DNA of 53,578 nt from a virus (lineage: Duplodnaviria > Heunggongvirae > Uroviricota > Caudoviricetes): the IMG/VR virus record IMGVR_UViG_2671181188_000017; one strand, given 5' to 3'. This document shows, one piece after another, positions 1 through 53,578 of this stretch. The number at the start of each line of letters is the position of its first letter. Positions within the stretch are counted from its first letter, which is position 1. Under the pieces are notes generated by a model. That model saw only the letters and a list, made by a program, of their open reading frames with translations. It ran no database searches and was not told where the DNA came from. The translations under genes were made by a program, and so were the position numbers.

Positions 1-900
1 ATGAAAATCGATCTTAATCTTTTACCCATTTTTATCGCGGTAGCAGAAGAGAGTAATTTTAGTAAAGCCGCCGCACGGCTGGGCGTTACCCGTTCAGCGG
101 TCAGTCAGGGAATAAGACGCCTTGAAGATGCATTCGGGACAATGCTTGTAATGCGGACCACGCGCTCAGTTAATTTGACAGAAGCGGGAGAACGGCTGCA
201 TAAATCGCTGTCATTACCTTTATCCGGTATTGAGGCAGCGTTCGAAGAGATGGTTTCTGACCATGTGCCACGCGGACTTCTCAGAATCGCGGTGACGTCA
301 ATAGCTGAAGAATTTCTTTCAGGTCCGCTAATCGCTTCGTTTGCAGCAGCCAATCCAGCCGTTACGCTTGATATTGTTGTCACGGATGAGGAATTCGATA
401 TCGTGGCCGCAGGTTACGATGCTGGCGTAAGGCTCGGAGAGGTCATTGAAAAAGACATGATTGCTGTGCCCCTTACCGGCAGGCAGCGTGAAATGGTCGT
501 TGCCTCTCCCTCCTATCTCGCAGCCAACAGCACACCTGTTCATCCGCGTGAACTTGTGAATCATAAGTGTATCGGCTGGCGTCAGTCCCCGGAGGTTGCG
601 CCTTATCGCTGGCCATTTGAAGAAAACGGGAGAGCTTTCGACCTTGCGATTGAACCGCAGATTACGACTAATGATCTGCGTCTGATGTTGAGGCTGGCTC
701 TTGCCGGCGGAGGAATAACAATTGCCACTCAGGAAACTTTCAGGCCGTATATTGAAAGCGGTAAGCTTGTATCTCTGCTTGATGACTTTCTTCCACAATT
801 TCCGGGCTTCTATCTGTATTTCCCACAGCGTCGCAATATTGCACCAAAGCTCCGCGCTCTGATTGACCACGTTAAGGAATGGCGGCAGCAATTGGCTTAA
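1..900 (+). CDS. LysR-family transcriptional regulator (chromosomal flank)
   Basis: N-terminal LysR-type HTH (..FSKAAARLGVTRSAVSQGIRRLE..) followed by a substrate-binding-like domain; normal GC appearance; ATG at 1 and TAA at 898-900. Confidence 0.8.
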   Translation: MKIDLNLLPIFIAVAEESNFSKAAARLGVTRSAVSQGIRRLEDAFGTMLVMRTTRSVNLTEAGERLHKSLSLPLSGIEAAFEEMVSDHVPRGLLRIAVTSIAEEFLSGPLIASFAAANPAVTLDIVVTDEEFDIVAAGYDAGVRLGEVIEKDMIAVPLTGRQREMVVASPSYLAANSTPVHPRELVNHKCIGWRQSPEVAPYRWPFEENGRAFDLAIEPQITTNDLRLMLRLALAGGGITIATQETFRPYIESGKLVSLLDDFLPQFPGFYLYFPQRRNIAPKLRALIDHVKEWRQQLA

Positions 901-1026
901 ATGTCTGCACCTGCATTGCCTGATGTCAGAACAGTATTTTGATTAATTGCCAGGGTTACAATGGCACAAATGCGGCACAGGAGGAAACGTGGTGTATTTA
1001 AATATGGGGTAACTACTTGATTTAAA

Positions 1027-1045
1027 TGGTGCGATAATAGGAACC
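1027..1045. repeat. Degenerate copy of the tRNA-Thr 3' end (candidate distal att repeat of the P4-like island)
   Basis: tggtgcgataatagga matches the att core tggtgccgataatagga with one missing base; lies in AT-rich intergenic DNA between the LysR gene and island cargo. A second weaker look-alike is near 1445-1475. Confidence 0.3.
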
Positions 1046-1575
1046 AATAATCGCCACCAACACAATGATTTTAATACATAAATTAAAATAGAAGATTTAA
1101 ACTACACACACCCCTATACACATTGGTGAAGGCGTTCGCTTTCCGCGCATTCTCAAGGCAGAAAAAACTTTTTTTGGGGGAAAACTGTTCATACTACTCA
1201 TTGTGTTTTTTTTCATTAATATTCAAAAAGATATGAAATTAACGATTGATAAGAAGTGAACACTTTACTGTTCACCTTGACTGATTAATAAGTGCATAAA
1301 AACCTAATTTTTGAGCACGGAAGGTATTTGTTCCTTACCCCATTTTTTCTCTTTAGTCCAGTACAACAAAAAATGCGCCCAACAGAAAACTGTTTTGAAT
1401 TTAAATGCAATCGCTTTGTAGTGATTGTAACGTAAGTTGATTTGATGGGTGCGATTTTGTTTAGCGATAATGGTATGTTGTAAAAATCATTTCGTTGCAA
1501 TAAAATTGCATCGCTACATTTTATAGACAATATCAATTAAATTTTAATACTCATTATTAATTTTGAGGCTAACAA

Positions 1576-2532
1576 GTGACTAGTTATTCAAACTTTTCCA
1601 ATCAAATAAAAGAAACCATCAATAATAAATTCGATCATGAAATTCATGATTGGGACATTATAAAAAACTCAATCACAACTTTAATAAATAAAAATATCCA
1701 TGGTGCAGGTAGAAATATCGTTGATTTTATAGATTTAGGTAACTGGGATTTTATTTCAAACTTTTCCTTTGATGACTCTACAAGAAGACTTGAATTAGAG
1801 TGGCACCCCAATGATAAATTCCATATATATATTGAGTCCGTTGTGTTTGTCGAGTTTAATGACACTATATATGCTTTCTTAAAGGGATACTATCACAATC
1901 AGTTATCTCTAAATAGAATATATAATACAAAATGCTCTTCATGTTCATTTGAAAACTCAGGTTCTTATATGGTAGACGTTTATAGAACGGTTAAAAGAGT
2001 AAATGAGACAATCCAGACCCCAAATATAAATTGCTATACTACATGTATTTTAACAAGGCCCGCAAATGGTCATGTTACATCTACAGGCTTCTCACGAAAC
2101 CTCATGGATGCGATAAATATTTCATTAGCAGAGCACAAAATAGCCTCTTTACATAATGAAGTCATGAGTATTGAGGAATATGATCGTGATTCTTTACAAG
2201 AGAAAGGAAATACTGCCAGGAGATATTTAGAATATATTCTCATGCTTGTTAATATTCGTATAATGCATTTAAACAACGTTCAATACCAAGAGCAAATGCT
2301 AGGTAGTTTAGTTTCTGTTATTGAGGCTCTGGACTATGAACCATTAATGAAAAATGATGTTGAAATTACAAAGGACATCCTTAATGCTTGCAGCCACCAC
2401 GGGGGGGTTAGAATTGAAAAGAAAGATGTAATTTTTTCTTTGGAAGTTATTGAAAACTTAATTAAAGCCATAAAGAAAACCGACATAAATAAATTACAAC
2501 TCGATGGGATGTTTAAATCAATTCAAAAATAA
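1576..2532 (+). CDS. Hypothetical protein, AT-rich cargo gene at the alpha-distal end of the P4-like island
   Basis: 318-aa ORF, strongly N/K/I-rich and AT-rich; convergent with the primase gene; no motif I can recognise. Confidence 0.5.
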   Translation: MTSYSNFSNQIKETINNKFDHEIHDWDIIKNSITTLINKNIHGAGRNIVDFIDLGNWDFISNFSFDDSTRRLELEWHPNDKFHIYIESVVFVEFNDTIYAFLKGYYHNQLSLNRIYNTKCSSCSFENSGSYMVDVYRTVKRVNETIQTPNINCYTTCILTRPANGHVTSTGFSRNLMDAINISLAEHKIASLHNEVMSIEEYDRDSLQEKGNTARRYLEYILMLVNIRIMHLNNVQYQEQMLGSLVSVIEALDYEPLMKNDVEITKDILNACSHHGGVRIEKKDVIFSLEVIENLIKAIKKTDINKLQLDGMFKSIQK

Positions 2533-2636
2533 ACATCATCTAACAATGAATTAGATGCATTTTCCGCTGACGCCTTAGCATATAACTTTTAAATTTTATC
2601 GATATATATTTTGAGATAATTTCCTGTAGCGGATTT

Positions 2637-2657
2637 AAGACCGGCACAGCCGGTCTT
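2637..2657. terminator. Hairpin (9-bp stem aagaccggc/gccggtctt, 3-nt loop) between convergent genes
   Basis: Perfect inverted repeat read directly in the sequence between the 1576..2532 ORF and the primase stop at 2665. Confidence 0.45.
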
Positions 2658-2664
2658 AGGTCAG

Positions 2665-4998
2665 TTATTTCGCTGCAAACTCATCGCATTTTGGCAACCA
2701 GTCAGCATTGCTTTCCTCTCTTAGGGCCAGATTAGTCTGCATTCCTTGATTGGTCCGTCGTTTCTCATACTGCAGCCCATATTCCTTGAGCATTAACGGT
2801 AGCCCCTTGCCAAACATGGTCAGACTGAGCGTATTTTTATAGCCGTTAGCCTCCATGTAGACCAGATAGGCATGGTAGAGGTAAGTTCGAGGCTGACGTG
2901 GAACAATATTAGCGTTCCCCATAAACATGCCCGTGGTGTCAGGTAGGACCTCAAGGTAGCCGCAAAAATCAAAAGCTGAATCAGCATCACGTTTGATGGT
3001 GAGCGCTTCATCGGAGTTCTGCTGTGACTGAAGCAATGTCCTGGCACTCATTGGGTCGCTGAAACGCTGCATAAGCTGGCGAACAATCACCGCTAGCTCA
3101 CTGGCAATTTTCTCTTTGAGCTGGGTATCGCGTTCCTCCGGGGCTATCTGGTCGGGGAAATGCAGGATCACCCTTCGGCGTGAAACTCCACCACTACGAT
3201 CAGTGAAGCGCATCGGATTATTGTTCACAGCCAGGATGACCGCCGGGATGTGGGTTGAATAGGCGTTCTGATATTTGGGATCAACGGATACCGCATCGCC
3301 GCCAGTGATGGCTTTTAGTCCGGCCCCGTCACCGCTCCACTTTTCCTGGTCGGGAAGTCGAATCAGTGAAAAACCTATTAACGCAGCTCGTTCTCTTGGC
3401 GACTCAAGCATTTCAATGGTTGCCGAGGTCGCGTTATCTTCACCCGCCAGCATGGTTGCTATTTCAGCAAGAATACTCTTTCCACTTCCGCCAGGGCCAG
3501 TGACCTCCAGAAACAGCTGCCAGTCATAACGGTTAGCCAGCACCATAAACAATGCAGCCAGAATAATGTCCCGTTTTTCAGGATTAAAACCTGCGGCACG
3601 ATCCAGCCAGCGCCAGAATGCCGGGGCATGGGTTTCCAGTGACTCACCGTCAACGGGCTGCGTGTAATCCACCTCGCACAGCGTACGTAACCAGTGCTTC
3701 TTATCGTGCGGGCTGAACAATCCTGTCCGGGTATCGAGCACACCGTTGCGAAATCCGATAAGTTGCCGCGCCGGATTCTGCTGTTGCGGAACGATCAGTT
3801 TGAGGGTTTCCACGAGAGACGCAATTTTCGCGGATGAAAAAGGTGCGTCGAGGCGCTGAAACAGCGCAGCGACATCACGGGCAAAATCGGCGTAATAGAT
3901 AACTTTCCAGGCCCCCGCCTCATAGCGTGAAAGGAGCTGCCCGTTCGGGTCTACTGCCAGTGAATTTTTATAGTGATCCACTACCCTCTGCGCTTTTTCG
4001 CTGACGCTCAGCGCGGTAAATTCAGCTTCGCTCATTGTGTCGAAGGGGCTGGCAACAGCTGGTTTTATTACTTCATGAATTGCATGCCGGGTGGCTTCTT
4101 CGCCGTTTTGCGTGAATGCATCGTTCCAGTCACCAAACACAGGCGGGAGCGCCATTGTGCAATTGCAGGCCCCGGTAACAGCTGCGCCCCTTGTTTGCCC
4201 CGCACCGTTGAGATCGCGGTCAGCAGCAATAATTATCTGGTGCGTTGGGTACTCACTGCAGGCAATGCTCGCCAGGGAAAGGAAATTGACGGACGAAAAG
4301 GCCACCATGACAGCATCGCCAGTCAGATAGTTGATAGTAAGTGCGGTGGCATATCCTTCCGCTATCCAGAGCCGTTTGGCTGCTTTGGCAGTACCTTCAA
4401 CCAGGTAAAAGGCATTCTTAACCTGACCGCCTTTAAGGAAGCATTTGCCCCCATTAGCGTTGATTAACTGCAGATTTACCAGCTCTCCATCTGCATACAA
4501 TGGAACGACAAGATCTCCCGCGCGAAATGCCACACCACCGACTTTATGCATAGCGGTTAATTCCCGGCAAGGCAGTGCAGGAAACCCTTTACTCGTCAGA
4601 TAGGCATTGCCAGTGGTCTGGCGGGACTTATCAAACAAACGGGCAGCCAGCACTGCTGCAGCTTTTCTCCCGTCCTCTTTTTCAGGAGAACCAGATTCAA
4701 GCATTCCCTGAGATACTGGCAGCAGGTTTCCGATAATGCCGTTTATTCTGTCTGCCGCTTCACTAATGCCTACATCCAGTACTTTACTTACAAGCGCCAG
4801 GCCATCACCTGCCCCGCACTGGTTACAGAACCACGTTCCCCGCCCTTCCTGGTCATCAAATCGAAAGCGGTCTTTCCCGGCACAGACCGGGCAGGGCTGG
4901 TGCCGATTTTTCAGTACATTTACGCCCAGCGCAGGTAAAATTCTTGACCAGTGACCCCGAGCTGCTTTCTCAGCCTGGCTAACTTTCATTCCTGACAT
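2665..4998 (-). CDS. P4 alpha-like primase/helicase (replication protein)
   Basis: 796-aa ORF (track 2665..5055; likely start at MSGMKVSQ); N-terminal zinc-binding CPVCAGKDRFRFDD..WFCNQCG typical of phage/plasmid primases, and C-terminal P-loop GPGGSGKS. Confidence 0.85.
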   Translation of the reverse strand: MSGMKVSQAEKAARGHWSRILPALGVNVLKNRHQPCPVCAGKDRFRFDDQEGRGTWFCNQCGAGDGLALVSKVLDVGISEAADRINGIIGNLLPVSQGMLESGSPEKEDGRKAAAVLAARLFDKSRQTTGNAYLTSKGFPALPCRELTAMHKVGGVAFRAGDLVVPLYADGELVNLQLINANGGKCFLKGGQVKNAFYLVEGTAKAAKRLWIAEGYATALTINYLTGDAVMVAFSSVNFLSLASIACSEYPTHQIIIAADRDLNGAGQTRGAAVTGACNCTMALPPVFGDWNDAFTQNGEEATRHAIHEVIKPAVASPFDTMSEAEFTALSVSEKAQRVVDHYKNSLAVDPNGQLLSRYEAGAWKVIYYADFARDVAALFQRLDAPFSSAKIASLVETLKLIVPQQQNPARQLIGFRNGVLDTRTGLFSPHDKKHWLRTLCEVDYTQPVDGESLETHAPAFWRWLDRAAGFNPEKRDIILAALFMVLANRYDWQLFLEVTGPGGSGKSILAEIATMLAGEDNATSATIEMLESPRERAALIGFSLIRLPDQEKWSGDGAGLKAITGGDAVSVDPKYQNAYSTHIPAVILAVNNNPMRFTDRSGGVSRRRVILHFPDQIAPEERDTQLKEKIASELAVIVRQLMQRFSDPMSARTLLQSQQNSDEALTIKRDADSAFDFCGYLEVLPDTTGMFMGNANIVPRQPRTYLYHAYLVYMEANGYKNTLSLTMFGKGLPLMLKEYGLQYEKRRTNQGMQTNLALREESNADWLPKCDEFAAK

Positions 4999-5011
4999 TG
5001 TGCGGCCCTCC

Positions 5012-5335
5012 TTAGTGCAGCGCTGGTTTGTTGAGGTGACGGGAACAAAGTTCATCCATGACCGTCATTCCGAGCAGTGAGAGAACCGGACAGGCTTTAA
5101 GCGGCCCCGACTCCATCAGATCCGAAAGCAACGCGCAGGCAATTTCCAGCCCTCTTTGCTGCCCATGCTGGCGCAGATAGAACCCTTCCAGCTCGCGGGC
5201 TATGGCATCTTCAAGTTCAGCGAGCGTCAGGCCGGAATAACGTTCCTGATGATTGCTTAGAGCCAGCCAGGCACAGGCAACGGCACGGCGATACAGAGCG
5301 GCACGAAGTGCCAGAAGAGATTCACAGCATATCAT
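5012..5335 (-). CDS. Hypothetical P4-like early-region protein
   Basis: 107-aa ORF in the operon upstream of the primase; start/stop overlap with neighbours. Confidence 0.4.
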
Positions 5336-5556
5336 CAGGCCACCTCCGCATTCATCAGGTCGTCATGGCAGCGTTGCACCACTCCATCCAGTTGCTCTGT
5401 CATCAGATAAATGAGGGAAACCAGTTGTTCGCATTGGGCACCTGCTGGCTTTTCATAACAGTCCTGCAGGGCTGCCATGCCAGTTACATACTCACCCACA
5501 TTGCGTAAATGTTTCAGCCTTACAACATCGTCGTAGGAAATCTCAAACTGGTTCAT
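5335..5556 (-). CDS. Hypothetical P4-like early-region protein
   Basis: 73-aa ORF, 4-nt overlap with the upstream ORF and stop/start overlap with the downstream ORF. Confidence 0.4.
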
Positions 5557-6106
5557 AGCGTCACCTCCCCGGCAGGCAGCCGTGCAGAAAGGGAGAGTAC
5601 ATAATCTCGGACTAGCAAACGGCGCGCGGAACGCTCATCGCAGGAGACAGTGCGAAGCATACAGATGCGGGGGTGAGTGTCAGCACGGCGGATTGCGGCA
5701 AACACAAAGACATATTGCGGGTGTGACGGGGTGAGGATTGTAGCCATGATGGCAGCCTCCAATAAGTAGCGGTTATTGCTACCACCGGAAACGCCAATTT
5801 CACTGGTGGCAGCCCGAACGGGGTTGGCGTAACCGGCCTTATTGGAAACCGGCCAGCCCGAAGGCTGCCCCGCCCGGACTACCATTATCTCGATAGAACC
5901 ATGGTGTAAGCATAAACACCACAGCCCTGAAAATGGTTGTGCCTGAGCTACGACGTAAAAAAAGACGCAAGGGGCGTCAATTGTCGCCAATAAGTTATAC
6001 GGAACGCCAATTCCGGCTGCCGATTTTGCGACAGCGGAAAAACTATACCTGGAAATGACGACAGTAAGCAAGCCAGAATAAAGGTATTTAATGTATGCAG
6101 GTATCA

Positions 6107-6367
6107 TCATGCATCACATCCCCGCCCACGGGCGCTGATGCGGTCCGCCATCCATGCGCTGACCTCAGACTGTGCCCAGGCGACATTTTTACCGCCAAGC
6201 GGGATCTGCTTCGGAAACGCATCGCGGCTGATCAGGTCGTAAACGGTCGAACGGGACAACCCGCATAAGTGCATCACCTCAGGCAGGCGTAAAAATCGCT
6301 CATGATGGTTCGATACAGGAAATAATGGCGCAGCAGGAGCTGGCGCAGACACAGAAATATTACGCAT
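6107..6367 (-). CDS. AlpA-family phage regulatory protein (Vis/excisionase-like HTH)
   Basis: ..[49 protein letters not shown].. matches the AlpA-type HTH pattern. Confidence 0.75.
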
Positions 6368-6919
6368 TTATCTACCCTCTTTAATTTCCACAACAGTCCG
6401 GATGAATTTATCCGGGTTCAGGTAGTTCCTTATTATGTGTATATAAACCACCTGCGCACGCATTTTTTATTTAGCGTCACATATTGATTTTATGGAATTT
6501 AAAGCCCGATTAAACCATATAAAATGACATAATAAATACCATGCCTGCGGACTATAAATACAGGAGCATTAATAGGAACTACCATTCACCCAGGGTTTAC
6601 TATCCTATGGGTCATTGCACCTGATAGTGCTAACCCCACCGCCAATACAGCAAGGCTGTACAACTTCTACACGAGGCCTTGCATTGCAGGCCCCAATTTC
6701 CGGGCATATTTTTGAATCGCATCCAACTTATAAACATTGGGCCTGCATAAAAACCTTGATATTAAATAACATCACCTTAAATCGTAAAATATATCCGAAT
6801 GAATCCATAAAGAACCGGACAGATCTAGTTTTATAAAAATCAGTATGAAATGCAACACCATGGCCAGAGGCGAAAATGTTATTCCCCGGCAAAAACATGC
6901 AGTCTATTTATGTGCCTGT

Positions 6920-7134
6920 TGAATACTCCTGAATAAGGGTGAATAGTGGTGAGGAGCAAAAAACAAATAGCTACGAGGAATAAAAAAACCACCCATTATG
7001 AAAAAATACCATAAATAATTTTATTCCCATGTGAACAGTTATGAACAGTCGATGAATACTGCCATGCCAACCCTTCACCTTATAACCTTCTGTATTACCT
7101 ATTTTTTTTACCTAAGTGAATAGTAGTGAATAGT
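6920..7134. promoter_or_regulatory. Three clusters of phased TGAA(T/C)A direct repeats in the divergent control region of the P4-like island
   Basis: tgaatact/tgaataag/tgaatagt at about 6920-6947, tgaacagt/tgaacagt/tgaatact at 7032-7060, gtgaatagt x2 at 7116-7134; roughly 10-bp spacing within clusters; upstream of the 7301 operon. Confidence 0.4.
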
Positions 7135-7300
7135 TAAGGTAAGTCTGAAACAGCCTTAGTTAAACGAGGCCTTTTCTGGCTAGCCAAAAGAGGTCCGGGG
7201 CGGTTCAGTCTTTGTCTTGTCGCTCGCACAATGGCGTTCAATGGCAGCTTTGTATGCATCACAGCACAATTGACACCACGACAAACCACTAGGTGCTGAC

Positions 7301-8053
7301 ATGACAATCCCAGAACAGAACAATAACCCGATCGTTGAAATTTCTATCCCTGTTTCGACGCAACAGGCGCTTGAGAAAGTGAATGCCACCAAATCTGCAT
7401 GGCTTGAAGCACGTCGTCAGCAAAAAGCGGCAGCGGATAATATTGCGACAATCCGCCAGCGCCGCGCTGAAATGGAAGCCACGACGAACGCCCTGAATGA
7501 GGAGTGGCGCACGCTATTTCGTGAAAGTCAGGGCGTAGTCTCAAAGGAAATGAAAAAACTGCGCACGGAAATTGCGCTGGGACGAGAAACGCTTGAGGAT
7601 TTTGATGAGCTGCTGGCGGCTCAGGAAAGCGAAAATGCACTTTTGCCGCAGGAGGCTGCGGAATTAGCCGGAAAGTATATCCACGCGCACGACACCCTTG
7701 TGGGTATTCGCGCAAAACAAATCTGGGAAGATTTTATGCAGTCGCATGGAAAAGCACTAATCCAGACACTAAGCCTGCTCAAATCAACAATGGGCAGGGA
7801 AGCCAGCGCAGTTGTCGGTGTGGTGCATTCAGTTAATGACCCGGACACACTGCTGAAAGATTTTATTCATAAACATATCACCAGACCGGCTCTGACTAAC
7901 GATGCGATGCCCGAACAGGACCCCGTGTTTAAACTGGCGGGAGTTGCCCCGGATTATGCGGCCCGTCTGGATTTCAGTAATAAACTCTCTCCAGCAGCTA
8001 TGCATAAAATGAAGGTTCGTCAGGAACGTGCTGAGAAGGAGAAAGCAGTATGA
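7301..8053 (+). CDS. P4 late-operon protein (Sid-like candidate by position and size)
   Basis: 250-aa coiled-coil-rich protein, first gene of the operon preceding the Psu-like and Ogr-like genes; assignment is positional. Confidence 0.35.
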   Translation: MTIPEQNNNPIVEISIPVSTQQALEKVNATKSAWLEARRQQKAAADNIATIRQRRAEMEATTNALNEEWRTLFRESQGVVSKEMKKLRTEIALGRETLEDFDELLAAQESENALLPQEAAELAGKYIHAHDTLVGIRAKQIWEDFMQSHGKALIQTLSLLKSTMGREASAVVGVVHSVNDPDTLLKDFIHKHITRPALTNDAMPEQDPVFKLAGVAPDYAARLDFSNKLSPAAMHKMKVRQERAEKEKAV

Positions 8054-8601
8054 TGGCCCGAGTCACTCCAGACCAAGCGCTTATCAGTTTTAGAAATGCC
8101 CGTATTCTGTGGGCTGGACATAGTGAGAGCCGAAAAGCCGTTGAACAACAGATAGAATCACTCCTCACTGCCATGGAAAAACCAGCAGATTATGCTCGAC
8201 AGCTCGAATTACAGCGGGAACATCTGGATGTGCTGAAATGGCAAATTAACTGTGCTGCGCGCGAATGCATTTACTCGCAGCATCAACTGATGGAGGCCTG
8301 CACAGAAGACGCTCTCAGCAATTTTATGCAGGCGAATGGAGCAGCCCTGACATCTGCACTGGCTCCGTTCCTGAAGGGGCGCGGAGGGGTTGACGTTGCG
8401 TCCCGTATATTACGCAATGCTCTGGTTCGCCAGCTGGCAATAACACCGCCTGAAATTGCCGGGGATTATCGTATGATTCTGGATGAATCCGGTGTGATGC
8501 CTGACCCCATGATGGTTCGTGATTGCCAGAGCTCTTACACCCCTGCACAACAACTGCGCTTTCAGCAACGTCTGGATTACATTAACGGCATGCAGGAGTA
8601 A
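8050..8601 (+). CDS. Psu-like (polarity suppression / capsid decoration) protein candidate
   Basis: 183 aa, size and position as in P4; segments such as LDVLKWQINCAA and ANGAALTSALAP resemble Psu as I recall it; 4-nt overlap with the upstream gene. Confidence 0.45.
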   Translation: MMARVTPDQALISFRNARILWAGHSESRKAVEQQIESLLTAMEKPADYARQLELQREHLDVLKWQINCAARECIYSQHQLMEACTEDALSNFMQANGAALTSALAPFLKGRGGVDVASRILRNALVRQLAITPPEIAGDYRMILDESGVMPDPMMVRDCQSSYTPAQQLRFQQRLDYINGMQE

Positions 8602-8606
8602 TATTA

Positions 8607-8879
8607 ATGGCACTTAAATGTCCCGAATGCGGTACGACGGCACACGCCAGAACCTCCGCCTATGAAGCACCATCGGTTAAACGCTCATGGTATCAGTGCC
8701 AGAATCTTGAATGTTCCTACACATTTACCGCACTGGAAAGTGTGGATACGATAATCATGAAGCCCCGGCGCAATGAACAGGAATCAGAGAAAGCACAAAT
8801 GCCGGAAAAACAACAGCAAACTCTCAATCGCTATGGCTCCGCGTCAAAGCTGTCAAGCCGTCAGCAAATTCCTGTCTGA
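8607..8879 (+). CDS. Ogr/Delta-family zinc-finger late transcription activator
   Basis: CPECG..HARTS..YQCQNLECSYTF: the C-x2-C..C-x4-C Ogr/Delta zinc-finger pattern. Confidence 0.8.
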   Translation: MALKCPECGTTAHARTSAYEAPSVKRSWYQCQNLECSYTFTALESVDTIIMKPRRNEQESEKAQMPEKQQQTLNRYGSASKLSSRQQIPV

Positions 8880-8897
8880 TTAGCAAAAAAAGCCCAC

Positions 8898-8925
8898 GTA
8901 ATCCCGGTCCAGTACTGGGATTTTT
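8898..8925 (+). terminator. Putative rho-independent terminator after the Ogr-like gene
   Basis: GC-rich palindrome (cccggtccagtactggga) followed by a T-run. Confidence 0.4.
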
Positions 8926-9232
8926 TACGCCTTTTCCCTGGCTGGCCTGAGAGCGCATGAGTGCATGTCTATAGCGCATGAAAACGCATGATTCTCATGC
9001 ACCATTTTTGACGCGAAAGCCCTTGTGTGGTGGCTTCTGAGACGATTTGCGGAATGCATGAAAACCAGTCTGTTAAGCGAAGCGAGCAGGCGTGGGGGGC
9101 TGCGCGCGCTAAGGGGTTAGATTATAAAATATCAAACGCCGGTGAGATCCATTATTGTGGAACCACCCGAAGGAAGTGTAGAGGCGAAAGTACCCAAAAT
9201 AATTTTGCAAATTATTTAGAAATGAACTGAGC

Positions 9233-9262
9233 GCTCGAAACGAAATATAATTTCGAGCACCC
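9233..9262. terminator. Hairpin (gctcgaaa...tttcgagc) downstream of the hotspot operon
   Basis: 8-bp inverted repeat between the convergent Ogr-like operon and the minus-strand hotspot operon. Confidence 0.4.
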
Positions 9263-9288
9263 CAATTAGCAGTTATATTTTTAATGTA

Positions 9289-9855
9289 TTAAACAGGATA
9301 AAAACCAGAGCTTCCATTCTTATTTAAGTTATGGATTTTATTTGCATCATTAATTTTTATTTGGAACGTCGGACCTTTATTCTCAAGAATTACAATCTGG
9401 AAATTATAGTCCCTTTTGATTAATGCGTGATAAAATGAATCACTGAGACTGACGCTATTAACATCCGATAGAGAACCCCCTCTATCTTTATCAAAGTGCG
9501 TCACTAATGGACTATCAAGCACAACAAATCCAATGAATGGATTCCCTTTTCTTGATAAAAATTCCGCAAAGCAAATGGTAAATATAGCATGCATTACTGC
9601 ACGGGTACCTTTACCAAACATTCCTCGGCGTTTCCCATTGATATTAAAGTCATATGTATCTTCGTCAAATCGCACTTTGTTATCTTTAGAATTTTCAAAA
9701 TTTATATCATTCAAAAAGTCTTGCATCGCTATTTCTATATCATACAAATCAGCTACTGTTAAGGAGTCAAAGTCCTCGGCGGAGTATTTAAGTTCGTCAA
9801 CATCATCTTCTTTATCTTGTAATGAAGATAGAATGCTATGTTTTGTGTGATCCAT
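9289..9855 (-). CDS. Hotspot ORF F: ABC/SMC-type ATPase C-terminal lobe (Walker B-like GFVVLDSP)
   Basis: 188 aa; hydrophobic stretch ending in D (FIGFVVLDSP); start ATG overlaps the ORF E stop as TAATG; AT-rich. Confidence 0.55.
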   Translation of the reverse strand: MDHTKHSILSSLQDKEDDVDELKYSAEDFDSLTVADLYDIEIAMQDFLNDINFENSKDNKVRFDEDTYDFNINGKRRGMFGKGTRAVMHAIFTICFAEFLSRKGNPFIGFVVLDSPLVTHFDKDRGGSLSDVNSVSLSDSFYHALIKRDYNFQIVILENKGPTFQIKINDANKIHNLNKNGSSGFYPV

Positions 9856-10445
9856 TAAAAGATTGTCTTTATATTCATAAAGTGATTCAAGAGATGAATG
9901 TATTGTTTTATATTTTTATCTTCTAACGTCTTAAAATCACTTTTTTCTGATTGATAAATTTCATTAACATCATTTTTTCTTAACATAATTAATTCATGTT
10001 CGCGAACATTAGATCCGATTGATTCAATTAATCCTTTCAGCTGGCTTTTGATTTTCAATTTTTCTGCATTACACGACAAAAAACAATCATCATATGATAT
10101 TTCATTTTCTTTTTTTTGCGGTGTATTACAGAACTCACAATAAATATCTGCAAAATTATTTAAATAGAAATTCGCCTGTGATACAACATCTATTCTTTGT
10201 AGATCTATAAAGTATTGGTCTTTAAGAAGACTAAATCTTTCAATGAGTAATGATAAGTATTTTTCCCTGTCACTGATTGAATATAATTCATCACTTAACT
10301 CTTTTAATAATTGCTTCTTATCATCAAGTGCATCAACAATACCTTTCAATATATCTTTCGATGATTCAATATCTTGCTCTACTTTCTCAAGTTCTCTTGA
10401 AACAATGACTTGATCATATTCAGGATAAATTAATTGCGCTTTCAA
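9855..10445 (-). CDS. Hotspot ORF E: coiled-coil segment with CxxC (zinc-hook-like) motif; probably continuous with ORF D
   Basis: 196 aa, heptad-rich, contains CEFC and CFLSC; has no ATG (track start is TTG); in the same frame as ORF D, separated only by one TAA and 10 sense codons. Confidence 0.4.
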   Translation of the reverse strand: MKAQLIYPEYDQVIVSRELEKVEQDIESSKDILKGIVDALDDKKQLLKELSDELYSISDREKYLSLLIERFSLLKDQYFIDLQRIDVVSQANFYLNNFADIYCEFCNTPQKKENEISYDDCFLSCNAEKLKIKSQLKGLIESIGSNVREHELIMLRKNDVNEIYQSEKSDFKTLEDKNIKQYIHLLNHFMNIKTIF

Positions 10446-10475
10446 TTCCTCATAAATATTTGCAATTTGATTTTT

Positions 10476-19148: not shown

Positions 19149-19918
19149 TATGCAGCCCTCACGATATAGTTAAATGCAATATTTCGTGGACGGGTTTCAC
19201 TCCCGCCAGTATTACCGATACTCCCTCGTGAATGAAGTGTCGGTGATGGGATCAGACTCCCTCCTGTATTTGTGGCATCAAGTCCCCGTCCTTGTGTGTA
19301 TGTCTTTTTGAAAATCGTAGCCAGTTCCCATTCATCTTTTGTGTCGTAACCATCATTGGCAACAACAATATGGCGGTGTTTTTCCAGCATCCCTGTCTGA
19401 ATGCTCAATAAAACACGTCCTGCATCAATACCGCGCCCGTCATCCCAGCCACGAATAAACTCACCACGTAAATCAGGCAATTTATTTGTCGGATAAGCCT
19501 TTGCCAGTTCCGGGTATTCTTCAGCAGAAAAAGCCGCACCGTTGCATTTCAGCCAGCCTGTTGGCGGTGTGGCTGAAGGCCATGGAACAGGCACACCAAC
19601 AGGTAATGCAGAGCCTTCTCCCAAACCAAGGTTTTCGAGAGCCGTTTGCACAGTGCCATCCGATTTGATATCGCCAAACGGATTCTTGCGGCTTAACAGC
19701 AGCGCGCGAAGTGCGGTAAGTAACTGGTCGTGCCGCCCCTTCTCCAGGCTGGCACCGGATGCCTCCACCACGCTGCAAAGTTCCTCCTGCAACATGTCAA
19801 AGTAGTCATCATCCAGATCGGTGGCAGGCGTGCCGGTCTGGGGGTTACCACGGGTAAAACCGTTCTTACCCGCGCCGAACTTATCCTTCTGCGCGGTTTT
19901 CGTGTCTATACGATGCAT
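19148..19918 (-). CDS. Tail fibre protein (constant N-terminus plus variable C-terminus)
   Basis: 256 aa, G-rich fibre C-terminus; contains the full invertase site at codons about 92-101. Confidence 0.8.
19616..19641. repeat. Gix/pix-like invertase recombination site (TTCTCCCAAACC AA GGTTTTCGAGAG)
   Basis: 26-bp imperfect palindrome matching the AAACC-NN-GGTTT core of Hin/Gin/Cin/Pin sites, inside the tail-fibre gene. Confidence 0.65.
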
Positions 19919-19921
19919 GGA

Positions 19922-20506
19922 TTACTCCGGATATTTAAAAATTACGTAGGTTTGCGACGGGCAGAGTTTGTTAAGCACACACTCGACAACGGTGTCACCC
20001 CAGATACGCAGTGCGGAATCACAGGGATCGCCACATGTCATCCAGGTGGAGTTGGTGGTGGCTGGCATGTTGACCTGCCAGTAATACCGCCATTCCGGCG
20101 CATTCACCGCGTCAGTACAGGCCGATGAGCAGGTGAAAGTGCTTTTGTCGTATCGCGTGATGGTGGCATCTGGTCTGCCCAGGGCAGCAAGCTGTGCAAG
20201 ATAAAAATCCTCGTTGATGCCGCCCGCCAGGTTAACCTTCGCATCCAGCCGTTGCTGACGCTGGCGAAGGGTCTGCGTTCCCGCCGGAATACATTCATCC
20301 GGCAGACCGCACAGACGCTCCCAGCGGTTTATCAGTTCAGTGGTGGTGCGAGGATCCAGCTCCCGCATCAGGGCATCCGCACGCTGATGAACACGGGTTA
20401 ATGACGGTGCCGCACCGGCAATCGCCGGATCGCTGGCTGACCACGCCGGACCGGGCGGCAACAGTGCCGATAACAGGCGGATGTAATCATCGTTTGTCAC
20501 GTCCAT
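19922..20506 (-). CDS. Mu gp48-like baseplate/tail protein (e14 YmfQ-like)
   Basis: 194 aa, position between baseplate J and tail fibre; family call from recalled similarity. Confidence 0.55.
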
Positions 20507-21555
20507 GAAATCGTCCCCAGTACCGCCAGTTCGTTTTTCGCAATGGAGATATTGTCCACCGGTGCAAGCAACTGATGGCTGTATTCCCCGTTCGCACCGG
20601 AAATCGCCTCACTGATACGCGATACCTTGAGTTCTCCCTGCGGATAACCATCACGCAGCAGGAACGAACGCAACTCCGCGGTAATGGCAGCCCGTATTTC
20701 CGGTGTGTCCGGCGTCACGCGGATATGAAAATCCACTTTATGCGCCACCGGCCTGAATACATACAAATCAGAGCCTGCCACCGGGGCCAGTGGCTCAATG
20801 TGTTGTCTTGCCGCCGTTTCCGTTGATTCTTCCGGAATGGGATTAATCAGGTCACTGCTGGCAATCATCACACCGACAGTTCCCGTTCCCATCCAGTGAC
20901 GGTATGTCCATGCGCGGGTAATGCCGGGCACTTCTTTAGCCCAGACAACATAGTCCCCGTCAGCCCCGCCCTGAGGCGTCCAGTAATACCGCTCAATGAC
21001 GCGGGCGCGCCACGTTTCCAGATCTTCAGTATCGAATCCGCCAGTCAGGGTATCTGCAACACCGGAAGACGGCAGACCATTCACCGGCGTGACCAGGATT
21101 AATGCCGTACCGTCGTCAGCGTTACCGACCGCGCCTGCACTTGAGCAGGCGATCGGCACGCGCAGGACACCACCGGAGCTGGTTGCATCAGCAGTTGCCG
21201 TGTACTGAACCAGGTCATCGCGCTGAATCACGCTCCCGGCGGTCACCTTCAGGCCATCGCTGACACCTTCCCAGCGCATATACCCGCTGGCAGCCGTGGC
21301 CCCCTTGCGCGGACACCGTTTCATCGCAGCATGTCGCGCCAGCCAGGACTCATCGCACAGGTCAGGCAGCATGTTCATTGCCAGATAATCGATGTAACCG
21401 TAAACCGTATGCAGCGCCGCCGCATACACCTTTGCCCGCACGTCTTCATCCATGCGCCGGAGCGTGTCGCTGACGTCCAGCCTGGCGAATAAATCGTTAC
21501 GGAGCATACTGATATTTTCTGCCAGCGTCGGGCGCTGAAATTCACTGTCCGCCAT
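20497..21555 (-). CDS. Baseplate J-like protein (Mu gp47-like)
   Basis: 352 aa, size and position in the baseplate module. Confidence 0.7.
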
Positions 21556-21970
21556 GCGTTATCGCACTCCACAGATCATCAAAAGAAATCATTACCGGTC
21601 CGTCACGACGCCAGAGGGTGATACTGTTACCCAGCTCATTAATCCCGGTGCGGCGGATATCCAGATCAATACGGGACACCACGCCGTCATCAATCATCCA
21701 TTGCAGGCATTCGCGGATATACCCCCTTACTGTCTGCACCAGCTGATTGGTCAGTTTGCTGCGCTGAAGCAGCCACAGTCGTGAGCCGTAACGGTCATTC
21801 TGTACCGCAGGCCAGGTATCCCCCCACCATCCCATCGGGACGTCGGCGTTGTCATCAGGCTCCGCCCGCCGCCAGGTAAACAGGGAAATCACCACGGCGC
21901 GGGTCAGCGGATCCAGCGGTGCGCTGGCGCAGGTGCGTTTACCGTTCACCGTCAGCCACAGTTCCATCAT
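21542..21970 (-). CDS. Mu gp46-like baseplate protein
   Basis: 142 aa, overlapping neighbours in the baseplate operon. Confidence 0.55.
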   Translation of the reverse strand: MMELWLTVNGKRTCASAPLDPLTRAVVISLFTWRRAEPDDNADVPMGWWGDTWPAVQNDRYGSRLWLLQRSKLTNQLVQTVRGYIRECLQWMIDDGVVSRIDLDIRRTGINELGNSITLWRRDGPVMISFDDLWSAITHGGQ

Positions 21971-22515
21971 GCCTCCATCGCTTTATCCGGTTTGTCGGTG
22001 TTACTGCCCTGACCGTTCTCTCTGTGACGATGCCCGTTATAGGCAAGCCGCATCGCTGACATGGTAGTGCCGCTGGAGTCGCACAGGTCTTTCACCTGTC
22101 CTGTCACTTCCAGGTCCATTTCAAAACGTGCTTTAGGTGAATTGCGAAACGTGATCGTTTTACCTGCACCGTCCACCACGATCCCCTCCCGGGTCAGCGT
22201 CACAGACTGCCCCTGATCGTCATAGACAGCCACCTCACCCGTCTGCAACCCTTTCAGGCGGTAGCGCCGGTCCGACACCGTAACAACCACCGCATGAGAA
22301 CGGTCGCCATCCGGAAACAACACCACCGCTTCCGCGCCGCTGTTTGCCCTTGCGGTAAAACCGTAGGGTTCAAGATGTTCAACCCCGGCTTTGGGTTCAC
22401 CGGCAATCAGGGACACATCCACGGTCTGACATTTCGTGGCGGCACTGATGCTTTTCACCACTGCCCGCGCAATCAGGCCGAGAAGTTGTCGCTGCATGGC
22501 TTCAATCGTCCTCAT
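21967..22515 (-). CDS. Baseplate assembly protein V / spike (Mu gp45-like)
   Basis: 182 aa; position and size. Confidence 0.6.
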   Translation of the reverse strand: MRTIEAMQRQLLGLIARAVVKSISAATKCQTVDVSLIAGEPKAGVEHLEPYGFTARANSGAEAVVLFPDGDRSHAVVVTVSDRRYRLKGLQTGEVAVYDDQGQSVTLTREGIVVDGAGKTITFRNSPKARFEMDLEVTGQVKDLCDSSGTTMSAMRLAYNGHRHRENGQGSNTDKPDKAMEA

Positions 22516-23594
22516 CAGAACGGGTCCTCCTGTACTCTGGCTTTTTTCTTTTTCCGCGCGCCGGGGGCTTCGGGTTCAGGCAGATAAGCATCAGGCGGGC
22601 CGACACGGATTTCCGTCAGGGTGCCGTTCTGGTCCTGAGTAAACGTGACTTCCGAGACAAGCAGTTCGGTATTGTCGAAACCACAGACTGGATCGAAGAC
22701 AATCACCCGCTGGTTGGGCTGCCACAGCGTACCGTTACCCTGTCGCCAGCCCTGCACCACATAGGTGGTTTCATCCGTCCGCGCCGCCCGTTGTCGGGCT
22801 TCAAAGTCAGCACGCGCAATACAGCCTGCCCCCGTGGCCTGCCCTGTCTGCCTGATATACATCGGACGGTAACGGGCAATAAATGCGTCCTCTGTGCGGG
22901 CCCGCAGCGCGGTGGTGGTGACCTCACCGAAATCATCGTCGTTTCCGGCACGCTGCCCCGCCACCTGGTAAACAGAAAACCGCTCCCGGATACTCTTCTC
23001 CGTATCACAGGAAAGGATGTTTTCCCCAAGTACCAGCGCGGTATGTGCCCGCGTTGAGCCAATACCGCCAATCACCAGCCTGCCGTGCGGATCGTCGTAA
23101 GCCAGCGCCTGCTGCTGACCGAGTATTTTGTTGATAACCTCAATCACCGTTTCACCGTGATCAGGCTGAACATCAGGAATAACACCCGACGGCGCACCGC
23201 TGTTCACCACCTCAATGCCGAAAGGCGCAGCAAGCGCCTGCGCAATCTGCACCAGCGAGCGTCCGTTAAACTGTGTCGGTTCGGCTGCACAGTCAATCAG
23301 GTCAGCCGTCAGACTACGTCCGGCAATACCGGTGCTGACCGAACGGGCATCGTAACGAACGGGAGTCGCCTCCACCCAGCCGGTGATCACCAGCTCATCA
23401 CCAATCAGCACTTCCACTTTTGAACCGTTTTTAATGCGCGGCTGAAGCGTGGTGATACCCTCATCTCCCGGCCACTGGCGAGTGATCTCCACACTGAAAT
23501 CCCGCGCCAGCCGTTCAATACCGGCACCGATGCGCACCGATGTCCAGCCATTCCACTCCCGGCCATTTACCCGTAGCGTGACATTGTCGTTCAT
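22515..23594 (-). CDS. Mu P-like tail/baseplate hub protein
   Basis: 359 aa, follows the DNA-circulation gene as in Mu-like tail modules. Confidence 0.6.
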   Translation of the reverse strand: MNDNVTLRVNGREWNGWTSVRIGAGIERLARDFSVEITRQWPGDEGITTLQPRIKNGSKVEVLIGDELVITGWVEATPVRYDARSVSTGIAGRSLTADLIDCAAEPTQFNGRSLVQIAQALAAPFGIEVVNSGAPSGVIPDVQPDHGETVIEVINKILGQQQALAYDDPHGRLVIGGIGSTRAHTALVLGENILSCDTEKSIRERFSVYQVAGQRAGNDDDFGEVTTTALRARTEDAFIARYRPMYIRQTGQATGAGCIARADFEARQRAARTDETTYVVQGWRQGNGTLWQPNQRVIVFDPVCGFDNTELLVSEVTFTQDQNGTLTEIRVGPPDAYLPEPEAPGARKKKKARVQEDPF

Positions 23595-24916
23595 TGCACT
23601 GGCACCTTCAGAGGGATCACCGGCACAAAGCCGGGATGCGTAATGGCATTACGCCGGATAATGTCCGCGTCACGCGCCGCGTTATCAAACCAGGTCGCCG
23701 CCAGCACCAGCGCGGGTAAAACCTCATCCGGCGTGCGCTGAATGATCCGTGCAGACTGTTCAAGGCGCGTGTTGATATCCGCATTCAGATCTGCTTTCAC
23801 CCGGCGCAGCGCCAGAAACAGCGCATCACTGGTTGTACGGGACAACTCCTTATCAATTGCCGTATTCAGTGTGTCGCGAATGTCGGTCAGTTCTTCCCAC
23901 GTTGGCAGGTCAACCGTGTTTTTCACCGCCGGTGCATTGTTCAGTGCCGGATGCGTGACAGAAGGCCAGCCGGTGCTCTGCGCGGGTGTTGTTGACTGCC
24001 CTACTGTGGCATTCTGCATCACCGCGGAAGTTGTGGGCGCAGGCAATCGTGTGACGGCATACGCCGCTTCGCTGATTGCGGTCGTACGAAGGGTGCTGGC
24101 AACCACGTTACGCTGCTGCGTCGCCGTGGCGGTAGTTTTACTGTCCGTTTTCCAGACGCCGCGCGGTTGCAGATCGCTGCCGAGGCTGACACCGGAAAGC
24201 GTTTTGATCATGGTGACCAGGTCGCTGGCGTTACCATAAAGGCGTTTCCCGGTACGCCACATTTTCTGCACCTGCTCAACGAAATTTTTGCCTGACGATG
24301 GTGGCGGCAGAAGTACCGAGATATCCCCCTGCAACAGCCTGGCGGCATCCGATACGGCAGAATCCACCACTTTCATCGCATCAGAAACATACCCAAGCAT
24401 TGTGCTGGCATTACCGACGACGTCGTTCTGCACAAAATCTGCCACGCCATCGATACTGAAACCACTGAAGCTGTCACTGATGCAGTCATCCAGTGCAGAA
24501 CAGGATGACATCAGCGTCTGCGCCGTCGCCGCACCTGAAGTGGGGTAAGAGAGTTCTCCCGCTTCGACAAACTTCAGGTCAAAGCGGACAATACGCCCTT
24601 CACTCTTCGATGTGCTGACCCGAACTTCCCCGTCAACACAGACTTTCAGCTCACCGTAAGTCGGATGGACAAGCGTGCCGGGACCGGGTTTATTCAGCGC
24701 GTCAATCAGGCGATCGCGCTGGTCAAAGCAGTCATCTCCCACCACATAAGCTGTGATGGACGGGCGGAAAGTGATTTTCCCCAGGTCTTCGGTATAGGGT
24801 TTGTCGCGGTTCGGGTATTCGTGCGTTTCCACACGACGACCGGTTCCCGCACTTTCTTCTTCAACCTTAAACGGCACACCGCGAAATGACGCGTCCTGAA
24901 GTCTGTCTTTCCACGT
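23591..24916 (-). CDS. Mu N-like DNA circulation protein
   Basis: Track ORF 23591..24961; likely start MTWKDRLQDASFRGVPF. Confidence 0.6.
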   Translation of the reverse strand, partial: TWKDRLQDASFRGVPFKVEEESAGTGRRVETHEYPNRDKPYTEDLGKITFRPSITAYVVGDDCFDQRDRLIDALNKPGPGTLVHPTYGELKVCVDGEVRVSTSKSEGRIVRFDLKFVEAGELSYPTSGAATAQTLMSSCSALDDCISDSFSGFSIDGVADFVQNDVVGNASTMLGYVSDAMKVVDSAVSDAARLLQGDISVLLPPPSSGKNFVEQVQKMWRTGKRLYGNASDLVTMIKTLSGVSLGSDLQPRGVWKTDSKTTATATQQRNVVASTLRTTAISEAAYAVTRLPAPTTSAVMQNATVGQSTTPAQSTGWPSVTHPALNNAPAVKNTVDLPTWEELTDIRDTLNTAIDKELSRTTSDALFLALRRVKADLNADINTRLEQSARIIQRTPDEVLPALVLAATWFDNAARDADIIRRNAITHPGFVPVIPLKVPVQ

Positions 24917-24979
24917 CATATAAACTCCGTACATAAAAAATCCCACCGGAGTGGGACTCATTAACAGATTAATTTTTCA

Positions 24980-26815
24980 TTACCTGCCAAAGCGCGTATA
25001 GCCAACATCATGGCTGACATCAAAACCGCTGGATCGCGTTTCCATAACCCGCATACCCGGAGGCGAATTCACAAAAGAGACCTTGATCTCACCATCAACT
25101 TTTGGCGCAGAAGCTTTGTTAATCATGAAGGGATTCGGGCCTGTGGCACCGGAGGCGTTGTTTGACTGAGCCGGATCTACCGCCTGATAAGGTGTGTATC
25201 CCCGTGCCGGTATTCCCGTCCCATAAGCATCATAAGCACCCGCGCCCCACTGCGCAGAGTTAATGGCATCGACCGTGTCACCGGAACTGTCGGTAAACCA
25301 CTCAATAATTGGCTTCAGTTTGTCCCACATATCCTGAAACCACTTAACAACCGGTCCCCAGTTATTGATTACCATCCCCAGCGGCGACCAGGCAAAAACC
25401 TTCTTCAGAAGTTCCCAGCCAGCCTCAAAATAAGGACCAATGGTTTCCCAGAGCTTCTTGAAATAAGGTCCGACAACATCCCAGTTAGTGATAATTAATC
25501 CCGCAGCCAGGGCTATCGCCGTCGCAATCATTCCAATCGGCGTCATCGACATGATCCTGCTGACAATACTGATGGCACCGCCAACGCCCATCAATCCCAG
25601 TTTCAGAATCGCAAGACCGGCAGCAAGCCCGACGACGCCGCGAATAACCCGGGGATTTTCATCCGCAAACTTCGTGAATTTTTCCCCTAACTCCCCCAGC
25701 CATTGCGTGATATTTTTGGCGTCACCAGAAAATGCGCCGCCAATAGCCGCAAGGCCGTTAGTTGCGGTCCCCGTCATTGCCTCCCACAGGTTGGACAGCG
25801 TACCAAGCTGGGCCTGAACACGTTTATTCAGGCTGGCCTGTTTATTCATCTTCTGCTGGATCTGATCGTAGCCATCCTTTCCTTTATCGATTAGTGCATT
25901 GACCACCTGAAGGGTTTCGGCATCATCACCAAATATTGCCTTAAGTACACCTGTTCGCTTAACGTCGGTCAGTTTTCGCAGCTTTGCCAGTTGCCTGAAC
26001 ATGTTATCAAGACCGCCAAAACTTCCTTTGCCGTCAGTAAAATCGAGCTGTACCCCGAGTTTCTGGCGGGCCATGATTTTATTGACGTCCCTGATTTTCT
26101 TAACGCTTAATCCGGACTGGATAACTTTTCGCAGGGCGTTACCTGCCGACTCCCCGTTCATCCCCATCTGATCCATCATGACGCTGATGGGGGCAAGGCT
26201 CTGTGCAGCCTGAAGACCGTCCTTGTTCACCATCTTCAGAACAGAGCTGGTTTTAGTGAAGAAGGACAACATGTTGGTATCGTCAACACCCAGATAAAAC
26301 GCCTTCTGGATAGTGTCGAACAGCCCCATCATGTCTTCTGACGCCGTTCCGGTAGCATCCTGCATCTTTGCAGCAAACTCAGCAGCCGCTTCCGGTGTTT
26401 TTTTCAGTTGTACCGCAAGATAAGCTGTCGCTTTACCCACACCGCCAAGAATGTTTTCTGCCGGGATCCCCTGACGCACCAGCATCTGCATCATGTTCTG
26501 GAAATCAGCCGTTGTACCGGGTAGCTGGTTACCCAGGCCAATAGCCAGTTTATTGATGTCCTGAAAGCTCTTTCCAACCTCGCCGTTCGCATCCATCATG
26601 GCGACTTTCAGCCCGGTGGCGGCGTTTTCCTGATCGGCATAAGATTTCAGGGAAAGCGTCAGACCCGCTGCCAGTCCGCCACCAAGCGCCAGCCCACCCT
26701 GTGACGCTTCTTCCGCCTGGCGTTTAAATCCCCGGATTTTCTTTTGCATTTTCGACAGCGCGGGAGAAAGCCTGTCGACACCGGTGATCAACGCCTTAAG
26801 CTCAAATTCCGCCAT
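24980..26815 (-). CDS. Tail tape measure protein
   Basis: 611 aa, A/G-rich helical N-terminal half with a hydrophobic core segment; follows the chaperone frameshift pair. Confidence 0.85.
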   Translation of the reverse strand: MAEFELKALITGVDRLSPALSKMQKKIRGFKRQAEEASQGGLALGGGLAAGLTLSLKSYADQENAATGLKVAMMDANGEVGKSFQDINKLAIGLGNQLPGTTADFQNMMQMLVRQGIPAENILGGVGKATAYLAVQLKKTPEAAAEFAAKMQDATGTASEDMMGLFDTIQKAFYLGVDDTNMLSFFTKTSSVLKMVNKDGLQAAQSLAPISVMMDQMGMNGESAGNALRKVIQSGLSVKKIRDVNKIMARQKLGVQLDFTDGKGSFGGLDNMFRQLAKLRKLTDVKRTGVLKAIFGDDAETLQVVNALIDKGKDGYDQIQQKMNKQASLNKRVQAQLGTLSNLWEAMTGTATNGLAAIGGAFSGDAKNITQWLGELGEKFTKFADENPRVIRGVVGLAAGLAILKLGLMGVGGAISIVSRIMSMTPIGMIATAIALAAGLIITNWDVVGPYFKKLWETIGPYFEAGWELLKKVFAWSPLGMVINNWGPVVKWFQDMWDKLKPIIEWFTDSSGDTVDAINSAQWGAGAYDAYGTGIPARGYTPYQAVDPAQSNNASGATGPNPFMINKASAPKVDGEIKVSFVNSPPGMRVMETRSSGFDVSHDVGYTRFGR

Positions 26816-27226
26816 GTGTGCGTTTCTCCTGCTCTATCCTGTTTGCCTGACTGACCAGCAAGGGAATTTCACTGATCGGCATATTCAGCAATTCGAAAGG
26901 ATTAATGCGCCAGTAGCTGGCGCAGTCAAAGAAGCGATCAGTGAGGTATTCAGCCGTCAGGCCTGGAGGAAAAAACCAGCCACAAGCCACGCCGCTGCAT
27001 TCAGGTCTGCCGGAGACATCTGGTCGACAGAGCTTTGCGGCACTTTCGCCAGCCGCACAATGTATTTCGACACCACATGCGCCAGAAGTCTGACTGACTC
27101 ATCCTGATTCATCTGGTAGGGATACCCCAGCTCGCGGACATCCTTCCCGGTGGGTTCATCAAACTCCAGTACGGAGAGTGTCTCGCCATGAGCAGTAATC
27201 GGTTTCTTTAACTCAAGCTCTTTCAT
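26802..27226 (-). CDS. Tail assembly chaperone pair with programmed -1 frameshift (G/GT-like)
   Basis: ORF 26957..27226 ends ..AGFFLQA*; the heptamer T_TTT_TTC lies in the 0 frame four codons before the stop, and the -1 frame continues as FFPPGLTAEYLTDRF.. (ORF 26802..26990). Confidence 0.6.
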
Positions 27227-27582
27227 TACTGGTAATCCCCTTCTTCACCGTGGAACTCAAGATCAACCGTGCCTTCTTCGGCATTATGGTTCGCTTCGCC
27301 GTGCAGCCAGGCAGACGACAGTACATAGACCTGACCGTTCGCCAGCTCGGCAGTGATGGTCATCTCATCAGACGAGGTGATTTTGCTTACCGGAAAATTC
27401 TTCGGCACCTTGAAGGTCCCTTTGACATAAGGCGCACGGTGAGTTTCCTTGCGGTCCACTGAACCGTCCAGGCCGATGATGTCATCGTTAACCGTTTTGT
27501 TCATGGGCACCTCAATGCCGCCGGTCAGCGATAGCTGCTGACCGTCAATTTTGAAATAACAGGTTCCCCCGATACGGGCCAT
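27226..27582 (-). CDS. Tail tube protein
   Basis: 118 aa, immediately downstream of the sheath gene. Confidence 0.7.
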   Translation of the reverse strand: MARIGGTCYFKIDGQQLSLTGGIEVPMNKTVNDDIIGLDGSVDRKETHRAPYVKGTFKVPKNFPVSKITSSDEMTITAELANGQVYVLSSAWLHGEANHNAEEGTVDLEFHGEEGDYQ

Positions 27583-29078
27583 TATGCAGACTCCTCTGAA
27601 TACTGAAGACGGAACTGATTAACCACGGCAAAGACACGCAGCTGGTTAACATAGTCAGGCGGGAACAGCGTGTTCAGGCGGTTCGGATCGCTGGCATCAC
27701 GCTCCACAACCAGGTACTGCTTAAACAGTTCGTAGTTTTCCACGATCCCCGCACGCTCAAGCTGACGGTAGGTTGCCAGCAGTTCCCCTTTGATCACCGC
27801 CGGGGTGACAATCGCCTGACCGGGACCAAAGCGGGTACCGTCACTGGCAAGCTTGTGACGCCCGTACTTACTGGTAATGACGGATTTCAGTTTGCGCAGT
27901 ACATACGCGCTGGTATGCAGCGTCTCACTGTCGAGGTAACTGTTATCCGCAACCCCGTAAGCGTTTTTCCTGTACGTGGTGACATCACGCTGAATGCGTA
28001 GTACCCCGCTTTCGACATACGCCGTTGCCACGCCATGAGACAGCAGGGTCTGTTGTTCGGTCATCGTGAACCGTTTCCCCTTCGGCGCAGGCAGCATACC
28101 CACCAGCTCACCGGTCTGCGTGGGACGTGCCGGATCGTTGCGGATAAACACCGCTGCGCGGGCGGTACGGCTTGCCGCCAGCTCGTCGGCAGGCGTCTGG
28201 GTCTCTTTTTCGTACCCCGCCAGGGTAATGTGCTGCTGGTTAAACTGGTCACCTGCGGTCACCAGTTCTGACAGCGTGCCGATCTTTGCCGTATACACAT
28301 GACCATACAGCTGACGCGCATAGCTCCAGCGACCGCTGGTATCGTTCATCTCGGTCACCAGCGTGTTAACGGAGGCCGTGTCGTTGAACGGCAGGCCGAT
28401 ATAATCAAACGGCTCATCCGCCATTGCAGCCACCGCGCCGGTGAGAACCGGAGCACCCGTTCCGGCGGTACCCGTCGCCACGGCAATCTGTACGCCCGCT
28501 GGCAGCACTTCGCCCCCACCAAAGCCGTAGTAATTGAGGCTGACAGGAATTTCATTCCCACAAAGCCCCTTATGACGCGCGGTCAGTGTGACCACGCCTG
28601 CCAAAGATGAAGCCGTAAACGGCAGGGTCGGAACGGCATTGATGGCATCCTGGATACTGCTGGCAATCATCGTGACGTTATCGCCGTTAGTCACCGGTGC
28701 CTGCACGCGGGTACGTCCTACATACACATTCACCGTGCCGGTTTCGGTTGCCGCCCCGGTCACCGTCAGCGTAACTGTTGCCGCCGCACCTGTGGATTCA
28801 GGAACGGCAATCACATACAGCTCGCCAAACGGGTCAGTCTGGCGATAAGCCTCGACCATACGCGCCAGCTGACTTCCCGCACCACAAATCTGGCGTGCAT
28901 AGTCTGCCGACGACATCAGTACCAGACTGTTGGCAACAATCTCTGCACCGTTATTGGCATGACCAATCAGCAGCGATGCTCCGCTGTCCTGTGCAGTATT
29001 CGCCGCCTGGTTATCCATTTCCGCATAAAACAACGGAACCAGCGTATTCGACGGAATGGTGTTAAAGCTTATCGTCAT
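27582..29078 (-). CDS. Contractile tail sheath protein
   Basis: 498 aa, size and position upstream of the tube gene. Confidence 0.85.
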   Translation of the reverse strand: MTISFNTIPSNTLVPLFYAEMDNQAANTAQDSGASLLIGHANNGAEIVANSLVLMSSADYARQICGAGSQLARMVEAYRQTDPFGELYVIAVPESTGAAATVTLTVTGAATETGTVNVYVGRTRVQAPVTNGDNVTMIASSIQDAINAVPTLPFTASSLAGVVTLTARHKGLCGNEIPVSLNYYGFGGGEVLPAGVQIAVATGTAGTGAPVLTGAVAAMADEPFDYIGLPFNDTASVNTLVTEMNDTSGRWSYARQLYGHVYTAKIGTLSELVTAGDQFNQQHITLAGYEKETQTPADELAASRTARAAVFIRNDPARPTQTGELVGMLPAPKGKRFTMTEQQTLLSHGVATAYVESGVLRIQRDVTTYRKNAYGVADNSYLDSETLHTSAYVLRKLKSVITSKYGRHKLASDGTRFGPGQAIVTPAVIKGELLATYRQLERAGIVENYELFKQYLVVERDASDPNRLNTLFPPDYVNQLRVFAVVNQFRLQYSEESA

Positions 29079-29240
29079 CGGTGTTCACCTTTTTATTCAC
29101 GCGCCGGATATCACCCGCTGCTTCACGGCGCAGCCAGTAGTTGTTCTCGTCAACATTTCGCCCTTCGGCGGGCAAAAGGTCGCCGCGGGCAGGGTCAGGC
29201 ACTGACCGCCCTTTAACAGGTTTGACAAACATGAGGATCC

Positions 29241-29801
29241 TCAGGAAGGAAGGGTTATTTCGGTGTGATGTTCGATATCGCCGTCAGGCCCGTTACCGGG
29301 CTCGAGATAATCAACATCAATCGCCAGCGTTTGCAGTTCATCCAGACTGTTCAGATCATCCTGCTGGCGGGTATCGTCTTCAGTCAGCTCGCTGATGACC
29401 GAAAAATCGAACTGATAAATCAGCTCATGACGATTCAGATCCAGCAGCGTGCCGCCGTCATAGGTAATCGGGTTACCGCACGCTTCCGGGTTCCAGCCCA
29501 GCAAGGCCTTAAAGAGCATCTGCCGGACATCGTCCACCACATCATACGAAGCAAACTGACCGAGCTCATCACGCCCGTTACTCAGTATGACAACCACGGA
29601 GAAGCCCTCTTTCAGCTCCTGCCAGTAGTCGGTCTGGCTTTTGTTTTCTCCCGGAGAGTCATCACCCGGTACCACATACGCCGCCGGGAGTCTCAGCTTT
29701 CCGACCTCCGGCAGATTTTTGAACTGTGCCGCGCCTGCCACCCGGTTTTCAAAATACGGGCAGCGGGCACGCAGCGCAGCAATAACAGGCGTCAGTTTCA
29801 T
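29241..29801 (-). CDS. Tail completion / terminator-like protein
   Basis: 186 aa; position between head-tail joining genes and the sheath. Confidence 0.45.
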   Translation of the reverse strand: MKLTPVIAALRARCPYFENRVAGAAQFKNLPEVGKLRLPAAYVVPGDDSPGENKSQTDYWQELKEGFSVVVILSNGRDELGQFASYDVVDDVRQMLFKALLGWNPEACGNPITYDGGTLLDLNRHELIYQFDFSVISELTEDDTRQQDDLNSLDELQTLAIDVDYLEPGNGPDGDIEHHTEITLPS

Positions 29802-30304
29802 CTGCGTCGTCGCTCAGGCTTCAGTGATTTACGTAATTCTCGCGCCAGAAAATAGCGTGTCCAGCTGCGGTTCTTTTCAAGCGTTTCCACCATAAAGTTA
29901 TTACGTGGAGCCAGCCGCCAGCCGCTGCCACCGGATGCACCACGATGATGACTACGACGACGTTTTGCTCCTCCCCGGACACCAAAAAACAGAAACGCCG
30001 GATAGAAGTCACCAGAGATCATCCGGTTCCCCTTCCCGTTGCGCTGGTTAGGGGCAATGCGTGTCATAAAACCGGCTCGCTTTTTACTGGCTCTCGGCAC
30101 CATGTAACCAATCGAACGAGCCAGGCGTCCGGTCTGATAACCGGGGTTTTCACCCGGTGCCGACCGCGCACGGCGCATCACCAGCCGACGGGCATCACGC
30201 ATATGACGCTGCCCAATCGTGACAAACGCCCGCCGGACACGGGCGCGGTTAAAGCGCATCTCGGCGGGCTGCTGAACATCAACGTGAAAAAAGGGAGTCG
30301 CCAT
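29798..30304 (-). CDS. HK97 gp10-like head-tail joining protein
   Basis: 168 aa, basic; position in the module. Confidence 0.5.
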   Translation of the reverse strand: MATPFFHVDVQQPAEMRFNRARVRRAFVTIGQRHMRDARRLVMRRARSAPGENPGYQTGRLARSIGYMVPRASKKRAGFMTRIAPNQRNGKGNRMISGDFYPAFLFFGVRGGAKRRRSHHRGASGGSGWRLAPRNNFMVETLEKNRSWTRYFLARELRKSLKPERRRR

Positions 30305-30689
30305 TGCTGCCTCCGTGACTCTGCGTAAATTCGCCCAGTTCCGTACACTCCAGCAGCAGAAAGCGCCGCGCCCCGTTCAGATCGCGCTGACGTTTCACCC
30401 GGTACACACTGTCATCACAGACCACCTCATAATCAGCAGTGATCCCGCGGCGGTAGCGAATGGTGATGTAATGGGTGATGGCGTCCCCGGTCTGCGCGGT
30501 TTCCTGCCAGGTGGTGGCACTGGTCTGGATAACCTTCGCCCATGCCCGGAACGCAACCGGGTATTGAGGCTCCACGCCAAAGTTATCCGCGGGCATATCC
30601 ACCCGCTGGCGGATCAGGACGCGTTTATTCAGTTCGCCGGGGTCCGGCAGTATGTAGGTTGCGCTGGTCTGCGCCTGACGAATTTTCAT
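30279..30689 (-). CDS. Head-tail adaptor / head closure protein
   Basis: 136 aa; position after the connector gene. Confidence 0.5.
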   Translation of the reverse strand: MKIRQAQTSATYILPDPGELNKRVLIRQRVDMPADNFGVEPQYPVAFRAWAKVIQTSATTWQETAQTGDAITHYITIRYRRGITADYEVVCDDSVYRVKRQRDLNGARRFLLLECTELGEFTQSHGGSNGDSLFSR

Positions 30690-31054
30690 AGTGGTATAAG
30701 GCGATAAGGAGCAACCAACCAGTTAAAACTCATTGGCAACTCCATTTTCTCAACGTCTGTAACCGTTGAGCGGTTTTCGTAGAAATGGCTGACAAGTAGC
30801 AGAAGTGCCAGCTTCACATCATCAGATATCACAAGCCCATCAGGATCATCCGCAGGCCTGTCATCTGCGGTTGCATACAACTTACGGTTAAGGAAGTTTT
30901 CCGTACGACTCTGAGCGGCCTTACCAAGCAGTTCAAGCAACTCATCTTCATCAGAGAAATCATCATCCAGACGGAGCTGAAGCTTAATCTCTTCCATTTT
31001 TAACAGCATAAAACCTCCTGTGCCCGCCAGAACGCGGGCACAAAAAAACCGCAT
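30686..31054 (-). CDS. Head-tail connector (gp6-like) protein
   Basis: 122 aa; first gene after the major capsid gene. Confidence 0.5.
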   Translation of the reverse strand: MRFFCARVLAGTGGFMLLKMEEIKLQLRLDDDFSDEDELLELLGKAAQSRTENFLNRKLYATADDRPADDPDGLVISDDVKLALLLLVSHFYENRSTVTDVEKMELPMSFNWLVAPYRLIPL

Positions 31055-31087
31055 TACGCGGCGTGCTGTATTACGTAAAAAGACTAA

Positions 31088-32317
31088 TCAACCACCAACG
31101 CTACCTTTCCCCACCAGCGCTTTAATGGCAGAGGTGTCTTCCAGGATACAGTCAAAACGATGGAAGGCCAGAAAACCGGTCTGATCATATTCCGCGTAAC
31201 GCTCAACCAGACGTTTAAGAATCATGTATCGCACACGACGGATAATGAAGCGATCAAAGTCACCACAGAACATGAATTTTTTACCCGCCCCGATATCATC
31301 AATTTCCTGATCAATGACATACGGTACATTCAACACTGAAGCAGGTGCCACACCAACAATATCCGGCAACCATAAAGGGCGTCCCTGACCGTCTTCCATC
31401 TCACTGATCAGTTTCAGCGTATTATCGTTAAACGCCAGGCGGAATTTCGGTCCGCGACGATATGCAGGATCAATGCTGTGTTTCAGAGCCAGAATTTCCT
31501 GCCACTTCACCGTATTTGCCGCGGCAGTCTGTGTTGTGCCGGTCACAGATGCGACCAGCCCTTTGGGTTGTTTAGGCGTACCAGCACCAGTTCCCTGAAT
31601 CAGATAACGGGCTTCACCACGACCAATACGTTCAGCAATGCGACGGGCAAGATAAGCTTCCATATCGATCGCACTGTCCTGCAGCAACTCATTAGACACA
31701 CGAATTATTTTCGATGTCATTTTGAGCGCCCCAAGGCTTCCCATACCGAAATCGGTGTCTTCTTCACCGGCTTCTTCATTTTCGCCCAGCAGAACACCAA
31801 CTTCGGAAGTACCATCAGCTGTTGCCCACTCCATAGTGCGACCGTCAGAAGTGGTAAGAATCTGCGCCACACTGGCGATGCCACCGTAGGATTTCATCTT
31901 CTCAACAACTTTCGCCAGGAATGTTTCTGGTACGGTATATCCGCCCTTTTCATCCTGAGCTACGCCCTGGGCACGAAGTTCACGCAACGCCTTTCGTTCT
32001 TCTGATGTCAGCTCACTGGCACCGTGACGCATCCACTTATCAAAAACCTGAGCTCGTTTCTCATCCTGTTGTGGATTGTTTTCCGGATCAAGATTCTGAC
32101 GCTGCTCTTCCTCATTGCTTTCAATGTACGCCTGATCCTGACGACGCAGTTCTTCTTCGCGTGCAATTCGTTCATCAAGCGCTTCCAGTTCGGATTTTGC
32201 TTTGTTCCACTCAGTGCGCTGCTCTTCCGTCCATGCGTTATCACCAATTTTTTCATTCAGGGCGCGCATGTCAGTTGCGATAGTATTACGTTTCTGTTTC
32301 AGTTCATGCAGTTTCAT
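31088..32317 (-). CDS. Major capsid protein (HK97 type)
   Basis: 409 aa, coiled-coil N-terminal delta region followed by the capsid domain; follows the prohead protease. Confidence 0.85.
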   Translation of the reverse strand: MKLHELKQKRNTIATDMRALNEKIGDNAWTEEQRTEWNKAKSELEALDERIAREEELRRQDQAYIESNEEEQRQNLDPENNPQQDEKRAQVFDKWMRHGASELTSEERKALRELRAQGVAQDEKGGYTVPETFLAKVVEKMKSYGGIASVAQILTTSDGRTMEWATADGTSEVGVLLGENEEAGEEDTDFGMGSLGALKMTSKIIRVSNELLQDSAIDMEAYLARRIAERIGRGEARYLIQGTGAGTPKQPKGLVASVTGTTQTAAANTVKWQEILALKHSIDPAYRRGPKFRLAFNDNTLKLISEMEDGQGRPLWLPDIVGVAPASVLNVPYVIDQEIDDIGAGKKFMFCGDFDRFIIRRVRYMILKRLVERYAEYDQTGFLAFHRFDCILEDTSAIKALVGKGSVGG

Positions 32318-32327
32318 GATGTTTCCT

Positions 32328-32987
32328 TTACGCGTTAAGAAGGGTCAGGACGCGTTCACGCGCCATACGTTGATTAATGGCTTTCTGTAGCGCGCCGCTG
32401 TTGCGCGCCTCCTGCCATGCTTTCATGGAGCGAACAGCCGAGTCAGCCTCCTGATAGGCAGGATATGTCACAGGACTGACATCCAGCAGACGGGAAAAGC
32501 GGGTTATCTCGCGAATAACAACCCCGTCCTCATCCTGATACCACTCCTCGCCGTCACGGGCGACACGGAAAGCAAAAGATGACTGGTTAATATCTCCACG
32601 TTGCATCGGGGCCAGCACCAGATCACGAATGGTCTGTGTCTCCGGAGCCTGGATGTCATAGCGCAATCCGCGCTCATCAACTGAAAGATTCAGCGTGCCT
32701 GCTGCACTACGCCCAAGAATAAAATTAGGATCGTGGTTAAACAGTGCGCGTACATCATCACCAAGCACATCGTCAAAAGCGCCGGGCCGGATGATTTCGC
32801 GGAATGAACCAAATATCAGCTCAGAACGACAGTCAAACACCGATCCATAACCGATAATGTGCGCAGGGTTATCGTCATGCCGCTCAGCACGCACCTCACC
32901 GCTGTAACAACGGATTTCACGGTCATTCATTGGTTTTTCCCTCATCATTTTTTGGGGGCTTAAAATCTCCTGCCGGGTTAGCAGCAT
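32328..32987 (-). CDS. Prohead maturation protease (HK97 type)
   Basis: 219 aa between portal and capsid genes. Confidence 0.8.
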   Translation of the reverse strand: MLLTRQEILSPQKMMREKPMNDREIRCYSGEVRAERHDDNPAHIIGYGSVFDCRSELIFGSFREIIRPGAFDDVLGDDVRALFNHDPNFILGRSAAGTLNLSVDERGLRYDIQAPETQTIRDLVLAPMQRGDINQSSFAFRVARDGEEWYQDEDGVVIREITRFSRLLDVSPVTYPAYQEADSAVRSMKAWQEARNSGALQKAINQRMARERVLTLLNA

Positions 32988-34149
32988 TCACGCTTACCAG
33001 CATCTCATCCAGCCCTTCAACCGGATTCATATCCTCGAATGCGCGGGCTTCATTACGGCTCATCCATCCATCGGTAATAGCGAAGTGATAGAATTGCGCG
33101 CGCTCCTGCGGAGTTCCGCGTAAAAGCCCCGTCAGATTGAACCTAACGTAATACCCGGCGGCTAACTCAGCGCGGGTAAACAAGCGACGGTTAAGCTCCT
33201 GCTCCCAGTTCGTTACCCACGGCATCATCGTGTAGCGGACAAACTGAATCGCCTGCGCAGAAATATTGGAGAAGGTGGCTTTTTCGAGGTCATTAATCAT
33301 GTGCGCAGGAATATTGAAAATACCGGCAATCATTGAACGGTTCAGTTTCATCATGTCAATGATCTGAGCGTCAACTGGCGACACAGTCAGTGCCTTGTAA
33401 TCCAGATCGGCTGGCAGCAGCATGGTTTTGTTTTCCTGGCTGCGTAACGCCTGCGATGCCTTCTGCCACTGATCTTTAAGCCAGCCCCAGCTGTCCTTAT
33501 TGAGTCCGCTTTTAACGGATACTATCCCCGCCGGACGGGCATTACCGCTGAAGAAGCTTTCTGTGTATTTCTGACCGCTCATCCCCATGCCTATTGTTTC
33601 GGCATGTTGCATAATCGGACTCAGCCCCATCTTCTGATTATTACCCAGCGCACGGATGTGGATCATATCGTCGGGGCTGATCGCAAACGCCCCATATTCG
33701 TTGTACAAACCGTAGGTATATCGGCCACCAGTATTCATCAGCGTCGTTTCCCACGGCATACAGCAATCCAGGGATATGACTTCACCGCGACGATTACGTT
33801 TCACCCAGGTATACCCATTCCCCCAGCCAAGGATGTGACGTTGCTTCAGTTCGCGCCATTTGTAACTGGTTTGCCAGGTATTGGGCTCATCATGAACCAG
33901 ATAAAACGCCGGATGATCGCGTGCGGGCTCAACCTTCCCATTGTGCCTGCGCATAACATGCAACGGCATCTGGGCAAGGCTGGAAGACAGGACATAGATA
34001 CAGGAATACACCGCAGCCAGTTTCATCGCAGTTTCAGGACTGACATAAACGTCTGTCCGGAACAGCCCATCAGTATCAACGGCATCCCCGGTTATCGGGG
34101 TGGAAGGATTCTCCAGTGATTTACTTCTGAACAGAGCATCAAGCAGCAC
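32923..34149 (-). CDS. Portal protein
   Basis: 408 aa downstream of the large terminase. Confidence 0.85.
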   Translation of the reverse strand: MLLDALFRSKSLENPSTPITGDAVDTDGLFRTDVYVSPETAMKLAAVYSCIYVLSSSLAQMPLHVMRRHNGKVEPARDHPAFYLVHDEPNTWQTSYKWRELKQRHILGWGNGYTWVKRNRRGEVISLDCCMPWETTLMNTGGRYTYGLYNEYGAFAISPDDMIHIRALGNNQKMGLSPIMQHAETIGMGMSGQKYTESFFSGNARPAGIVSVKSGLNKDSWGWLKDQWQKASQALRSQENKTMLLPADLDYKALTVSPVDAQIIDMMKLNRSMIAGIFNIPAHMINDLEKATFSNISAQAIQFVRYTMMPWVTNWEQELNRRLFTRAELAAGYYVRFNLTGLLRGTPQERAQFYHFAITDGWMSRNEARAFEDMNPVEGLDEMLVSVNAANPAGDFKPPKNDEGKTNE

Positions 34150-34296
34150 GCGTCCCCCTTCTGGCCATAGCCAGTGCGCCCACCAGCAGTAAACCGCCGG
34201 ACAGCATCAGAGCCGGAGCCATACCAAACTGCAGGTAAAACCCGCACGTAAGCAGGCCAAAACCAGCCAGCCCGATAACATCAGCAATTAGTGATT

Positions 34297-36030
34297 TCAT
34301 AGAATTAAGAGAGCATCGTCCGGATCAAGAGATGAGAGGAAATCGTCGGGTTCTTTGAGCATTGCCCGACCGATCGCCATAATCAGCGCAACCGCACCAT
34401 CGATTTTGTTTTCCGCCTGCTCCTTGACAGGCTTCACCACATCATCGTTACCCGGAATGGTTTTGCCGACCACGTTGCCGATACACCAGGTCATGATGGG
34501 ATTGCCGTCATGATGAAAGCGCCCCGATTCAATCGCCGCTTCCAGCTCTTTCATCGGATCGGACATGTTGGTGTAGTTCTGAATGATGGTGATGGGGTTC
34601 AGGTCTTCATCAGCAAGGTCATGCGACAGCCCGGTCGCCCCGAAGGGGTCGATGGGTGACTCACTGACCGGGCTGATTTTGTTCGCCGCTTTGGCCTCCT
34701 CGAGGATGTACCGATAATCCACCTCCGCACCAGCGGTAACAGTCAGAACGCCCATTTCCACCCATTTCTGAAAGCGTTCGGCTGTCCGGCGATCTTCATT
34801 TTTCTCGACGCTGTACACCGTGTCATACGGTACCCAGAAACGCGGGGCCACACTGTAGTAATGCGTTTTACCGTCAATCTCGCGGGTATAAAGTCGCGCC
34901 ATGCTGTTCATATCCAGCTTACGCGCCAGGTCAAAGGCCAGAATGCACGGCTGCCCCTCGAACTGCTCAAGGGTCAGTGATTTATCCTCGCAGCTCTGCC
35001 AGCTCACCAGGTTGAAATACGCCGAACGCGCCGACACCCAGATATTGAGGTGTTTTGTTTTAAAGACGTTTGCCAGACGGGCGTTATTTTTCGCACGCTG
35101 CTGCTGACTTAACAAAAATTCGCGATAAACCGACACGCCAATATTTGGATTGGCTTTTTCCAGCACCTGCGGGTCGATCCAGTCGTCACCTTCATCAACG
35201 GTATAGATGATCCCGAACAGTTCATCGTTGGGTACCGAACCGTTGAGCATCTCGATAACTTCCCGCCGCTTGTCGTAGCACGGCCCCTCAATGTTGTACC
35301 CGGCGGTGGTGATGGCCCACATCAGTGGCTGACGTCGCGCCCCCATCCCGGTAAGCATCGTGGTATAAAGCGCATCGGTGGCGTGCTCGTGATATTCATC
35401 CACCACCGCACAGTGGGGTGATGAACCATCACCAGGGTTACCGATCAGCGGTTCAAACCGCGCACCATCCTCCGGACGGTTCATGTTTGAGGCGTTAACC
35501 TCAATCCCGAACGCTTCCGTCAGCATGGGTGTGCGTTTACACATCAGTCGTGCCGGACGAAAGACTTCCCATGCCTGTTTCTCCGTCGTGGCACCGGAAT
35601 ACACTTCCGCGCCGAACTCGTTATCACAGGCAAAACAATACAGGGCGACACCGGCAGAGATTGCCGATTTGCCGTTCTTACGGGGGATTTCGGTATACAC
35701 CTCCCGGAAGCGGCGCAGCCGGGAGCCTTTATTGACCCAGCCAAACGCGCAGCAGATCACAAAGAGCTGCCACGGCTCCAGCGTGATGGGCATCCGTTTG
35801 AATGCCCACTCACCCTTGGTGTGCGGCAACAGCTGAATAAATTTCGCGGCCCGTTCAGCCAGGTCCTTGTCGAAGCGGTAACGAAACGACTTACTTTTTT
35901 CCGCCATCAGGTCATCAAGATGGCGCTGGCAGGCCTGAATCACAAACTGGCAGGCCACAATCTTTCCGCGCACGACATCACGGGCATACTGATTTGCAGC
36001 ATTTACGTTGGGGTAAGATTTCCGGCTCAT
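34297..36030 (-). CDS. Terminase large subunit
   Basis: 577 aa; N-terminal ATPase region and C-terminal nuclease region. Confidence 0.9.
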
Positions 36031-36530
36031 GATTCGATAATTTTCAGAAACGGGTTAGTGGCTTTCTTCTGCCCCGCCAGGCCAATCAGACGCTGGCGGC
36101 TGCTGGGGTCGAGTCCGAGCATTGCCCCCGTACTGCTCATCTCGGACTCCTGTTCTTTTTTGGCGGTCAGCTCCGGATTTTTGACCATGCCGCCCATTGC
36201 ACCGGTGATGGTGTTGCCCTGTCTGGCAATATTTTTCACGGCACGTCGCCAGAACTCATAGGCCACGCACCACCGCTCAAGCACCGCGAGGTCAGTCACG
36301 CACAGCAGGCCCTGACCGCAGAGTTCTTTGGTTGTCAGTTGCCACATGATCGTGGCGAGAGGGAGATCTTCTTCAGCGAACCACTCCGGTGGCTCAACAC
36401 CTTTGATGGGCGTAAAAACAGGTTCATCTTTGTTCAGGGCTCGCTTGCCGGGGTTTCCGGCCAGCGCCTTGCGCGCCGTTGGCTTGGGGCGACGCCCGGA
36501 ACGCCCCGCCGTTCCAGCCATATGCGGCAC
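36027..36530 (-). CDS. Terminase small subunit (P27-type)
   Basis: 167 aa, basic N-terminus; overlaps the large-subunit start. Confidence 0.7.
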
Positions 36531-36646
36531 TCCTGGTTAAATTTCATTTTTCGCGGGTATAAAAAAACGATGGGGCGGGCAGTCCGGAAGACGTCAGGTC
36601 ACAGGGATTTGACCCGCCCCTCCCCTCTGGCAGTGGGAACTGGTTC

Positions 36647-36997
36647 TTACTTCAGCCGTTCACGGGCCGTCTTCGCCTTATGACACGGCCAGCACAGGCT
36701 CTGCAGATTGCTGTCGGCATCAGTGCCGCCATGCGCTTTAGGGATGATGTGGTCAACGGTTTTCGCCTCGCGCACCACACCGGCACGCAAACACAACTGA
36801 CACAGGCCTTTGTCACGCTTTAGTACACGCCCCCGGATAACATCCCATTTCGAACCATAACCGCGCTGGTGTCGGGACTGGCCTGGCTTGTATTGCTTCC
36901 AGCCCTCGCTTTTGTGGCTTTCGCAATAACCTGACGGGTCAGTCGTGGTATGGCGGCAGCCGCGAACTCGGCAGGCTTTTGGGGTTCGTGGTGGCAT
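36647..36997 (-). CDS. HNH endonuclease (terminase-associated)
   Basis: Track ORF 36647..37096, likely start MPPRTPKA; Cys pairs and DHIIP..GG..NLQSLCWPCH HNH motif. Confidence 0.8.
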   Translation of the reverse strand: MPPRTPKACRVRGCRHTTTDPSGYCESHKSEGWKQYKPGQSRHQRGYGSKWDVIRGRVLKRDKGLCQLCLRAGVVREAKTVDHIIPKAHGGTDADSNLQSLCWPCHKAKTARERLK

Positions 36998-37522
36998 ATG
37001 TACTCCAATGAAGAAGCTACCGACATAGCCTCCTCCATTCGTCGTGAAACTATTTTCATCTACCCAGTAATGAATTCTTTGAAGAGTTGTAATCAATACA
37101 ACTCGCTAATGGAGAGGCTTGTCTCACACGTGAGACAAGCTTCCTGTTTGATTTACTGGACACTATAGAAGGACAGAATGCCTTCCTCACTCGAATCACA
37201 TCAATTAAGGAGGTTCAACATGTTTCATTCCACAAGTCATCAGGCTGTAATTATGGCAGCATCAGTTTGTGCCACAGACCTTTTCCGCTTCACTTTGAGC
37301 CTGATTCATTTCTACCTGACCGGCTCGCCTCTATCTTTTTAATCCCCGCTTTATCCAAATTGCATTGCCAGAATGCCGACAACAGACTGACATTCAAATC
37401 CTGACTACCTCCAATAGTCTGACCGTACACCTATATAGTTTTAATTTTCATCAATCCATTTAACTATCGTTTAATTGTTGTCACATAGGATTCTGCCGTT
37501 TTTAACAATGCAGGATAATAAG

Positions 37523-37816
37523 ATGAAAAAAATGTTATTTTCTGCCGCTCTGGCAATGCTTATTACAGGATGTGCTCAACAGACGTTTACTGTTGGAAAC
37601 AAACCGACAGCAGTAACACCAAAGGAAACCATCACCCATCATTTCTTCGTTTCGGGAATTGGACAGGAGAAAACTGTTGATGCAGCCAAAATTTGTGGCG
37701 GCGCAGAAAATGTGGTTAAAACAGAAACCCAGCAAACATTCGTAAATGGATTGCTCGGTTTTATTACTTTAGGCATTTATACTCCGCTGGAAGCGCGGGT
37801 GTATTGCTCACAATAA
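37523..37816 (+). CDS. bor: Bor lipoprotein (lambda Bor-like)
   Basis: MKKMLFSAALAMLITGCAQQTFTV.. with lipobox LITGC; matches lambda Bor as recalled; track ORF 37475..37816. Confidence 0.85.
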   Translation: MKKMLFSAALAMLITGCAQQTFTVGNKPTAVTPKETITHHFFVSGIGQEKTVDAAKICGGAENVVKTETQQTFVNGLLGFITLGIYTPLEARVYCSQ

Positions 37817-37847
37817 TTGCATGAGTTGCCCATCGATATGGGCAGCG

Positions 37848-38309
37848 CTATCTGCACTGCTCATTAATATACTTCTGGGTTCCTTCCAGTTGTTTTTGCA
37901 TAGTGATCAGCCTCTCTCTGAGGGTGAAATAATCCCGTTCAGCGGTGTCTGCCAGTCGGGGGGAGGCTGCATTATCCACGCCGGAGGCGGTGGTGGCTTC
38001 ACGCACTGACTGACAGACTGCTTTGATGTGCAACCGACGACGACCAGCGGCAACATCATCACGCAGAGCATCATTTTCAGCTTTCGCATCAGCTAACTCC
38101 TTCGTGTATTTTGCATCGAGCGCAGCAACATCACGCTGACGCATCTGCATGTCAGTAATTGTCGAGTTCGCCAGCTTCAGTTCTCTGGCATTTTTGTCGC
38201 GCTGGGCTTTGTAGGTAATGGCGTTATCGCGGTAATGATTAACAGCCCATGACAAGCAAACGATGATGCAGATAACCAGAGCGGAAATAATCGCGGTTAC
38301 TCTGCTCAT
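37848..38309 (-). CDS. Rz i-spanin
   Basis: 153 aa, N-terminal TM segment plus coiled coil, directly downstream of the endolysin. Confidence 0.85.
37907..38089 (-). CDS. Rz1 o-spanin lipoprotein (embedded in Rz, +1 frame)
   Basis: 60 aa, lipobox VVGC, proline-rich, fully nested in Rz. Confidence 0.8.
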
Positions 38310-38782
38310 ACCTCAATCTCTCTGACCGTTCCGCCTGCTTCTTTGAATTTTGCAATCAGGCTGTCAGCCTTATGCTCGAACTGACCGTAACCAGCGCCCG
38401 GCAACGAAGCCCAGATATTGCTGCAACGGTCGATAGCCTGACGAATATCACCACGATCAATCATCGGTAAAGCGCCACGTTCTTTAATCTGCTGCAATGC
38501 CACAGCGTCCTGGCTTTTGGGGGAGAAGTCTTTCAAACCAAGCTGTTTACGGTAAGCATCCCACCAACGTGAAAGAAGCTGGTAACGTCCGGCGGCTGTT
38601 GATTTGAGTTTGGGGTTTAGCGTGACAAGTTTGCGAGGGTGATCGGAGTAATCAGTGAAGAGTTCACCACCGACAATAACGTCATAACCGTGGTTACGTG
38701 TCGGTTGTCGTCCGTTATCCGTTCCTTCTGACCAAGCCACCATATCAAGGAAAGCTTTACGCTGGGAATTTAGTACCTGCAT
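38306..38782 (-). CDS. Endolysin (lambda R-like lytic transglycosylase)
   Basis: ..[35 protein letters not shown].. is near-identical to lambda R as recalled. Confidence 0.9.
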
Positions 38783-38785
38783 AAA

Positions 38786-39121
38786 TTACTCCTTAGAGCC
38801 ACCAAATTTGTTACCGATTACTCGCATTGCAGCCCCACGAATAGCATCGACACCGATCAGCCCCACCCCACCACCAATGGCAACAGAAAGTGATTTAGGC
38901 CATCCGACATACTCAAGAGCGGATGCAAAGGTCAGCGTCAGAGCGCCACATAGCAAAATCTCGAGCGTTTTTCGCTTCCAGCCACCACCACCGCCAAAAT
39001 AGGCGATGCGCAAACCAGCCATAACGATCGACATAATCACTGCACCCAGCGGTGTGTCTCCACGCCACCAGCTCTGAAACAACTCCAGCCAGTCCGGCCA
39101 GGTATTTGGGTTATGAGGCAT
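38786..39121 (-). CDS. Holin (lambda S-like class I)
   Basis: Track ORF 38786..39217; hydrophobic TM segments and charged C-terminus, immediately upstream of the endolysin. Confidence 0.7.
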   Translation of the reverse strand: MPHNPNTWPDWLELFQSWWRGDTPLGAVIMSIVMAGLRIAYFGGGGGWKRKTLEILLCGALTLTFASALEYVGWPKSLSVAIGGGVGLIGVDAIRGAAMRVIGNKFGGSKE

Positions 39122-39257
39122 TTCGTCATCTCTCACCTCGCGATATTTGCGGGTGCTGTGTTGGAAATAAAAAGGCCACGCAACGTGGCCACCAGAATTA
39201 TTTCCCCACCAGTTCACTTACCTCTTTCACCGTCTGATTAAACCGCTCTGACTCAAG

Positions 39258-39572
39258 TTAAACACCTAACGCCCGACGCCCCAGCGCCATTGCTGCTTTT
39301 ATTGTGGAACCGAATCCCATAAAGAAATCAGCAACCAGATCACCAGGTCGACTACTGGCATTGATTATTTGCCTGAGCATATCCGCCGGTTTCTCGCACG
39401 GATGTTTACCCGGGTAGAACTGAACGGGCTTATGCGTCCTGACATCGGTATAAGGCACGGAGACTGATACGGAGAAATAGCGCCGGTGAGATTTAAACTC
39501 ATCCAGCAATTCAGAAGATTTGCAATTCAGTGAATCATGAGATACCACCAACTGGTGGTAGGATTGTCTCAA
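39258..39572 (-). pseudogene. DNA methyltransferase fragment (C-terminal SAM-binding part only)
   Basis: 104-aa ORF ending ..GDLVADFFMGFGSTIKAAMALGRRALGV (motif-I-like), lacking a catalytic N-terminal domain. Confidence 0.55.
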
Positions 39573-39829
39573 CTAGTGAGCTTTATACATTTAAGTGCGA
39601 TGCACAGATAATAACCACGCCAATGGAATATCACACACAAAATTGATAGAACACTAACAATAAGCCACAAAATAATTCACAATTTATTTTTACAGTGGAT
39701 AAGTAGCAAAGTAGTGAATGTGAATAACGGCTAACTAAGATGAAACAAAAAGCCCCACAATATGTGGGGCTCCTTCGCGATTTATAGTAAAATAATCGAT
39801 TCTCTAGCTGAAAAAATCTTTAAAAATTA

Positions 39830-40063
39830 TCAGCAATACGCAAGTTTTTTACCGTCATCCGGTACTAGTTTGATCACTACACCAGGATTCTTACGCTCTA
39901 ACATCTGAGTTTGACTCCATGTAATACCAAAGGTTTCCATTGGAGATGCATTGCCAGCAAAGAGTTCGGCGACGACTTTAGCTGCCTCAATCTCTATCTG
40001 CTCATGATGTTTCATAAAAATCCCCTTGTTCAGCACTAAGCTGTAGTTGCTTCTTTGAAGCAT
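39830..40063 (-). CDS. Hypothetical small protein
   Basis: 77-aa ORF in the AT-rich moron region between Q and the lysis genes. Confidence 0.3.
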   Translation of the reverse strand: MLQRSNYSLVLNKGIFMKHHEQIEIEAAKVVAELFAGNASPMETFGITWSQTQMLERKNPGVVIKLVPDDGKKLAYC

Positions 40064-40206
40064 AAAGGCAACAAAGTTTGTTACCTGAAGATGTATAAAG
40101 TAAAGCGTAGTACATTTTGTGTGTGCTTTGTGTGGATCCAGATTGCATCAACTAAAAGAGGTTTTCAATACTTTTGTAATGATTCTGGAGAAATTAAGAA
40201 TCTAAC

Positions 40207-40749
40207 TCACACTGATTGGTTAGGTAAAACGCTCCTAAGCACCATTGCGCAACCACCTCGTTCGTAATCAGCAATGTACTCAAAACCACTTTCAGTATAG
40301 TATCTTATTGCCCCATCAACTGGACTAACTAAAGCTATCGAATCAATAGATTCACCCTGAAGGTTCAGAAATCGTGCATATGCAGAGAAGCAATCCAAAA
40401 CGATACCAAGCATCTGATGGTCTAGGTCTTCATGTGCATCATTACGTTTTTCCATCCAGCAAATATGCACCGCATTTTTCGGCTTACAGTAACACCCAAA
40501 TGCAAATCCAATAGGCTCCCCACGATAATAAACAACTAGTTTTATCGGGTGTTCTTCCATCATATCCATAAACACTCGCGACTTTAGTCCGGGATCCCAC
40601 CGCAGTTTATTGTTAGCCTTGAGGAACTCCATATCTTTTAGTACCAGCTCGTCGGCATATACGAGCCCTAACGACTTATGAGGGAAGCGCCCTTTTAAAT
40701 ACTCTGCAACATTTTTAAATACTGCTGTTTGGAAGGCTTGAAACATCAT
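40207..40749 (-). CDS. Hypothetical moron protein (possible GNAT-like acetyltransferase)
   Basis: 180 aa, AT-rich, between Q and the lysis cassette; weak GNAT-like pattern only. Confidence 0.4.
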   Translation of the reverse strand: MMFQAFQTAVFKNVAEYLKGRFPHKSLGLVYADELVLKDMEFLKANNKLRWDPGLKSRVFMDMMEEHPIKLVVYYRGEPIGFAFGCYCKPKNAVHICWMEKRNDAHEDLDHQMLGIVLDCFSAYARFLNLQGESIDSIALVSPVDGAIRYYTESGFEYIADYERGGCAMVLRSVLPNQSV

Positions 40750-40960
40750 GTCGATCCAGACGAGACGAAAGTTTAAATTCTACCTACTCGCCGAATACCA
40801 TTTCAATGCCACACATCTAAAATTCCGAAAAAAAACCCGCACATCAGCGGGTTTTCTACTTTTTATTAAAGCCGGACACACAATGCCTATCATTGAGAAA
40901 ATATTATCCATTTTTTTTGAAAAATGCAAGCATCATGTCGCCATTTTCGTCGAAAATCAT

Positions 40961-41713
40961 TCATCTCGTCACTTTCCTCAATTGTGTCTCAGCATACGCT
41001 TCTTCCTGCCAGCACTTTGTAACCAGTTTATCAATGACATCTGCATATCCTTTGTACCACTGATAATCCGTCAGGTCTGGTACCAGCTTCTGGACATGAA
41101 GCCGCGCCAGTGTGGTTGGTAAACGGCTAAACCGGTTTCCATTGCAACGCCCACAAACCTTATAAACAGGCGTGCCATGAAGCCTGGTTCTTTTTTCATC
41201 CAGGACAATACCTTTACCCTTACACCCTCTGCACGCTGTGCTGACTTCTCCCTTACCATGACAATGCTGACACAGTTCCTTCACCCACTCTTCCTTGATA
41301 ACAGATTCCCCGCTTCTGGAGTGTTTCACCACCTCGCGCAATACATCATGAAATCCAGTACCAGCACAATGCTCACAGCGAGCCTTACTTGCCGCAGACC
41401 TGGAATAATCAGCAAAGGCAAAATTCACAAGGTAAGGAATGATCTGTAGCCGGGTTTCTTCACTCAATTTGTTCAATGTCGGGTTATCCAGTGCCATCGC
41501 GTAATTGAGCAGACCTTCAATCGCAAACTGAGGATCCTGAACACCAACTTTTGCCAGGAATAAGGCAAACCCAAGCGGTGCTTTCGACTGCACCATCCCC
41601 TGCGCAGCCATTACATCCGTAATTGTTAAACCACCAGAGCCTGTCGCCGGTGCGTCATCGCTCAATTTTGGAGATTTTGGGGAGTAATATTTCGGTAAGG
41701 CTTCAAAGTTCAT
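40961..41713 (-). CDS. Late antiterminator Q-like protein
   Basis: 250 aa with Cys-rich zinc cluster (CEHCAGTG, CQHCHGKG, CRGCKGKG, CGRCNG); located upstream of the lysis genes. Confidence 0.65.
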   Translation of the reverse strand: MNFEALPKYYSPKSPKLSDDAPATGSGGLTITDVMAAQGMVQSKAPLGFALFLAKVGVQDPQFAIEGLLNYAMALDNPTLNKLSEETRLQIIPYLVNFAFADYSRSAASKARCEHCAGTGFHDVLREVVKHSRSGESVIKEEWVKELCQHCHGKGEVSTACRGCKGKGIVLDEKRTRLHGTPVYKVCGRCNGNRFSRLPTTLARLHVQKLVPDLTDYQWYKGYADVIDKLVTKCWQEEAYAETQLRKVTR

Positions 41714-41726
41714 GCTCGTTCTCCAC

Positions 41727-42722
41727 TTACGCCAGTACGCCTATTGCCAGCGCACGATCGATAAAACGAAATATCAGCTCCAGCTGGGAGCCATACTTCT
41801 CTTCAAATGCCACGGTATCCGCATGCAGCTCGTCGTGATGCTTTCTGCACAAAGGCAACACAAAGAGGTCATGCGCTTTTGTACCCATTCCTCCCTGACC
41901 GTGACCTATCAGGTGGTGGGGATCATCAGCAGGCTTTCCACAACATGCACACGGCTGTGTCTTAACCCAGCGCGTGTACTTTTCATTAACCCAGCGGCGA
42001 CGTTTTGGGCGTAACATAAAAGACTCCGGCGACTCAGGATCCACTTTCAGCGCCAGCACCTTTTTCGCTTTATCCTGGATGATGCTGGTGGCAGGAACCG
42101 AAGGCACAAGGTCACTTTCCCGGGTAACAGACGGCACAACAGGCTTCGGTAATCTAAGTGCCTTACGGGCTGCACTTTCCGGTAAGGCATCCGCCAGGTC
42201 ATTACGAATCAGCCACCAGCACAGTTCCGGCATTGTCACAACGTGACTGTCATCAAAACCGAGATCCCGACGCACAACAGACAACACCCAGCGGGCACAG
42301 TTATCCGTTGCCATTGATTCCAGCCGTTCCGTGAACTGATCGCGCAGCTGGTTATCGCAGTGCCAGCACAGACGGATTGCGCCCGGAGCGTGTCGCATTG
42401 TGGTCATGTTCTCGCTGTGCCAGTCGGAATGAGGCCACTGGCAGCCTTTTTCACGAAGTAACCAGCTTTCAAGACATTCCACGCCACCAGCACGACGGAT
42501 CACTGCCTCATTGCGGAACACGGCCCGAACGGCAGGATCATCCGCCAGCGGTTGTGATGCCGCCGGAACGGCACCACTGGCGAAAGATGAATAACGTTCC
42601 GGCTCAGGCTCCAGCAGGACACGCCCCTGCATAAACAGGGGCATCAGCTCTGAACCTGGCCTGAACAATACGATCCCCATACGCGGGGCAATTTCAGGAG
42701 TCAGTAGTGCTCTCACGGTCAC
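41727..42722 (-). CDS. DUF968-like prophage protein
   Basis: 331 aa with C-terminal CACCGK..HH..H..C..HH metal-binding pattern. Confidence 0.55.
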   Translation of the reverse strand: MTVRALLTPEIAPRMGIVLFRPGSELMPLFMQGRVLLEPEPERYSSFASGAVPAASQPLADDPAVRAVFRNEAVIRRAGGVECLESWLLREKGCQWPHSDWHSENMTTMRHAPGAIRLCWHCDNQLRDQFTERLESMATDNCARWVLSVVRRDLGFDDSHVVTMPELCWWLIRNDLADALPESAARKALRLPKPVVPSVTRESDLVPSVPATSIIQDKAKKVLALKVDPESPESFMLRPKRRRWVNEKYTRWVKTQPCACCGKPADDPHHLIGHGQGGMGTKAHDLFVLPLCRKHHDELHADTVAFEEKYGSQLELIFRFIDRALAIGVLA

Positions 42723-42723
42723 C

Positions 42724-43533
42724 TCAATGAACGGTATCGAGCAGCTTTAACAGCTCAGGGAATCGGGATTCGAAGAAATGCGGCTGCGTCTCGCGCGGAT
42801 TTGCGGGACTGGTGATGTTCTTGCCGAACATGCAGCCTTTCGCTGTCAGCGACCAGAATTTTTTGATGTTGTTAATCGCAGTGCGGCTGTATCGTTCACG
42901 TTGTTCAACGATCCCCAGCTTCGCCATCTGGTGATATGCCTGATTAGCTGTCAGGCGGATACCATACTGCTTCAGCAGTGCACTCAATGATAGCGTGGGG
43001 CGGCTTGAGCCATCAGGCGCGTCAGCAGGAGCATCAATGGCATAGCGCGGTGCCAGATTCGGTAAGCCAACAGCCTCCTGGAGTTTCTGACAGGCACCAA
43101 GCACTGAAGAGTTAGACAGGTTTAACTCCCGGCGCATAAAGTCCAGCAGGATCACGCCAGCCTGCATCTTGTCAGCAGCCTGTCCGGATAATTTTTCCGG
43201 TGCGCTGGTTACCATATCGAAAGTACGGATCACCTTCAGATGGAATGACGGGCTGATCCACATTGCATAGGCATACACCAGTTCCTTGCAGACATACGTT
43301 CCCCGTTCATTTCCCCCATGAATCACACTCACCGGGTCAACACCCAAATTCTGGGTGTTGGTCAATTCATGAACAAGCTCAACAGTTTGTTGGCTGGAAA
43401 GAAACTTTCCCGGCTCCTTGGTTCTGGCATTTGCACCAGATGCTACTGCTGCGCGATGCAGATCGTTCAGGCTGTAACGCCCATAAGCATCACGACGAAC
43501 TTCAATACCATCAATGACCATCAGATTATTCAT
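42724..43533 (-). CDS. KilA-N domain protein (antirepressor-like)
   Basis: 269 aa; N-terminal IDGIEVRRDAYGRYSLNDLHRA.. resembles KilA-N domains. Confidence 0.6.
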   Translation of the reverse strand: MNNLMVIDGIEVRRDAYGRYSLNDLHRAAVASGANARTKEPGKFLSSQQTVELVHELTNTQNLGVDPVSVIHGGNERGTYVCKELVYAYAMWISPSFHLKVIRTFDMVTSAPEKLSGQAADKMQAGVILLDFMRRELNLSNSSVLGACQKLQEAVGLPNLAPRYAIDAPADAPDGSSRPTLSLSALLKQYGIRLTANQAYHQMAKLGIVEQRERYSRTAINNIKKFWSLTAKGCMFGKNITSPANPRETQPHFFESRFPELLKLLDTVH

Positions 43534-43552
43534 ACTTCGTTTCTCCTCTTAA

Positions 43553-43942
43553 TCAGGCGGCTGCACCCGCCGTTTTCTCGTACTTACTGATAGTGATCTC
43601 GACCTTCCCTTCCGGGATAACCGGTCCCCACTCCACCAGCATTCTTTTCACCTGACTGTCGTCTTCCCACACACCCGCGTGGGTCAGGGCGTCAAACAGC
43701 GCCTTGTTATAGTTGTCCAGATCGCGGATCCGGTTATCCGGAGGAAACAACACGATCTCCACTGAAGCAGGTGCCGACGTTGGTTTCGGCAGACGACGTA
43801 ACTGCTCAACTATTGCTGCGCACGCCGCGCTCTGGAATTTTCGCCCCGCCGCGCTTATCAGGCTCTTACCAGCAAACGCCCCTTTGTTGGGGTGTCGCCA
43901 GTACGTGTTCACGCTGGGCGGAAAAGGCAGGATCAGCTTCAT
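43553..43942 (-). CDS. rusA: RusA-family Holliday junction resolvase
   Basis: 129 aa; ..FPPDNRIRDLDNYNKALFDALTHAGVWEDDSQV.. acidic catalytic cluster typical of RusA. Confidence 0.85.
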   Translation of the reverse strand: MKLILPFPPSVNTYWRHPNKGAFAGKSLISAAGRKFQSAACAAIVEQLRRLPKPTSAPASVEIVLFPPDNRIRDLDNYNKALFDALTHAGVWEDDSQVKRMLVEWGPVIPEGKVEITISKYEKTAGAAA

Positions 43943-44265
43943 ACTTTCAGGTCCCTCTCATGTAACCAGTGGGTTGCACGCAGCCTTGCGTTTTCCTCAC
44001 CGGCAAGCAGTGCGCGGATAATCCCGACCGCCTCGCTGTCGTCGTCCTTCACCGCGATATGAAGCGTTATCCCCCGGGCCACGCCACGCTTTATCGTGAT
44101 GACGCCTTTTTTCTCCAGTGCGCGAAGATGCTCCACCGCTGCATTCACTGAACGGTATCCCAGCATGGTTGCCACCTCCTGATTGGTTGGCGGGAAGCCA
44201 CGTTCTTTCTGATAAGAAATCAGCATATCCAGCACCTGCTGCTGGCATTGAGTTAACGTCGTCAT
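43939..44265 (-). CDS. LexA-N-terminal-like DNA-binding protein
   Basis: 108 aa; LTQCQQQVLDMLISYQKERGFPPTNQEVATMLGYRSVNAAVEHLRALEKKGVI resembles the LexA winged-helix domain. Confidence 0.55.
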   Translation of the reverse strand: MTTLTQCQQQVLDMLISYQKERGFPPTNQEVATMLGYRSVNAAVEHLRALEKKGVITIKRGVARGITLHIAVKDDDSEAVGIIRALLAGEENARLRATHWLHERDLKV

Positions 44266-44948
44266 GCCGCCATCTCCCTGACCAGTTTTTCTGCCTGCTG
44301 GCGAACCTGCGCCAGAAAGGCCTCACCACATGCCTCAAGTTCATAGCGCCCGATGTAGCTGATTGCCGGTCCCTTCCAGGTCTTGTCGAAAACAGCAATA
44401 GCACCAGCGAAGAAAGCGCCTGTCGGCACCTGCTTCTCATCCTTCGGGATAAACCAGGCAGGCAGTTCAAAACCAATACGCCCGCGAATAAAAGCAATAT
44501 GATCTGCATCTTCCGGCCACCACACTTCGCTGGTGGCAGCTTTGATCAGGAAAACATAGCGCCCGCCTTTATCACGCATGGCACTGGCATGCTTCATGAT
44601 GTAACGCATGCCGGTGATGTATTGCCCCTCATGCTGACTGGCGCGGCTGTATGGGGGATTACCAAAGGCAGCACCTTTAAGCTCCGCAAGACGTTCTGAC
44701 CAGTCATGCGCCAGCGCGTTGTCTTCCGCAGTGTAATAAGCGGCACATTTGGCGTTATCACCGTCAGTGAACAGATCCAGAACAAACGGGCCAAACAGGG
44801 TGTTAATTCCCCAGAAAATGTTGTCCGGCGTGCGCCACTGATCGCCCACTTCCTTCAGTTCATGGGCTGGTTTGTTCCGCAGCTCCACCAGCGCCTGGCA
44901 ATATTTATTACTCATTAAGCCCCCACGTAATTCCCTGACAGATACCAC
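44262..44948 (-). CDS. Phage N6-adenine DNA methyltransferase
   Basis: FGNPPYS catalytic motif; 228 aa. Confidence 0.7.
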   Translation of the reverse strand: MVSVRELRGGLMSNKYCQALVELRNKPAHELKEVGDQWRTPDNIFWGINTLFGPFVLDLFTDGDNAKCAAYYTAEDNALAHDWSERLAELKGAAFGNPPYSRASQHEGQYITGMRYIMKHASAMRDKGGRYVFLIKAATSEVWWPEDADHIAFIRGRIGFELPAWFIPKDEKQVPTGAFFAGAIAVFDKTWKGPAISYIGRYELEACGEAFLAQVRQQAEKLVREMAA

Positions 44949-45409
44949 TCTTCACCCGATACAGCGCGCTTGCTGCTTTTCCGTAAGCACCGCTCACGAC
45001 GCGCCAGAAAATTGTTTCGTTCTGGCTGGGAGTGGCTTTCACGGAATGCCGCCATCCACACCGTTGCAGCACGACGGTATAAGCCCCTGGACTCCAGTTC
45101 TTCAGCCTGGCGGGTCAGGCACAAAATCACCCGGGGATCGTTAGTGCCGACATAGAAATTGCGCACAGGTCTGGTTTCACGAACTGGTTGTGGTTCCGGC
45201 TCCTGCGCTCTCTCAGTCAGGCGCGGGAAATGTCTGCGTGTATCCCCTTCACAACGGTGAGCCACACGCCCACTCTGACGTAACTTGCTTGCAGACTGCA
45301 GAACGCGCTGCCGTGAGTAACCTGCAAAAGCATCCGCAATGTCTCCGGAAGTACAGCCCGGATGGGCTTCAATGAATTTCTGAACGTCATTCAAAAGACT
45401 CATGCTCAC
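44915..45409 (-). CDS. Hypothetical replication-module protein
   Basis: 164-aa ORF downstream of the O-like gene; no recognisable motif. Confidence 0.35.
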   Translation of the reverse strand: MSMSLLNDVQKFIEAHPGCTSGDIADAFAGYSRQRVLQSASKLRQSGRVAHRCEGDTRRHFPRLTERAQEPEPQPVRETRPVRNFYVGTNDPRVILCLTRQAEELESRGLYRRAATVWMAAFRESHSQPERNNFLARRERCLRKSSKRAVSGEEWYLSGNYVGA

Positions 45410-46347
45410 CCCCTGAATCCTGCCGGGATCTGGCTGTAGTCCACGTTGTCGTAACTGGCTTTGAAGTACGGGTCCTCGCGTTTTTCGGTGTACGTGCTGA
45501 CGGACGGCGATAAGCGCAGGGAAAGCTCATCCCATTTTTCCCGCAGCTTCGACGGGCTGAGCACGTTACGGCACCAGAACGGATCGCGACTGACGCGGCT
45601 GTACATCTCGCAGATTTGTTTATGAGTACGACCATCCTGCACACACATCAGGCGAATTTCGTTTGCCCAGGCTGTCCAGTTCGGTTCTTTGGGACGAACC
45701 ACCTCGCCGTCACATTCGGCGGCATGCTCGTACAGGGCGATGATTTTTTTCCAGAGCCACTGTGCACAGGTCAAATCATCCTGCGTCCCCCACTGGCGCT
45801 TTTTAGGGCTGAATACAACCGCATCAGGATGGCGAGTTAAAAAATCCTGTTCATCCGTCTGCGTGTCCGGTTGCGAAGCGTCCGGACGAGAAGGTTTTTT
45901 ATCTGACGGATCATGTTTTGATTTTACTGACGGATCCCCGCCAGATTCTGACGGGTGAAAACCCGCTTTTTTGCCAGATTTCGACGCATCAAATTTTGAC
46001 GGGTCAGATTTTGATGCGTCAGATTTTGACGGGTCAGAATCTGACAGTTGAGAAAATGCCGCTGCCTGAAGCTTCGCAACGTTAAGCTGATAAACATTCG
46101 ACGCATTGCGGTTACCCTGGCGACGCGCCTTACGCGTTAACCAGCCTTCTGCTTCCAGCCGTGCGATAGCCGTTCTGACGGTGCTCATCCCCGCGCCAAT
46201 CTGGCGGGCAATGGTTTCAATTGATGGCCAGCACACACCTTCGTCATTACTGAAATCAGCCAGGCGGGCCATAATTGCCACGCTGGATAACTTCATGCCT
46301 GACGCAGCGCAACCATCCCATACATAGCCGGTTAATTTAGTGCTCAT
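45406..46347 (-). CDS. Replication initiator (lambda O-like) with internal iterons
   Basis: N-terminal winged-helix-like region; repetitive SDSDPSKSDASKSDPSKFDASKSG segment encoded by DNA iterons. Confidence 0.7.
   Translation of the reverse strand: MSTKLTGYVWDGCAASGMKLSSVAIMARLADFSNDEGVCWPSIETIARQIGAGMSTVRTAIARLEAEGWLTRKARRQGNRNASNVYQLNVAKLQAAAFSQLSDSDPSKSDASKSDPSKFDASKSGKKAGFHPSESGGDPSVKSKHDPSDKKPSRPDASQPDTQTDEQDFLTRHPDAVVFSPKKRQWGTQDDLTCAQWLWKKIIALYEHAAECDGEVVRPKEPNWTAWANEIRLMCVQDGRTHKQICEMYSRVSRDPFWCRNVLSPSKLREKWDELSLRLSPSVSTYTEKREDPYFKASYDNVDYSQIPAGFRG
45900..46046. repeat. Iteron array (about 7-8 copies of agatt(t/c)tgacgggtcaga-like 15-18 bp repeats), candidate replication origin
   Basis: Direct repeats visible in sequence inside the O-like gene, as in lambdoid ori. 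Confidence 0.6.
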
Positions 46348-46356
46348 GACCGACCT

Positions 46357-46695
46357 CTATTTCCCTGAATTTACGACGAAACTGTTCGAGCGGGCTGAAG
46401 CACTCATGCTCATAGCCTTCGCGGAGGTAGATAACCCGTTGTGTTTCCGGTTCCCAACGAATGACTCTGACGGGCACTCCGTAGTGATCTTTGAACCAGC
46501 GGTTAACTTGTCGCAAAGGACTGTCTCCTTTTGCCTGTTGAAATCACCCACAGCCCACTCTGCAAAGCTGTGGGTTACAATTTCCCTGTCACCTGGTACA
46601 TTCACTGCATAGCAATACTCCACCTTCGCTTTTCCACCCGGTACAGGAAGTGCAATCAGTTGCGAGCGACGGTAGTGTGTTGTTAAACTGTTCAT
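46357..46695 (-). CDS. Hypothetical protein between the CII-like and O-like genes
   Basis: 112-aa ORF with ATGA-type overlap to the upstream gene; the opposite-strand ORF 46340..46612 is considered less likely. Confidence 0.4.
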
Positions 46696-47204
46696 GCGTT
46701 AGTTTCTCCACAGTCACGACACGCCACGGCGCCCGGAGCTGCACACTCGCGGGCGTCATTACTTTCTGAAATGCAAAAAATTTTGTAGACCAGTGCTGCA
46801 TGCTCCTGCAGCTTCGAAATTGAGAGGTACAGCTCGTCGTTAATTGCTGTCTTCTCATGCGGTTCCACTACACCGTCTTCAATTGCTGAACGAATCTGTT
46901 TTGAATAACTGCCGATCTGTTCAATGACCTCCAGCAGGCGTTGGTTGATATCGGCGTTGTCCACATCCTCGACATCAGGAAGAGACACAAAGACGCCATT
47001 TGCAGACTGCGCCACAGCGTCAGCAATGAAGTGAGTTCCACCAGCACGTTGCAAAATCATTGCCCATCCCAGCGGGAAAATCTGATCGCCATCGGCACGA
47101 AGGCGGTTAAATAATGCGTTCTCTGTTACATCCAGCCAGTCAGCAGCTTCAGCGTACCCCCCGGCAACGCTGCGATAGTTTTTCTGACAGCTTTCACGTA
47201 CCAC
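46692..47204 (-). CDS. CII-like / YdaT-like regulatory protein
   Basis: 170 aa immediately downstream of cro; assignment mainly positional. Confidence 0.45.
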
Positions 47205-47234
47205 TCAGGCTGTTTTTCTACTTTCCAGTGATGC

Positions 47235-47495
47235 TTACCCACGGTTCACCTCCTGTTCCTGTGGTTTAAACCCATTCTGGTTTTGGCTAGATTGAAAACG
47301 TGCCGGATAAAGAATCTGCATTTCGCTGACTTCACCCTTAAAAAAATTGGCTAAACGTTCTGCAAGCTCGATAGATGGAATCTGCTCCAGCCTCTCAATA
47401 CGACTCAACGTCGCTGGATTGACTTGAACACCCGCAGCAACATGCTGCAAAGTGAAACCATGCGCCTTACGCACATTTCGTAATGGTGATTGCAT
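47235..47495 (-). CDS. Cro-like HTH regulator
   Basis: 86 aa; HTH HGFTLQHVAAGVQVNPATLSRIERLEQIP; divergent from cI. Confidence 0.75.
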   Translation of the reverse strand: MQSPLRNVRKAHGFTLQHVAAGVQVNPATLSRIERLEQIPSIELAERLANFFKGEVSEMQILYPARFQSSQNQNGFKPQEQEVNRG

Positions 47496-47592
47496 ACGCC
47501 CTCCAAATATTGCGCGTTATGCATGTTATTTCACGCAATTATTTTGCGCAAGTTGATTTGCTTATCACGCAATAAAGAAATGTAATAAACGC
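47496..47592. promoter_or_regulatory. Divergent cI/cro promoter-operator region
   Basis: Intergenic between divergent repressor genes; repeated cacgcaa / ttgcgc(g/a) half-sites (ttgcgcgtta, cacgcaattattttgcgcaag, atcacgcaataa). Confidence 0.6.
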
Positions 47593-48285
47593 ATGAACAT
47601 AGGAAACCGAGTCAGACAACTTCGCCAAGCGAAGAACATGAAAATCGCCGATCTCGCTGAAGCGATAGGAGTAGATGCGGCGAACATCTCGCGCTTAGAA
47701 ACGGGTAAGCAAAAACAATTTACCGAACAAACACTGAGTAATATTGCCAAGAGCTTAGGTGTTGATATTGCTGATCTCTTTACCTCTGCCCACAAAAGTA
47801 ATACTGTATATAAAAACAGTAATAATGAGGATGTTGCGCAGGTGAAGGATGTGTTCCGTATTGAAATGCTGGATATCAGTGCCAGTGCGGGAAATGGCCT
47901 TATCCAGGGCGGTGATGTCATTGATGTGATTCATGCCATCGAATACAGAACTGATAATGCTGTATCAATGTTCGGCGGACGACCAGCCAATCACATCAAA
48001 GTTATCAACGTTCGTGGGGACAGTATGTGTCCAACCATTGAGCCAGGAGATCTCATCTTCGTTGATGTCAGCATCAATCAGTTTGATGGTGATGGTATAT
48101 ATGTCTTTGGTTTTGATGACAAAATATACGTTAAAAGACTTCAAATGATTCCTGACAAACTGCTGGTGATTTCTGATAACCAGATTTACCGTGAATGGGG
48201 AATTACTAGCGAAAACGAACACCGATTCATGGTCTTTGGAAAGGTCTTAATCAGTCAGTCGCAAACCCTTAAGAGACATAATTAA
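47593..48285 (+). CDS. CI-type prophage repressor (HTH plus S24 LexA-like peptidase domain)
   Basis: N-terminal HTH (RQAKNMKIADLAEAIGVDAANISRLETG); C-terminal ..GDSMCPTIEPGDLIFVD.. with a downstream Lys (..YVKRL..), the S24 self-cleavage pattern. Confidence 0.9.
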   Translation: MNIGNRVRQLRQAKNMKIADLAEAIGVDAANISRLETGKQKQFTEQTLSNIAKSLGVDIADLFTSAHKSNTVYKNSNNEDVAQVKDVFRIEMLDISASAGNGLIQGGDVIDVIHAIEYRTDNAVSMFGGRPANHIKVINVRGDSMCPTIEPGDLIFVDVSINQFDGDGIYVFGFDDKIYVKRLQMIPDKLLVISDNQIYREWGITSENEHRFMVFGKVLISQSQTLKRHN

Positions 48286-48305
48286 CCTCAATATCCCATC
48301 CATCG

Positions 48306-48327
48306 GCCACCGAAAGGTGGCTTTTTA
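48306..48327 (+). terminator. Rho-independent terminator after cI
   Basis: gccacc-gaaa-ggtggc hairpin followed by ttttt. Confidence 0.6.
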
Positions 48328-48562
48328 TTACCTATAAATTTGCATATCTCGCAAATACCACTTGCATATCTCGCAATTTAATTTTATCTTTTATTCCAGA
48401 CCAACTACAGGATTACAACAAAATCTGGTTGCAACACGGTGCATGTGTCGTAAGCAGTCAGTAAATGTCAAAAACGAACAGGCAGGACGCCCACGAAGTA
48501 GCCGCCTGGGGCATATGAAGTCCAGGATGATTCGTTGAGTCATGTTGTGCCACTAGGCACTC

Positions 48563-48859
48563 ATGTTAAAGCAGGTGTATGAAATGAAAGTCCAGATTTT
48601 AAACAATAACTGTGAAGTCGTTTGGTCATACGACATAGCCGCCCCTGTAGATCAGAGCGGCGATAGCTGGACCAATGGGAAACATCAGATTATGGCTGGA
48701 GTTGTGTTCTCTTTACGCCGTGCTTTAGAACAGGCTGAAGTCTTTCCATCAGACCCTGAATGGAAATGGCCTTTTTCTATTTGTCCAAATTCGGAGAGTA
48801 CATTTCAGAAAATTGGTCAGAAAGTCGCACTCGAAGAGCATCAGCCAACTGTTTCCTGA
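48563..48859 (+). CDS. Hypothetical protein
   Basis: 98-aa ORF in the cI-int operon direction; overlaps a competing minus-strand ORF (48777..49022). Confidence 0.3.
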   Translation: MLKQVYEMKVQILNNNCEVVWSYDIAAPVDQSGDSWTNGKHQIMAGVVFSLRRALEQAEVFPSDPEWKWPFSICPNSESTFQKIGQKVALEEHQPTVS

Positions 48860-49508
48860 TTTTTTCAGGTAACTCGTCGGCATCGCAGAAACAACAACGC
48901 TCGATCATGTTGAAAGCCGATTCGTAGAACTGTTTTTGCTGAGTGTCGCTGAGACAGGAAAAGAGCGACGTTACGATGATTTTATTAATTGCATTATCAA
49001 GTTCTTTTTCATCAAAAGTCATTTGATTTTCCTTTTATGTATACGGGCTTAAAAGGATACCACCGAGCCTGAAGTGGTGAAAAGACAGGCACATAACAGC
49101 TAAGTATTTTCAACCAGAGAGAATCCTTAGCGTTGTGGTGAATGCGGCTCAGCGCACGCGGGTTAAGGTTGAGGCTGACAGTCGACCTTCTGTGGATACC
49201 CACCCGCCTGGTGTGCAACCTTCGCCAGGCACCGGGAGGCACCCGGCACCACAACTTTATGCTGTGTGTAGTCTTAGCGGTACCAGCTTGTACCCTTGCT
49301 TCCGGCTGGTACCGTCCTTTTTACAAAACAGAGAAGAGCATCACCGGACGACGGGCTCATAACCCAATCCATCCGGGCGGCTGCCACCGCAGGTGTTCTT
49401 CTCTGTTTTGTGGAGAAACTAACCGCCCCTACGGGGGCATTTATGGAAATGTAATTGACTCAATAATCGCCGGACGGTGAGGGCTTCCTTTTACCCGAAT
49501 TCAGCGCG

Positions 49509-50072
49509 GTGCAGCGCATATACGTGGAGAACAAAATGTCATTTATTAAAACTTTTTCCGGGAAGCATTTTTATTATGACAGGATAAATAAAGACGACAT
49601 CGTTATTAACGATATCGCGGTTTCCCTTTCAAATATCTGTCGCTTTGCAGGACATCTTTCACACTTCTACAGTGTCGCCCAACATGCGGTGCTTTGCAGC
49701 CAGCTGGTGCCACAGGAATTTGCTTTTGAAGCTTTAATGCATGATGCAACAGAAGCATATTGCCAGGACATCCCCGCACCACTGAAACGACTTCTTCCTG
49801 ACTATAAACGGATGGAAGAAAAAATAGACGCCGTAATACGTGAGAAATACGGGTTACCTCCTGTTATGAGCACGCCAGTGAAATATGCCGATCTCATTAT
49901 GCTGGCAACCGAACGCCGCGATCTCGGGCTTGATGATGGCTCTTTCTGGCCTGTACTGGAAGGTATCCCGGCAACAGAGATGTTCAAAGTGATTCCACAG
50001 GCACCGGGCCATGCCTACGGGATGTTTATGGAACGTTTTAACGAGTTATCGGAGTTACGCAAATGCGCATGA
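49509..50072 (+). CDS. HD-domain phosphohydrolase (YfdR/5'-deoxynucleotidase-like)
   Basis: ..HLSHFYSVAQHAV.. and ..HDATEAYCQDIPAPLK.. HD-domain motifs. Confidence 0.7.
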   Translation: MQRIYVENKMSFIKTFSGKHFYYDRINKDDIVINDIAVSLSNICRFAGHLSHFYSVAQHAVLCSQLVPQEFAFEALMHDATEAYCQDIPAPLKRLLPDYKRMEEKIDAVIREKYGLPPVMSTPVKYADLIMLATERRDLGLDDGSFWPVLEGIPATEMFKVIPQAPGHAYGMFMERFNELSELRKCA

Positions 50073-50425
50073 ATGTTTTCGAAATGGAAGGGTTTCTTCG
50101 TGGGAGATGTGTACCGCGAGATCTGAAAGTGAATGAAACAGATGCTGAATACCTGGTGCGTAAATTCGATGCGCTTGAAGCTAAATGTGCAGCACAGGAA
50201 AACAAAGTAATACCAGTGTCAACTGAACTGCCACCAGCAAATGAAAGTGTTTTGTTATTCGATGCTAACGGAGAAGGCTGGCTAATTGGCTGGCGTTCTC
50301 TCTGGTACACCTGGGGACAAAAAGAAACCGGAGAATGGCAGTGGACATTTCAGGTCGGGGACCTTGAAAACGTCAATATCACTCACTGGGCAGTAATGCC
50401 AAAAGCACCGGAGGCTGGAGCATAA
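50063..50425 (+). CDS. Hypothetical early protein (DUF551-like)
   Basis: 120-aa ORF with start/stop overlaps on both sides. Confidence 0.4.
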   Translation: MRMNVFEMEGFLRGRCVPRDLKVNETDAEYLVRKFDALEAKCAAQENKVIPVSTELPPANESVLLFDANGEGWLIGWRSLWYTWGQKETGEWQWTFQVGDLENVNITHWAVMPKAPEAGA

Positions 50426-50730
50426 TGACCACTTTTACCGACAAAGAACTGATTAAAGAAATTAAAGAGCGTATCAGCAGCCTTGACGTGCGAGACGATA
50501 TTGAGCGCCGTGCTTATGAAATCGCACTCCTATCTCTGGAAGTAGAACCAGATGAACGCGAAGCTTATGAATTATTCATGGAAAAGCGTTTCGGTGACTT
50601 AGTAGATCGTCGGAGAGCAAAAAACGGCGATAACGAATACATGGCATGGGATATGACTCTCGGTTGGATCGTCTGGCAGCAACGAGCAGGTATCCATTTT
50701 TCAACAATGTCACAACAAGAGGTGAAATAA
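50425..50730 (+). CDS. Hypothetical early protein
   Basis: 101-aa ORF between the DUF551-like and xis-like genes. Confidence 0.4.
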   Translation: MTTFTDKELIKEIKERISSLDVRDDIERRAYEIALLSLEVEPDEREAYELFMEKRFGDLVDRRRAKNGDNEYMAWDMTLGWIVWQQRAGIHFSTMSQQEVK

Positions 50731-51080
50731 TGGAGCCATACAGCCTCACACTCGATGAGGCCTGTCATTTTCTCAAGATATCCAGACCGACTGCCATTAA
50801 CTGGATACGCACAGGGCGTCTTCAGGCAACACGCAAAGATCCCACTAAGAATAAATCTCCTTACCTCACAACACGACAAGCCTGCATTGCGGCTCTTCAG
50901 TCTCCGCTGCATACTGTCCAGGTGAGCGCGGGTGATGGCATAACAGAGGAAAGAAAATGTCACTCTTCCGCAGAGGTGAAATATGGTACGCCAGTTTCAC
51001 ATTGCCGAACGGTAAAAGATTTAAACAGTCTCTTGGAACAAAGGACAAAAGGCAGGCGACAGAACTCCATGACAAGCTAA
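50730..51080 (+). CDS. Excisionase-like HTH protein (Xis candidate)
   Basis: Likely start [37 protein letters not shown] (HTH), directly upstream of and overlapping int; track ORF 50646..51080. Confidence 0.5.
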
Positions 51081-52120
51081 AGGCTGAAGCATGGCGGGTC
51101 AGCAAACTTGGTGAAATACCTGATATAACGTTCGAGGAAGCGTGTGTCAGGTGGCTTGAAGAGAAAGCACATAAAAAATCGCTGGACGATGACAAAAGCC
51201 GGATCGGATTCTGGCTTCAACATTTCGCAGGAATGCAACTAAGAGACATTACTGAATCAAAAATTTATTCAGCAATGCAGAAAATGACGAACCGGCGTCA
51301 TGAGGAAAACTGGAAACTCAGGGCAGAAGCATGCAGAAAAAAAGGGAAACCTGTTCCAGAATACACGCCAAAACCAGCGTCCGTTGCAACGAAGGCTACG
51401 CATCTTTCATTTATAAAGGCCCTACTAAGAGCCGCAGAGCGTGAATGGAAAATGCTGGATAAGGCACCAATTATTAAAGTGCCTCAACCAAAGAATAAAC
51501 GGATCCGCTGGCTGGAGCCCCATGAAGCACAAAGGCTGATTGATGAATGTCCGGAGCCATTAAAGTCTGTTGTTGAATTTGCACTGGCAACAGGCTTAAG
51601 ACGCTCGAACATCATCAACCTTGAATGGCAACAAATAGATATGCAGCGCCGGGTGGCATGGATAAACCCGGAAGAGAGTAAATCAAACCGCGCAATTGGC
51701 GTTGCGCTGAATGATACTGCATGTCGCGTATTGAAAAAACAAATCGGGAATCATCACCGTTGGGTATTTGTGTACAAGGAAAGCTGTACCAAACCAGACG
51801 GAACGAAAGCGCCAACAGTAAGGAAGATGCGGTATGACGCAAACACAGCCTGGAAAGCGGCGCTGAGACGGGCTGGTATTGATGATTTCAGATTTCACGA
51901 CTTGAGACACACCTGGGCAAGTTGGCTGGTTCAAGCCGGAGTCCCGTTGTCAGTGTTACAGGAAATGGGAGGCTGGGAGTCTATCGAAATGGTTCGTCGA
52001 TATGCTCACCTTGCACCTAATCACCTTACCGAACACGCACGGCAAATAGACTCGATCCTGAACCCATCGGTCCCAAATTTGTCCCAGTCAAAAAATAAGG
52101 AAGGTACTAATGATGTGTAA
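50957..52120 (+). CDS. Prophage tyrosine integrase
   Basis: 387 aa; C-terminal ..[33 protein letters not shown] catalytic region; ends 15 nt from the tRNA. Confidence 0.9.
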
Positions 52121-52134
52121 CTTATTGATTTTAA

Positions 52135-52210
52135 TGGTGCCGATAATAGGAGTCGAACCTACGACCTTCGCATTACGAATGCGCTGCTCTACCAACTGAG
52201 CTATATCGGC
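52135..52210 (-). tRNA. thrW: tRNA-Thr (CGU anticodon), attachment target
   Basis: 76 nt whose reverse complement reads GCCGATATAGCTCAGTTGGTAGAGCAGCGCATTCGTAATGCGAAGGTCGTAGGTTCGACTCCTATTATCGGCACCA. Confidence 0.95.
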
Positions 52211-52324
52211 CCTGAAAGGACATGTTCACGAACGTGAATCACGGTGGACAAGGTTAAAACTAACCGGGCGATGCGTCAATGGCCTTGTGAATCAAACGGC
52301 TACTTTTGCATCACCCGGTTTTAT

Positions 52325-53578
52325 TTACGCACGAATGGTGTAATCACCAATGCCGATCCACTTGTAAGTGGTCAGTGCTTCCAGCCCCATTGGGCCACGC
52401 GCGTGGAGTTTTTGTGTGCTTACCGCCACTTCCGCACCCAGTCCAAACTGGCCGCCGTCGGTAAAACGCGTAGAGGCGTTAACGTAAACAGCGGACGAAT
52501 CCACTTCGTTAACAAAACGCTGGGCGTTGCGCATATCGCGGGTCAGGATCGCATCGGAGTGTTGCGTGCCGTGTTCACGAATATGGGCGATGGCATCGTC
52601 AAGATCGCTGACGATTTTGACGTTCAAATCTAATGACAGAAACTCATCGTCATACTCTTCGGCTTTAACCGCCACCACCTTCGCAGGGCCTGTCTGCAAC
52701 TGCGCCAGCGCAGATGCATCTGCGTGTAACGTCACGCCGCTTTCCGCCATTTGTTTGCTTAATGCGGGCAGGAAGCTATAGGCGATGTTTTTATTCACCA
52801 GCAACGTTTCTACCGTATTACATGTGCTCGGACGCTGAGTTTTCGCATTGACGATTACTTTCAGGGCTTCAGCAATCTCTGCACTTTCATCAACATAAAT
52901 ATGGCATACGCCTATACCACCTGTGATCACCGGGATCGTCGACTGCTCGCGGCACAGTTTATGCAAACCAGCCCCGCCGCGCGGGATCAGCATGTCGATG
53001 TATTTATCCATACGCAGCATTTCACTGACCAGCGCACGGTCAGGATTATCAATCGCCTGCACGGCACCCGCCGGTAAGCCACAGGATTTCAGGGCGTCCT
53101 GAATCACCACCACCGTTGCCGCGTTAGTGCGACAGGTTTCTTTGCCACCACGCAGGATCACCGCGTTACCGGTTTTCAGGCACAGCGAAGCGACATCAAC
53201 CGTCACGTTCGGGCGCGCTTCATAAATCACGCCAATAACCCCCAGCGGTACGCGACGACGCTCAAGACGCAGGCCGCTGTCCAGTACGCCGCCATCGATT
53301 ACCTGCCCCACTGGATCGGCGAGGTTGCACACCTGACGTACATCGTCGGCAATGCCTTTCAGCCGTGCGGGCGTCAGTGCCAGACGGTCAAGCATCGCTT
53401 CGCTAAGGCCATTGGCTCGCGCGTCAGCAACATCCTGGGCGTTAGCGTTGAGGATGATTTCGCTTTGTGCTTCCAGTTCATCGGCGATTTTTTCCAGCAC
53501 GCGATTTTTTTCGCGGCTGGAGAGTTGCGCTAATTTATACGAGGCTTGCTTCGCGGCAATGCCCATTTGTTCCAGCAT
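52325..53578 (-). CDS. proA: Gamma-glutamyl phosphate reductase
   Basis: 417-aa product recognisable as ProA (aldehyde dehydrogenase fold); start codon occupies the last 3 nt of the window. Confidence 0.95.

Follow-up and report, generated by a model that had tools for sequence, protein, structure and literature searches.

P4-like satellites are described by a core gene set of int, psu, delta, sid, alpA, epsilon/ash and alpha, and by a hotspot between int and psu that contains the cos site (Moura de Sousa & Rocha, PMC8628076). They are assigned P2-like helpers (PMC2669165, PMC8628076). A 'compound prophage' has been reported at thrW (PMC8190617). Of two elements at thrW in Escherichia coli O157:H7 Sakai, Sp1 and Sp2, the latter was described as P4-like, the P2-like Sp13 and not Sp1 was named as its expected helper, the epsilon homologue was assigned to Sp13 and not to Sp2, and neither circularisation, excision, replication nor packaging was seen for Sp1 or Sp2 (PMC2669165); these negative excision data refer to Sakai, where Sp1 is a remnant. 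The Shigella flexneri phages SfI, SfII, SfV and SfX use a defined 46-nt attP core, and SfV-like phages integrate at thrW, beside proA (PMC3636060).

We analysed a stretch of 53,578 nt (the window), which matches E. coli O157:H7 strain 7784 with 100% identity and spans a thrW locus laid out as follows.

1..900, plus strand: yagP-like LysR regulator, distal chromosomal flank (PGAP and Sakai annotation)
1026..1042: outer att copy of the island, the 18-nt core of the thrW 3'-end with a 1-nt deletion
1043..13911: P4-like satellite of 12,869 bp, identical to Sakai 'prophage Sp2'
13912..13958: middle att copy, a 47-nt exact copy of the 3' part of thrW
13959..52133: full-length SfV/SfI-like lambdoid myovirus prophage of 38,175 bp, of which Sakai Sp1 is a deleted form
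52135..52210, minus strand: thrW, tRNA-Thr(CGT), attB of both elements, its 3' 46 nt being the proximal att of the prophage
52325..53578, minus strand: proA, chromosomal flank (Sakai and PGAP annotation)

We conclude, with a probability of about 87%, that two independent elements, both with thrW as attB, stand in tandem at this locus, which is the known O157:H7 Sp1/Sp2 'compound prophage' in a lineage whose thrW-proximal element is still a full-length SfV/SfI-like prophage. The arrangement itself has been described before, in the Sakai annotation and as a 'compound prophage' (PMC8190617). The original prediction of a tandem at thrW is supported: a P4-like satellite and a separate, complete-looking prophage occupy the site and share the middle att copy.

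The only tRNA that ARAGORN finds in the window is thrW. A repeat search of the window gave an exact 47-nt direct repeat at 13912-13958 and 52134-52180, which consists of the 3' 46 nt of thrW and one flanking base. The 46-mer within it (13913-13958 and 52135-52180), which had been predicted to bound the prophage, is exact at both ends and matches the published attP core of SfI, SfII, SfV and SfX at every position (PMC3636060). A degenerate copy had been proposed as the outer end at about 1027..1045; it is real and lies at 1026-1042, where the sequence reads ATGGTGC-GATAATAGGA, the last 17 nt of the tRNA and one flanking base with one C deleted. We estimate that chance alone would yield about 1e-4 matches of this kind in a stretch as long as the window. 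The position has independent support from genomes with an empty site, in which the yagP-side flank is contiguous with thrW: the flank up to 1025 joins the thrW 3'-end directly, so that the junction between outer flank and core is the empty-site junction, in agreement with 818 such genomes. The same deletion is also present in the outer copy of O55:H7 DEC5A. The possibility that the left element has no att bounds, raised alongside the original prediction, therefore falls away, as att copies lie at its ends. The two integrase cores are nested, the 18 nt from the T-loop to the 3'-end lying within the 46 nt from the anticodon loop to the 3'-end, and for this reason the 47-nt middle copy can be an end for both elements: for the island it is the att nearer to thrW, with the 18-nt core at 13912-13929, and for the prophage it is the distal att, with the 46-nt core. 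The P4-type integrase would recombine within the former core and the SfV-type integrase within the latter.

The island is 100% identical to the Sp2 region of Sakai and EDL933, and in Sakai the identity covers the whole island and both flanks. The limits that the Sakai annotators gave to Sp2 convert to 1043-13929 of the window, that is, at the 18-nt core. Gene content is the same as in Sakai Sp2, including the pseudogenised ATPase, and only the neighbour differs, being full length here and a 10.6-kb remnant in Sakai. We take Sakai Sp2 and Sp1 to be CP-933I and CP-933H of EDL933, respectively. The island contains the following features.

1103..1122, plus strand: two TAYACACA octamers, 12 nt apart, on the distal arm, candidate arm-type sites for the integrase
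1184..1274: three TGAACA(G/C)T octamers, candidate crr-like region beside att
1576..2532, plus strand: low-GC cargo ORF of 318 aa, annotated as hypothetical
2665..4998, minus strand: alpha primase-helicase (Zn_Ribbon_Prim, Toprim_3, D5_N and Pox_D5 domains)
5012..5335, minus strand: DUF5375 protein, homologue of P4 ORF106 (cnr) (Pfam E 1.7e-49)
5553..6110, minus strand: immunity region, Ash/Icd-like ORF overlying a C4/CI-type RNA and isrK
6107..6367, minus strand: AlpA/Vis-like regulator and excisionase (Pfam Phage_AlpA E 1.2e-19)
6920..7134, plus strand: GGTGAATA-type iterons clustered upstream of sid, candidate ori
7301..8053, plus strand: Sid-like protein of 250 aa, a Psu paralogue at the sid position (weak Pfam Psu match, E 7e-10)
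8050..8601, plus strand: Psu polarity-suppression protein (Pfam Psu E 4.8e-42)
8607..8879, plus strand: Ogr/Delta-like zinc-finger late activator (Pfam Ogr_Delta E 1e-16)
8880..9116, plus strand: conserved non-coding block with GGCGTGGGGGGCTGCGCGC at its end (9089-9107), candidate cos
9289..12565, minus strand: satellite cargo hotspot with a decayed Lamassu system, in which LmuC is intact, LmuA is split into 2 ORFs and LmuB into 3
12569..13750, minus strand: P4-type tyrosine integrase (Arm-DNA-bind_3, Phage_int_M and Phage_integrase domains)

When P4 proteins were used as tblastn queries, homologues within the window were confined to the island. Of the P4-like core set, Pfam and tblastn identify the integrase, alpha, psu, delta and alpA/vis. 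Identity to the P4 counterpart is 73% over 771 aa for alpha (tblastn), 71% for the DUF5375 protein (against ORF106), 66% for the AlpA/Vis-like protein (against ORF88), 38% for the integrase and 31% for Psu, and the immunity region is 68% identical to the P4 cI region. The integrase reads away from the middle att copy, which confirms its predicted position next to that repeat, and the predicted Ogr/Delta-like and Psu-like genes are likewise found by Pfam. Immunity appears to be RNA-based as in P4-like satellites, with a C4/CI-type RNA at 5802-5889 (Rfam C4, 84 bits; gathering score 45) and isrK at 5958-6035 (71.9 bits; gathering score 50); the ORF over the CI RNA matches Pfam Phage_ASH (E 4.8e-30) and is Icd-like in NCBIfam. 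P4 epsilon (NP_042039) gave no tblastn match anywhere in the window. The Sid-like protein, a 'capsid size determining protein' in the Sakai annotation, is matched by P4 Psu in tblastn (E 9e-7), whereas P4 Sid as a tblastn query gave no match at 1e-3 and NCBIfam gave none either. The Ogr/Delta-like protein has 90 aa and a single domain like Ogr, and is 41% identical to the N-terminal half of P4 delta, a protein of 166 aa.

Gene order is shared with P4 (NC_001609): att, crr-like region, alpha, cnr, immunity RNA, vis, ori, late operon, hotspot, int, att. The C4/CI RNA and the integration into a tRNA 3'-end through a short core are also common to both, but P4 targets leuX where the island targets thrW, and the late operon reads sid-psu-delta here and sid-delta-psu in P4. 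A further difference from P4 is that no counterpart of epsilon, ORF151, gop, beta or cII was detected in the island. Its hotspot carries the decayed Lamassu system, whose fragments are tiled by PADLOC profile coordinates and whose ATPase is a pseudogene in the Sakai annotation, and an extra ORF lies beside alpha, the 318-aa cargo ORF, which had no match in Pfam, PADLOC or NCBIfam.

Several non-coding sites can be proposed by analogy with P4. The TAYACACA octamers are candidate arm-type sites, comparable to the arm repeats of P4 attP: a partner pair lies at 13781-13800 with an inverted copy at 13750, and five of the ten copies in the window lie no more than about 170 nt from the att sites at the two ends of the island. 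The TGAACA(G/C)T octamers could form a crr-like cis replication region, as their placement parallels the attP-crr-alpha order of P4, and the GGTGAATA-type iterons, which have one mismatch to the P4 type-1 repeat GGTGAACA, are placed as the P4 ori is. The block at 8880-9116 is a candidate cos, and homology to relatives of about 91% identity ends at 9107-9116. Its similarity to the P4 cos region does not exceed that of shuffled sequence. The GGCGTGGGGGGCTGCGCGC motif was not found in sequenced phages, and all its IMG/VR occurrences lie in copies of this island. The 19-nt cos of P2 and P4 has no match with three or fewer mismatches anywhere in the window (best ungapped match 14/19), and accordingly the island has no P2-type cos between psu and int. 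In view of the indel in the outer core, the pseudogenised cargo, the absence of a detectable P4 epsilon and the lack of a recognisable P2-type cos, we consider the satellite probably immobile at present.

The neighbouring prophage belongs with the S. flexneri phages, and its main features are listed here.

16230..17054, plus strand: PD-T4-3 (GIY-YIG) anti-phage defence gene (PADLOC E 2.7e-140, 255/256 profile positions)
31088..37096, minus strand: packaging and head module (Pfam, PGAP)
36572..36581, minus strand: prophage cos TGCCCGCCCC, identical to the 10-nt cohesive end established for SfI (PMC3636060)
40961..41713, minus strand: Q-type late antiterminator (Pfam Antiterm E 8e-53)
47593..48285, plus strand: CI-like repressor with an S24 (LexA-like) autocleavage domain (Pfam Peptidase_S24 and HTH)
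50646-51080: excisionase-like ORF, its excisionase-family match lying below the curated cut-off
51002..52120, plus strand: SfV-type tyrosine integrase, intact here (Pfam, PGAP)

Its structural genes are about 97% identical at the nucleotide level to those of SfV, SfI and SfII, and this similarity extends over the packaging, head and tail genes of the SfV/SfI/SfII/SfIV group; against SfV, identity of about 97% covers 71% of a 24-kb query, which indicates a shared structural module. With these phages it also shares the thrW site beside proA, the 46-nt core at both of its ends and lambdoid early and late control (PMC3636060). The module encodes an HK97-type head, as had been predicted, and a Mu-like contractile tail (Pfam), and its packaging and head part comprises an HNH endonuclease, a P27-family TerS, TerL, portal, S78 prohead protease and HK97-type major capsid protein. 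The cos sequence TGCCCGCCCC, the same 10-mer as in SfI, occurs once in the window, between the HNH and terS genes and upstream of terS, and the published primers flanking the SfI cos match 22/22 and 20/20 on either side of it (PMC3636060). The S. flexneri phages carry a gtrABC O-antigen modification cluster beside attP, whereas no such cluster is among the annotated genes of the prophage, which is thus not a serotype-converting phage; in place of the cluster there are an IS remnant, an AraC-family regulator and PD-T4-3, the last within the att-proximal cargo region. Sakai Sp1 has the same site, orientation, int-cI-cro early region and left-end cargo (AraC regulator, GIY-YIG gene, pin invertase, tail-fibre genes, IS remnant), but at 10.6 kb, compared with 38.2 kb here, it lacks the entire block of lysis, packaging, head and tail genes, and int (intD), O and P have become pseudogenes, while int and the structural module are intact in the window.

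The original prediction went further and considered a satellite-helper relationship in cis. In such a pair the island would use the capsids, tails and packaging of the adjacent prophage, and co-location at thrW would favour co-induction. The island does have genes for a Sid-like protein, Psu and Delta/Ogr, the morphogenesis set of the neighbour looks complete, and the 12.9 kb of the island is about one third of the neighbour's 38.2 kb, which is the P4/P2 ratio. P2, the canonical helper of P4, is moreover a contractile-tailed temperate coliphage with a genome of similar size to the prophage. Nevertheless, the features of P2 that are used in P4-type hijacking are missing from the prophage. In place of the P2 gpN/gpO capsid and scaffold families, its head and packaging matches in Pfam are confined to Phage_capsid (HK97), Peptidase_S78, Terminase_4, TerL and HNH. 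Its cos is 10 nt long instead of 19 nt and is associated with an HNH/P27-type terminase. A Q antiterminator replaces Ogr-controlled late promoters, an SOS-cleavable S24 LexA-like CI stands where P2 has a non-SOS C repressor, and the sole Ogr/Delta homologue in the window is that of the island. The SfI cos 10-mer is absent from the island, and island and prophage have no DNA in common beyond chance (the island and the prophage packaging region share k-mers of up to 12 nt and none longer). The O55:H7 and SF O157 lineages also have the island without this prophage, and in most O157:H7 genomes it persists beside only the headless 10.6-kb remnant; in the literature, P4-like satellites are paired with P2-like helpers (PMC2669165, PMC8628076), with Sp13 as the candidate in Sakai (PMC2669165). 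Nothing in the sequence suggests that the prophage is the helper of the satellite; the proposal is not supported, and we regard it as very improbable.

Chimeric junction searches for simpler states of the locus in other genomes recovered the empty thrW site (818 E. coli genomes), the island alone at an intact thrW (O55:H7 DEC5A, SF O157 493/89 and others, at 99.8-100% identity) and the prophage alone, joined to the yagP flank and carrying the same cargo (PapM-32-1), in each case with junctions exactly as predicted. As all three states exist, we conclude that the two elements are independent. A single ancestral composite element of about 51 kb that merely looks like two, for which one could cite that prophage-prediction pipelines call one 'compound prophage' (PMC8190617) and that an IMG/VR 'viral' contig of 53.5 kb spans the locus, is hardly credible, as it is already contradicted by these single-occupancy genomes with their clean junctions. 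It would also leave a full att copy in its interior and combine integrases of different subfamilies, which are only distantly related (21% identity, in the catalytic domain only), and SfV, SfI and SfII are free phages with this attP (PMC3636060). We find the reverse order of arrival unlikely. Had the SfV-like phage come first, the island could have used the displaced 47-nt partial thrW as a secondary attB, entering through its 18-nt core, since P4-type cores are short (18-20 nt) and the partial copy holds a complete target; the resulting sequence would be identical, and genomes with the prophage alone do exist. Against this order, the same island with the same 1-nt outer-core deletion stands at an intact thrW in O55:H7 DEC5A and SF O157 493/89. 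Relative to typical O157:H7, the O55:H7 and SF O157 lineages count as ancestral or early-branching, and the reverse order would therefore require a later, precise excision of the prophage in each.

Under the favoured reading of two independent elements in tandem, the satellite most likely entered thrW first, as in O55:H7, and the SfV-like phage then most likely integrated into the regenerated thrW, displacing the satellite by 38 kb, before decaying to the 10.6-kb Sp1 in Sakai and EDL933. This order is not provable from sequence, as O55:H7-like strains may have lost the prophage precisely. The satellite, with its P4-type replication, immunity and late module, would by analogy with P4 biology need a P2-like helper from elsewhere, and its neighbour is a lambdoid phage that would run a lytic cycle of its own under an SOS-cleavable repressor and a Q antiterminator, its HNH/TerS/TerL terminase acting on its own cos. 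The adjacency of the two elements most likely reflects a shared target site and not a functional partnership.

The window comes from E. coli O157:H7: positions 1-14100 are 100% identical to Sakai, EDL933 and many further O157:H7 genomes, and the entire window matches strain 7784 (NZ_CP018247.1, 301236-354813, exactly 53,578 bp) in single pieces. Its sole tRNA gene is that for tRNA-Thr(CGT), thrW, at 52135-52210 on the minus strand (ARAGORN; Rfam concurs). A repeat search of the window found 47 nt repeated exactly, in direct orientation, at 13912-13958 and 52134-52180, the latter copy being the 3' part of the tRNA, which starts one base ahead of the anticodon loop and ends at CCA, together with one flanking base. 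The 46-mer at 13913-13958 and 52135-52180, on which the original prediction was built, turned out by exact string search to be the published attP core common to phages SfI, SfII, SfV and SfX (PMC3636060). The degenerate further copy that had been proposed at about 1027-1045 is also real: 1026-1042 reads ATGGTGC-GATAATAGGA and matches, but for the loss of one C, an 18-nt core made up of the final 17 nt of the tRNA and one flanking base. These sites delimit an island at 1043-13911, whose integrase end abuts the middle att copy, and a prophage at 13959-52133. As the 18-nt core of the island att is nested in the 46-nt SfV-type core, the middle copy serves both elements. The island and prophage integrases share 21% identity, in the catalytic domain only. 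Preferred crossover sublocations within the tRNA, T-loop or anticodon loop, are a known property of these integrase subfamilies, and we suggest that crossover by the P4-type integrase would occur close to the T-loop and crossover by the SfV-type enzyme within the anticodon loop. Outside the tRNA 3'-end, the phage-derived stretch 52117-52133 (gtaacttattgatttta) imperfectly matches the empty-site flank at 1009-1025 (gtaactacttgatttaa); thus, the homology between SfV-type attP and host reaches beyond the 46-nt core.

The att sites were mapped with three chimeric junction queries, representing the empty site, the island alone and the prophage alone. The empty-site query, in which the yagP flank up to 1025 is joined to thrW from 52134, aligned without interruption at 98-99% identity, and matches over at least 80% of the query were found in 818 genomes; in strain 88-3493, for example, a LysR regulator, tRNA-Thr and proA are annotated in succession. 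The island-alone query (integrase side of the island joined to the 5' part of thrW) was found in one piece at 99.8-100% identity in O55:H7 DEC5A, SF O157 493/89 and others, and likewise in O157:H7 2571 and F6321; in DEC5A, the island is complete and is flanked by yagP and an intact thrW. The prophage-alone query (yagP flank, att core and prophage left arm) matched in one piece in PapM-32-1, where the same SfV-like prophage sits alone at thrW and likewise carries the IS remnant, AraC regulator and GIY-YIG cargo. At base level, what comes after the flank "...cttgatttaa" differs: in the empty site it is the intact 18-nt core and then the tRNA, in PapM-32-1 the core and then prophage DNA, and in both the window and DEC5A the core minus one C and then island DNA. 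Alignment to the uninterrupted locus therefore shows the left element to be bounded by att copies, and the occurrence of each element alone at thrW rules out that the two are one contiguous ancestral element, so that the junctions of all three simpler states exclude both grounds on which tandem occupancy could have been rejected. We infer that the island integrated first, as in O55:H7, that an SfV-like phage would then have integrated into the regenerated thrW, and that in the lineages of Sakai and EDL933 this phage may later have been reduced to Sp1.

Tandem occupancy of thrW by Sp1 and Sp2 is already known, being present in the Sakai genome annotation, and our observation is a correct reading of a known locus. 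Sp1 and Sp2 have been analysed functionally (PMC2669165), the thrW array has been recorded as a "compound prophage" (PMC8190617), and P4-like satellites and their hotspots have been catalogued (PMC8628076). The Sakai annotation "prophage Sp2, P4-like phage" (310628-323514) equals window 1043-13929, so for the annotators, too, the element ended at the 18-nt core. All that separates Sp2 from thrW in Sakai is a 10.6-kb remnant, "prophage Sp1, lambda-like", in which int, O and P are pseudogenes and head and tail-shaft genes are missing; the window has a 38,175-bp element in its place. Among 5,426 complete genomes, 305 contain 80% or more of the island query, and only 68 contain 80% or more of the prophage structural half. 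Strains with the full-length arrangement include 7784, FRIK944 and Z1835. In IMG/VR, the same locus is also filed as a single 53.5-kb 'viral genome' (IMGVR_UViG_2684623171_000017, a 53,554-bp contig), of which an 11,261-bp stretch is 99.99% identical to window 1-11261, chromosomal flank included; this record exemplifies a tandem array merged into one predicted virus.

The left element is a P4-like satellite. Its matches to P4 proteins all lie within 2680-13753, with none in the prophage (tblastn).

P4 homologues in the island (tblastn, amino acid identity)
Alpha, 771 aa: 73%
ORF106/cnr: 71%
cI region: 68%
Vis/ORF88: 66%
Delta, N-terminal half: 41%
Int: 38%
Psu: 31%

Pfam models identify a P4-type integrase architecture, AlpA, DUF5375, primase-helicase, Psu and Ogr_Delta in the island, and the ORF in the place of sid gives a weak match to the Psu family. 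A P4-type immunity RNA is found at 5802-6035 (Rfam; C4 84 bits, isrK 72 bits). Iterons of the form GGTGAATA, with one mismatch to the P4 type-1 ori repeat, cluster upstream of sid, like the ori of P4, and beside the outer att, like its crr. Pairs of the octamer TAYACACA just inside both island att sites are arranged like the arm repeats of P4 attP and are candidate arm sites. Unlike in P4, delta of the island is a single 90-aa Ogr-like domain and the late operon has the order sid-psu-delta. P4 epsilon, ORF151, gop, beta and cII had no tblastn match in the window. A 318-aa ORF (1576-2532, plus strand) of low GC content (about 31-38%), absent from P4, separates the crr-like repeats from alpha; Pfam, PADLOC and NCBIfam gave no match to it, and it may mark a second cargo site of the satellite.

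The int-psu hotspot described for P4-like satellites (PMC8628076) is occupied in the island by a Lamassu system (9289-12565, minus strand), named 'ABC-three component system' by PGAP. The system is pseudogenised, with LmuA in two ORFs, LmuB in three and LmuC intact. In DEC5A (9979-13254 of that locus) the breaks lie elsewhere, LmuB being in two pieces and LmuC having an internal stop, and the differing break points indicate that Lamassu is decaying independently in the sister lineages. A related P4-like island is seen in E. coli EC974 (946-11740 of that locus), with int, Icd-like, DUF5375, TOPRIM/DUF927 primase, sid and delta genes and a DUF4062 cargo gene. Directly after it, on the opposite strand, is a lone 'phage portal protein' gene, perhaps what is left of another phage next to the cos side of the satellite.

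The 19-mer cos of P2 and P4 has no match in the island even with 3 mismatches allowed. When the P4 cos region was aligned locally to 8880-9290, the score was 24 (shuffle mean 17.8), a score reached by 9 of 300 shuffles, and the reverse strand scored 27; a P2/P4 cos in the island was rejected. Downstream of delta lies a non-coding block of about 240 bp (8880-9116). Several hundred E. coli genomes have this block at about 90% conservation (531 records show 90-95% identity), in P4-like islands with different cargo and integrases. The homology of the block with the related islands stops right after a G-rich motif, GGCGTGGGGGGCTGCGCGC (9089-9107; GGCGTGCGGGGCTGCGC in the relatives), the left half of which resembles the left half of P2/186 cos. 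We propose this motif as a candidate cos of the island. Its exact matches in IMG/VR are only copies of the same island, and a 411-nt and a 55-nt query returned nothing, or chance actinophage matches, from 50,697 phage records. The one-nucleotide deletion in the outer core, the lack of an apparent P4 epsilon homologue and of a recognisable cos, and the pseudogenised cargo together suggest that the island is now fixed.

The right element is a full-length prophage of the SfV/SfI/SfII lineage; in the genes for packaging, head and tail it is about 97% identical to these phages. Its packaging and head module comprises an HNH endonuclease, a P27-family small terminase, TerL, portal, S78 prohead protease and an HK97-type capsid protein, in agreement with the HK97-like head genes originally reported; a Q antiterminator, an S24 (LexA-like) CI repressor, an intact integrase and a Mu-like contractile tail are also present. 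The 10-nt cohesive end TGCCCGCCCC, determined experimentally for SfI in a study that also catalogued SfV-type attP and cos (PMC3636060), has one exact match in the window (36572-36581), located between the HNH and terS genes, and both published primers flanking SfI cos match the prophage perfectly. Unlike the Shigella phages, the prophage has no gtr cluster, and other genes occupy the position of gtrABC.

Prophage genes at the position of gtrABC in the Shigella relatives
14237-14671, partial IS3-family transposase (IS remnant), att-proximal cargo
14713-15465, AraC-family regulator, att-proximal cargo
16230-17054, plus strand, full-length PD-T4-3 GIY-YIG anti-phage gene (PADLOC, E 2.7e-140)

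A Pin-family invertase gene (17115-17669, minus strand) adjoins opposed pairs of tail-fibre and tail-fibre-assembly genes, which suggests that 17115-19148 is an invertible host-range segment; all the inverted repeats found around these genes were weak. An iss ('increased serum survival') lipoprotein gene (37523-37816, plus strand; PGAP), with no NCBIfam match, lies between the lysis cassette and the HNH/terminase genes. Four tandem 15-nt CAGATTTYGAYGSRT-like repeats (45975-46049) within a 313-aa HTH replication-initiator-like gene (45406-46347, minus strand) are probably the ori iterons of the prophage, by analogy with the lambda ori inside the O gene.

The original prediction also considered a satellite-helper relationship in cis, and this idea finds no support. 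In the P2/P4 system, epsilon acts on the P2 repressor, Delta and Ogr on P2-type late promoters, Sid and Psu on the gpN shell, and the P2 terminase on the 19-nt cos common to both (PMC2669165, PMC8628076). Compared with P2, the neighbouring prophage has a different repressor type, a Q antiterminator for late control, a different terminase, a 10-nt cos and a different capsid family with a protease in place of the gpO scaffold. The dyad of P2 late promoters (TGT-N12-ACA) is too degenerate for its matches in the prophage to be telling, about 9 being expected by chance in 38 kb. The island carries neither the P2/P4 cos nor that of its neighbour: the one 9/10 match to SfI cos, inside alpha, was rejected because about 1.4 such matches are expected by chance by our own estimate. 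Mimicry of cos or promoters through DNA common to island and prophage was likewise rejected, with only chance-level matches; the longest k-mer shared by the island and the prophage packaging region is 12 nt. Moreover, O55:H7 keeps the island with no prophage beside it, and in most O157:H7 genomes its neighbour is only a headless remnant. In Sakai, which carries the Sp1 remnant, neither Sp1 nor Sp2 showed circularisation, replication or packaging, and the P2-like Sp13 has been discussed as a (defective) helper of Sp2 (Asadulghani et al., PMC2669165).

Packaging from the prophage cos at 36572 runs toward terS and the head and tail genes; the middle att lies 22.6 kb along this path and the outer att 35.5 kb along it, compared with a phage genome of 38.2 kb. 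The island thus lies wholly inside the first 'headful' downstream of its neighbour's cos in the packaging direction, and in-situ packaging could in principle carry it. Packaging would then sometimes start before excision, in a lambda docL-type or lateral-transduction-like manner. To complete packaging, cos phages ordinarily require a second cos. We regard it as very improbable that the SfV-like prophage could carry the satellite in cis in this way without a P2-like helper. If true, adjacency at thrW would be a transfer route for the satellite and its defence cargo and not a coincidence.

Beyond correct annotation, the significance of two independent elements in tandem at thrW is small. The locus shows how one tRNA gene can gather several elements by means of different integrase subfamilies with nested cores, and why prophage predictors fuse such arrays into one "compound prophage". 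It also cautions that adjacency alone is no ground for inferring satellite-helper pairs. Finally, a full-length, apparently intact SfV-like prophage beside Sp2 offers a convenient natural system for studying co-mobilisation of satellites by neighbouring prophages.

What the first reader, a model, noticed from the sequence alone, without database searches (positions are those of the whole stretch)
1576..2532. Orphan AT-rich 318-aa ORF at the distal end of the P4-like island
Strongly AT-rich, low-complexity (N/K/I-rich) protein convergent with the primase gene and closed by a strong hairpin (2637..2657). It sits next to the probable distal att, a second position where satellites carry accessory genes. 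No recognisable motif; candidate single-gene defence or abortive-infection factor.
Basis: inference. Interest (0 to 1): 0.45.

Follow-up and report, generated by a model that had tools for sequence, protein, structure and literature searches.

The report
Satellite-borne stand-alone HEPN ribonuclease candidate
The AT-rich ORF at the far end of the E. coli O157 P4-like satellite is a real, conserved gene whose product combines an unknown sensor-like domain with a HEPN ribonuclease fold carrying the catalytic signature of the PrrC/RloC anticodon nucleases, so it is most likely an untested single-gene anti-phage suicide RNase.

Summary
The ORF (1576..2532, +, GTG start, 318 aa) is real. It is RefSeq WP_000205213.1 / Sakai ECs_0304, the last gene of prophage Sp2 (P4-like). 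It lies inside the satellite, 530 bp from the degenerate distal att (1025-1042), convergent with the primase and separated from it by a strong hairpin.

It is neither an orphan nor low-complexity:
- 36 close clusters and 108 representative clusters of relatives exist.
- dN/dS is 0.06-0.12.
- AlphaFold models it confidently (pLDDT 87.6).

Across 51 divergent relatives the invariant residues are R215-x3-E219 ... S273-H274. This matches the published Arg-X3-Glu-X36-52-(Ser)His anticodon-nuclease triad of PrrC/RloC. Weak profile matches fall on that same C-terminal part of Pfam AAA_13. The ABC ATPase of PrrC/RloC is absent.

The gene travels alone among satellites, an ICE, a plasmid, a prophage and defence islands. 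In related satellites the primase-att slot holds other cargo.

The best reading is a stand-alone, ATPase-less HEPN RNase acting in abortive infection. Function is untested.

The parts
1025..1042 (.). Distal att of the P4-like satellite: a degenerate copy of the tRNA-Thr (thrW) 3' end with a 1-bp deletion. The satellite spans about 1043..13937.
   Evidence: Searches show the three att copies. One search shows that chromosomal homology in island-free E. coli stops at window 1042-1049. Sakai annotates the end of Sp2 at the matching position.
1410..1575 (+). Upstream untranslated and promoter region that travels with the gene in its closest relatives. It contains sigma-70-like sites at 1442-1471, 1478-1506 and 1524-1551, no more than chance would give.
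   Evidence: About 170 bp of upstream similarity to L012/L013/L014. Promoter scan: 7 sites found against 9.6 expected.
1565..1568 (+). Shine-Dalgarno GAGG, 7 nt before the GTG start codon.
   Evidence: Read directly from the sequence. Conserved as TTGAGG before an ATG in L002 and L012.
1576..2532 (+). Coding sequence of 318 aa plus stop (WP_000205213.1 / ECs_0304), under purifying selection.
   Evidence: dN/dS is 0.06 against L002 and 0.115 against L012. Homologues.
1576..2070 (+). N-terminal domain (aa 1-165): two helices followed by about ten beta strands. Near-invariant residues are D50, D58, W76 and P162. Presumed sensor or regulatory domain.
2083..2529 (+). C-terminal HEPN-fold domain (aa 170-318).
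2209..2244 (+). Motif N212-T-A-R215-R-Y-L-E219-Y-I-L-M223. The family consensus is N-T-x-R-R-x-x-E-x-x-L-K, which contains both R-x3-E and E-x3-K. R215 is codon 2218-2220 and E219 is codon 2230-2232.
   Evidence: R215 and E219 are invariant in 51/51 sequences and K223 is present in 46/51 (M in the window's own clade). This matches the PrrC/RloC R-X3-E motif and the HEPN Ex3[KR] motif.
2383..2406 (+). Motif N270-A-C-S273-H274-H-G-G277. The family consensus is N-x-x-S-H-[DH]-[SG]-G. H274 is codon 2395-2397. The residue before N270 is never R or K.
   Evidence: H274 and G277 are present in 51/51 sequences, N270 and S273 in 48/51. This corresponds to 'Ser often precedes His' in RloC and aligns with INRHSHSDG of an RloC-like protein.
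2632..2662 (.). GC-rich hairpin (14 pairs, 3-nt loop) between the convergent ORF and primase gene. Terminator-like on the + strand (tail AGTTATTTCG); no U-tract on the - strand.

Best explanation
ECs_0304 is an intact accessory (cargo) gene of the P4-like satellite Sp2. It sits in the variable slot between the primase gene and the distal att.

It encodes a two-domain, single-chain protein. The C-terminal domain has a HEPN fold, and its invariant R215-x3-E219...S273-H274 residues reproduce the catalytic triad of the PrrC/RloC anticodon nucleases. The N-terminal domain is beta-rich and takes the place of their regulatory ABC ATPase.

Proposed mechanism:
1. The protein is made at a low level. It has a GTG start and lies in AT-rich DNA, which is probably silenced.
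2. The N-terminal domain keeps it latent.
3. A phage-derived protein or metabolite bound by the N-domain releases or dimerises the HEPN domain.
4. The active domain cuts tRNA (or other RNA) without a metal ion, stopping translation and aborting the infection.
5. This protects the clonal population and the resident satellite.

What is shown: the gene is real and under selection; its position inside the satellite; the HEPN fold; the conserved triad; the lack of a partner gene; its mobility between elements.

What is inferred: RNase activity, tRNA as the substrate, the sensing role of the N-domain, and the anti-phage phenotype.
For: - Real gene. dN/dS is 0.06-0.12 against the closest homologues. 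There are 36 close clusters and 108 representative clusters. It is >=99% identical in 307 of 5426 complete E. coli genomes, including O55:H7.
- Catalytic signature. R215, E219 and H274 are present in 51/51 sequences and S273 and N270 in 48/51, down to 17% identity. The published RloC/PrrC motif is Arg-X3-Glu-X36-52-His with Ser before His, and each residue is essential there.
- Link to RloC. An RloC-like protein reads NTMRNILEY...INRHSHSDG, against the family's NTxRRxxEY...LNxxSHDSG. hhalign puts both motifs in register over 91 columns (E 4.6e-4). Matches of family members to Pfam AAA_13 fall at profile positions 575-706 and 634-692 of 713, which is the nuclease end.
- Cargo slot. Related satellites carry an HNH gene with a restriction-enzyme fragment, nothing, or another unknown gene in the same slot. 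This slot is a reported minor P4 defence hotspot, and 6 of 8 unknown P4 hotspot loci tested there defended against phages.
- Mobility as a single gene. It is found in a second E. coli P4-like satellite next to its primase, a Providencia satellite-like element, an ICE beside ArdC and a type I RM system, a plasmid rich in toxin-antitoxin modules, a lambdoid prophage, next to Gabija and a NACHT-like gene, next to an MmeI-type RM system, and next to a putAbiC gene.
- Foreign composition. GC stays at 29-35% even in high-GC hosts.
Against: - There is no experimental evidence of expression, toxicity, RNase activity or phage defence, and no literature on the gene.
- No known defence or HEPN sequence model matches at a curated threshold.
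- The AAA_13 matches (18.7 bits against a cut-off of 36) and the hhalign probability (33%) are below significance, so the specific link to PrrC/RloC rests mainly on motif identity.
- The canonical arginine of the HEPN Rx4-6H motif is absent. Position 269 is L, A, S or T, never R or K.
- The E-to-H spacing (50-70 residues, mode 53) mostly exceeds the published 36-52.
- I could not inspect the model coordinates to confirm that R215, E219 and H274 cluster in space.
- Several homologues are lone insertions among housekeeping genes with no defence neighbours.
- The gene is rare in sequenced phages and plasmids.
Confidence: 0.55

Rival explanations
1. Addiction or toxin module. The protein is a HEPN RNase toxin whose role is to stabilise the mobile elements that carry it (post-segregational killing). 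It would be neutralised by its own N-domain or by an unrecognised small antitoxin, and would have no dedicated anti-phage role.
For: - The Salmonella homologue lies among ParDE and TacAT modules on a Rep3 plasmid.
- The gene is carried by many kinds of mobile element.
Against: - No conserved neighbouring gene, small ORF or flanking non-coding sequence was found in 13 contexts.
- No MNT or RnlB-like partner is present.
- Several copies are lone chromosomal insertions where addiction would serve nothing.
- The boundary between toxin-antitoxin and abortive infection is blurred in any case.
Confidence: 0.15
2. Non-catalytic HEPN protein. The C-domain would be an RNA-, nucleotide- or protein-binding module, as in MtlR or the substrate-binding domains of nucleotidyltransferases. 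The protein would then be a regulator or adaptor serving the element's life cycle.
For: - The arginine of the canonical Rx4-6H motif is missing.
- HEPN domains that lack the motif are proposed to be non-catalytic binders.
Against: - Strict invariance of R, E and H (51/51 each), with S before H, is the pattern of a catalytic triad shown to be essential in PrrC and RloC.
- HEPN families that keep the H but lack the motif R are known, and another basic residue is thought to take over.
- The gene occurs in elements with unrelated life cycles, which argues against a role specific to one element.
Confidence: 0.12
3. Counter-defence or inter-element weapon. The protein would be deployed by mobile elements against host immunity or against competing elements or the helper phage, rather than for host protection. 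One possibility is degradation of specific host or phage RNAs at the time of entry.
For: - In the ICE, the 80% identical homologue lies between an orphan N6/N4 methyltransferase and ArdC, genes typical of anti-restriction regions.
- Satellites are known to interfere with helper phages.
Against: - Two RloC genes are also linked to ArdC, and that was read as a defence trigger arrangement.
- Most other contexts are defence-type or neutral.
- Lone chromosomal copies are not entering any cell.
Confidence: 0.08
4. Non-functional leftover: a decaying or silent ORF with no current role.
For: - It has a GTG start and AT-rich, foreign-looking DNA that is likely to be silenced.
- There is no literature or expression evidence.
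- The neighbouring main hotspot holds a pseudogenised ATPase in Sakai.
Against: - It is full-length and >=99% identical in 307 genomes.
- dN/dS is 0.06-0.12.
- Length is conserved across 36 clusters.
- The fold is confident.
- The start codon and Shine-Dalgarno sequence are conserved.
Confidence: 0.03

Closest known systems
PrrC and RloC anticodon nucleases (Pfam AAA_13; the PrrC/RloC HEPN family of Anantharaman et al. 2013)
   Same: - A C-terminal all-helical HEPN-type nuclease domain with the invariant Arg-X3-Glu...(Ser)His triad.
- Local motifs are nearly identical to an RloC-like protein: NTxRxxxEY and NxxSHxxG.
- Weak AAA_13 profile matches fall on the nuclease end of the model.
- A GTG start, as in many rloC genes, and occasional linkage to ArdC and type I RM systems.
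   Different: - No ABC ATPase, coiled coil or zinc hook. The 165-aa N-domain is beta-rich and YojF/ChuX-like.
- 318 aa, against about 400 (PrrC) or about 800 (RloC).
- The E-to-H spacing is mostly longer (50-70 residues).
- The arginine of the Rx6H stretch seen in RloC (YRAINRHSH) is absent.
- The sequence relation is below curated thresholds.
- In the window it is not embedded in an RM locus.
RnlA / LsoA (RNase LS) HEPN toxins
   Same: N-terminal alpha/beta domains followed by a C-terminal HEPN domain. The active site uses an upstream Arg/Glu pair plus a downstream His: R255, E258, R318 and H323, all essential. They act against phage.
Single-chain HEPN abortive-infection proteins with N-terminal accessory domains (AbiJ with its AbiJ-NTDs; AbiTii-c2405; DS-11, a CBS-HEPN protein)
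   Same: The architecture, with a presumed sensor N-domain and a HEPN C-domain in one polypeptide and no partner gene. The c2405 family likewise keeps the H but lacks the R of Rx4-6H. DS-11 is a validated one-protein HEPN defence.
   Different: There is no Pfam, PADLOC or NCBIfam match to any of these families or to their N-domains. The N-domain fold is different.
HEPN/MNT type II (VII) toxin-antitoxin toxins (e.g. SO_3166, PDB 5yep and 7ae2)
   Different: Those are about 130-aa minimal HEPN proteins with an RX4HXY motif and an adjacent MNT antitoxin gene. Here there is no MNT neighbour, there is an extra 165-aa domain, and the motif differs.

Membership tests
HEPN superfamily | Helical up-down bundle HEPN fold. 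| tested here: met
   [not shown]
HEPN superfamily | Rx4-6H motif, with a polar residue after the R. | tested here: not met
   H274 is invariant and N270 lies four residues before it (N-x3-H). The R position (269) is L, A, S or T and never R or K, and no conserved R lies 4-6 residues upstream. Families that keep the H but lack the R are recognised variants (c2405, PaREP1).
HEPN superfamily | A second conserved acidic residue within an Ex3[KR] motif. | tested here: met
   E219 is present in 51/51 sequences and K223 in 46/51. The window's own clade has M223. The motif is described.
HEPN superfamily | A match to a curated HEPN sequence model (Pfam clan, NCBIfam). | tested here: not met
   No hit for the window protein. 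Among 51 relatives there is only one DUF4145 hit, at E 0.042.
PrrC/RloC anticodon nucleases | The catalytic triad Arg-X3-Glu-X36-52-His, with Ser often before the His. | tested here: met
   R215-x3-E219 and S273-H274 are invariant or nearly so. The spacing is 54 residues in the window protein and 50-70 in the family, at or just beyond the published range.
PrrC/RloC anticodon nucleases | Significant sequence homology of the nuclease domain (Pfam AAA_13, C-terminal part). | tested here: inconclusive
   Three of 51 members hit AAA_13. The best is E 7.8e-4 and 18.7 bits, against a cut-off of 36, at profile positions 575-706 of 713. hhalign against RloC-like C-termini gives E 4.6e-4 and probability 33%, with both motifs in register.
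PrrC/RloC anticodon nucleases | An N-terminal ABC-type ATPase regulatory domain. | tested here: not met
   [not shown]
PrrC/RloC anticodon nucleases | Cleavage of the tRNA anticodon loop. | not testable with these tools
   This needs biochemistry or RNA-end sequencing.
P4-like satellite cargo (defence hotspot gene) | Lies within the att-delimited satellite, in a slot whose content varies between related satellites. | tested here: met
   The att copies and the chromosomal junction. The primase-att slot holds different genes in L026 and L028 and none in L027. This minor hotspot is described in PMC13586616.
P4-like satellite cargo (defence hotspot gene) | Confers resistance to phage. | not testable with these tools
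   No data exist. There is no match in PADLOC or in the parts of the DefensePredictor supplements that are held.
HEPN/MNT or RnlAB-type toxin-antitoxin pair | An adjacent cognate antitoxin gene. | tested here: not met
   No conserved neighbouring gene or small ORF in 13 genomic contexts.

The most novel reading that the evidence does not exclude
The family would be a minimal, ATPase-less descendant or relative of the PrrC/RloC anticodon nucleases. It would be a single 36-kDa chain in which a previously undescribed beta-rich domain directly senses a phage (or helper-phage) cue and switches on a tRNA-cutting HEPN domain with a non-canonical active site: an R-x3-E plus S-H triad without the Rx4-6H arginine. 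It would move as a naked one-gene cassette between satellites, ICEs, plasmids, prophages and chromosomal spots.
Probability: 0.3. Interest if true: 0.6.

Novelty: new variant of a known kind. Interest (0 to 1): 0.45.

Why it matters
If the prediction holds, O157:H7 and O55:H7 carry a previously unrecognised one-gene immune module on their P4-like satellite.

The PrrC/RloC type of translation-disabling nuclease would then exist in a compact form that works without an ABC ATPase or a linked restriction system. That would give three things:
- a simple system for studying how a HEPN anticodon-nuclease domain is held latent and then triggered;
- a new sensor domain whose ligand could be identified;
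- a new family to add to defence-finder libraries, which at present miss it entirely.

It would also add a concrete example to the little-studied primase-att cargo slot of P4-like satellites.

Tried and rejected
- **N-domain as a PD-(D/E)xK nuclease.** I suspected this from the NIVDFID...K103 residues. It is rejected: the N-domain model has no nuclease-fold hits (best are YojF, HemS/ChuX-like and PH-like), and K103 is not conserved in the wider family.
- **A conserved upstream ncRNA, small antitoxin ORF or partner gene.** No shared flanking DNA exists among distant loci. No conserved small ORFs occur in 13 contexts. There is no Rfam hit in 900-2700.
- **The large upstream proteins as a common partner.** The 1522-aa protein in L012 and the 1586-aa protein in L019 are unrelated; one is an AIDA autotransporter and the other NACHT-like.
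- **A P4 crr-like iteron array next to the ORF.** Only one TGTTCACC octamer is present, within a palindrome, and this is not significant.
- **Extra domains in longer relatives (470-610 aa).** They have no Pfam matches.
- **Sequence searches of the PDB** with two profiles found nothing.
- **BFVD viral structures** gave no significant match.
- **tblastn searches** found one weak phage hit and one fragmentary plasmid copy.
- **A narrow HMM of RloC-like C-termini** did not score family members significantly.
- **The afdb50 fold library** was unavailable.
- **Supplementary files.** Those of the 2026 P4/P2 paper are not held. The DefensePredictor supplements that are held contain neither the accession nor the motif peptides.

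Full report
**1. What is there**

The window is the thrW region of E. coli O157:H7 and is 100% identical to many O157 genomes. The ORF at 1576..2532 (+) has a GTG start and encodes 318 aa. RefSeq annotates it as hypothetical protein WP_000205213.1. In strain Sakai it is ECs_0304, the last gene of 'prophage Sp2, P4-like phage'.

A GAGG sits 7 nt before the GTG. In the 80% and 77% identical homologues the same position is an ATG behind the same TTGAGG, which fixes the start.

GC content is 0.313, against 0.500 for the LysR gene on the left and 0.522 for the primase on the right. The satellite's main cargo hotspot (9289-12565) has the same low GC, 0.309 (profile).

The primase gene (2665..5055, -) is convergent with the ORF. 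Its RNA dG is -26.1 kcal/mol on the + strand (z -5.7) and -20.2 on the - strand (z -4.5). Only the + strand has a T-rich tail.

**2. Inside or outside the island**

The 3' end of tRNA-Thr (52135-52210, -) is repeated at 13909-13937 and, with a 1-bp deletion, at 1025-1042. In E. coli genomes without an island, homology to the left flank stops at window 1042-1049, directly at thrW.

The P4-like satellite therefore spans about 1043-13937. Its integrase is at 12569-13801. A second prophage of about 38 kb lies between the satellite and thrW. The ORF is inside the satellite, 530 bp from its distal end.

**3. A real gene, not an orphan and not low-complexity**

- A word-indexed search found 36 clusters at 44-100% identity and 298-362 aa in Escherichia, Citrobacter, Providencia, Pantoea, Pectobacterium, Proteus, Serratia, Enterobacter, Salmonella, Klebsiella, Buttiauxella and Aeromonas. 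All are 'hypothetical'.
- A profile search of 1.84 billion representative proteins found 108 clusters at E<=1e-3 and 65 at E<=1e-10. Most are about 320 aa. One is from Paenibacillus.
- dN/dS against the closest homologues is 0.06 and 0.115.
- The ORF region is present at >=99% identity in 307 of 5426 complete E. coli genomes, from O157:H7 and its O55:H7 relative, and nowhere else at megablast level.
- The protein is rich in I (11.0%) and N (9.7%), but no 12-residue window falls below 2.4 bits of entropy.
- All homologues keep 29-35% GC whatever the host. This marks a horizontally moving gene.

**4. Sequence libraries are silent; the fold is not**

Pfam, PADLOC, NCBIfam and PHROGs give nothing for the window protein. 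PDB sequence searches with two profiles also give nothing.

AlphaFold2 with the 33-sequence alignment gives pLDDT 87.6 and pTM 0.83. The model has an N-terminal domain (aa 1-165) of two helices and about ten strands, and an all-helical C-terminal domain (aa 170-318).

- the HEPN toxins of HEPN/MNT pairs, 7ae2 (10.7), 8xdj and 5yep (10.5);
- YutE, HI0074 and the sacsin HEPN domain;
- Csm6.

**5. Conserved residues**

In a 51-sequence alignment reaching 17% identity, the invariant residues are R215, E219, H274 and G277. Near-invariant residues are D50, D58, W76, P162, S173, N181, N212, L222, K223, Y237, G243, L245, N270 and S273.

The C-domain therefore carries two motifs:
- N-T-x-R-R-x-x-E-x-x-L-K, which contains the HEPN 'Ex3[KR]' motif;
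- N-x-x-S-H-[DH]-[SG]-G.

The arginine of the canonical HEPN Rx4-6H motif is missing, because position 269 is never R or K. HEPN families that keep the H but lack this R are already recognised (c2405, PaREP1), and another basic residue is thought to substitute in them (Anantharaman et al. 2013, PMC3710099).

**6. The link to anticodon nucleases**

Three observations point the same way.

- *The catalytic triad.* Davidov and Kaufmann defined the catalytic triad of RloC and PrrC as 'Arg-X3-Glu-X36-52-His (where Ser often precedes His)'. In PrrC it is R320/E324/H356 and in G. kaustophilus RloC it is R692/E696/H737, and each residue is essential (PMC2610378; PMC1484252). The family's R215-x3-E219-x54-S273-H274 fits this pattern. 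Spacing across the family is 50-70 residues.
- *Weak profile matches.* When the 51 relatives were scanned individually, three hit Pfam AAA_13, the PrrC/RloC family. The two I located fall at profile positions 575-706 (E 7.8e-4) and 634-692 (E 0.073) of 713. That is the C-terminal nuclease part, not the ATPase.
- *A direct comparison.* An AAA_13 gene happens to lie 7 kb from the Salmonella homologue. Its relatives are named 'wobble nucleotide-excising tRNase'. Its C-terminus reads ...FNTMRNILEYYF...(40 residues)...INRHSHSDG. hhalign of the family profile against these RloC-like C-termini aligns both motifs in register over 91 columns (E 4.6e-4, probability 33%).

All these scores are below curated significance. 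The relation is therefore suggestive rather than proven, but the motif correspondence is specific.

RnlA offers a parallel: an upstream R255/E258 pair cooperates with H323, and all are essential (PMC8266594).

The ABC ATPase that regulates PrrC and RloC is absent here.

**7. Genomic behaviour**

The gene moves alone.

Contexts on recognisable mobile elements or islands:
- a second E. coli P4-like satellite, again convergent with the primase 3' end (77% identical allele);
- a Providencia satellite-like element, directly after ogr/delta at the element edge;
- a Citrobacter ICE, between an orphan methyltransferase and ArdC, with a type I RM system and an AAA_15 gene nearby;
- another thrW island in E. 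coli, directly after the integrase;
- a Salmonella Rep3 plasmid with ParDE, TacAT and a RelA/SpoT-like gene;
- a Pantoea lambdoid prophage.

Contexts beside known or likely defence genes:
- an Enterobacter spot beside a putAbiC protein;
- a metagenomic contig next to an MmeI-type RM system;
- a Paenibacillus island with a NACHT-like giant protein and Gabija.

Lone insertions among housekeeping genes occur in Proteus, Aeromonas and Serratia.

No neighbouring gene, small ORF or flanking non-coding element is conserved, and Rfam finds nothing.

**8. The slot**

Satellites with 80-91% identical primases and the same core gene order lose homology about 15-20 nt inside the primase 3' end. Between the primase and the chromosome they carry one of the following:
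- an HNH endonuclease plus a fragment of a phosphorothioate-dependent restriction enzyme (L026);
- nothing (L027);
- a different 365-aa unknown gene (L028).

**9. Interpretation**

The best-supported reading is that a P4-like satellite carries, in its secondary cargo slot, a stand-alone HEPN ribonuclease of a family not yet described. Its active site resembles that of the PrrC/RloC anticodon nucleases, and a new N-terminal domain replaces their ATPase.

By analogy with other HEPN proteins, it would be latent until a phage cue acts on the N-domain. It would then cleave tRNA or other RNA and abort the infection.

- Shown: the gene is real, its position, the fold, the conserved triad, its mobility, and the absence of a partner.
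- Inferred: catalysis, substrate, trigger and phenotype.

Rival readings are an addiction toxin, a non-catalytic HEPN binder, a counter-defence tool and a silent remnant. They are listed with their tests.

**10. Novelty and score**

A HEPN-based one-gene abortive-infection candidate in a satellite hotspot is what specialists would expect. The family itself, however, is unannotated and invisible to defence finders. It also combines a PrrC/RloC-like triad with a new regulatory domain and no ATPase. I rate it a new variant of a known kind, of moderate interest (0.45), with function untested.

Noticed in passing
window 1437-1455 (compare 1017-1035): A second, degenerate att-like repeat (TTGATTTGATGGGTGCGAT, 84% identical to the att-flank sequence) lies 420 bp inside the distal att. 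It may be a scar of an older tandem integration, in which case 1043-1436 would be a remnant of another element.
   Followed up: partly
window 1256-1275: A palindrome, GTGAACA-N6-TGTTCAC(C), contains one copy of the P4 replication iteron octamer TGTTCACC. A 33-bp stretch around it matches the region upstream of the 77% identical homologue in L012. It could be a crr-like or operator site, but one copy is not statistically significant.
   Followed up: partly
window 9289-12565 (-): This is the satellite's main cargo hotspot, between delta/psu and the integrase. Its GC is 0.31. RefSeq names the products 'ABC-three component system' proteins. Sakai annotates an AAA-family ATPase there as a pseudogene (ECs_0293), and here it is split into several ORFs. 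The main-hotspot system therefore looks decayed while ECs_0304 is intact.
   Followed up: no
window 13909-52159: Three att copies (1025-1042, 13909-13937 and 52131-52159) show a tandem array at thrW: the P4-like satellite plus a prophage of about 38 kb with its own integrase (50957-52120). Other O157 strains carry a different or shorter second element: IS-disrupted in PV15-279, and the 10.6-kb Sp1 in Sakai.
   Followed up: partly
L009 10001-16327 (E. coli, thrW island): A 45% identical homologue sits directly after an integrase at the same tRNA. Beside it, on the opposite strand, is a three-gene cluster encoding a 387-aa receiver/lipase-like protein, a 149-aa protein and a 1091-aa Y4jQ-domain protein. 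This may be an uncharacterised defence system.
   Followed up: no
L032/L033 6919-8942 (Pantoea): Here the homologue is preceded on the same strand, with a 27-bp gap, by a 351-aa gene with no Pfam hit. In L033 a DNA methylase and a GHKL-type ATPase gene lie next to the pair. This may be a two-gene variant of the system.
   Followed up: no
L030 8001-16942 (Salmonella Rep3 plasmid contig): The same contig carries a family homologue and, 7 kb away, an RloC-like AAA_13 gene. Between them are a RelA/SpoT-like gene and the ParDE and TacAT modules. The two nuclease-motif relatives therefore coexist on one element.
   Followed up: partly
[not shown]
   Followed up: no
window 2665..5055 (-): The longest primase ORF is 796 aa, but RefSeq and Sakai annotate 777 aa (2334 nt). 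The true start is probably the internal ATG.
   Followed up: no
plasmid NZ_CP044147.1 43348-43965: The only plasmid hit in PLSDB is a fragmentary copy, 51% identical and in three pieces with no annotated gene. It is probably a pseudogene on a non-mobilisable E. coli plasmid.
   Followed up: no

What the first reader, a model, noticed from the sequence alone, without database searches (positions are those of the whole stretch)
6920..7134. Three clusters of helically phased TGAA(T/C)A repeats in the satellite's divergent control region
Direct repeats with about 10-bp spacing occur in three clusters roughly 100 bp apart (6920-6947, 7032-7060, 7116-7134), between the AlpA-like operon and the late operon starting at 7301. 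Phased arrays like this usually indicate cooperative binding of a regulator (possibly the Ogr/Delta-like activator or a helper-encoded factor) or DNA looping.
Basis: seen in the sequence. Interest (0 to 1): 0.4.

Follow-up and report, generated by a model that had tools for sequence, protein, structure and literature searches.

The report
P4-type satellite replication origin iterons
The phased TGAA(T/C)A repeats are real, but two of the three clusters are the replication origin of a P4-like satellite prophage (binding sites for its own primase-helicase), a well-known kind of element, and only the third, upstream cluster has an uncertain binding partner.

Summary
In detail: eight same-strand TGAAYA boxes lie at 6920/6930/6940, 7032/7042/7053 and 7117/7127. 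Simulated sequences gave at most four in any 215 bp.

The window is E. coli O157:H7, and the island (about 1027-13929) is the P4-like prophage known as Sp2.

Clusters 2 and 3 align column by column with the annotated "ori type 1 repeats" of phage P4. The layout is three iterons, one inverted iteron, CTGTATTAC, a T-tract, then two iterons. The same 105-bp module occurs in 46 of 65 P4-like satellites from many Enterobacterales. The island also has:
- an intact alpha primase-helicase whose C-terminus matches the solved P4 origin-binding domain
- a homologue of P4 ORF106 (cnr, by my recollection)
- a crr-like second iteron site

So this is a P4-type ori1, not a transcription-factor array. The Ogr/Delta sites (TGT-N12-ACA) lie separately at 7213-7230 and 7251-7268.

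Cluster 1 sits where P4 has its "type 2 repeats", which match the P2 Cox-box consensus. Seventeen of 46 relatives carry 186 Apl-operator-like TGGCAA arrays at this position. Cluster 1's own boxes (GGTGAATAnT) look like iterons, so its binder is unresolved: alpha or a helper factor.

Verdict: a new member of a known kind, of modest interest.

The parts
7030..7060 (+). Cluster 2: three direct type I iterons of ori1 (TGTGAACAGT 7030-7039, TATGAACAGT 7040-7049, GATGAATACT 7051-7060), spaced 10 and 11 bp
   Evidence: They align with P4 'ori type 1 repeats' at 9310/9320/9331, which have the same 10/11 spacing. The same columns are at least 90% conserved in 46 satellites.
7070..7079 (-). Inverted, degenerate iteron (ACCCTTCACC; reverse complement GGTGAAGGGT)
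   Evidence: It aligns with the P4 inverted type 1 repeat at 9353-9360 (GATTGTTCACC) and with CTGTTCACC in 46 relatives. The same degenerate form occurs in the closest relative, L038.
7090..7113 (+). Conserved CTGTATTAC motif followed by a T-rich tract (TATTTTTTTTACC). This is the probable DNA-unwinding part of the origin (inferred).
   Evidence: It is nearly invariant across the 46 ori cores and identical in position to P4. The AT-rich region as part of minimal ori1 is from my recollection of Tocchetti et al. 1999.
7115..7134 (+). Cluster 3: two direct iterons (AGTGAATAGT twice), spaced 10 bp
   Evidence: They align with P4 type 1 repeats at 9396/9406. The distance to the sid start is 174 bp here and 177 bp in P4.
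6920..6959 (+). Cluster 1: four 10-bp units (TGAATACTCC, TGAATAAGGG, TGAATAGTGG, TGAGGAGCAA) in the position of P4's 'type 2 repeats'. The binder is unresolved (alpha or a helper factor).
   Evidence: It lies 110 bp upstream of the ori core. P4 has CCACTTAAAG x3 at -133, and 17 of 46 relatives have at least 3 phased TGGCAA-type boxes in this position. In six diverged E. coli variants it is conserved as TGAATAnnGG x3-5 plus TGAGGAG, the only indel is one whole unit, and the 92-bp distance to the core is invariant.
1160..1279 (-). crr-like second cis site: one unit with iterons ACTGTTCATA (1184-1193), a degenerate box at about 1194-1202, AGTGAACACT (1255-1264, + strand) and ACTGTTCACC (1267-1276, which contains the exact P4 octamer TGTTCACC)
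   Evidence: It aligns with both 120-bp crr repeats of P4. crr units with 4-6 iterons lie downstream of alpha in most relatives.
2665..4989 (-). alpha primase-helicase, the origin-binding initiator (the ORF extends to 5055; the likely start is M23)
   Evidence: 73% identical to P4 alpha over 771 aa. Pfam finds Zn-ribbon, Toprim, D5_N and Pox_D5 domains. Residues 690-789 match PDB 1KA8, the P4 origin-binding domain, at E = 1e-45.
5012..5335 (-). DUF5375 protein, homologue of P4 ORF106 (cnr, the copy-number regulator, by my recollection)
   Evidence: 71% identical to P4 ORF106; Pfam DUF5375.
7213..7268 (+). Two TGT-N12-ACA sites (7213-7230 and 7251-7268): Ogr/Delta activator sites of the sid promoter, separate from the repeats
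   Evidence: The consensus is given in PMC3931495.
6826..6858 (-). Conserved TTTTATAAAA ... GAAATGCAAC block directly left of cluster 1. It is a candidate core of the leftward (PLL-like) promoter (inferred).
   Evidence: It is largely conserved (GAAATGCAAC invariant) in six diverged E. coli variants. A GCAACA element lies at a similar distance from the type 2 arrays in P4 and in typical satellites.

Best explanation
The repeats belong to the replication origin region of a P4-like satellite prophage (E. coli O157 'Sp2').

Clusters 2 and 3, with the inverted unit, the CTGTATTAC motif and the T-tract between them, form the ori1 core. It holds five direct and one inverted 10-bp iterons on roughly one face of the helix. 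These are bound by the C-terminal winged-helix domain of the island's own alpha primase-helicase. Bound alpha, together with the second iteron site crr (1160-1279) and modulated by Cnr, would open the adjacent AT-rich tract, load its own helicase and prime DNA synthesis. This replicates the excised satellite.

Cluster 1 is an accessory phased array in the position of P4's type 2 repeats, just upstream of the leftward late promoter. In P4 that position matches the Cox-box consensus of the helper's Cox protein. Here the boxes (GGTGAATAnT) are iteron-like. They are therefore either extra alpha sites or the docking site of an unidentified helper Cox/Apl-type protein.

Shown: homology, architecture, conservation, and presence of all replicon parts.
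Inferred: actual alpha binding, origin firing, and the binder of cluster 1.
For: 1. Phage P4 annotation (NC_001609) places rep_origin between orf88/vis and sid. It has type 1 repeats at 9310, 9320, 9331 (-), 9353 (+), 9396 and 9406 (-), and type 2 repeats at 9176-9205. The spacing pattern 10/11 ... 10 and the distance to sid match the window.
2. A pairwise alignment puts window iterons on P4 iterons column by column, including the inverted unit, CTGTATTAC and the T-tract.
3. 46 of 65 alpha-anchored loci from Escherichia, Klebsiella, Enterobacter, Pantoea, Erwinia, Yersinia and others have the same 104-106-bp module, with most iteron columns at least 90% conserved.
4. alpha is intact and 73% identical to P4 alpha. 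Its C-terminal 100 aa match the solved P4 origin-binding domain 1KA8 at E = 1e-45. The domain organisation primase / SF3 helicase / winged helix is described in PMC2777425.
5. A crr-like unit aligns with both P4 crr repeats, and crr units are common downstream of alpha in relatives. An ORF106 (cnr) homologue is present.
6. The repeat density is far beyond chance.
7. Cluster 1: the position holds phased arrays in about 40 of 46 satellites. P4's boxes read TTAAAGTCA, TTAAAGCCA and TTAAAGCAA, which fit the P2 cox-box consensus TTAAA(G/C)NC(A/C). Cox is known to bind upstream of P4 PLL (PMC3936717).
8. Cluster 1 is conserved amid diverged flanks, with a unit-sized indel and a fixed distance to the core. 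GGTGAATAGT is also a normal last iteron in many satellites.
Against: No binding or replication data exist for this element.

Asadulghani et al. 2009 saw no circularisation, replication or packaging of Sp2 (Table 2; conditions with and without mitomycin C) (PMC2669165). A P4-type element would not necessarily respond to SOS induction.

The iterons are more degenerate than the family consensus. The leading GG is lost in three of five direct units, and the inverted unit is CTTCACC rather than TGTTCACC. The crr is a single, partly eroded unit instead of P4's two 120-bp repeats, and it is separated from alpha by an inserted ORF. The origin might therefore be weakened. However, the closest relative (Scandinavium, alpha 94% identical) shares these variants.

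For cluster 1, no cognate protein was found.
Confidence: 0.87

Rival explanations
1. Cluster 1 only: it is the docking array for a helper-phage Cox/Apl-type protein (a recombination directionality factor and repressor). That protein would bind cooperatively one box per helical turn and switch on the satellite's leftward late promoter when a helper infects, as P2 Cox does at P4 PLL.
For: - The position is the same as P4's type 2 repeats, which read as P2 cox boxes.
- 17 of 46 relatives carry at least 3 phased TGGCAA boxes there, against 0 of 460 control pieces. These match the annotated Apl operators of phage 186 and the arrays found in 186-like phages.
- Arrays in this position change completely between satellites whose AlpA and alpha C-terminal domains are 92-100% identical.
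- WPhi Cox, which recognises other boxes, does not activate P4 (PMC5009727).
- A conserved promoter-like block lies directly left of cluster 1.
Against: - No P2-like or 186-like phage among 160 loci had phased TGAATA arrays, and WPhi's repeat is different.
- The resident P2-like prophages of an O157 strain and of strain D6, both of which carry this satellite lineage, encode a Cox identical to P2 Cox, whose boxes are absent from cluster 1.
- The boxes match the element's own iteron at 7 of 8 positions. I estimated the chance of that for an unrelated box class at about 1-7%.
Confidence: 0.35
2. Cluster 1 only: it is an additional array of alpha iterons. It would extend the alpha-DNA complex at ori1, or let alpha regulate the adjacent leftward promoter.
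For: - GGTGAATAGT (6938-6947) is identical to the two cluster 3 iterons and to the usual last iteron of many satellites. TTGAATACT resembles the third iteron ATGAATACT.
- TGAATA is the commonest iteron variant in this lineage.
- The distance from cluster 1 to the core is fixed at 92 bp in six diverged variants, and the only indel is one whole unit.
Against: - In other satellites the same position carries non-iteron boxes, with no change in alpha.
- Erwinia locus L071 has a related array (TGAATATAGG) while its sister elements with the same alpha have unrelated arrays.
- Two of the four units are poor iterons.
- The P4 minimal origin does not need this region (my recollection).
Confidence: 0.4
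3. One reading: all three clusters are operator or activator sites for a transcription regulator (Ogr/Delta-like or AlpA-like) that controls the divergent promoters.
For: - The region is a divergent control region, and phased direct repeats are typical of cooperative regulators (PMC7498355).
- One TGT-N12-ACA match (7030-7047) falls across two iterons.
Against: - Clusters 2 and 3 are homologous to an annotated replication origin.
- The true Ogr/Delta sites are elsewhere (7213-7268) and align with P4's.
- The 7030 match is a by-product of TGTGAACA...TGAACA. The window has no excess of the pattern: 10 found against 13.6 expected.
- The AlpA helix-turn-helix is invariant while the arrays vary.
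- AlpA-type phased boxes near int are GGAYT, not TGAATA.
Confidence: 0.05
4. The arrays are relics. The element is a cryptic prophage whose origin no longer fires, so the repeats have no present function.
For: - Iterons and crr are degenerate relative to the family consensus.
- The Lamassu cargo is fragmented.
- Sp2 showed no circularisation, replication or packaging in O157 Sakai (PMC2669165).
Against: - alpha, the ORF106 (cnr) homologue, alpA, sid, psu, delta and int are all intact ORFs.
- The same iteron variants are kept in a different genus (L038) and in diverged E. coli variants, where boxes are conserved while flanks diverge. That pattern indicates selection.
Confidence: 0.12

Closest known systems
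Phage P4 ori1 (type I iterons TGTTCACC/GGTGAACA) with crr, alpha and cnr: the oriI replicon
   Same: - Same location (vis/alpA | ori | sid).
- Same 3 + 1 inverted + 2 iteron layout with 10/11/10 bp spacing.
- Same CTGTATTAC and T-tract, and the same distance to sid.
- Homologous alpha with the 1KA8-type origin-binding domain, an ORF106 (cnr) homologue, and a crr-like site.
   Different: - The iterons are more degenerate: TGAATA variants, the leading GG often lost, and the inverted unit CTTCACC.
- crr is one eroded unit rather than two 120-bp repeats, and it lies 1.4 kb from alpha behind an inserted ORF.
- The alpA-ori distance is about 660 bp rather than about 280 bp.
- The upstream 'type 2' position carries iteron-like boxes instead of cox boxes.
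P2 Cox boxes upstream of P4 PLL (P4 'type 2 repeats')
   Same: Cluster 1 has the same position relative to the ori core and to a GCAACA promoter element, the same 10-bp phasing, and three to four direct units.
   Different: The sequence is unrelated: TGAATAnnGG against TTAAA(G/C)NC(A/C). There is no evidence that any Cox binds it.
Phage 186 Apl operators (TGGCAA-type hexamers every 10-11 bp at pR-pL and attP)
   Same: It is the same kind of array, and the same box family is present at the homologous position of 17 of 46 related satellites (PMC7498355).
   Different: The window itself has no TGGCAA boxes. The relation concerns relatives only.
Iteron-type plasmid origins (for example pSC101, P1, RK2): initiator-bound direct repeats next to an AT-rich region
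   Same: Phased direct repeats are bound by a plasmid-encoded winged-helix initiator next to an unwinding element.
   Different: The initiator is a fused primase-SF3 helicase rather than a Rep protein that recruits DnaB and DnaG. The origin is bipartite, with a distant second site (crr).

Membership tests
P4-type ori1/crr replicon | Array of type I iterons (GGTGAACA-like) at about one helical turn: three direct, one inverted, two direct | tested here: met
   Window 7030-7134 aligns with P4 9308-9415. 46 of 65 relatives share the module.
P4-type ori1/crr replicon | AT-rich tract inside the iteron array | tested here: met
   TATTTTTTTTACC at 7100-7112 aligns with P4 TATCTTTTTTATT.
P4-type ori1/crr replicon | Location between the vis/alpA gene and sid | tested here: met
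   alpA is at 6107-6367 (-) and the sid-like gene at 7301-8053 (+).
P4-type ori1/crr replicon | Cognate alpha primase-helicase with a C-terminal origin-binding winged helix | tested here: met
   1KA8, E = 1e-45; 73% identity.
P4-type ori1/crr replicon | Second cis site (crr) with iterons beyond the 3' end of alpha | tested here: met
   Window 1160-1279 aligns with both P4 crr repeats. It is a single, partly degenerate unit, 1389 bp from the alpha stop.
P4-type ori1/crr replicon | cnr gene directly upstream of alpha | tested here: met
   The DUF5375 protein is 71% identical to P4 ORF106. That ORF106 is cnr is my own recollection.
P4-type ori1/crr replicon | alpha binds the iterons and the site supports replication | not testable with these tools
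   This needs EMSA or footprinting and a plasmid replication assay.
P2 Cox-box array | Boxes matching TTAAA(G/C)NC(A/C) | tested here: not met
   Cluster 1 units are TGAATAnnGG. The consensus is from PMC3936717.
P2 Cox-box array | At least 3 boxes every 10-11 bp, upstream of the leftward late promoter | tested here: met
   Spacing is 10,10,10. The array lies next to the conserved GCAACA/TTTTATAAAA block.
186 Apl-operator-type array | TGGCAA-like hexamers every 10-11 bp | tested here: not met
   There are none in the window's array position. They are present in 17 of 46 relatives.
Ogr/Delta activator site | TGT-N12-ACA dyad upstream of a late promoter | tested here: not met
   This holds for the repeat clusters. 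The only overlap, 7030-7047, is a by-product of two iterons. Genuine sites lie at 7213-7230 and 7251-7268.
Vis/AlpA (RDF) binding array | The same boxes recur near att/int, and boxes co-vary with the protein's helix-turn-helix | tested here: not met
   There are no TGAATA boxes near att or int; GGAYT boxes are there instead. The AlpA helix-turn-helix is invariant while the arrays differ.

The most novel reading that the evidence does not exclude
Cluster 1 would be one allele of a swappable 'helper-sensing' cassette that P4-like satellites keep between the leftward late promoter and ori1. The cassette copies the operator boxes of the cognate helper's Cox/Apl protein: P2 cox boxes in P4, and 186 Apl-type TGGCAA boxes in about a third of satellites. 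The helper range of a satellite could then be read from this position. In the O157/Sp2 lineage the cassette carries GGTGAATA boxes. These either match an undescribed helper Cox/Apl specificity, or replace helper sensing with the satellite's own initiator alpha, which would couple late transcription to replication.
Probability: 0.35. Interest if true: 0.6.

Novelty: new member of a known kind. Interest (0 to 1): 0.3.

Why it matters
Taken alone, this re-labels a "control region" repeat array as the replication origin of a P4-like prophage in E. coli O157. That is useful for annotation: PGAP annotates nothing in this stretch. It also helps in judging whether Sp2-type islands can still replicate and move.

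The comparison shows that the 105-bp ori1 module and crr are conserved across Enterobacterales satellites. They can therefore serve as a sequence marker for functional P4-like elements.

The more interesting by-product is the variable array next to the origin. If it mirrors the helper's Cox/Apl operators, it would give a sequence-based way to predict which helper phage induces which satellite. Its iteron-like form in this lineage would then be a testable exception.

Tried and rejected
- blastn of the region against 50,697 phage genomes found nothing at E = 1e-5. A 56-nt cluster 1 query at E <= 10 gave only chance hits.
- An exact-pattern scan of IMG/VR for TGAATA-N4-TGAATA-N4-TGAATA returned 120 unrelated hits, mostly giant-virus and tandem-repeat contigs. 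It was useless for finding helpers. One hit (L120) may be a near-identical contig: it has a similar length and the match is at the same coordinate, but I did not inspect it.
- I searched for phased TGAATA arrays in 80 P2-like and 80 186-like phage loci, first with seed chains and then with all-hexamer chains. None was found. The first detector was too strict and missed even P2's own cox boxes.
- I checked the resident P2-like prophages of an O157 strain and of strain D6. Their Cox is identical to P2 Cox, so they do not explain cluster 1. WPhi's repeat is also different.
- The primary P4 replication papers (Ziegelin 1993, Tocchetti 1999, Lindqvist 1993) are not held. Statements about alpha binding to type I iterons, the 123-bp minimal ori1, cnr and looping therefore rest on the GenBank annotation plus my own knowledge.
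- A literature search on TGTTCACC returned only irrelevant primer hits.
- The 56-aa ORF at 6728-6898 and the 73-aa ORF at 6615-6836 are rejected as genes. They have no Pfam hit, and the indels among variants are not multiples of three.
- AlpA and Ogr/Delta were considered as readers and rejected, for the reasons given under the rival explanations.

Full report
**1. Observation**

Reading 6500-7500 and scanning for TGAAYA confirm eight boxes, all on the + strand:
- 6920, 6930 and 6940
- 7032, 7042 and 7053
- 7117 and 7127

The spacings are 10,10 | 10,11 | 10. The repeat finder gives the same families. Eight same-strand boxes in 215 bp compare with a maximum of 2-4 in 300 first-order Markov simulations of the window. 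Poisson P is about 2e-11 at the window's own background rate.

- a fourth, degenerate unit of cluster 1 (TGAGGAGCAA, 6950-6959)
- an inverted degenerate unit at 7070-7079 (reverse complement GGTGAAGGGT)
- a distant group of the same boxes at 1184-1276

**2. Context**

The window is E. coli O157:H7 chromosome; the region is 99.9% identical to many O157 genomes. Pfam shows a P4-like satellite:

| Feature | Coordinates |
|---|---|
| alpha primase-helicase | 2665-5055 (-) |
| DUF5375 | 5012-5335 (-) |
| Ash-family ORF, containing the C4 and isrK RNAs | 5553-6110 (-) |
| AlpA/Vis | 6107-6367 (-) |
| repeat region | 6368-7300 |
| Sid-like | 7301-8053 (+) |
| Psu | 8050-8601 (+) |
| Ogr/Delta | 8607-8879 (+) |
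| fragmented Lamassu system | 9289-12565 (-) |
| integrase | 12569-13801 (-) |

Direct att cores, ATGGTGC(C)GATAATAGGA, lie at 1027-1043 and 13912-13929. The island is therefore about 12.9 kb. It corresponds to prophage Sp2 of O157 Sakai (PMC2669165).

**3. Clusters 2 and 3 are the P4-type origin**

The P4 record (NC_001609) annotates a rep_origin between orf88 (vis) and sid. It contains:
- three "type 2 repeats" at 9176, 9186 and 9196
- six "type 1 repeats" at 9310, 9320, 9331 (-), 9353 (+), 9396 and 9406 (-)

That is the same 10/11 ... 10 spacing pattern as in the window. The last iteron is 177 bp from sid in P4 and 174 bp here. The P4 sequence and a pairwise alignment put these window features onto their P4 counterparts column by column:
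- the iterons at 7030-7060 and 7115-7134
- the inverted unit
- CTGTATTAC
- the T-tract

The two TGT-N12-ACA dyads at 7213-7230 and 7251-7268 align with the two dyads upstream of P4 sid. TGT-N12-ACA is the consensus of Ogr-dependent P2 late promoters (PMC3931495). The Ogr/Delta activator therefore has its own sites, distinct from the repeats.

**4. The initiator and the other replicon parts are present**

- alpha is 73% identical to P4 alpha over 771 residues.
- Its residues 690-789 match PDB 1KA8, the solved P4 origin-binding domain, at E = 1e-45. The arrangement primase / SF3 helicase / C-terminal winged helix is described for P4 alpha in PMC2777425.
- The DUF5375 protein is 71% identical to P4 ORF106, which I recall to be cnr.
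- The box group at 1160-1279 aligns with both 120-bp repeats of the P4 crr. It contains the exact P4 octamer TGTTCACC.

Some statements come from my own knowledge of Ziegelin et al. 1993 and Tocchetti et al. 1999, because those papers are not held:
- alpha binds type I iterons in ori and crr
- the minimal ori1 is a 123-bp stretch with six iterons and an AT-rich region
- alpha, cnr, ori1 and crr make up the oriI replicon

The GenBank feature table gives independent support for the iteron and crr assignments.

**5. Conservation**

Using alpha as the anchor, 80 loci from many Enterobacterales were fetched.
- In 46 of 65 loci with enough upstream sequence, the same 104-106-bp module was found. It comprises three iterons, an inverted iteron, CTGTATTAC, a T-tract and two iterons. 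Most iteron columns are at least 90% conserved.
- crr units with 4-6 iterons lie downstream of alpha in most loci. They usually start about 50 bp after the stop codon, but 700-2300 bp away in nine loci, as here at +1389.
- The window's iterons are more degenerate than the consensus. The closest relative (Scandinavium lactucae, alpha 94% identical) and five diverged E. coli variants keep the same variants. This argues for a lineage-specific form rather than random decay.

**6. Cluster 1**

*Position.* Cluster 1 lies 110 bp upstream of the ori core, where P4 has its type 2 repeats. Those read TTAAAGTCA, TTAAAGCCA and TTAAAGCAA. That matches the P2 cox-box consensus TTAAA(G/C)NC(A/C). P2 Cox binds upstream of P4 PLL and activates it (PMC3936717).

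*Relatives.*
- About 40 of the 46 relatives have a phased array of at least three boxes at this position, and its sequence differs by lineage.
- Seventeen have TGGCAA/TTGCCA-type boxes, against 0 of 460 control pieces.
- This is the same box as the annotated Apl operators of phage 186 and as the arrays found at the switch and near int in 186-like phages.
- WPhi Cox recognises a different repeat and does not activate P4 (PMC5009727).

*Which protein reads the array in general.* Among the Erwinia/Pantoea/Mixta-group loci, AlpA is 92-96% identical and the alpha C-terminal domain 97-100% identical, yet the arrays are unrelated. In general, then, neither AlpA nor alpha reads this position. A helper Cox/Apl-type protein is the natural candidate.

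*What complicates this for the window.*
- Its boxes (GGTGAATAGT, TTGAATACT and so on) are iteron-like. GGTGAATAGT is a normal last iteron in many satellites.
- In six diverged E. coli variants the array is kept as TGAATAnnGG x3-5 plus TGAGGAG. The only indel is one whole unit, and the distance to the core is an invariant 92 bp.
- No P2-like or 186-like phage with such boxes was found.
- Two co-resident P2-like prophages encode standard P2 Cox.

I therefore leave the binder open: alpha about 0.4, a helper factor about 0.35, and the rest other or none.

A block largely conserved across the six variants (TTTTATAAAA ... GAAATGCAAC, 6826-6858) lies directly left of cluster 1. It resembles the GCAACA element next to the arrays in P4 and in typical satellites. 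This suggests the leftward late promoter sits there.

**7. Mechanism proposed**

After excision, alpha molecules would occupy the five direct and one inverted iterons of ori1 and the iterons of crr. Cnr would modulate binding. The complex would open the T-rich tract at 7100-7112, and alpha's own helicase and primase would start replication. These steps are inferred from homology to P4; none was shown here.

Cluster 1 would either extend this complex or receive a helper signal for leftward late transcription.

**8. Comparison and novelty**

The element passes every sequence-level test for a P4-type ori1/crr replicon. It differs in four ways:
- more degenerate iterons
- a single crr unit, displaced from alpha
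- a 450-bp longer alpA-ori interval
- the nature of the upstream array

It is a new member of a known kind. Cooperative binding and looping are the right kind of idea, but the regulator named is wrong for clusters 2 and 3, and "helper-encoded factor" survives only for cluster 1.

I found no paper in the held library that describes Apl-type boxes in P4-like satellites. The helper-matching cassette idea may therefore be new, but it goes beyond this window and is untested.

Noticed in passing
window 9289-12565 (- strand): A Lamassu defence system sits in the psu/delta-to-int cargo hotspot, and it is fragmented. LmuA is split into two ORFs (12149-12565 and 11559-12176). LmuC is at 11101-11574. LmuB is split into three ORFs (10476-11135, 9855-10445 and 9289-9855). 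It is probably inactivated by frameshifts.
   Followed up: partly
window 1576-2532 (+): A 318-aa ORF with no Pfam or PADLOC hit is inserted between the crr-like site and the 3' end of alpha. In nine relatives crr is likewise displaced by 0.7-2.3 kb. The alpha-crr interval therefore looks like a second cargo insertion point.
   Followed up: partly
window 5802-6048 (- strand): Rfam finds C4 antisense RNA (5802-5889, 84 bits), isrK (5958-6035) and a C4 target (5996-6048) inside the 'Ash' ORF 5553-6110. This is the P4-type RNA immunity region.
   Followed up: no
window 13809-13850; L001 (P4) 3965-4010 and 4040-4070: Four GGAYT boxes at exact 10-bp phasing lie just upstream of the integrase start. 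P4 has CGGA boxes with 10-11 bp phasing at the same place. They are likely Vis/AlpA (excisionase) or Int arm sites, and they differ from the TGAATA boxes.
   Followed up: partly
window 1027-1043 and 13912-13929: Direct repeats ATGGTGC(C)GATAATAGGA mark the ends of the island (attL and attR). The attR copy continues into a sequence that looks like a tRNA 3' end, but ARAGORN calls no tRNA there.
   Followed up: partly
window 6368-6825: This satellite lineage has about 450 bp of extra sequence between alpA and the promoter-like block. It looks non-coding, because indels among variants are not multiples of three. It includes phased A-tract, cox-box-like units (TTTAAAGCCCG / ATTAAACCATA / TAAAATGACA, about 6494-6530). 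Its function is unknown.
   Followed up: partly
window about 18500-52210: A separate, apparently complete myovirus-type prophage lies next to tRNA-Thr (52135-52210). It has a large terminase, portal, HK97-type capsid, tail sheath, baseplate J, a CI-like S24 repressor and an integrase. It is not P2-like, so it is unlikely to be the satellite's helper.
   Followed up: partly
L003-L081 (about 110-150 bp upstream of each ori core); L203 1557-1624; L285-L364: Seventeen of 46 P4-like satellites carry at least 3 phased TGGCAA/TTGCCA boxes at the 'type 2 repeat' position. These are the same boxes as the phage 186 Apl operators and the arrays of 186-like phages. The pattern suggests that satellites copy their helper's Cox/Apl operators.
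   Followed up: yes
window 7030-7047: A TGT-N12-ACA match falls across the first two iterons (TGTGAACAGTTATGAACA). It is a by-product of the iteron sequence and could be mistaken for an Ogr/Delta site.
   Followed up: yes
L284 3972-4247; L370 2973-3248: The P2-like prophages at the yegR-side site (between yegR and the prophage integrase) of O157:H7 ATCC 43890 and of strain D6 encode a Cox protein identical to P2 Cox. The O157 copy has the same Pe-Pc switch sequence as P2. It is also followed by a reverse-transcriptase (retron-like) cargo gene.
   Followed up: partly
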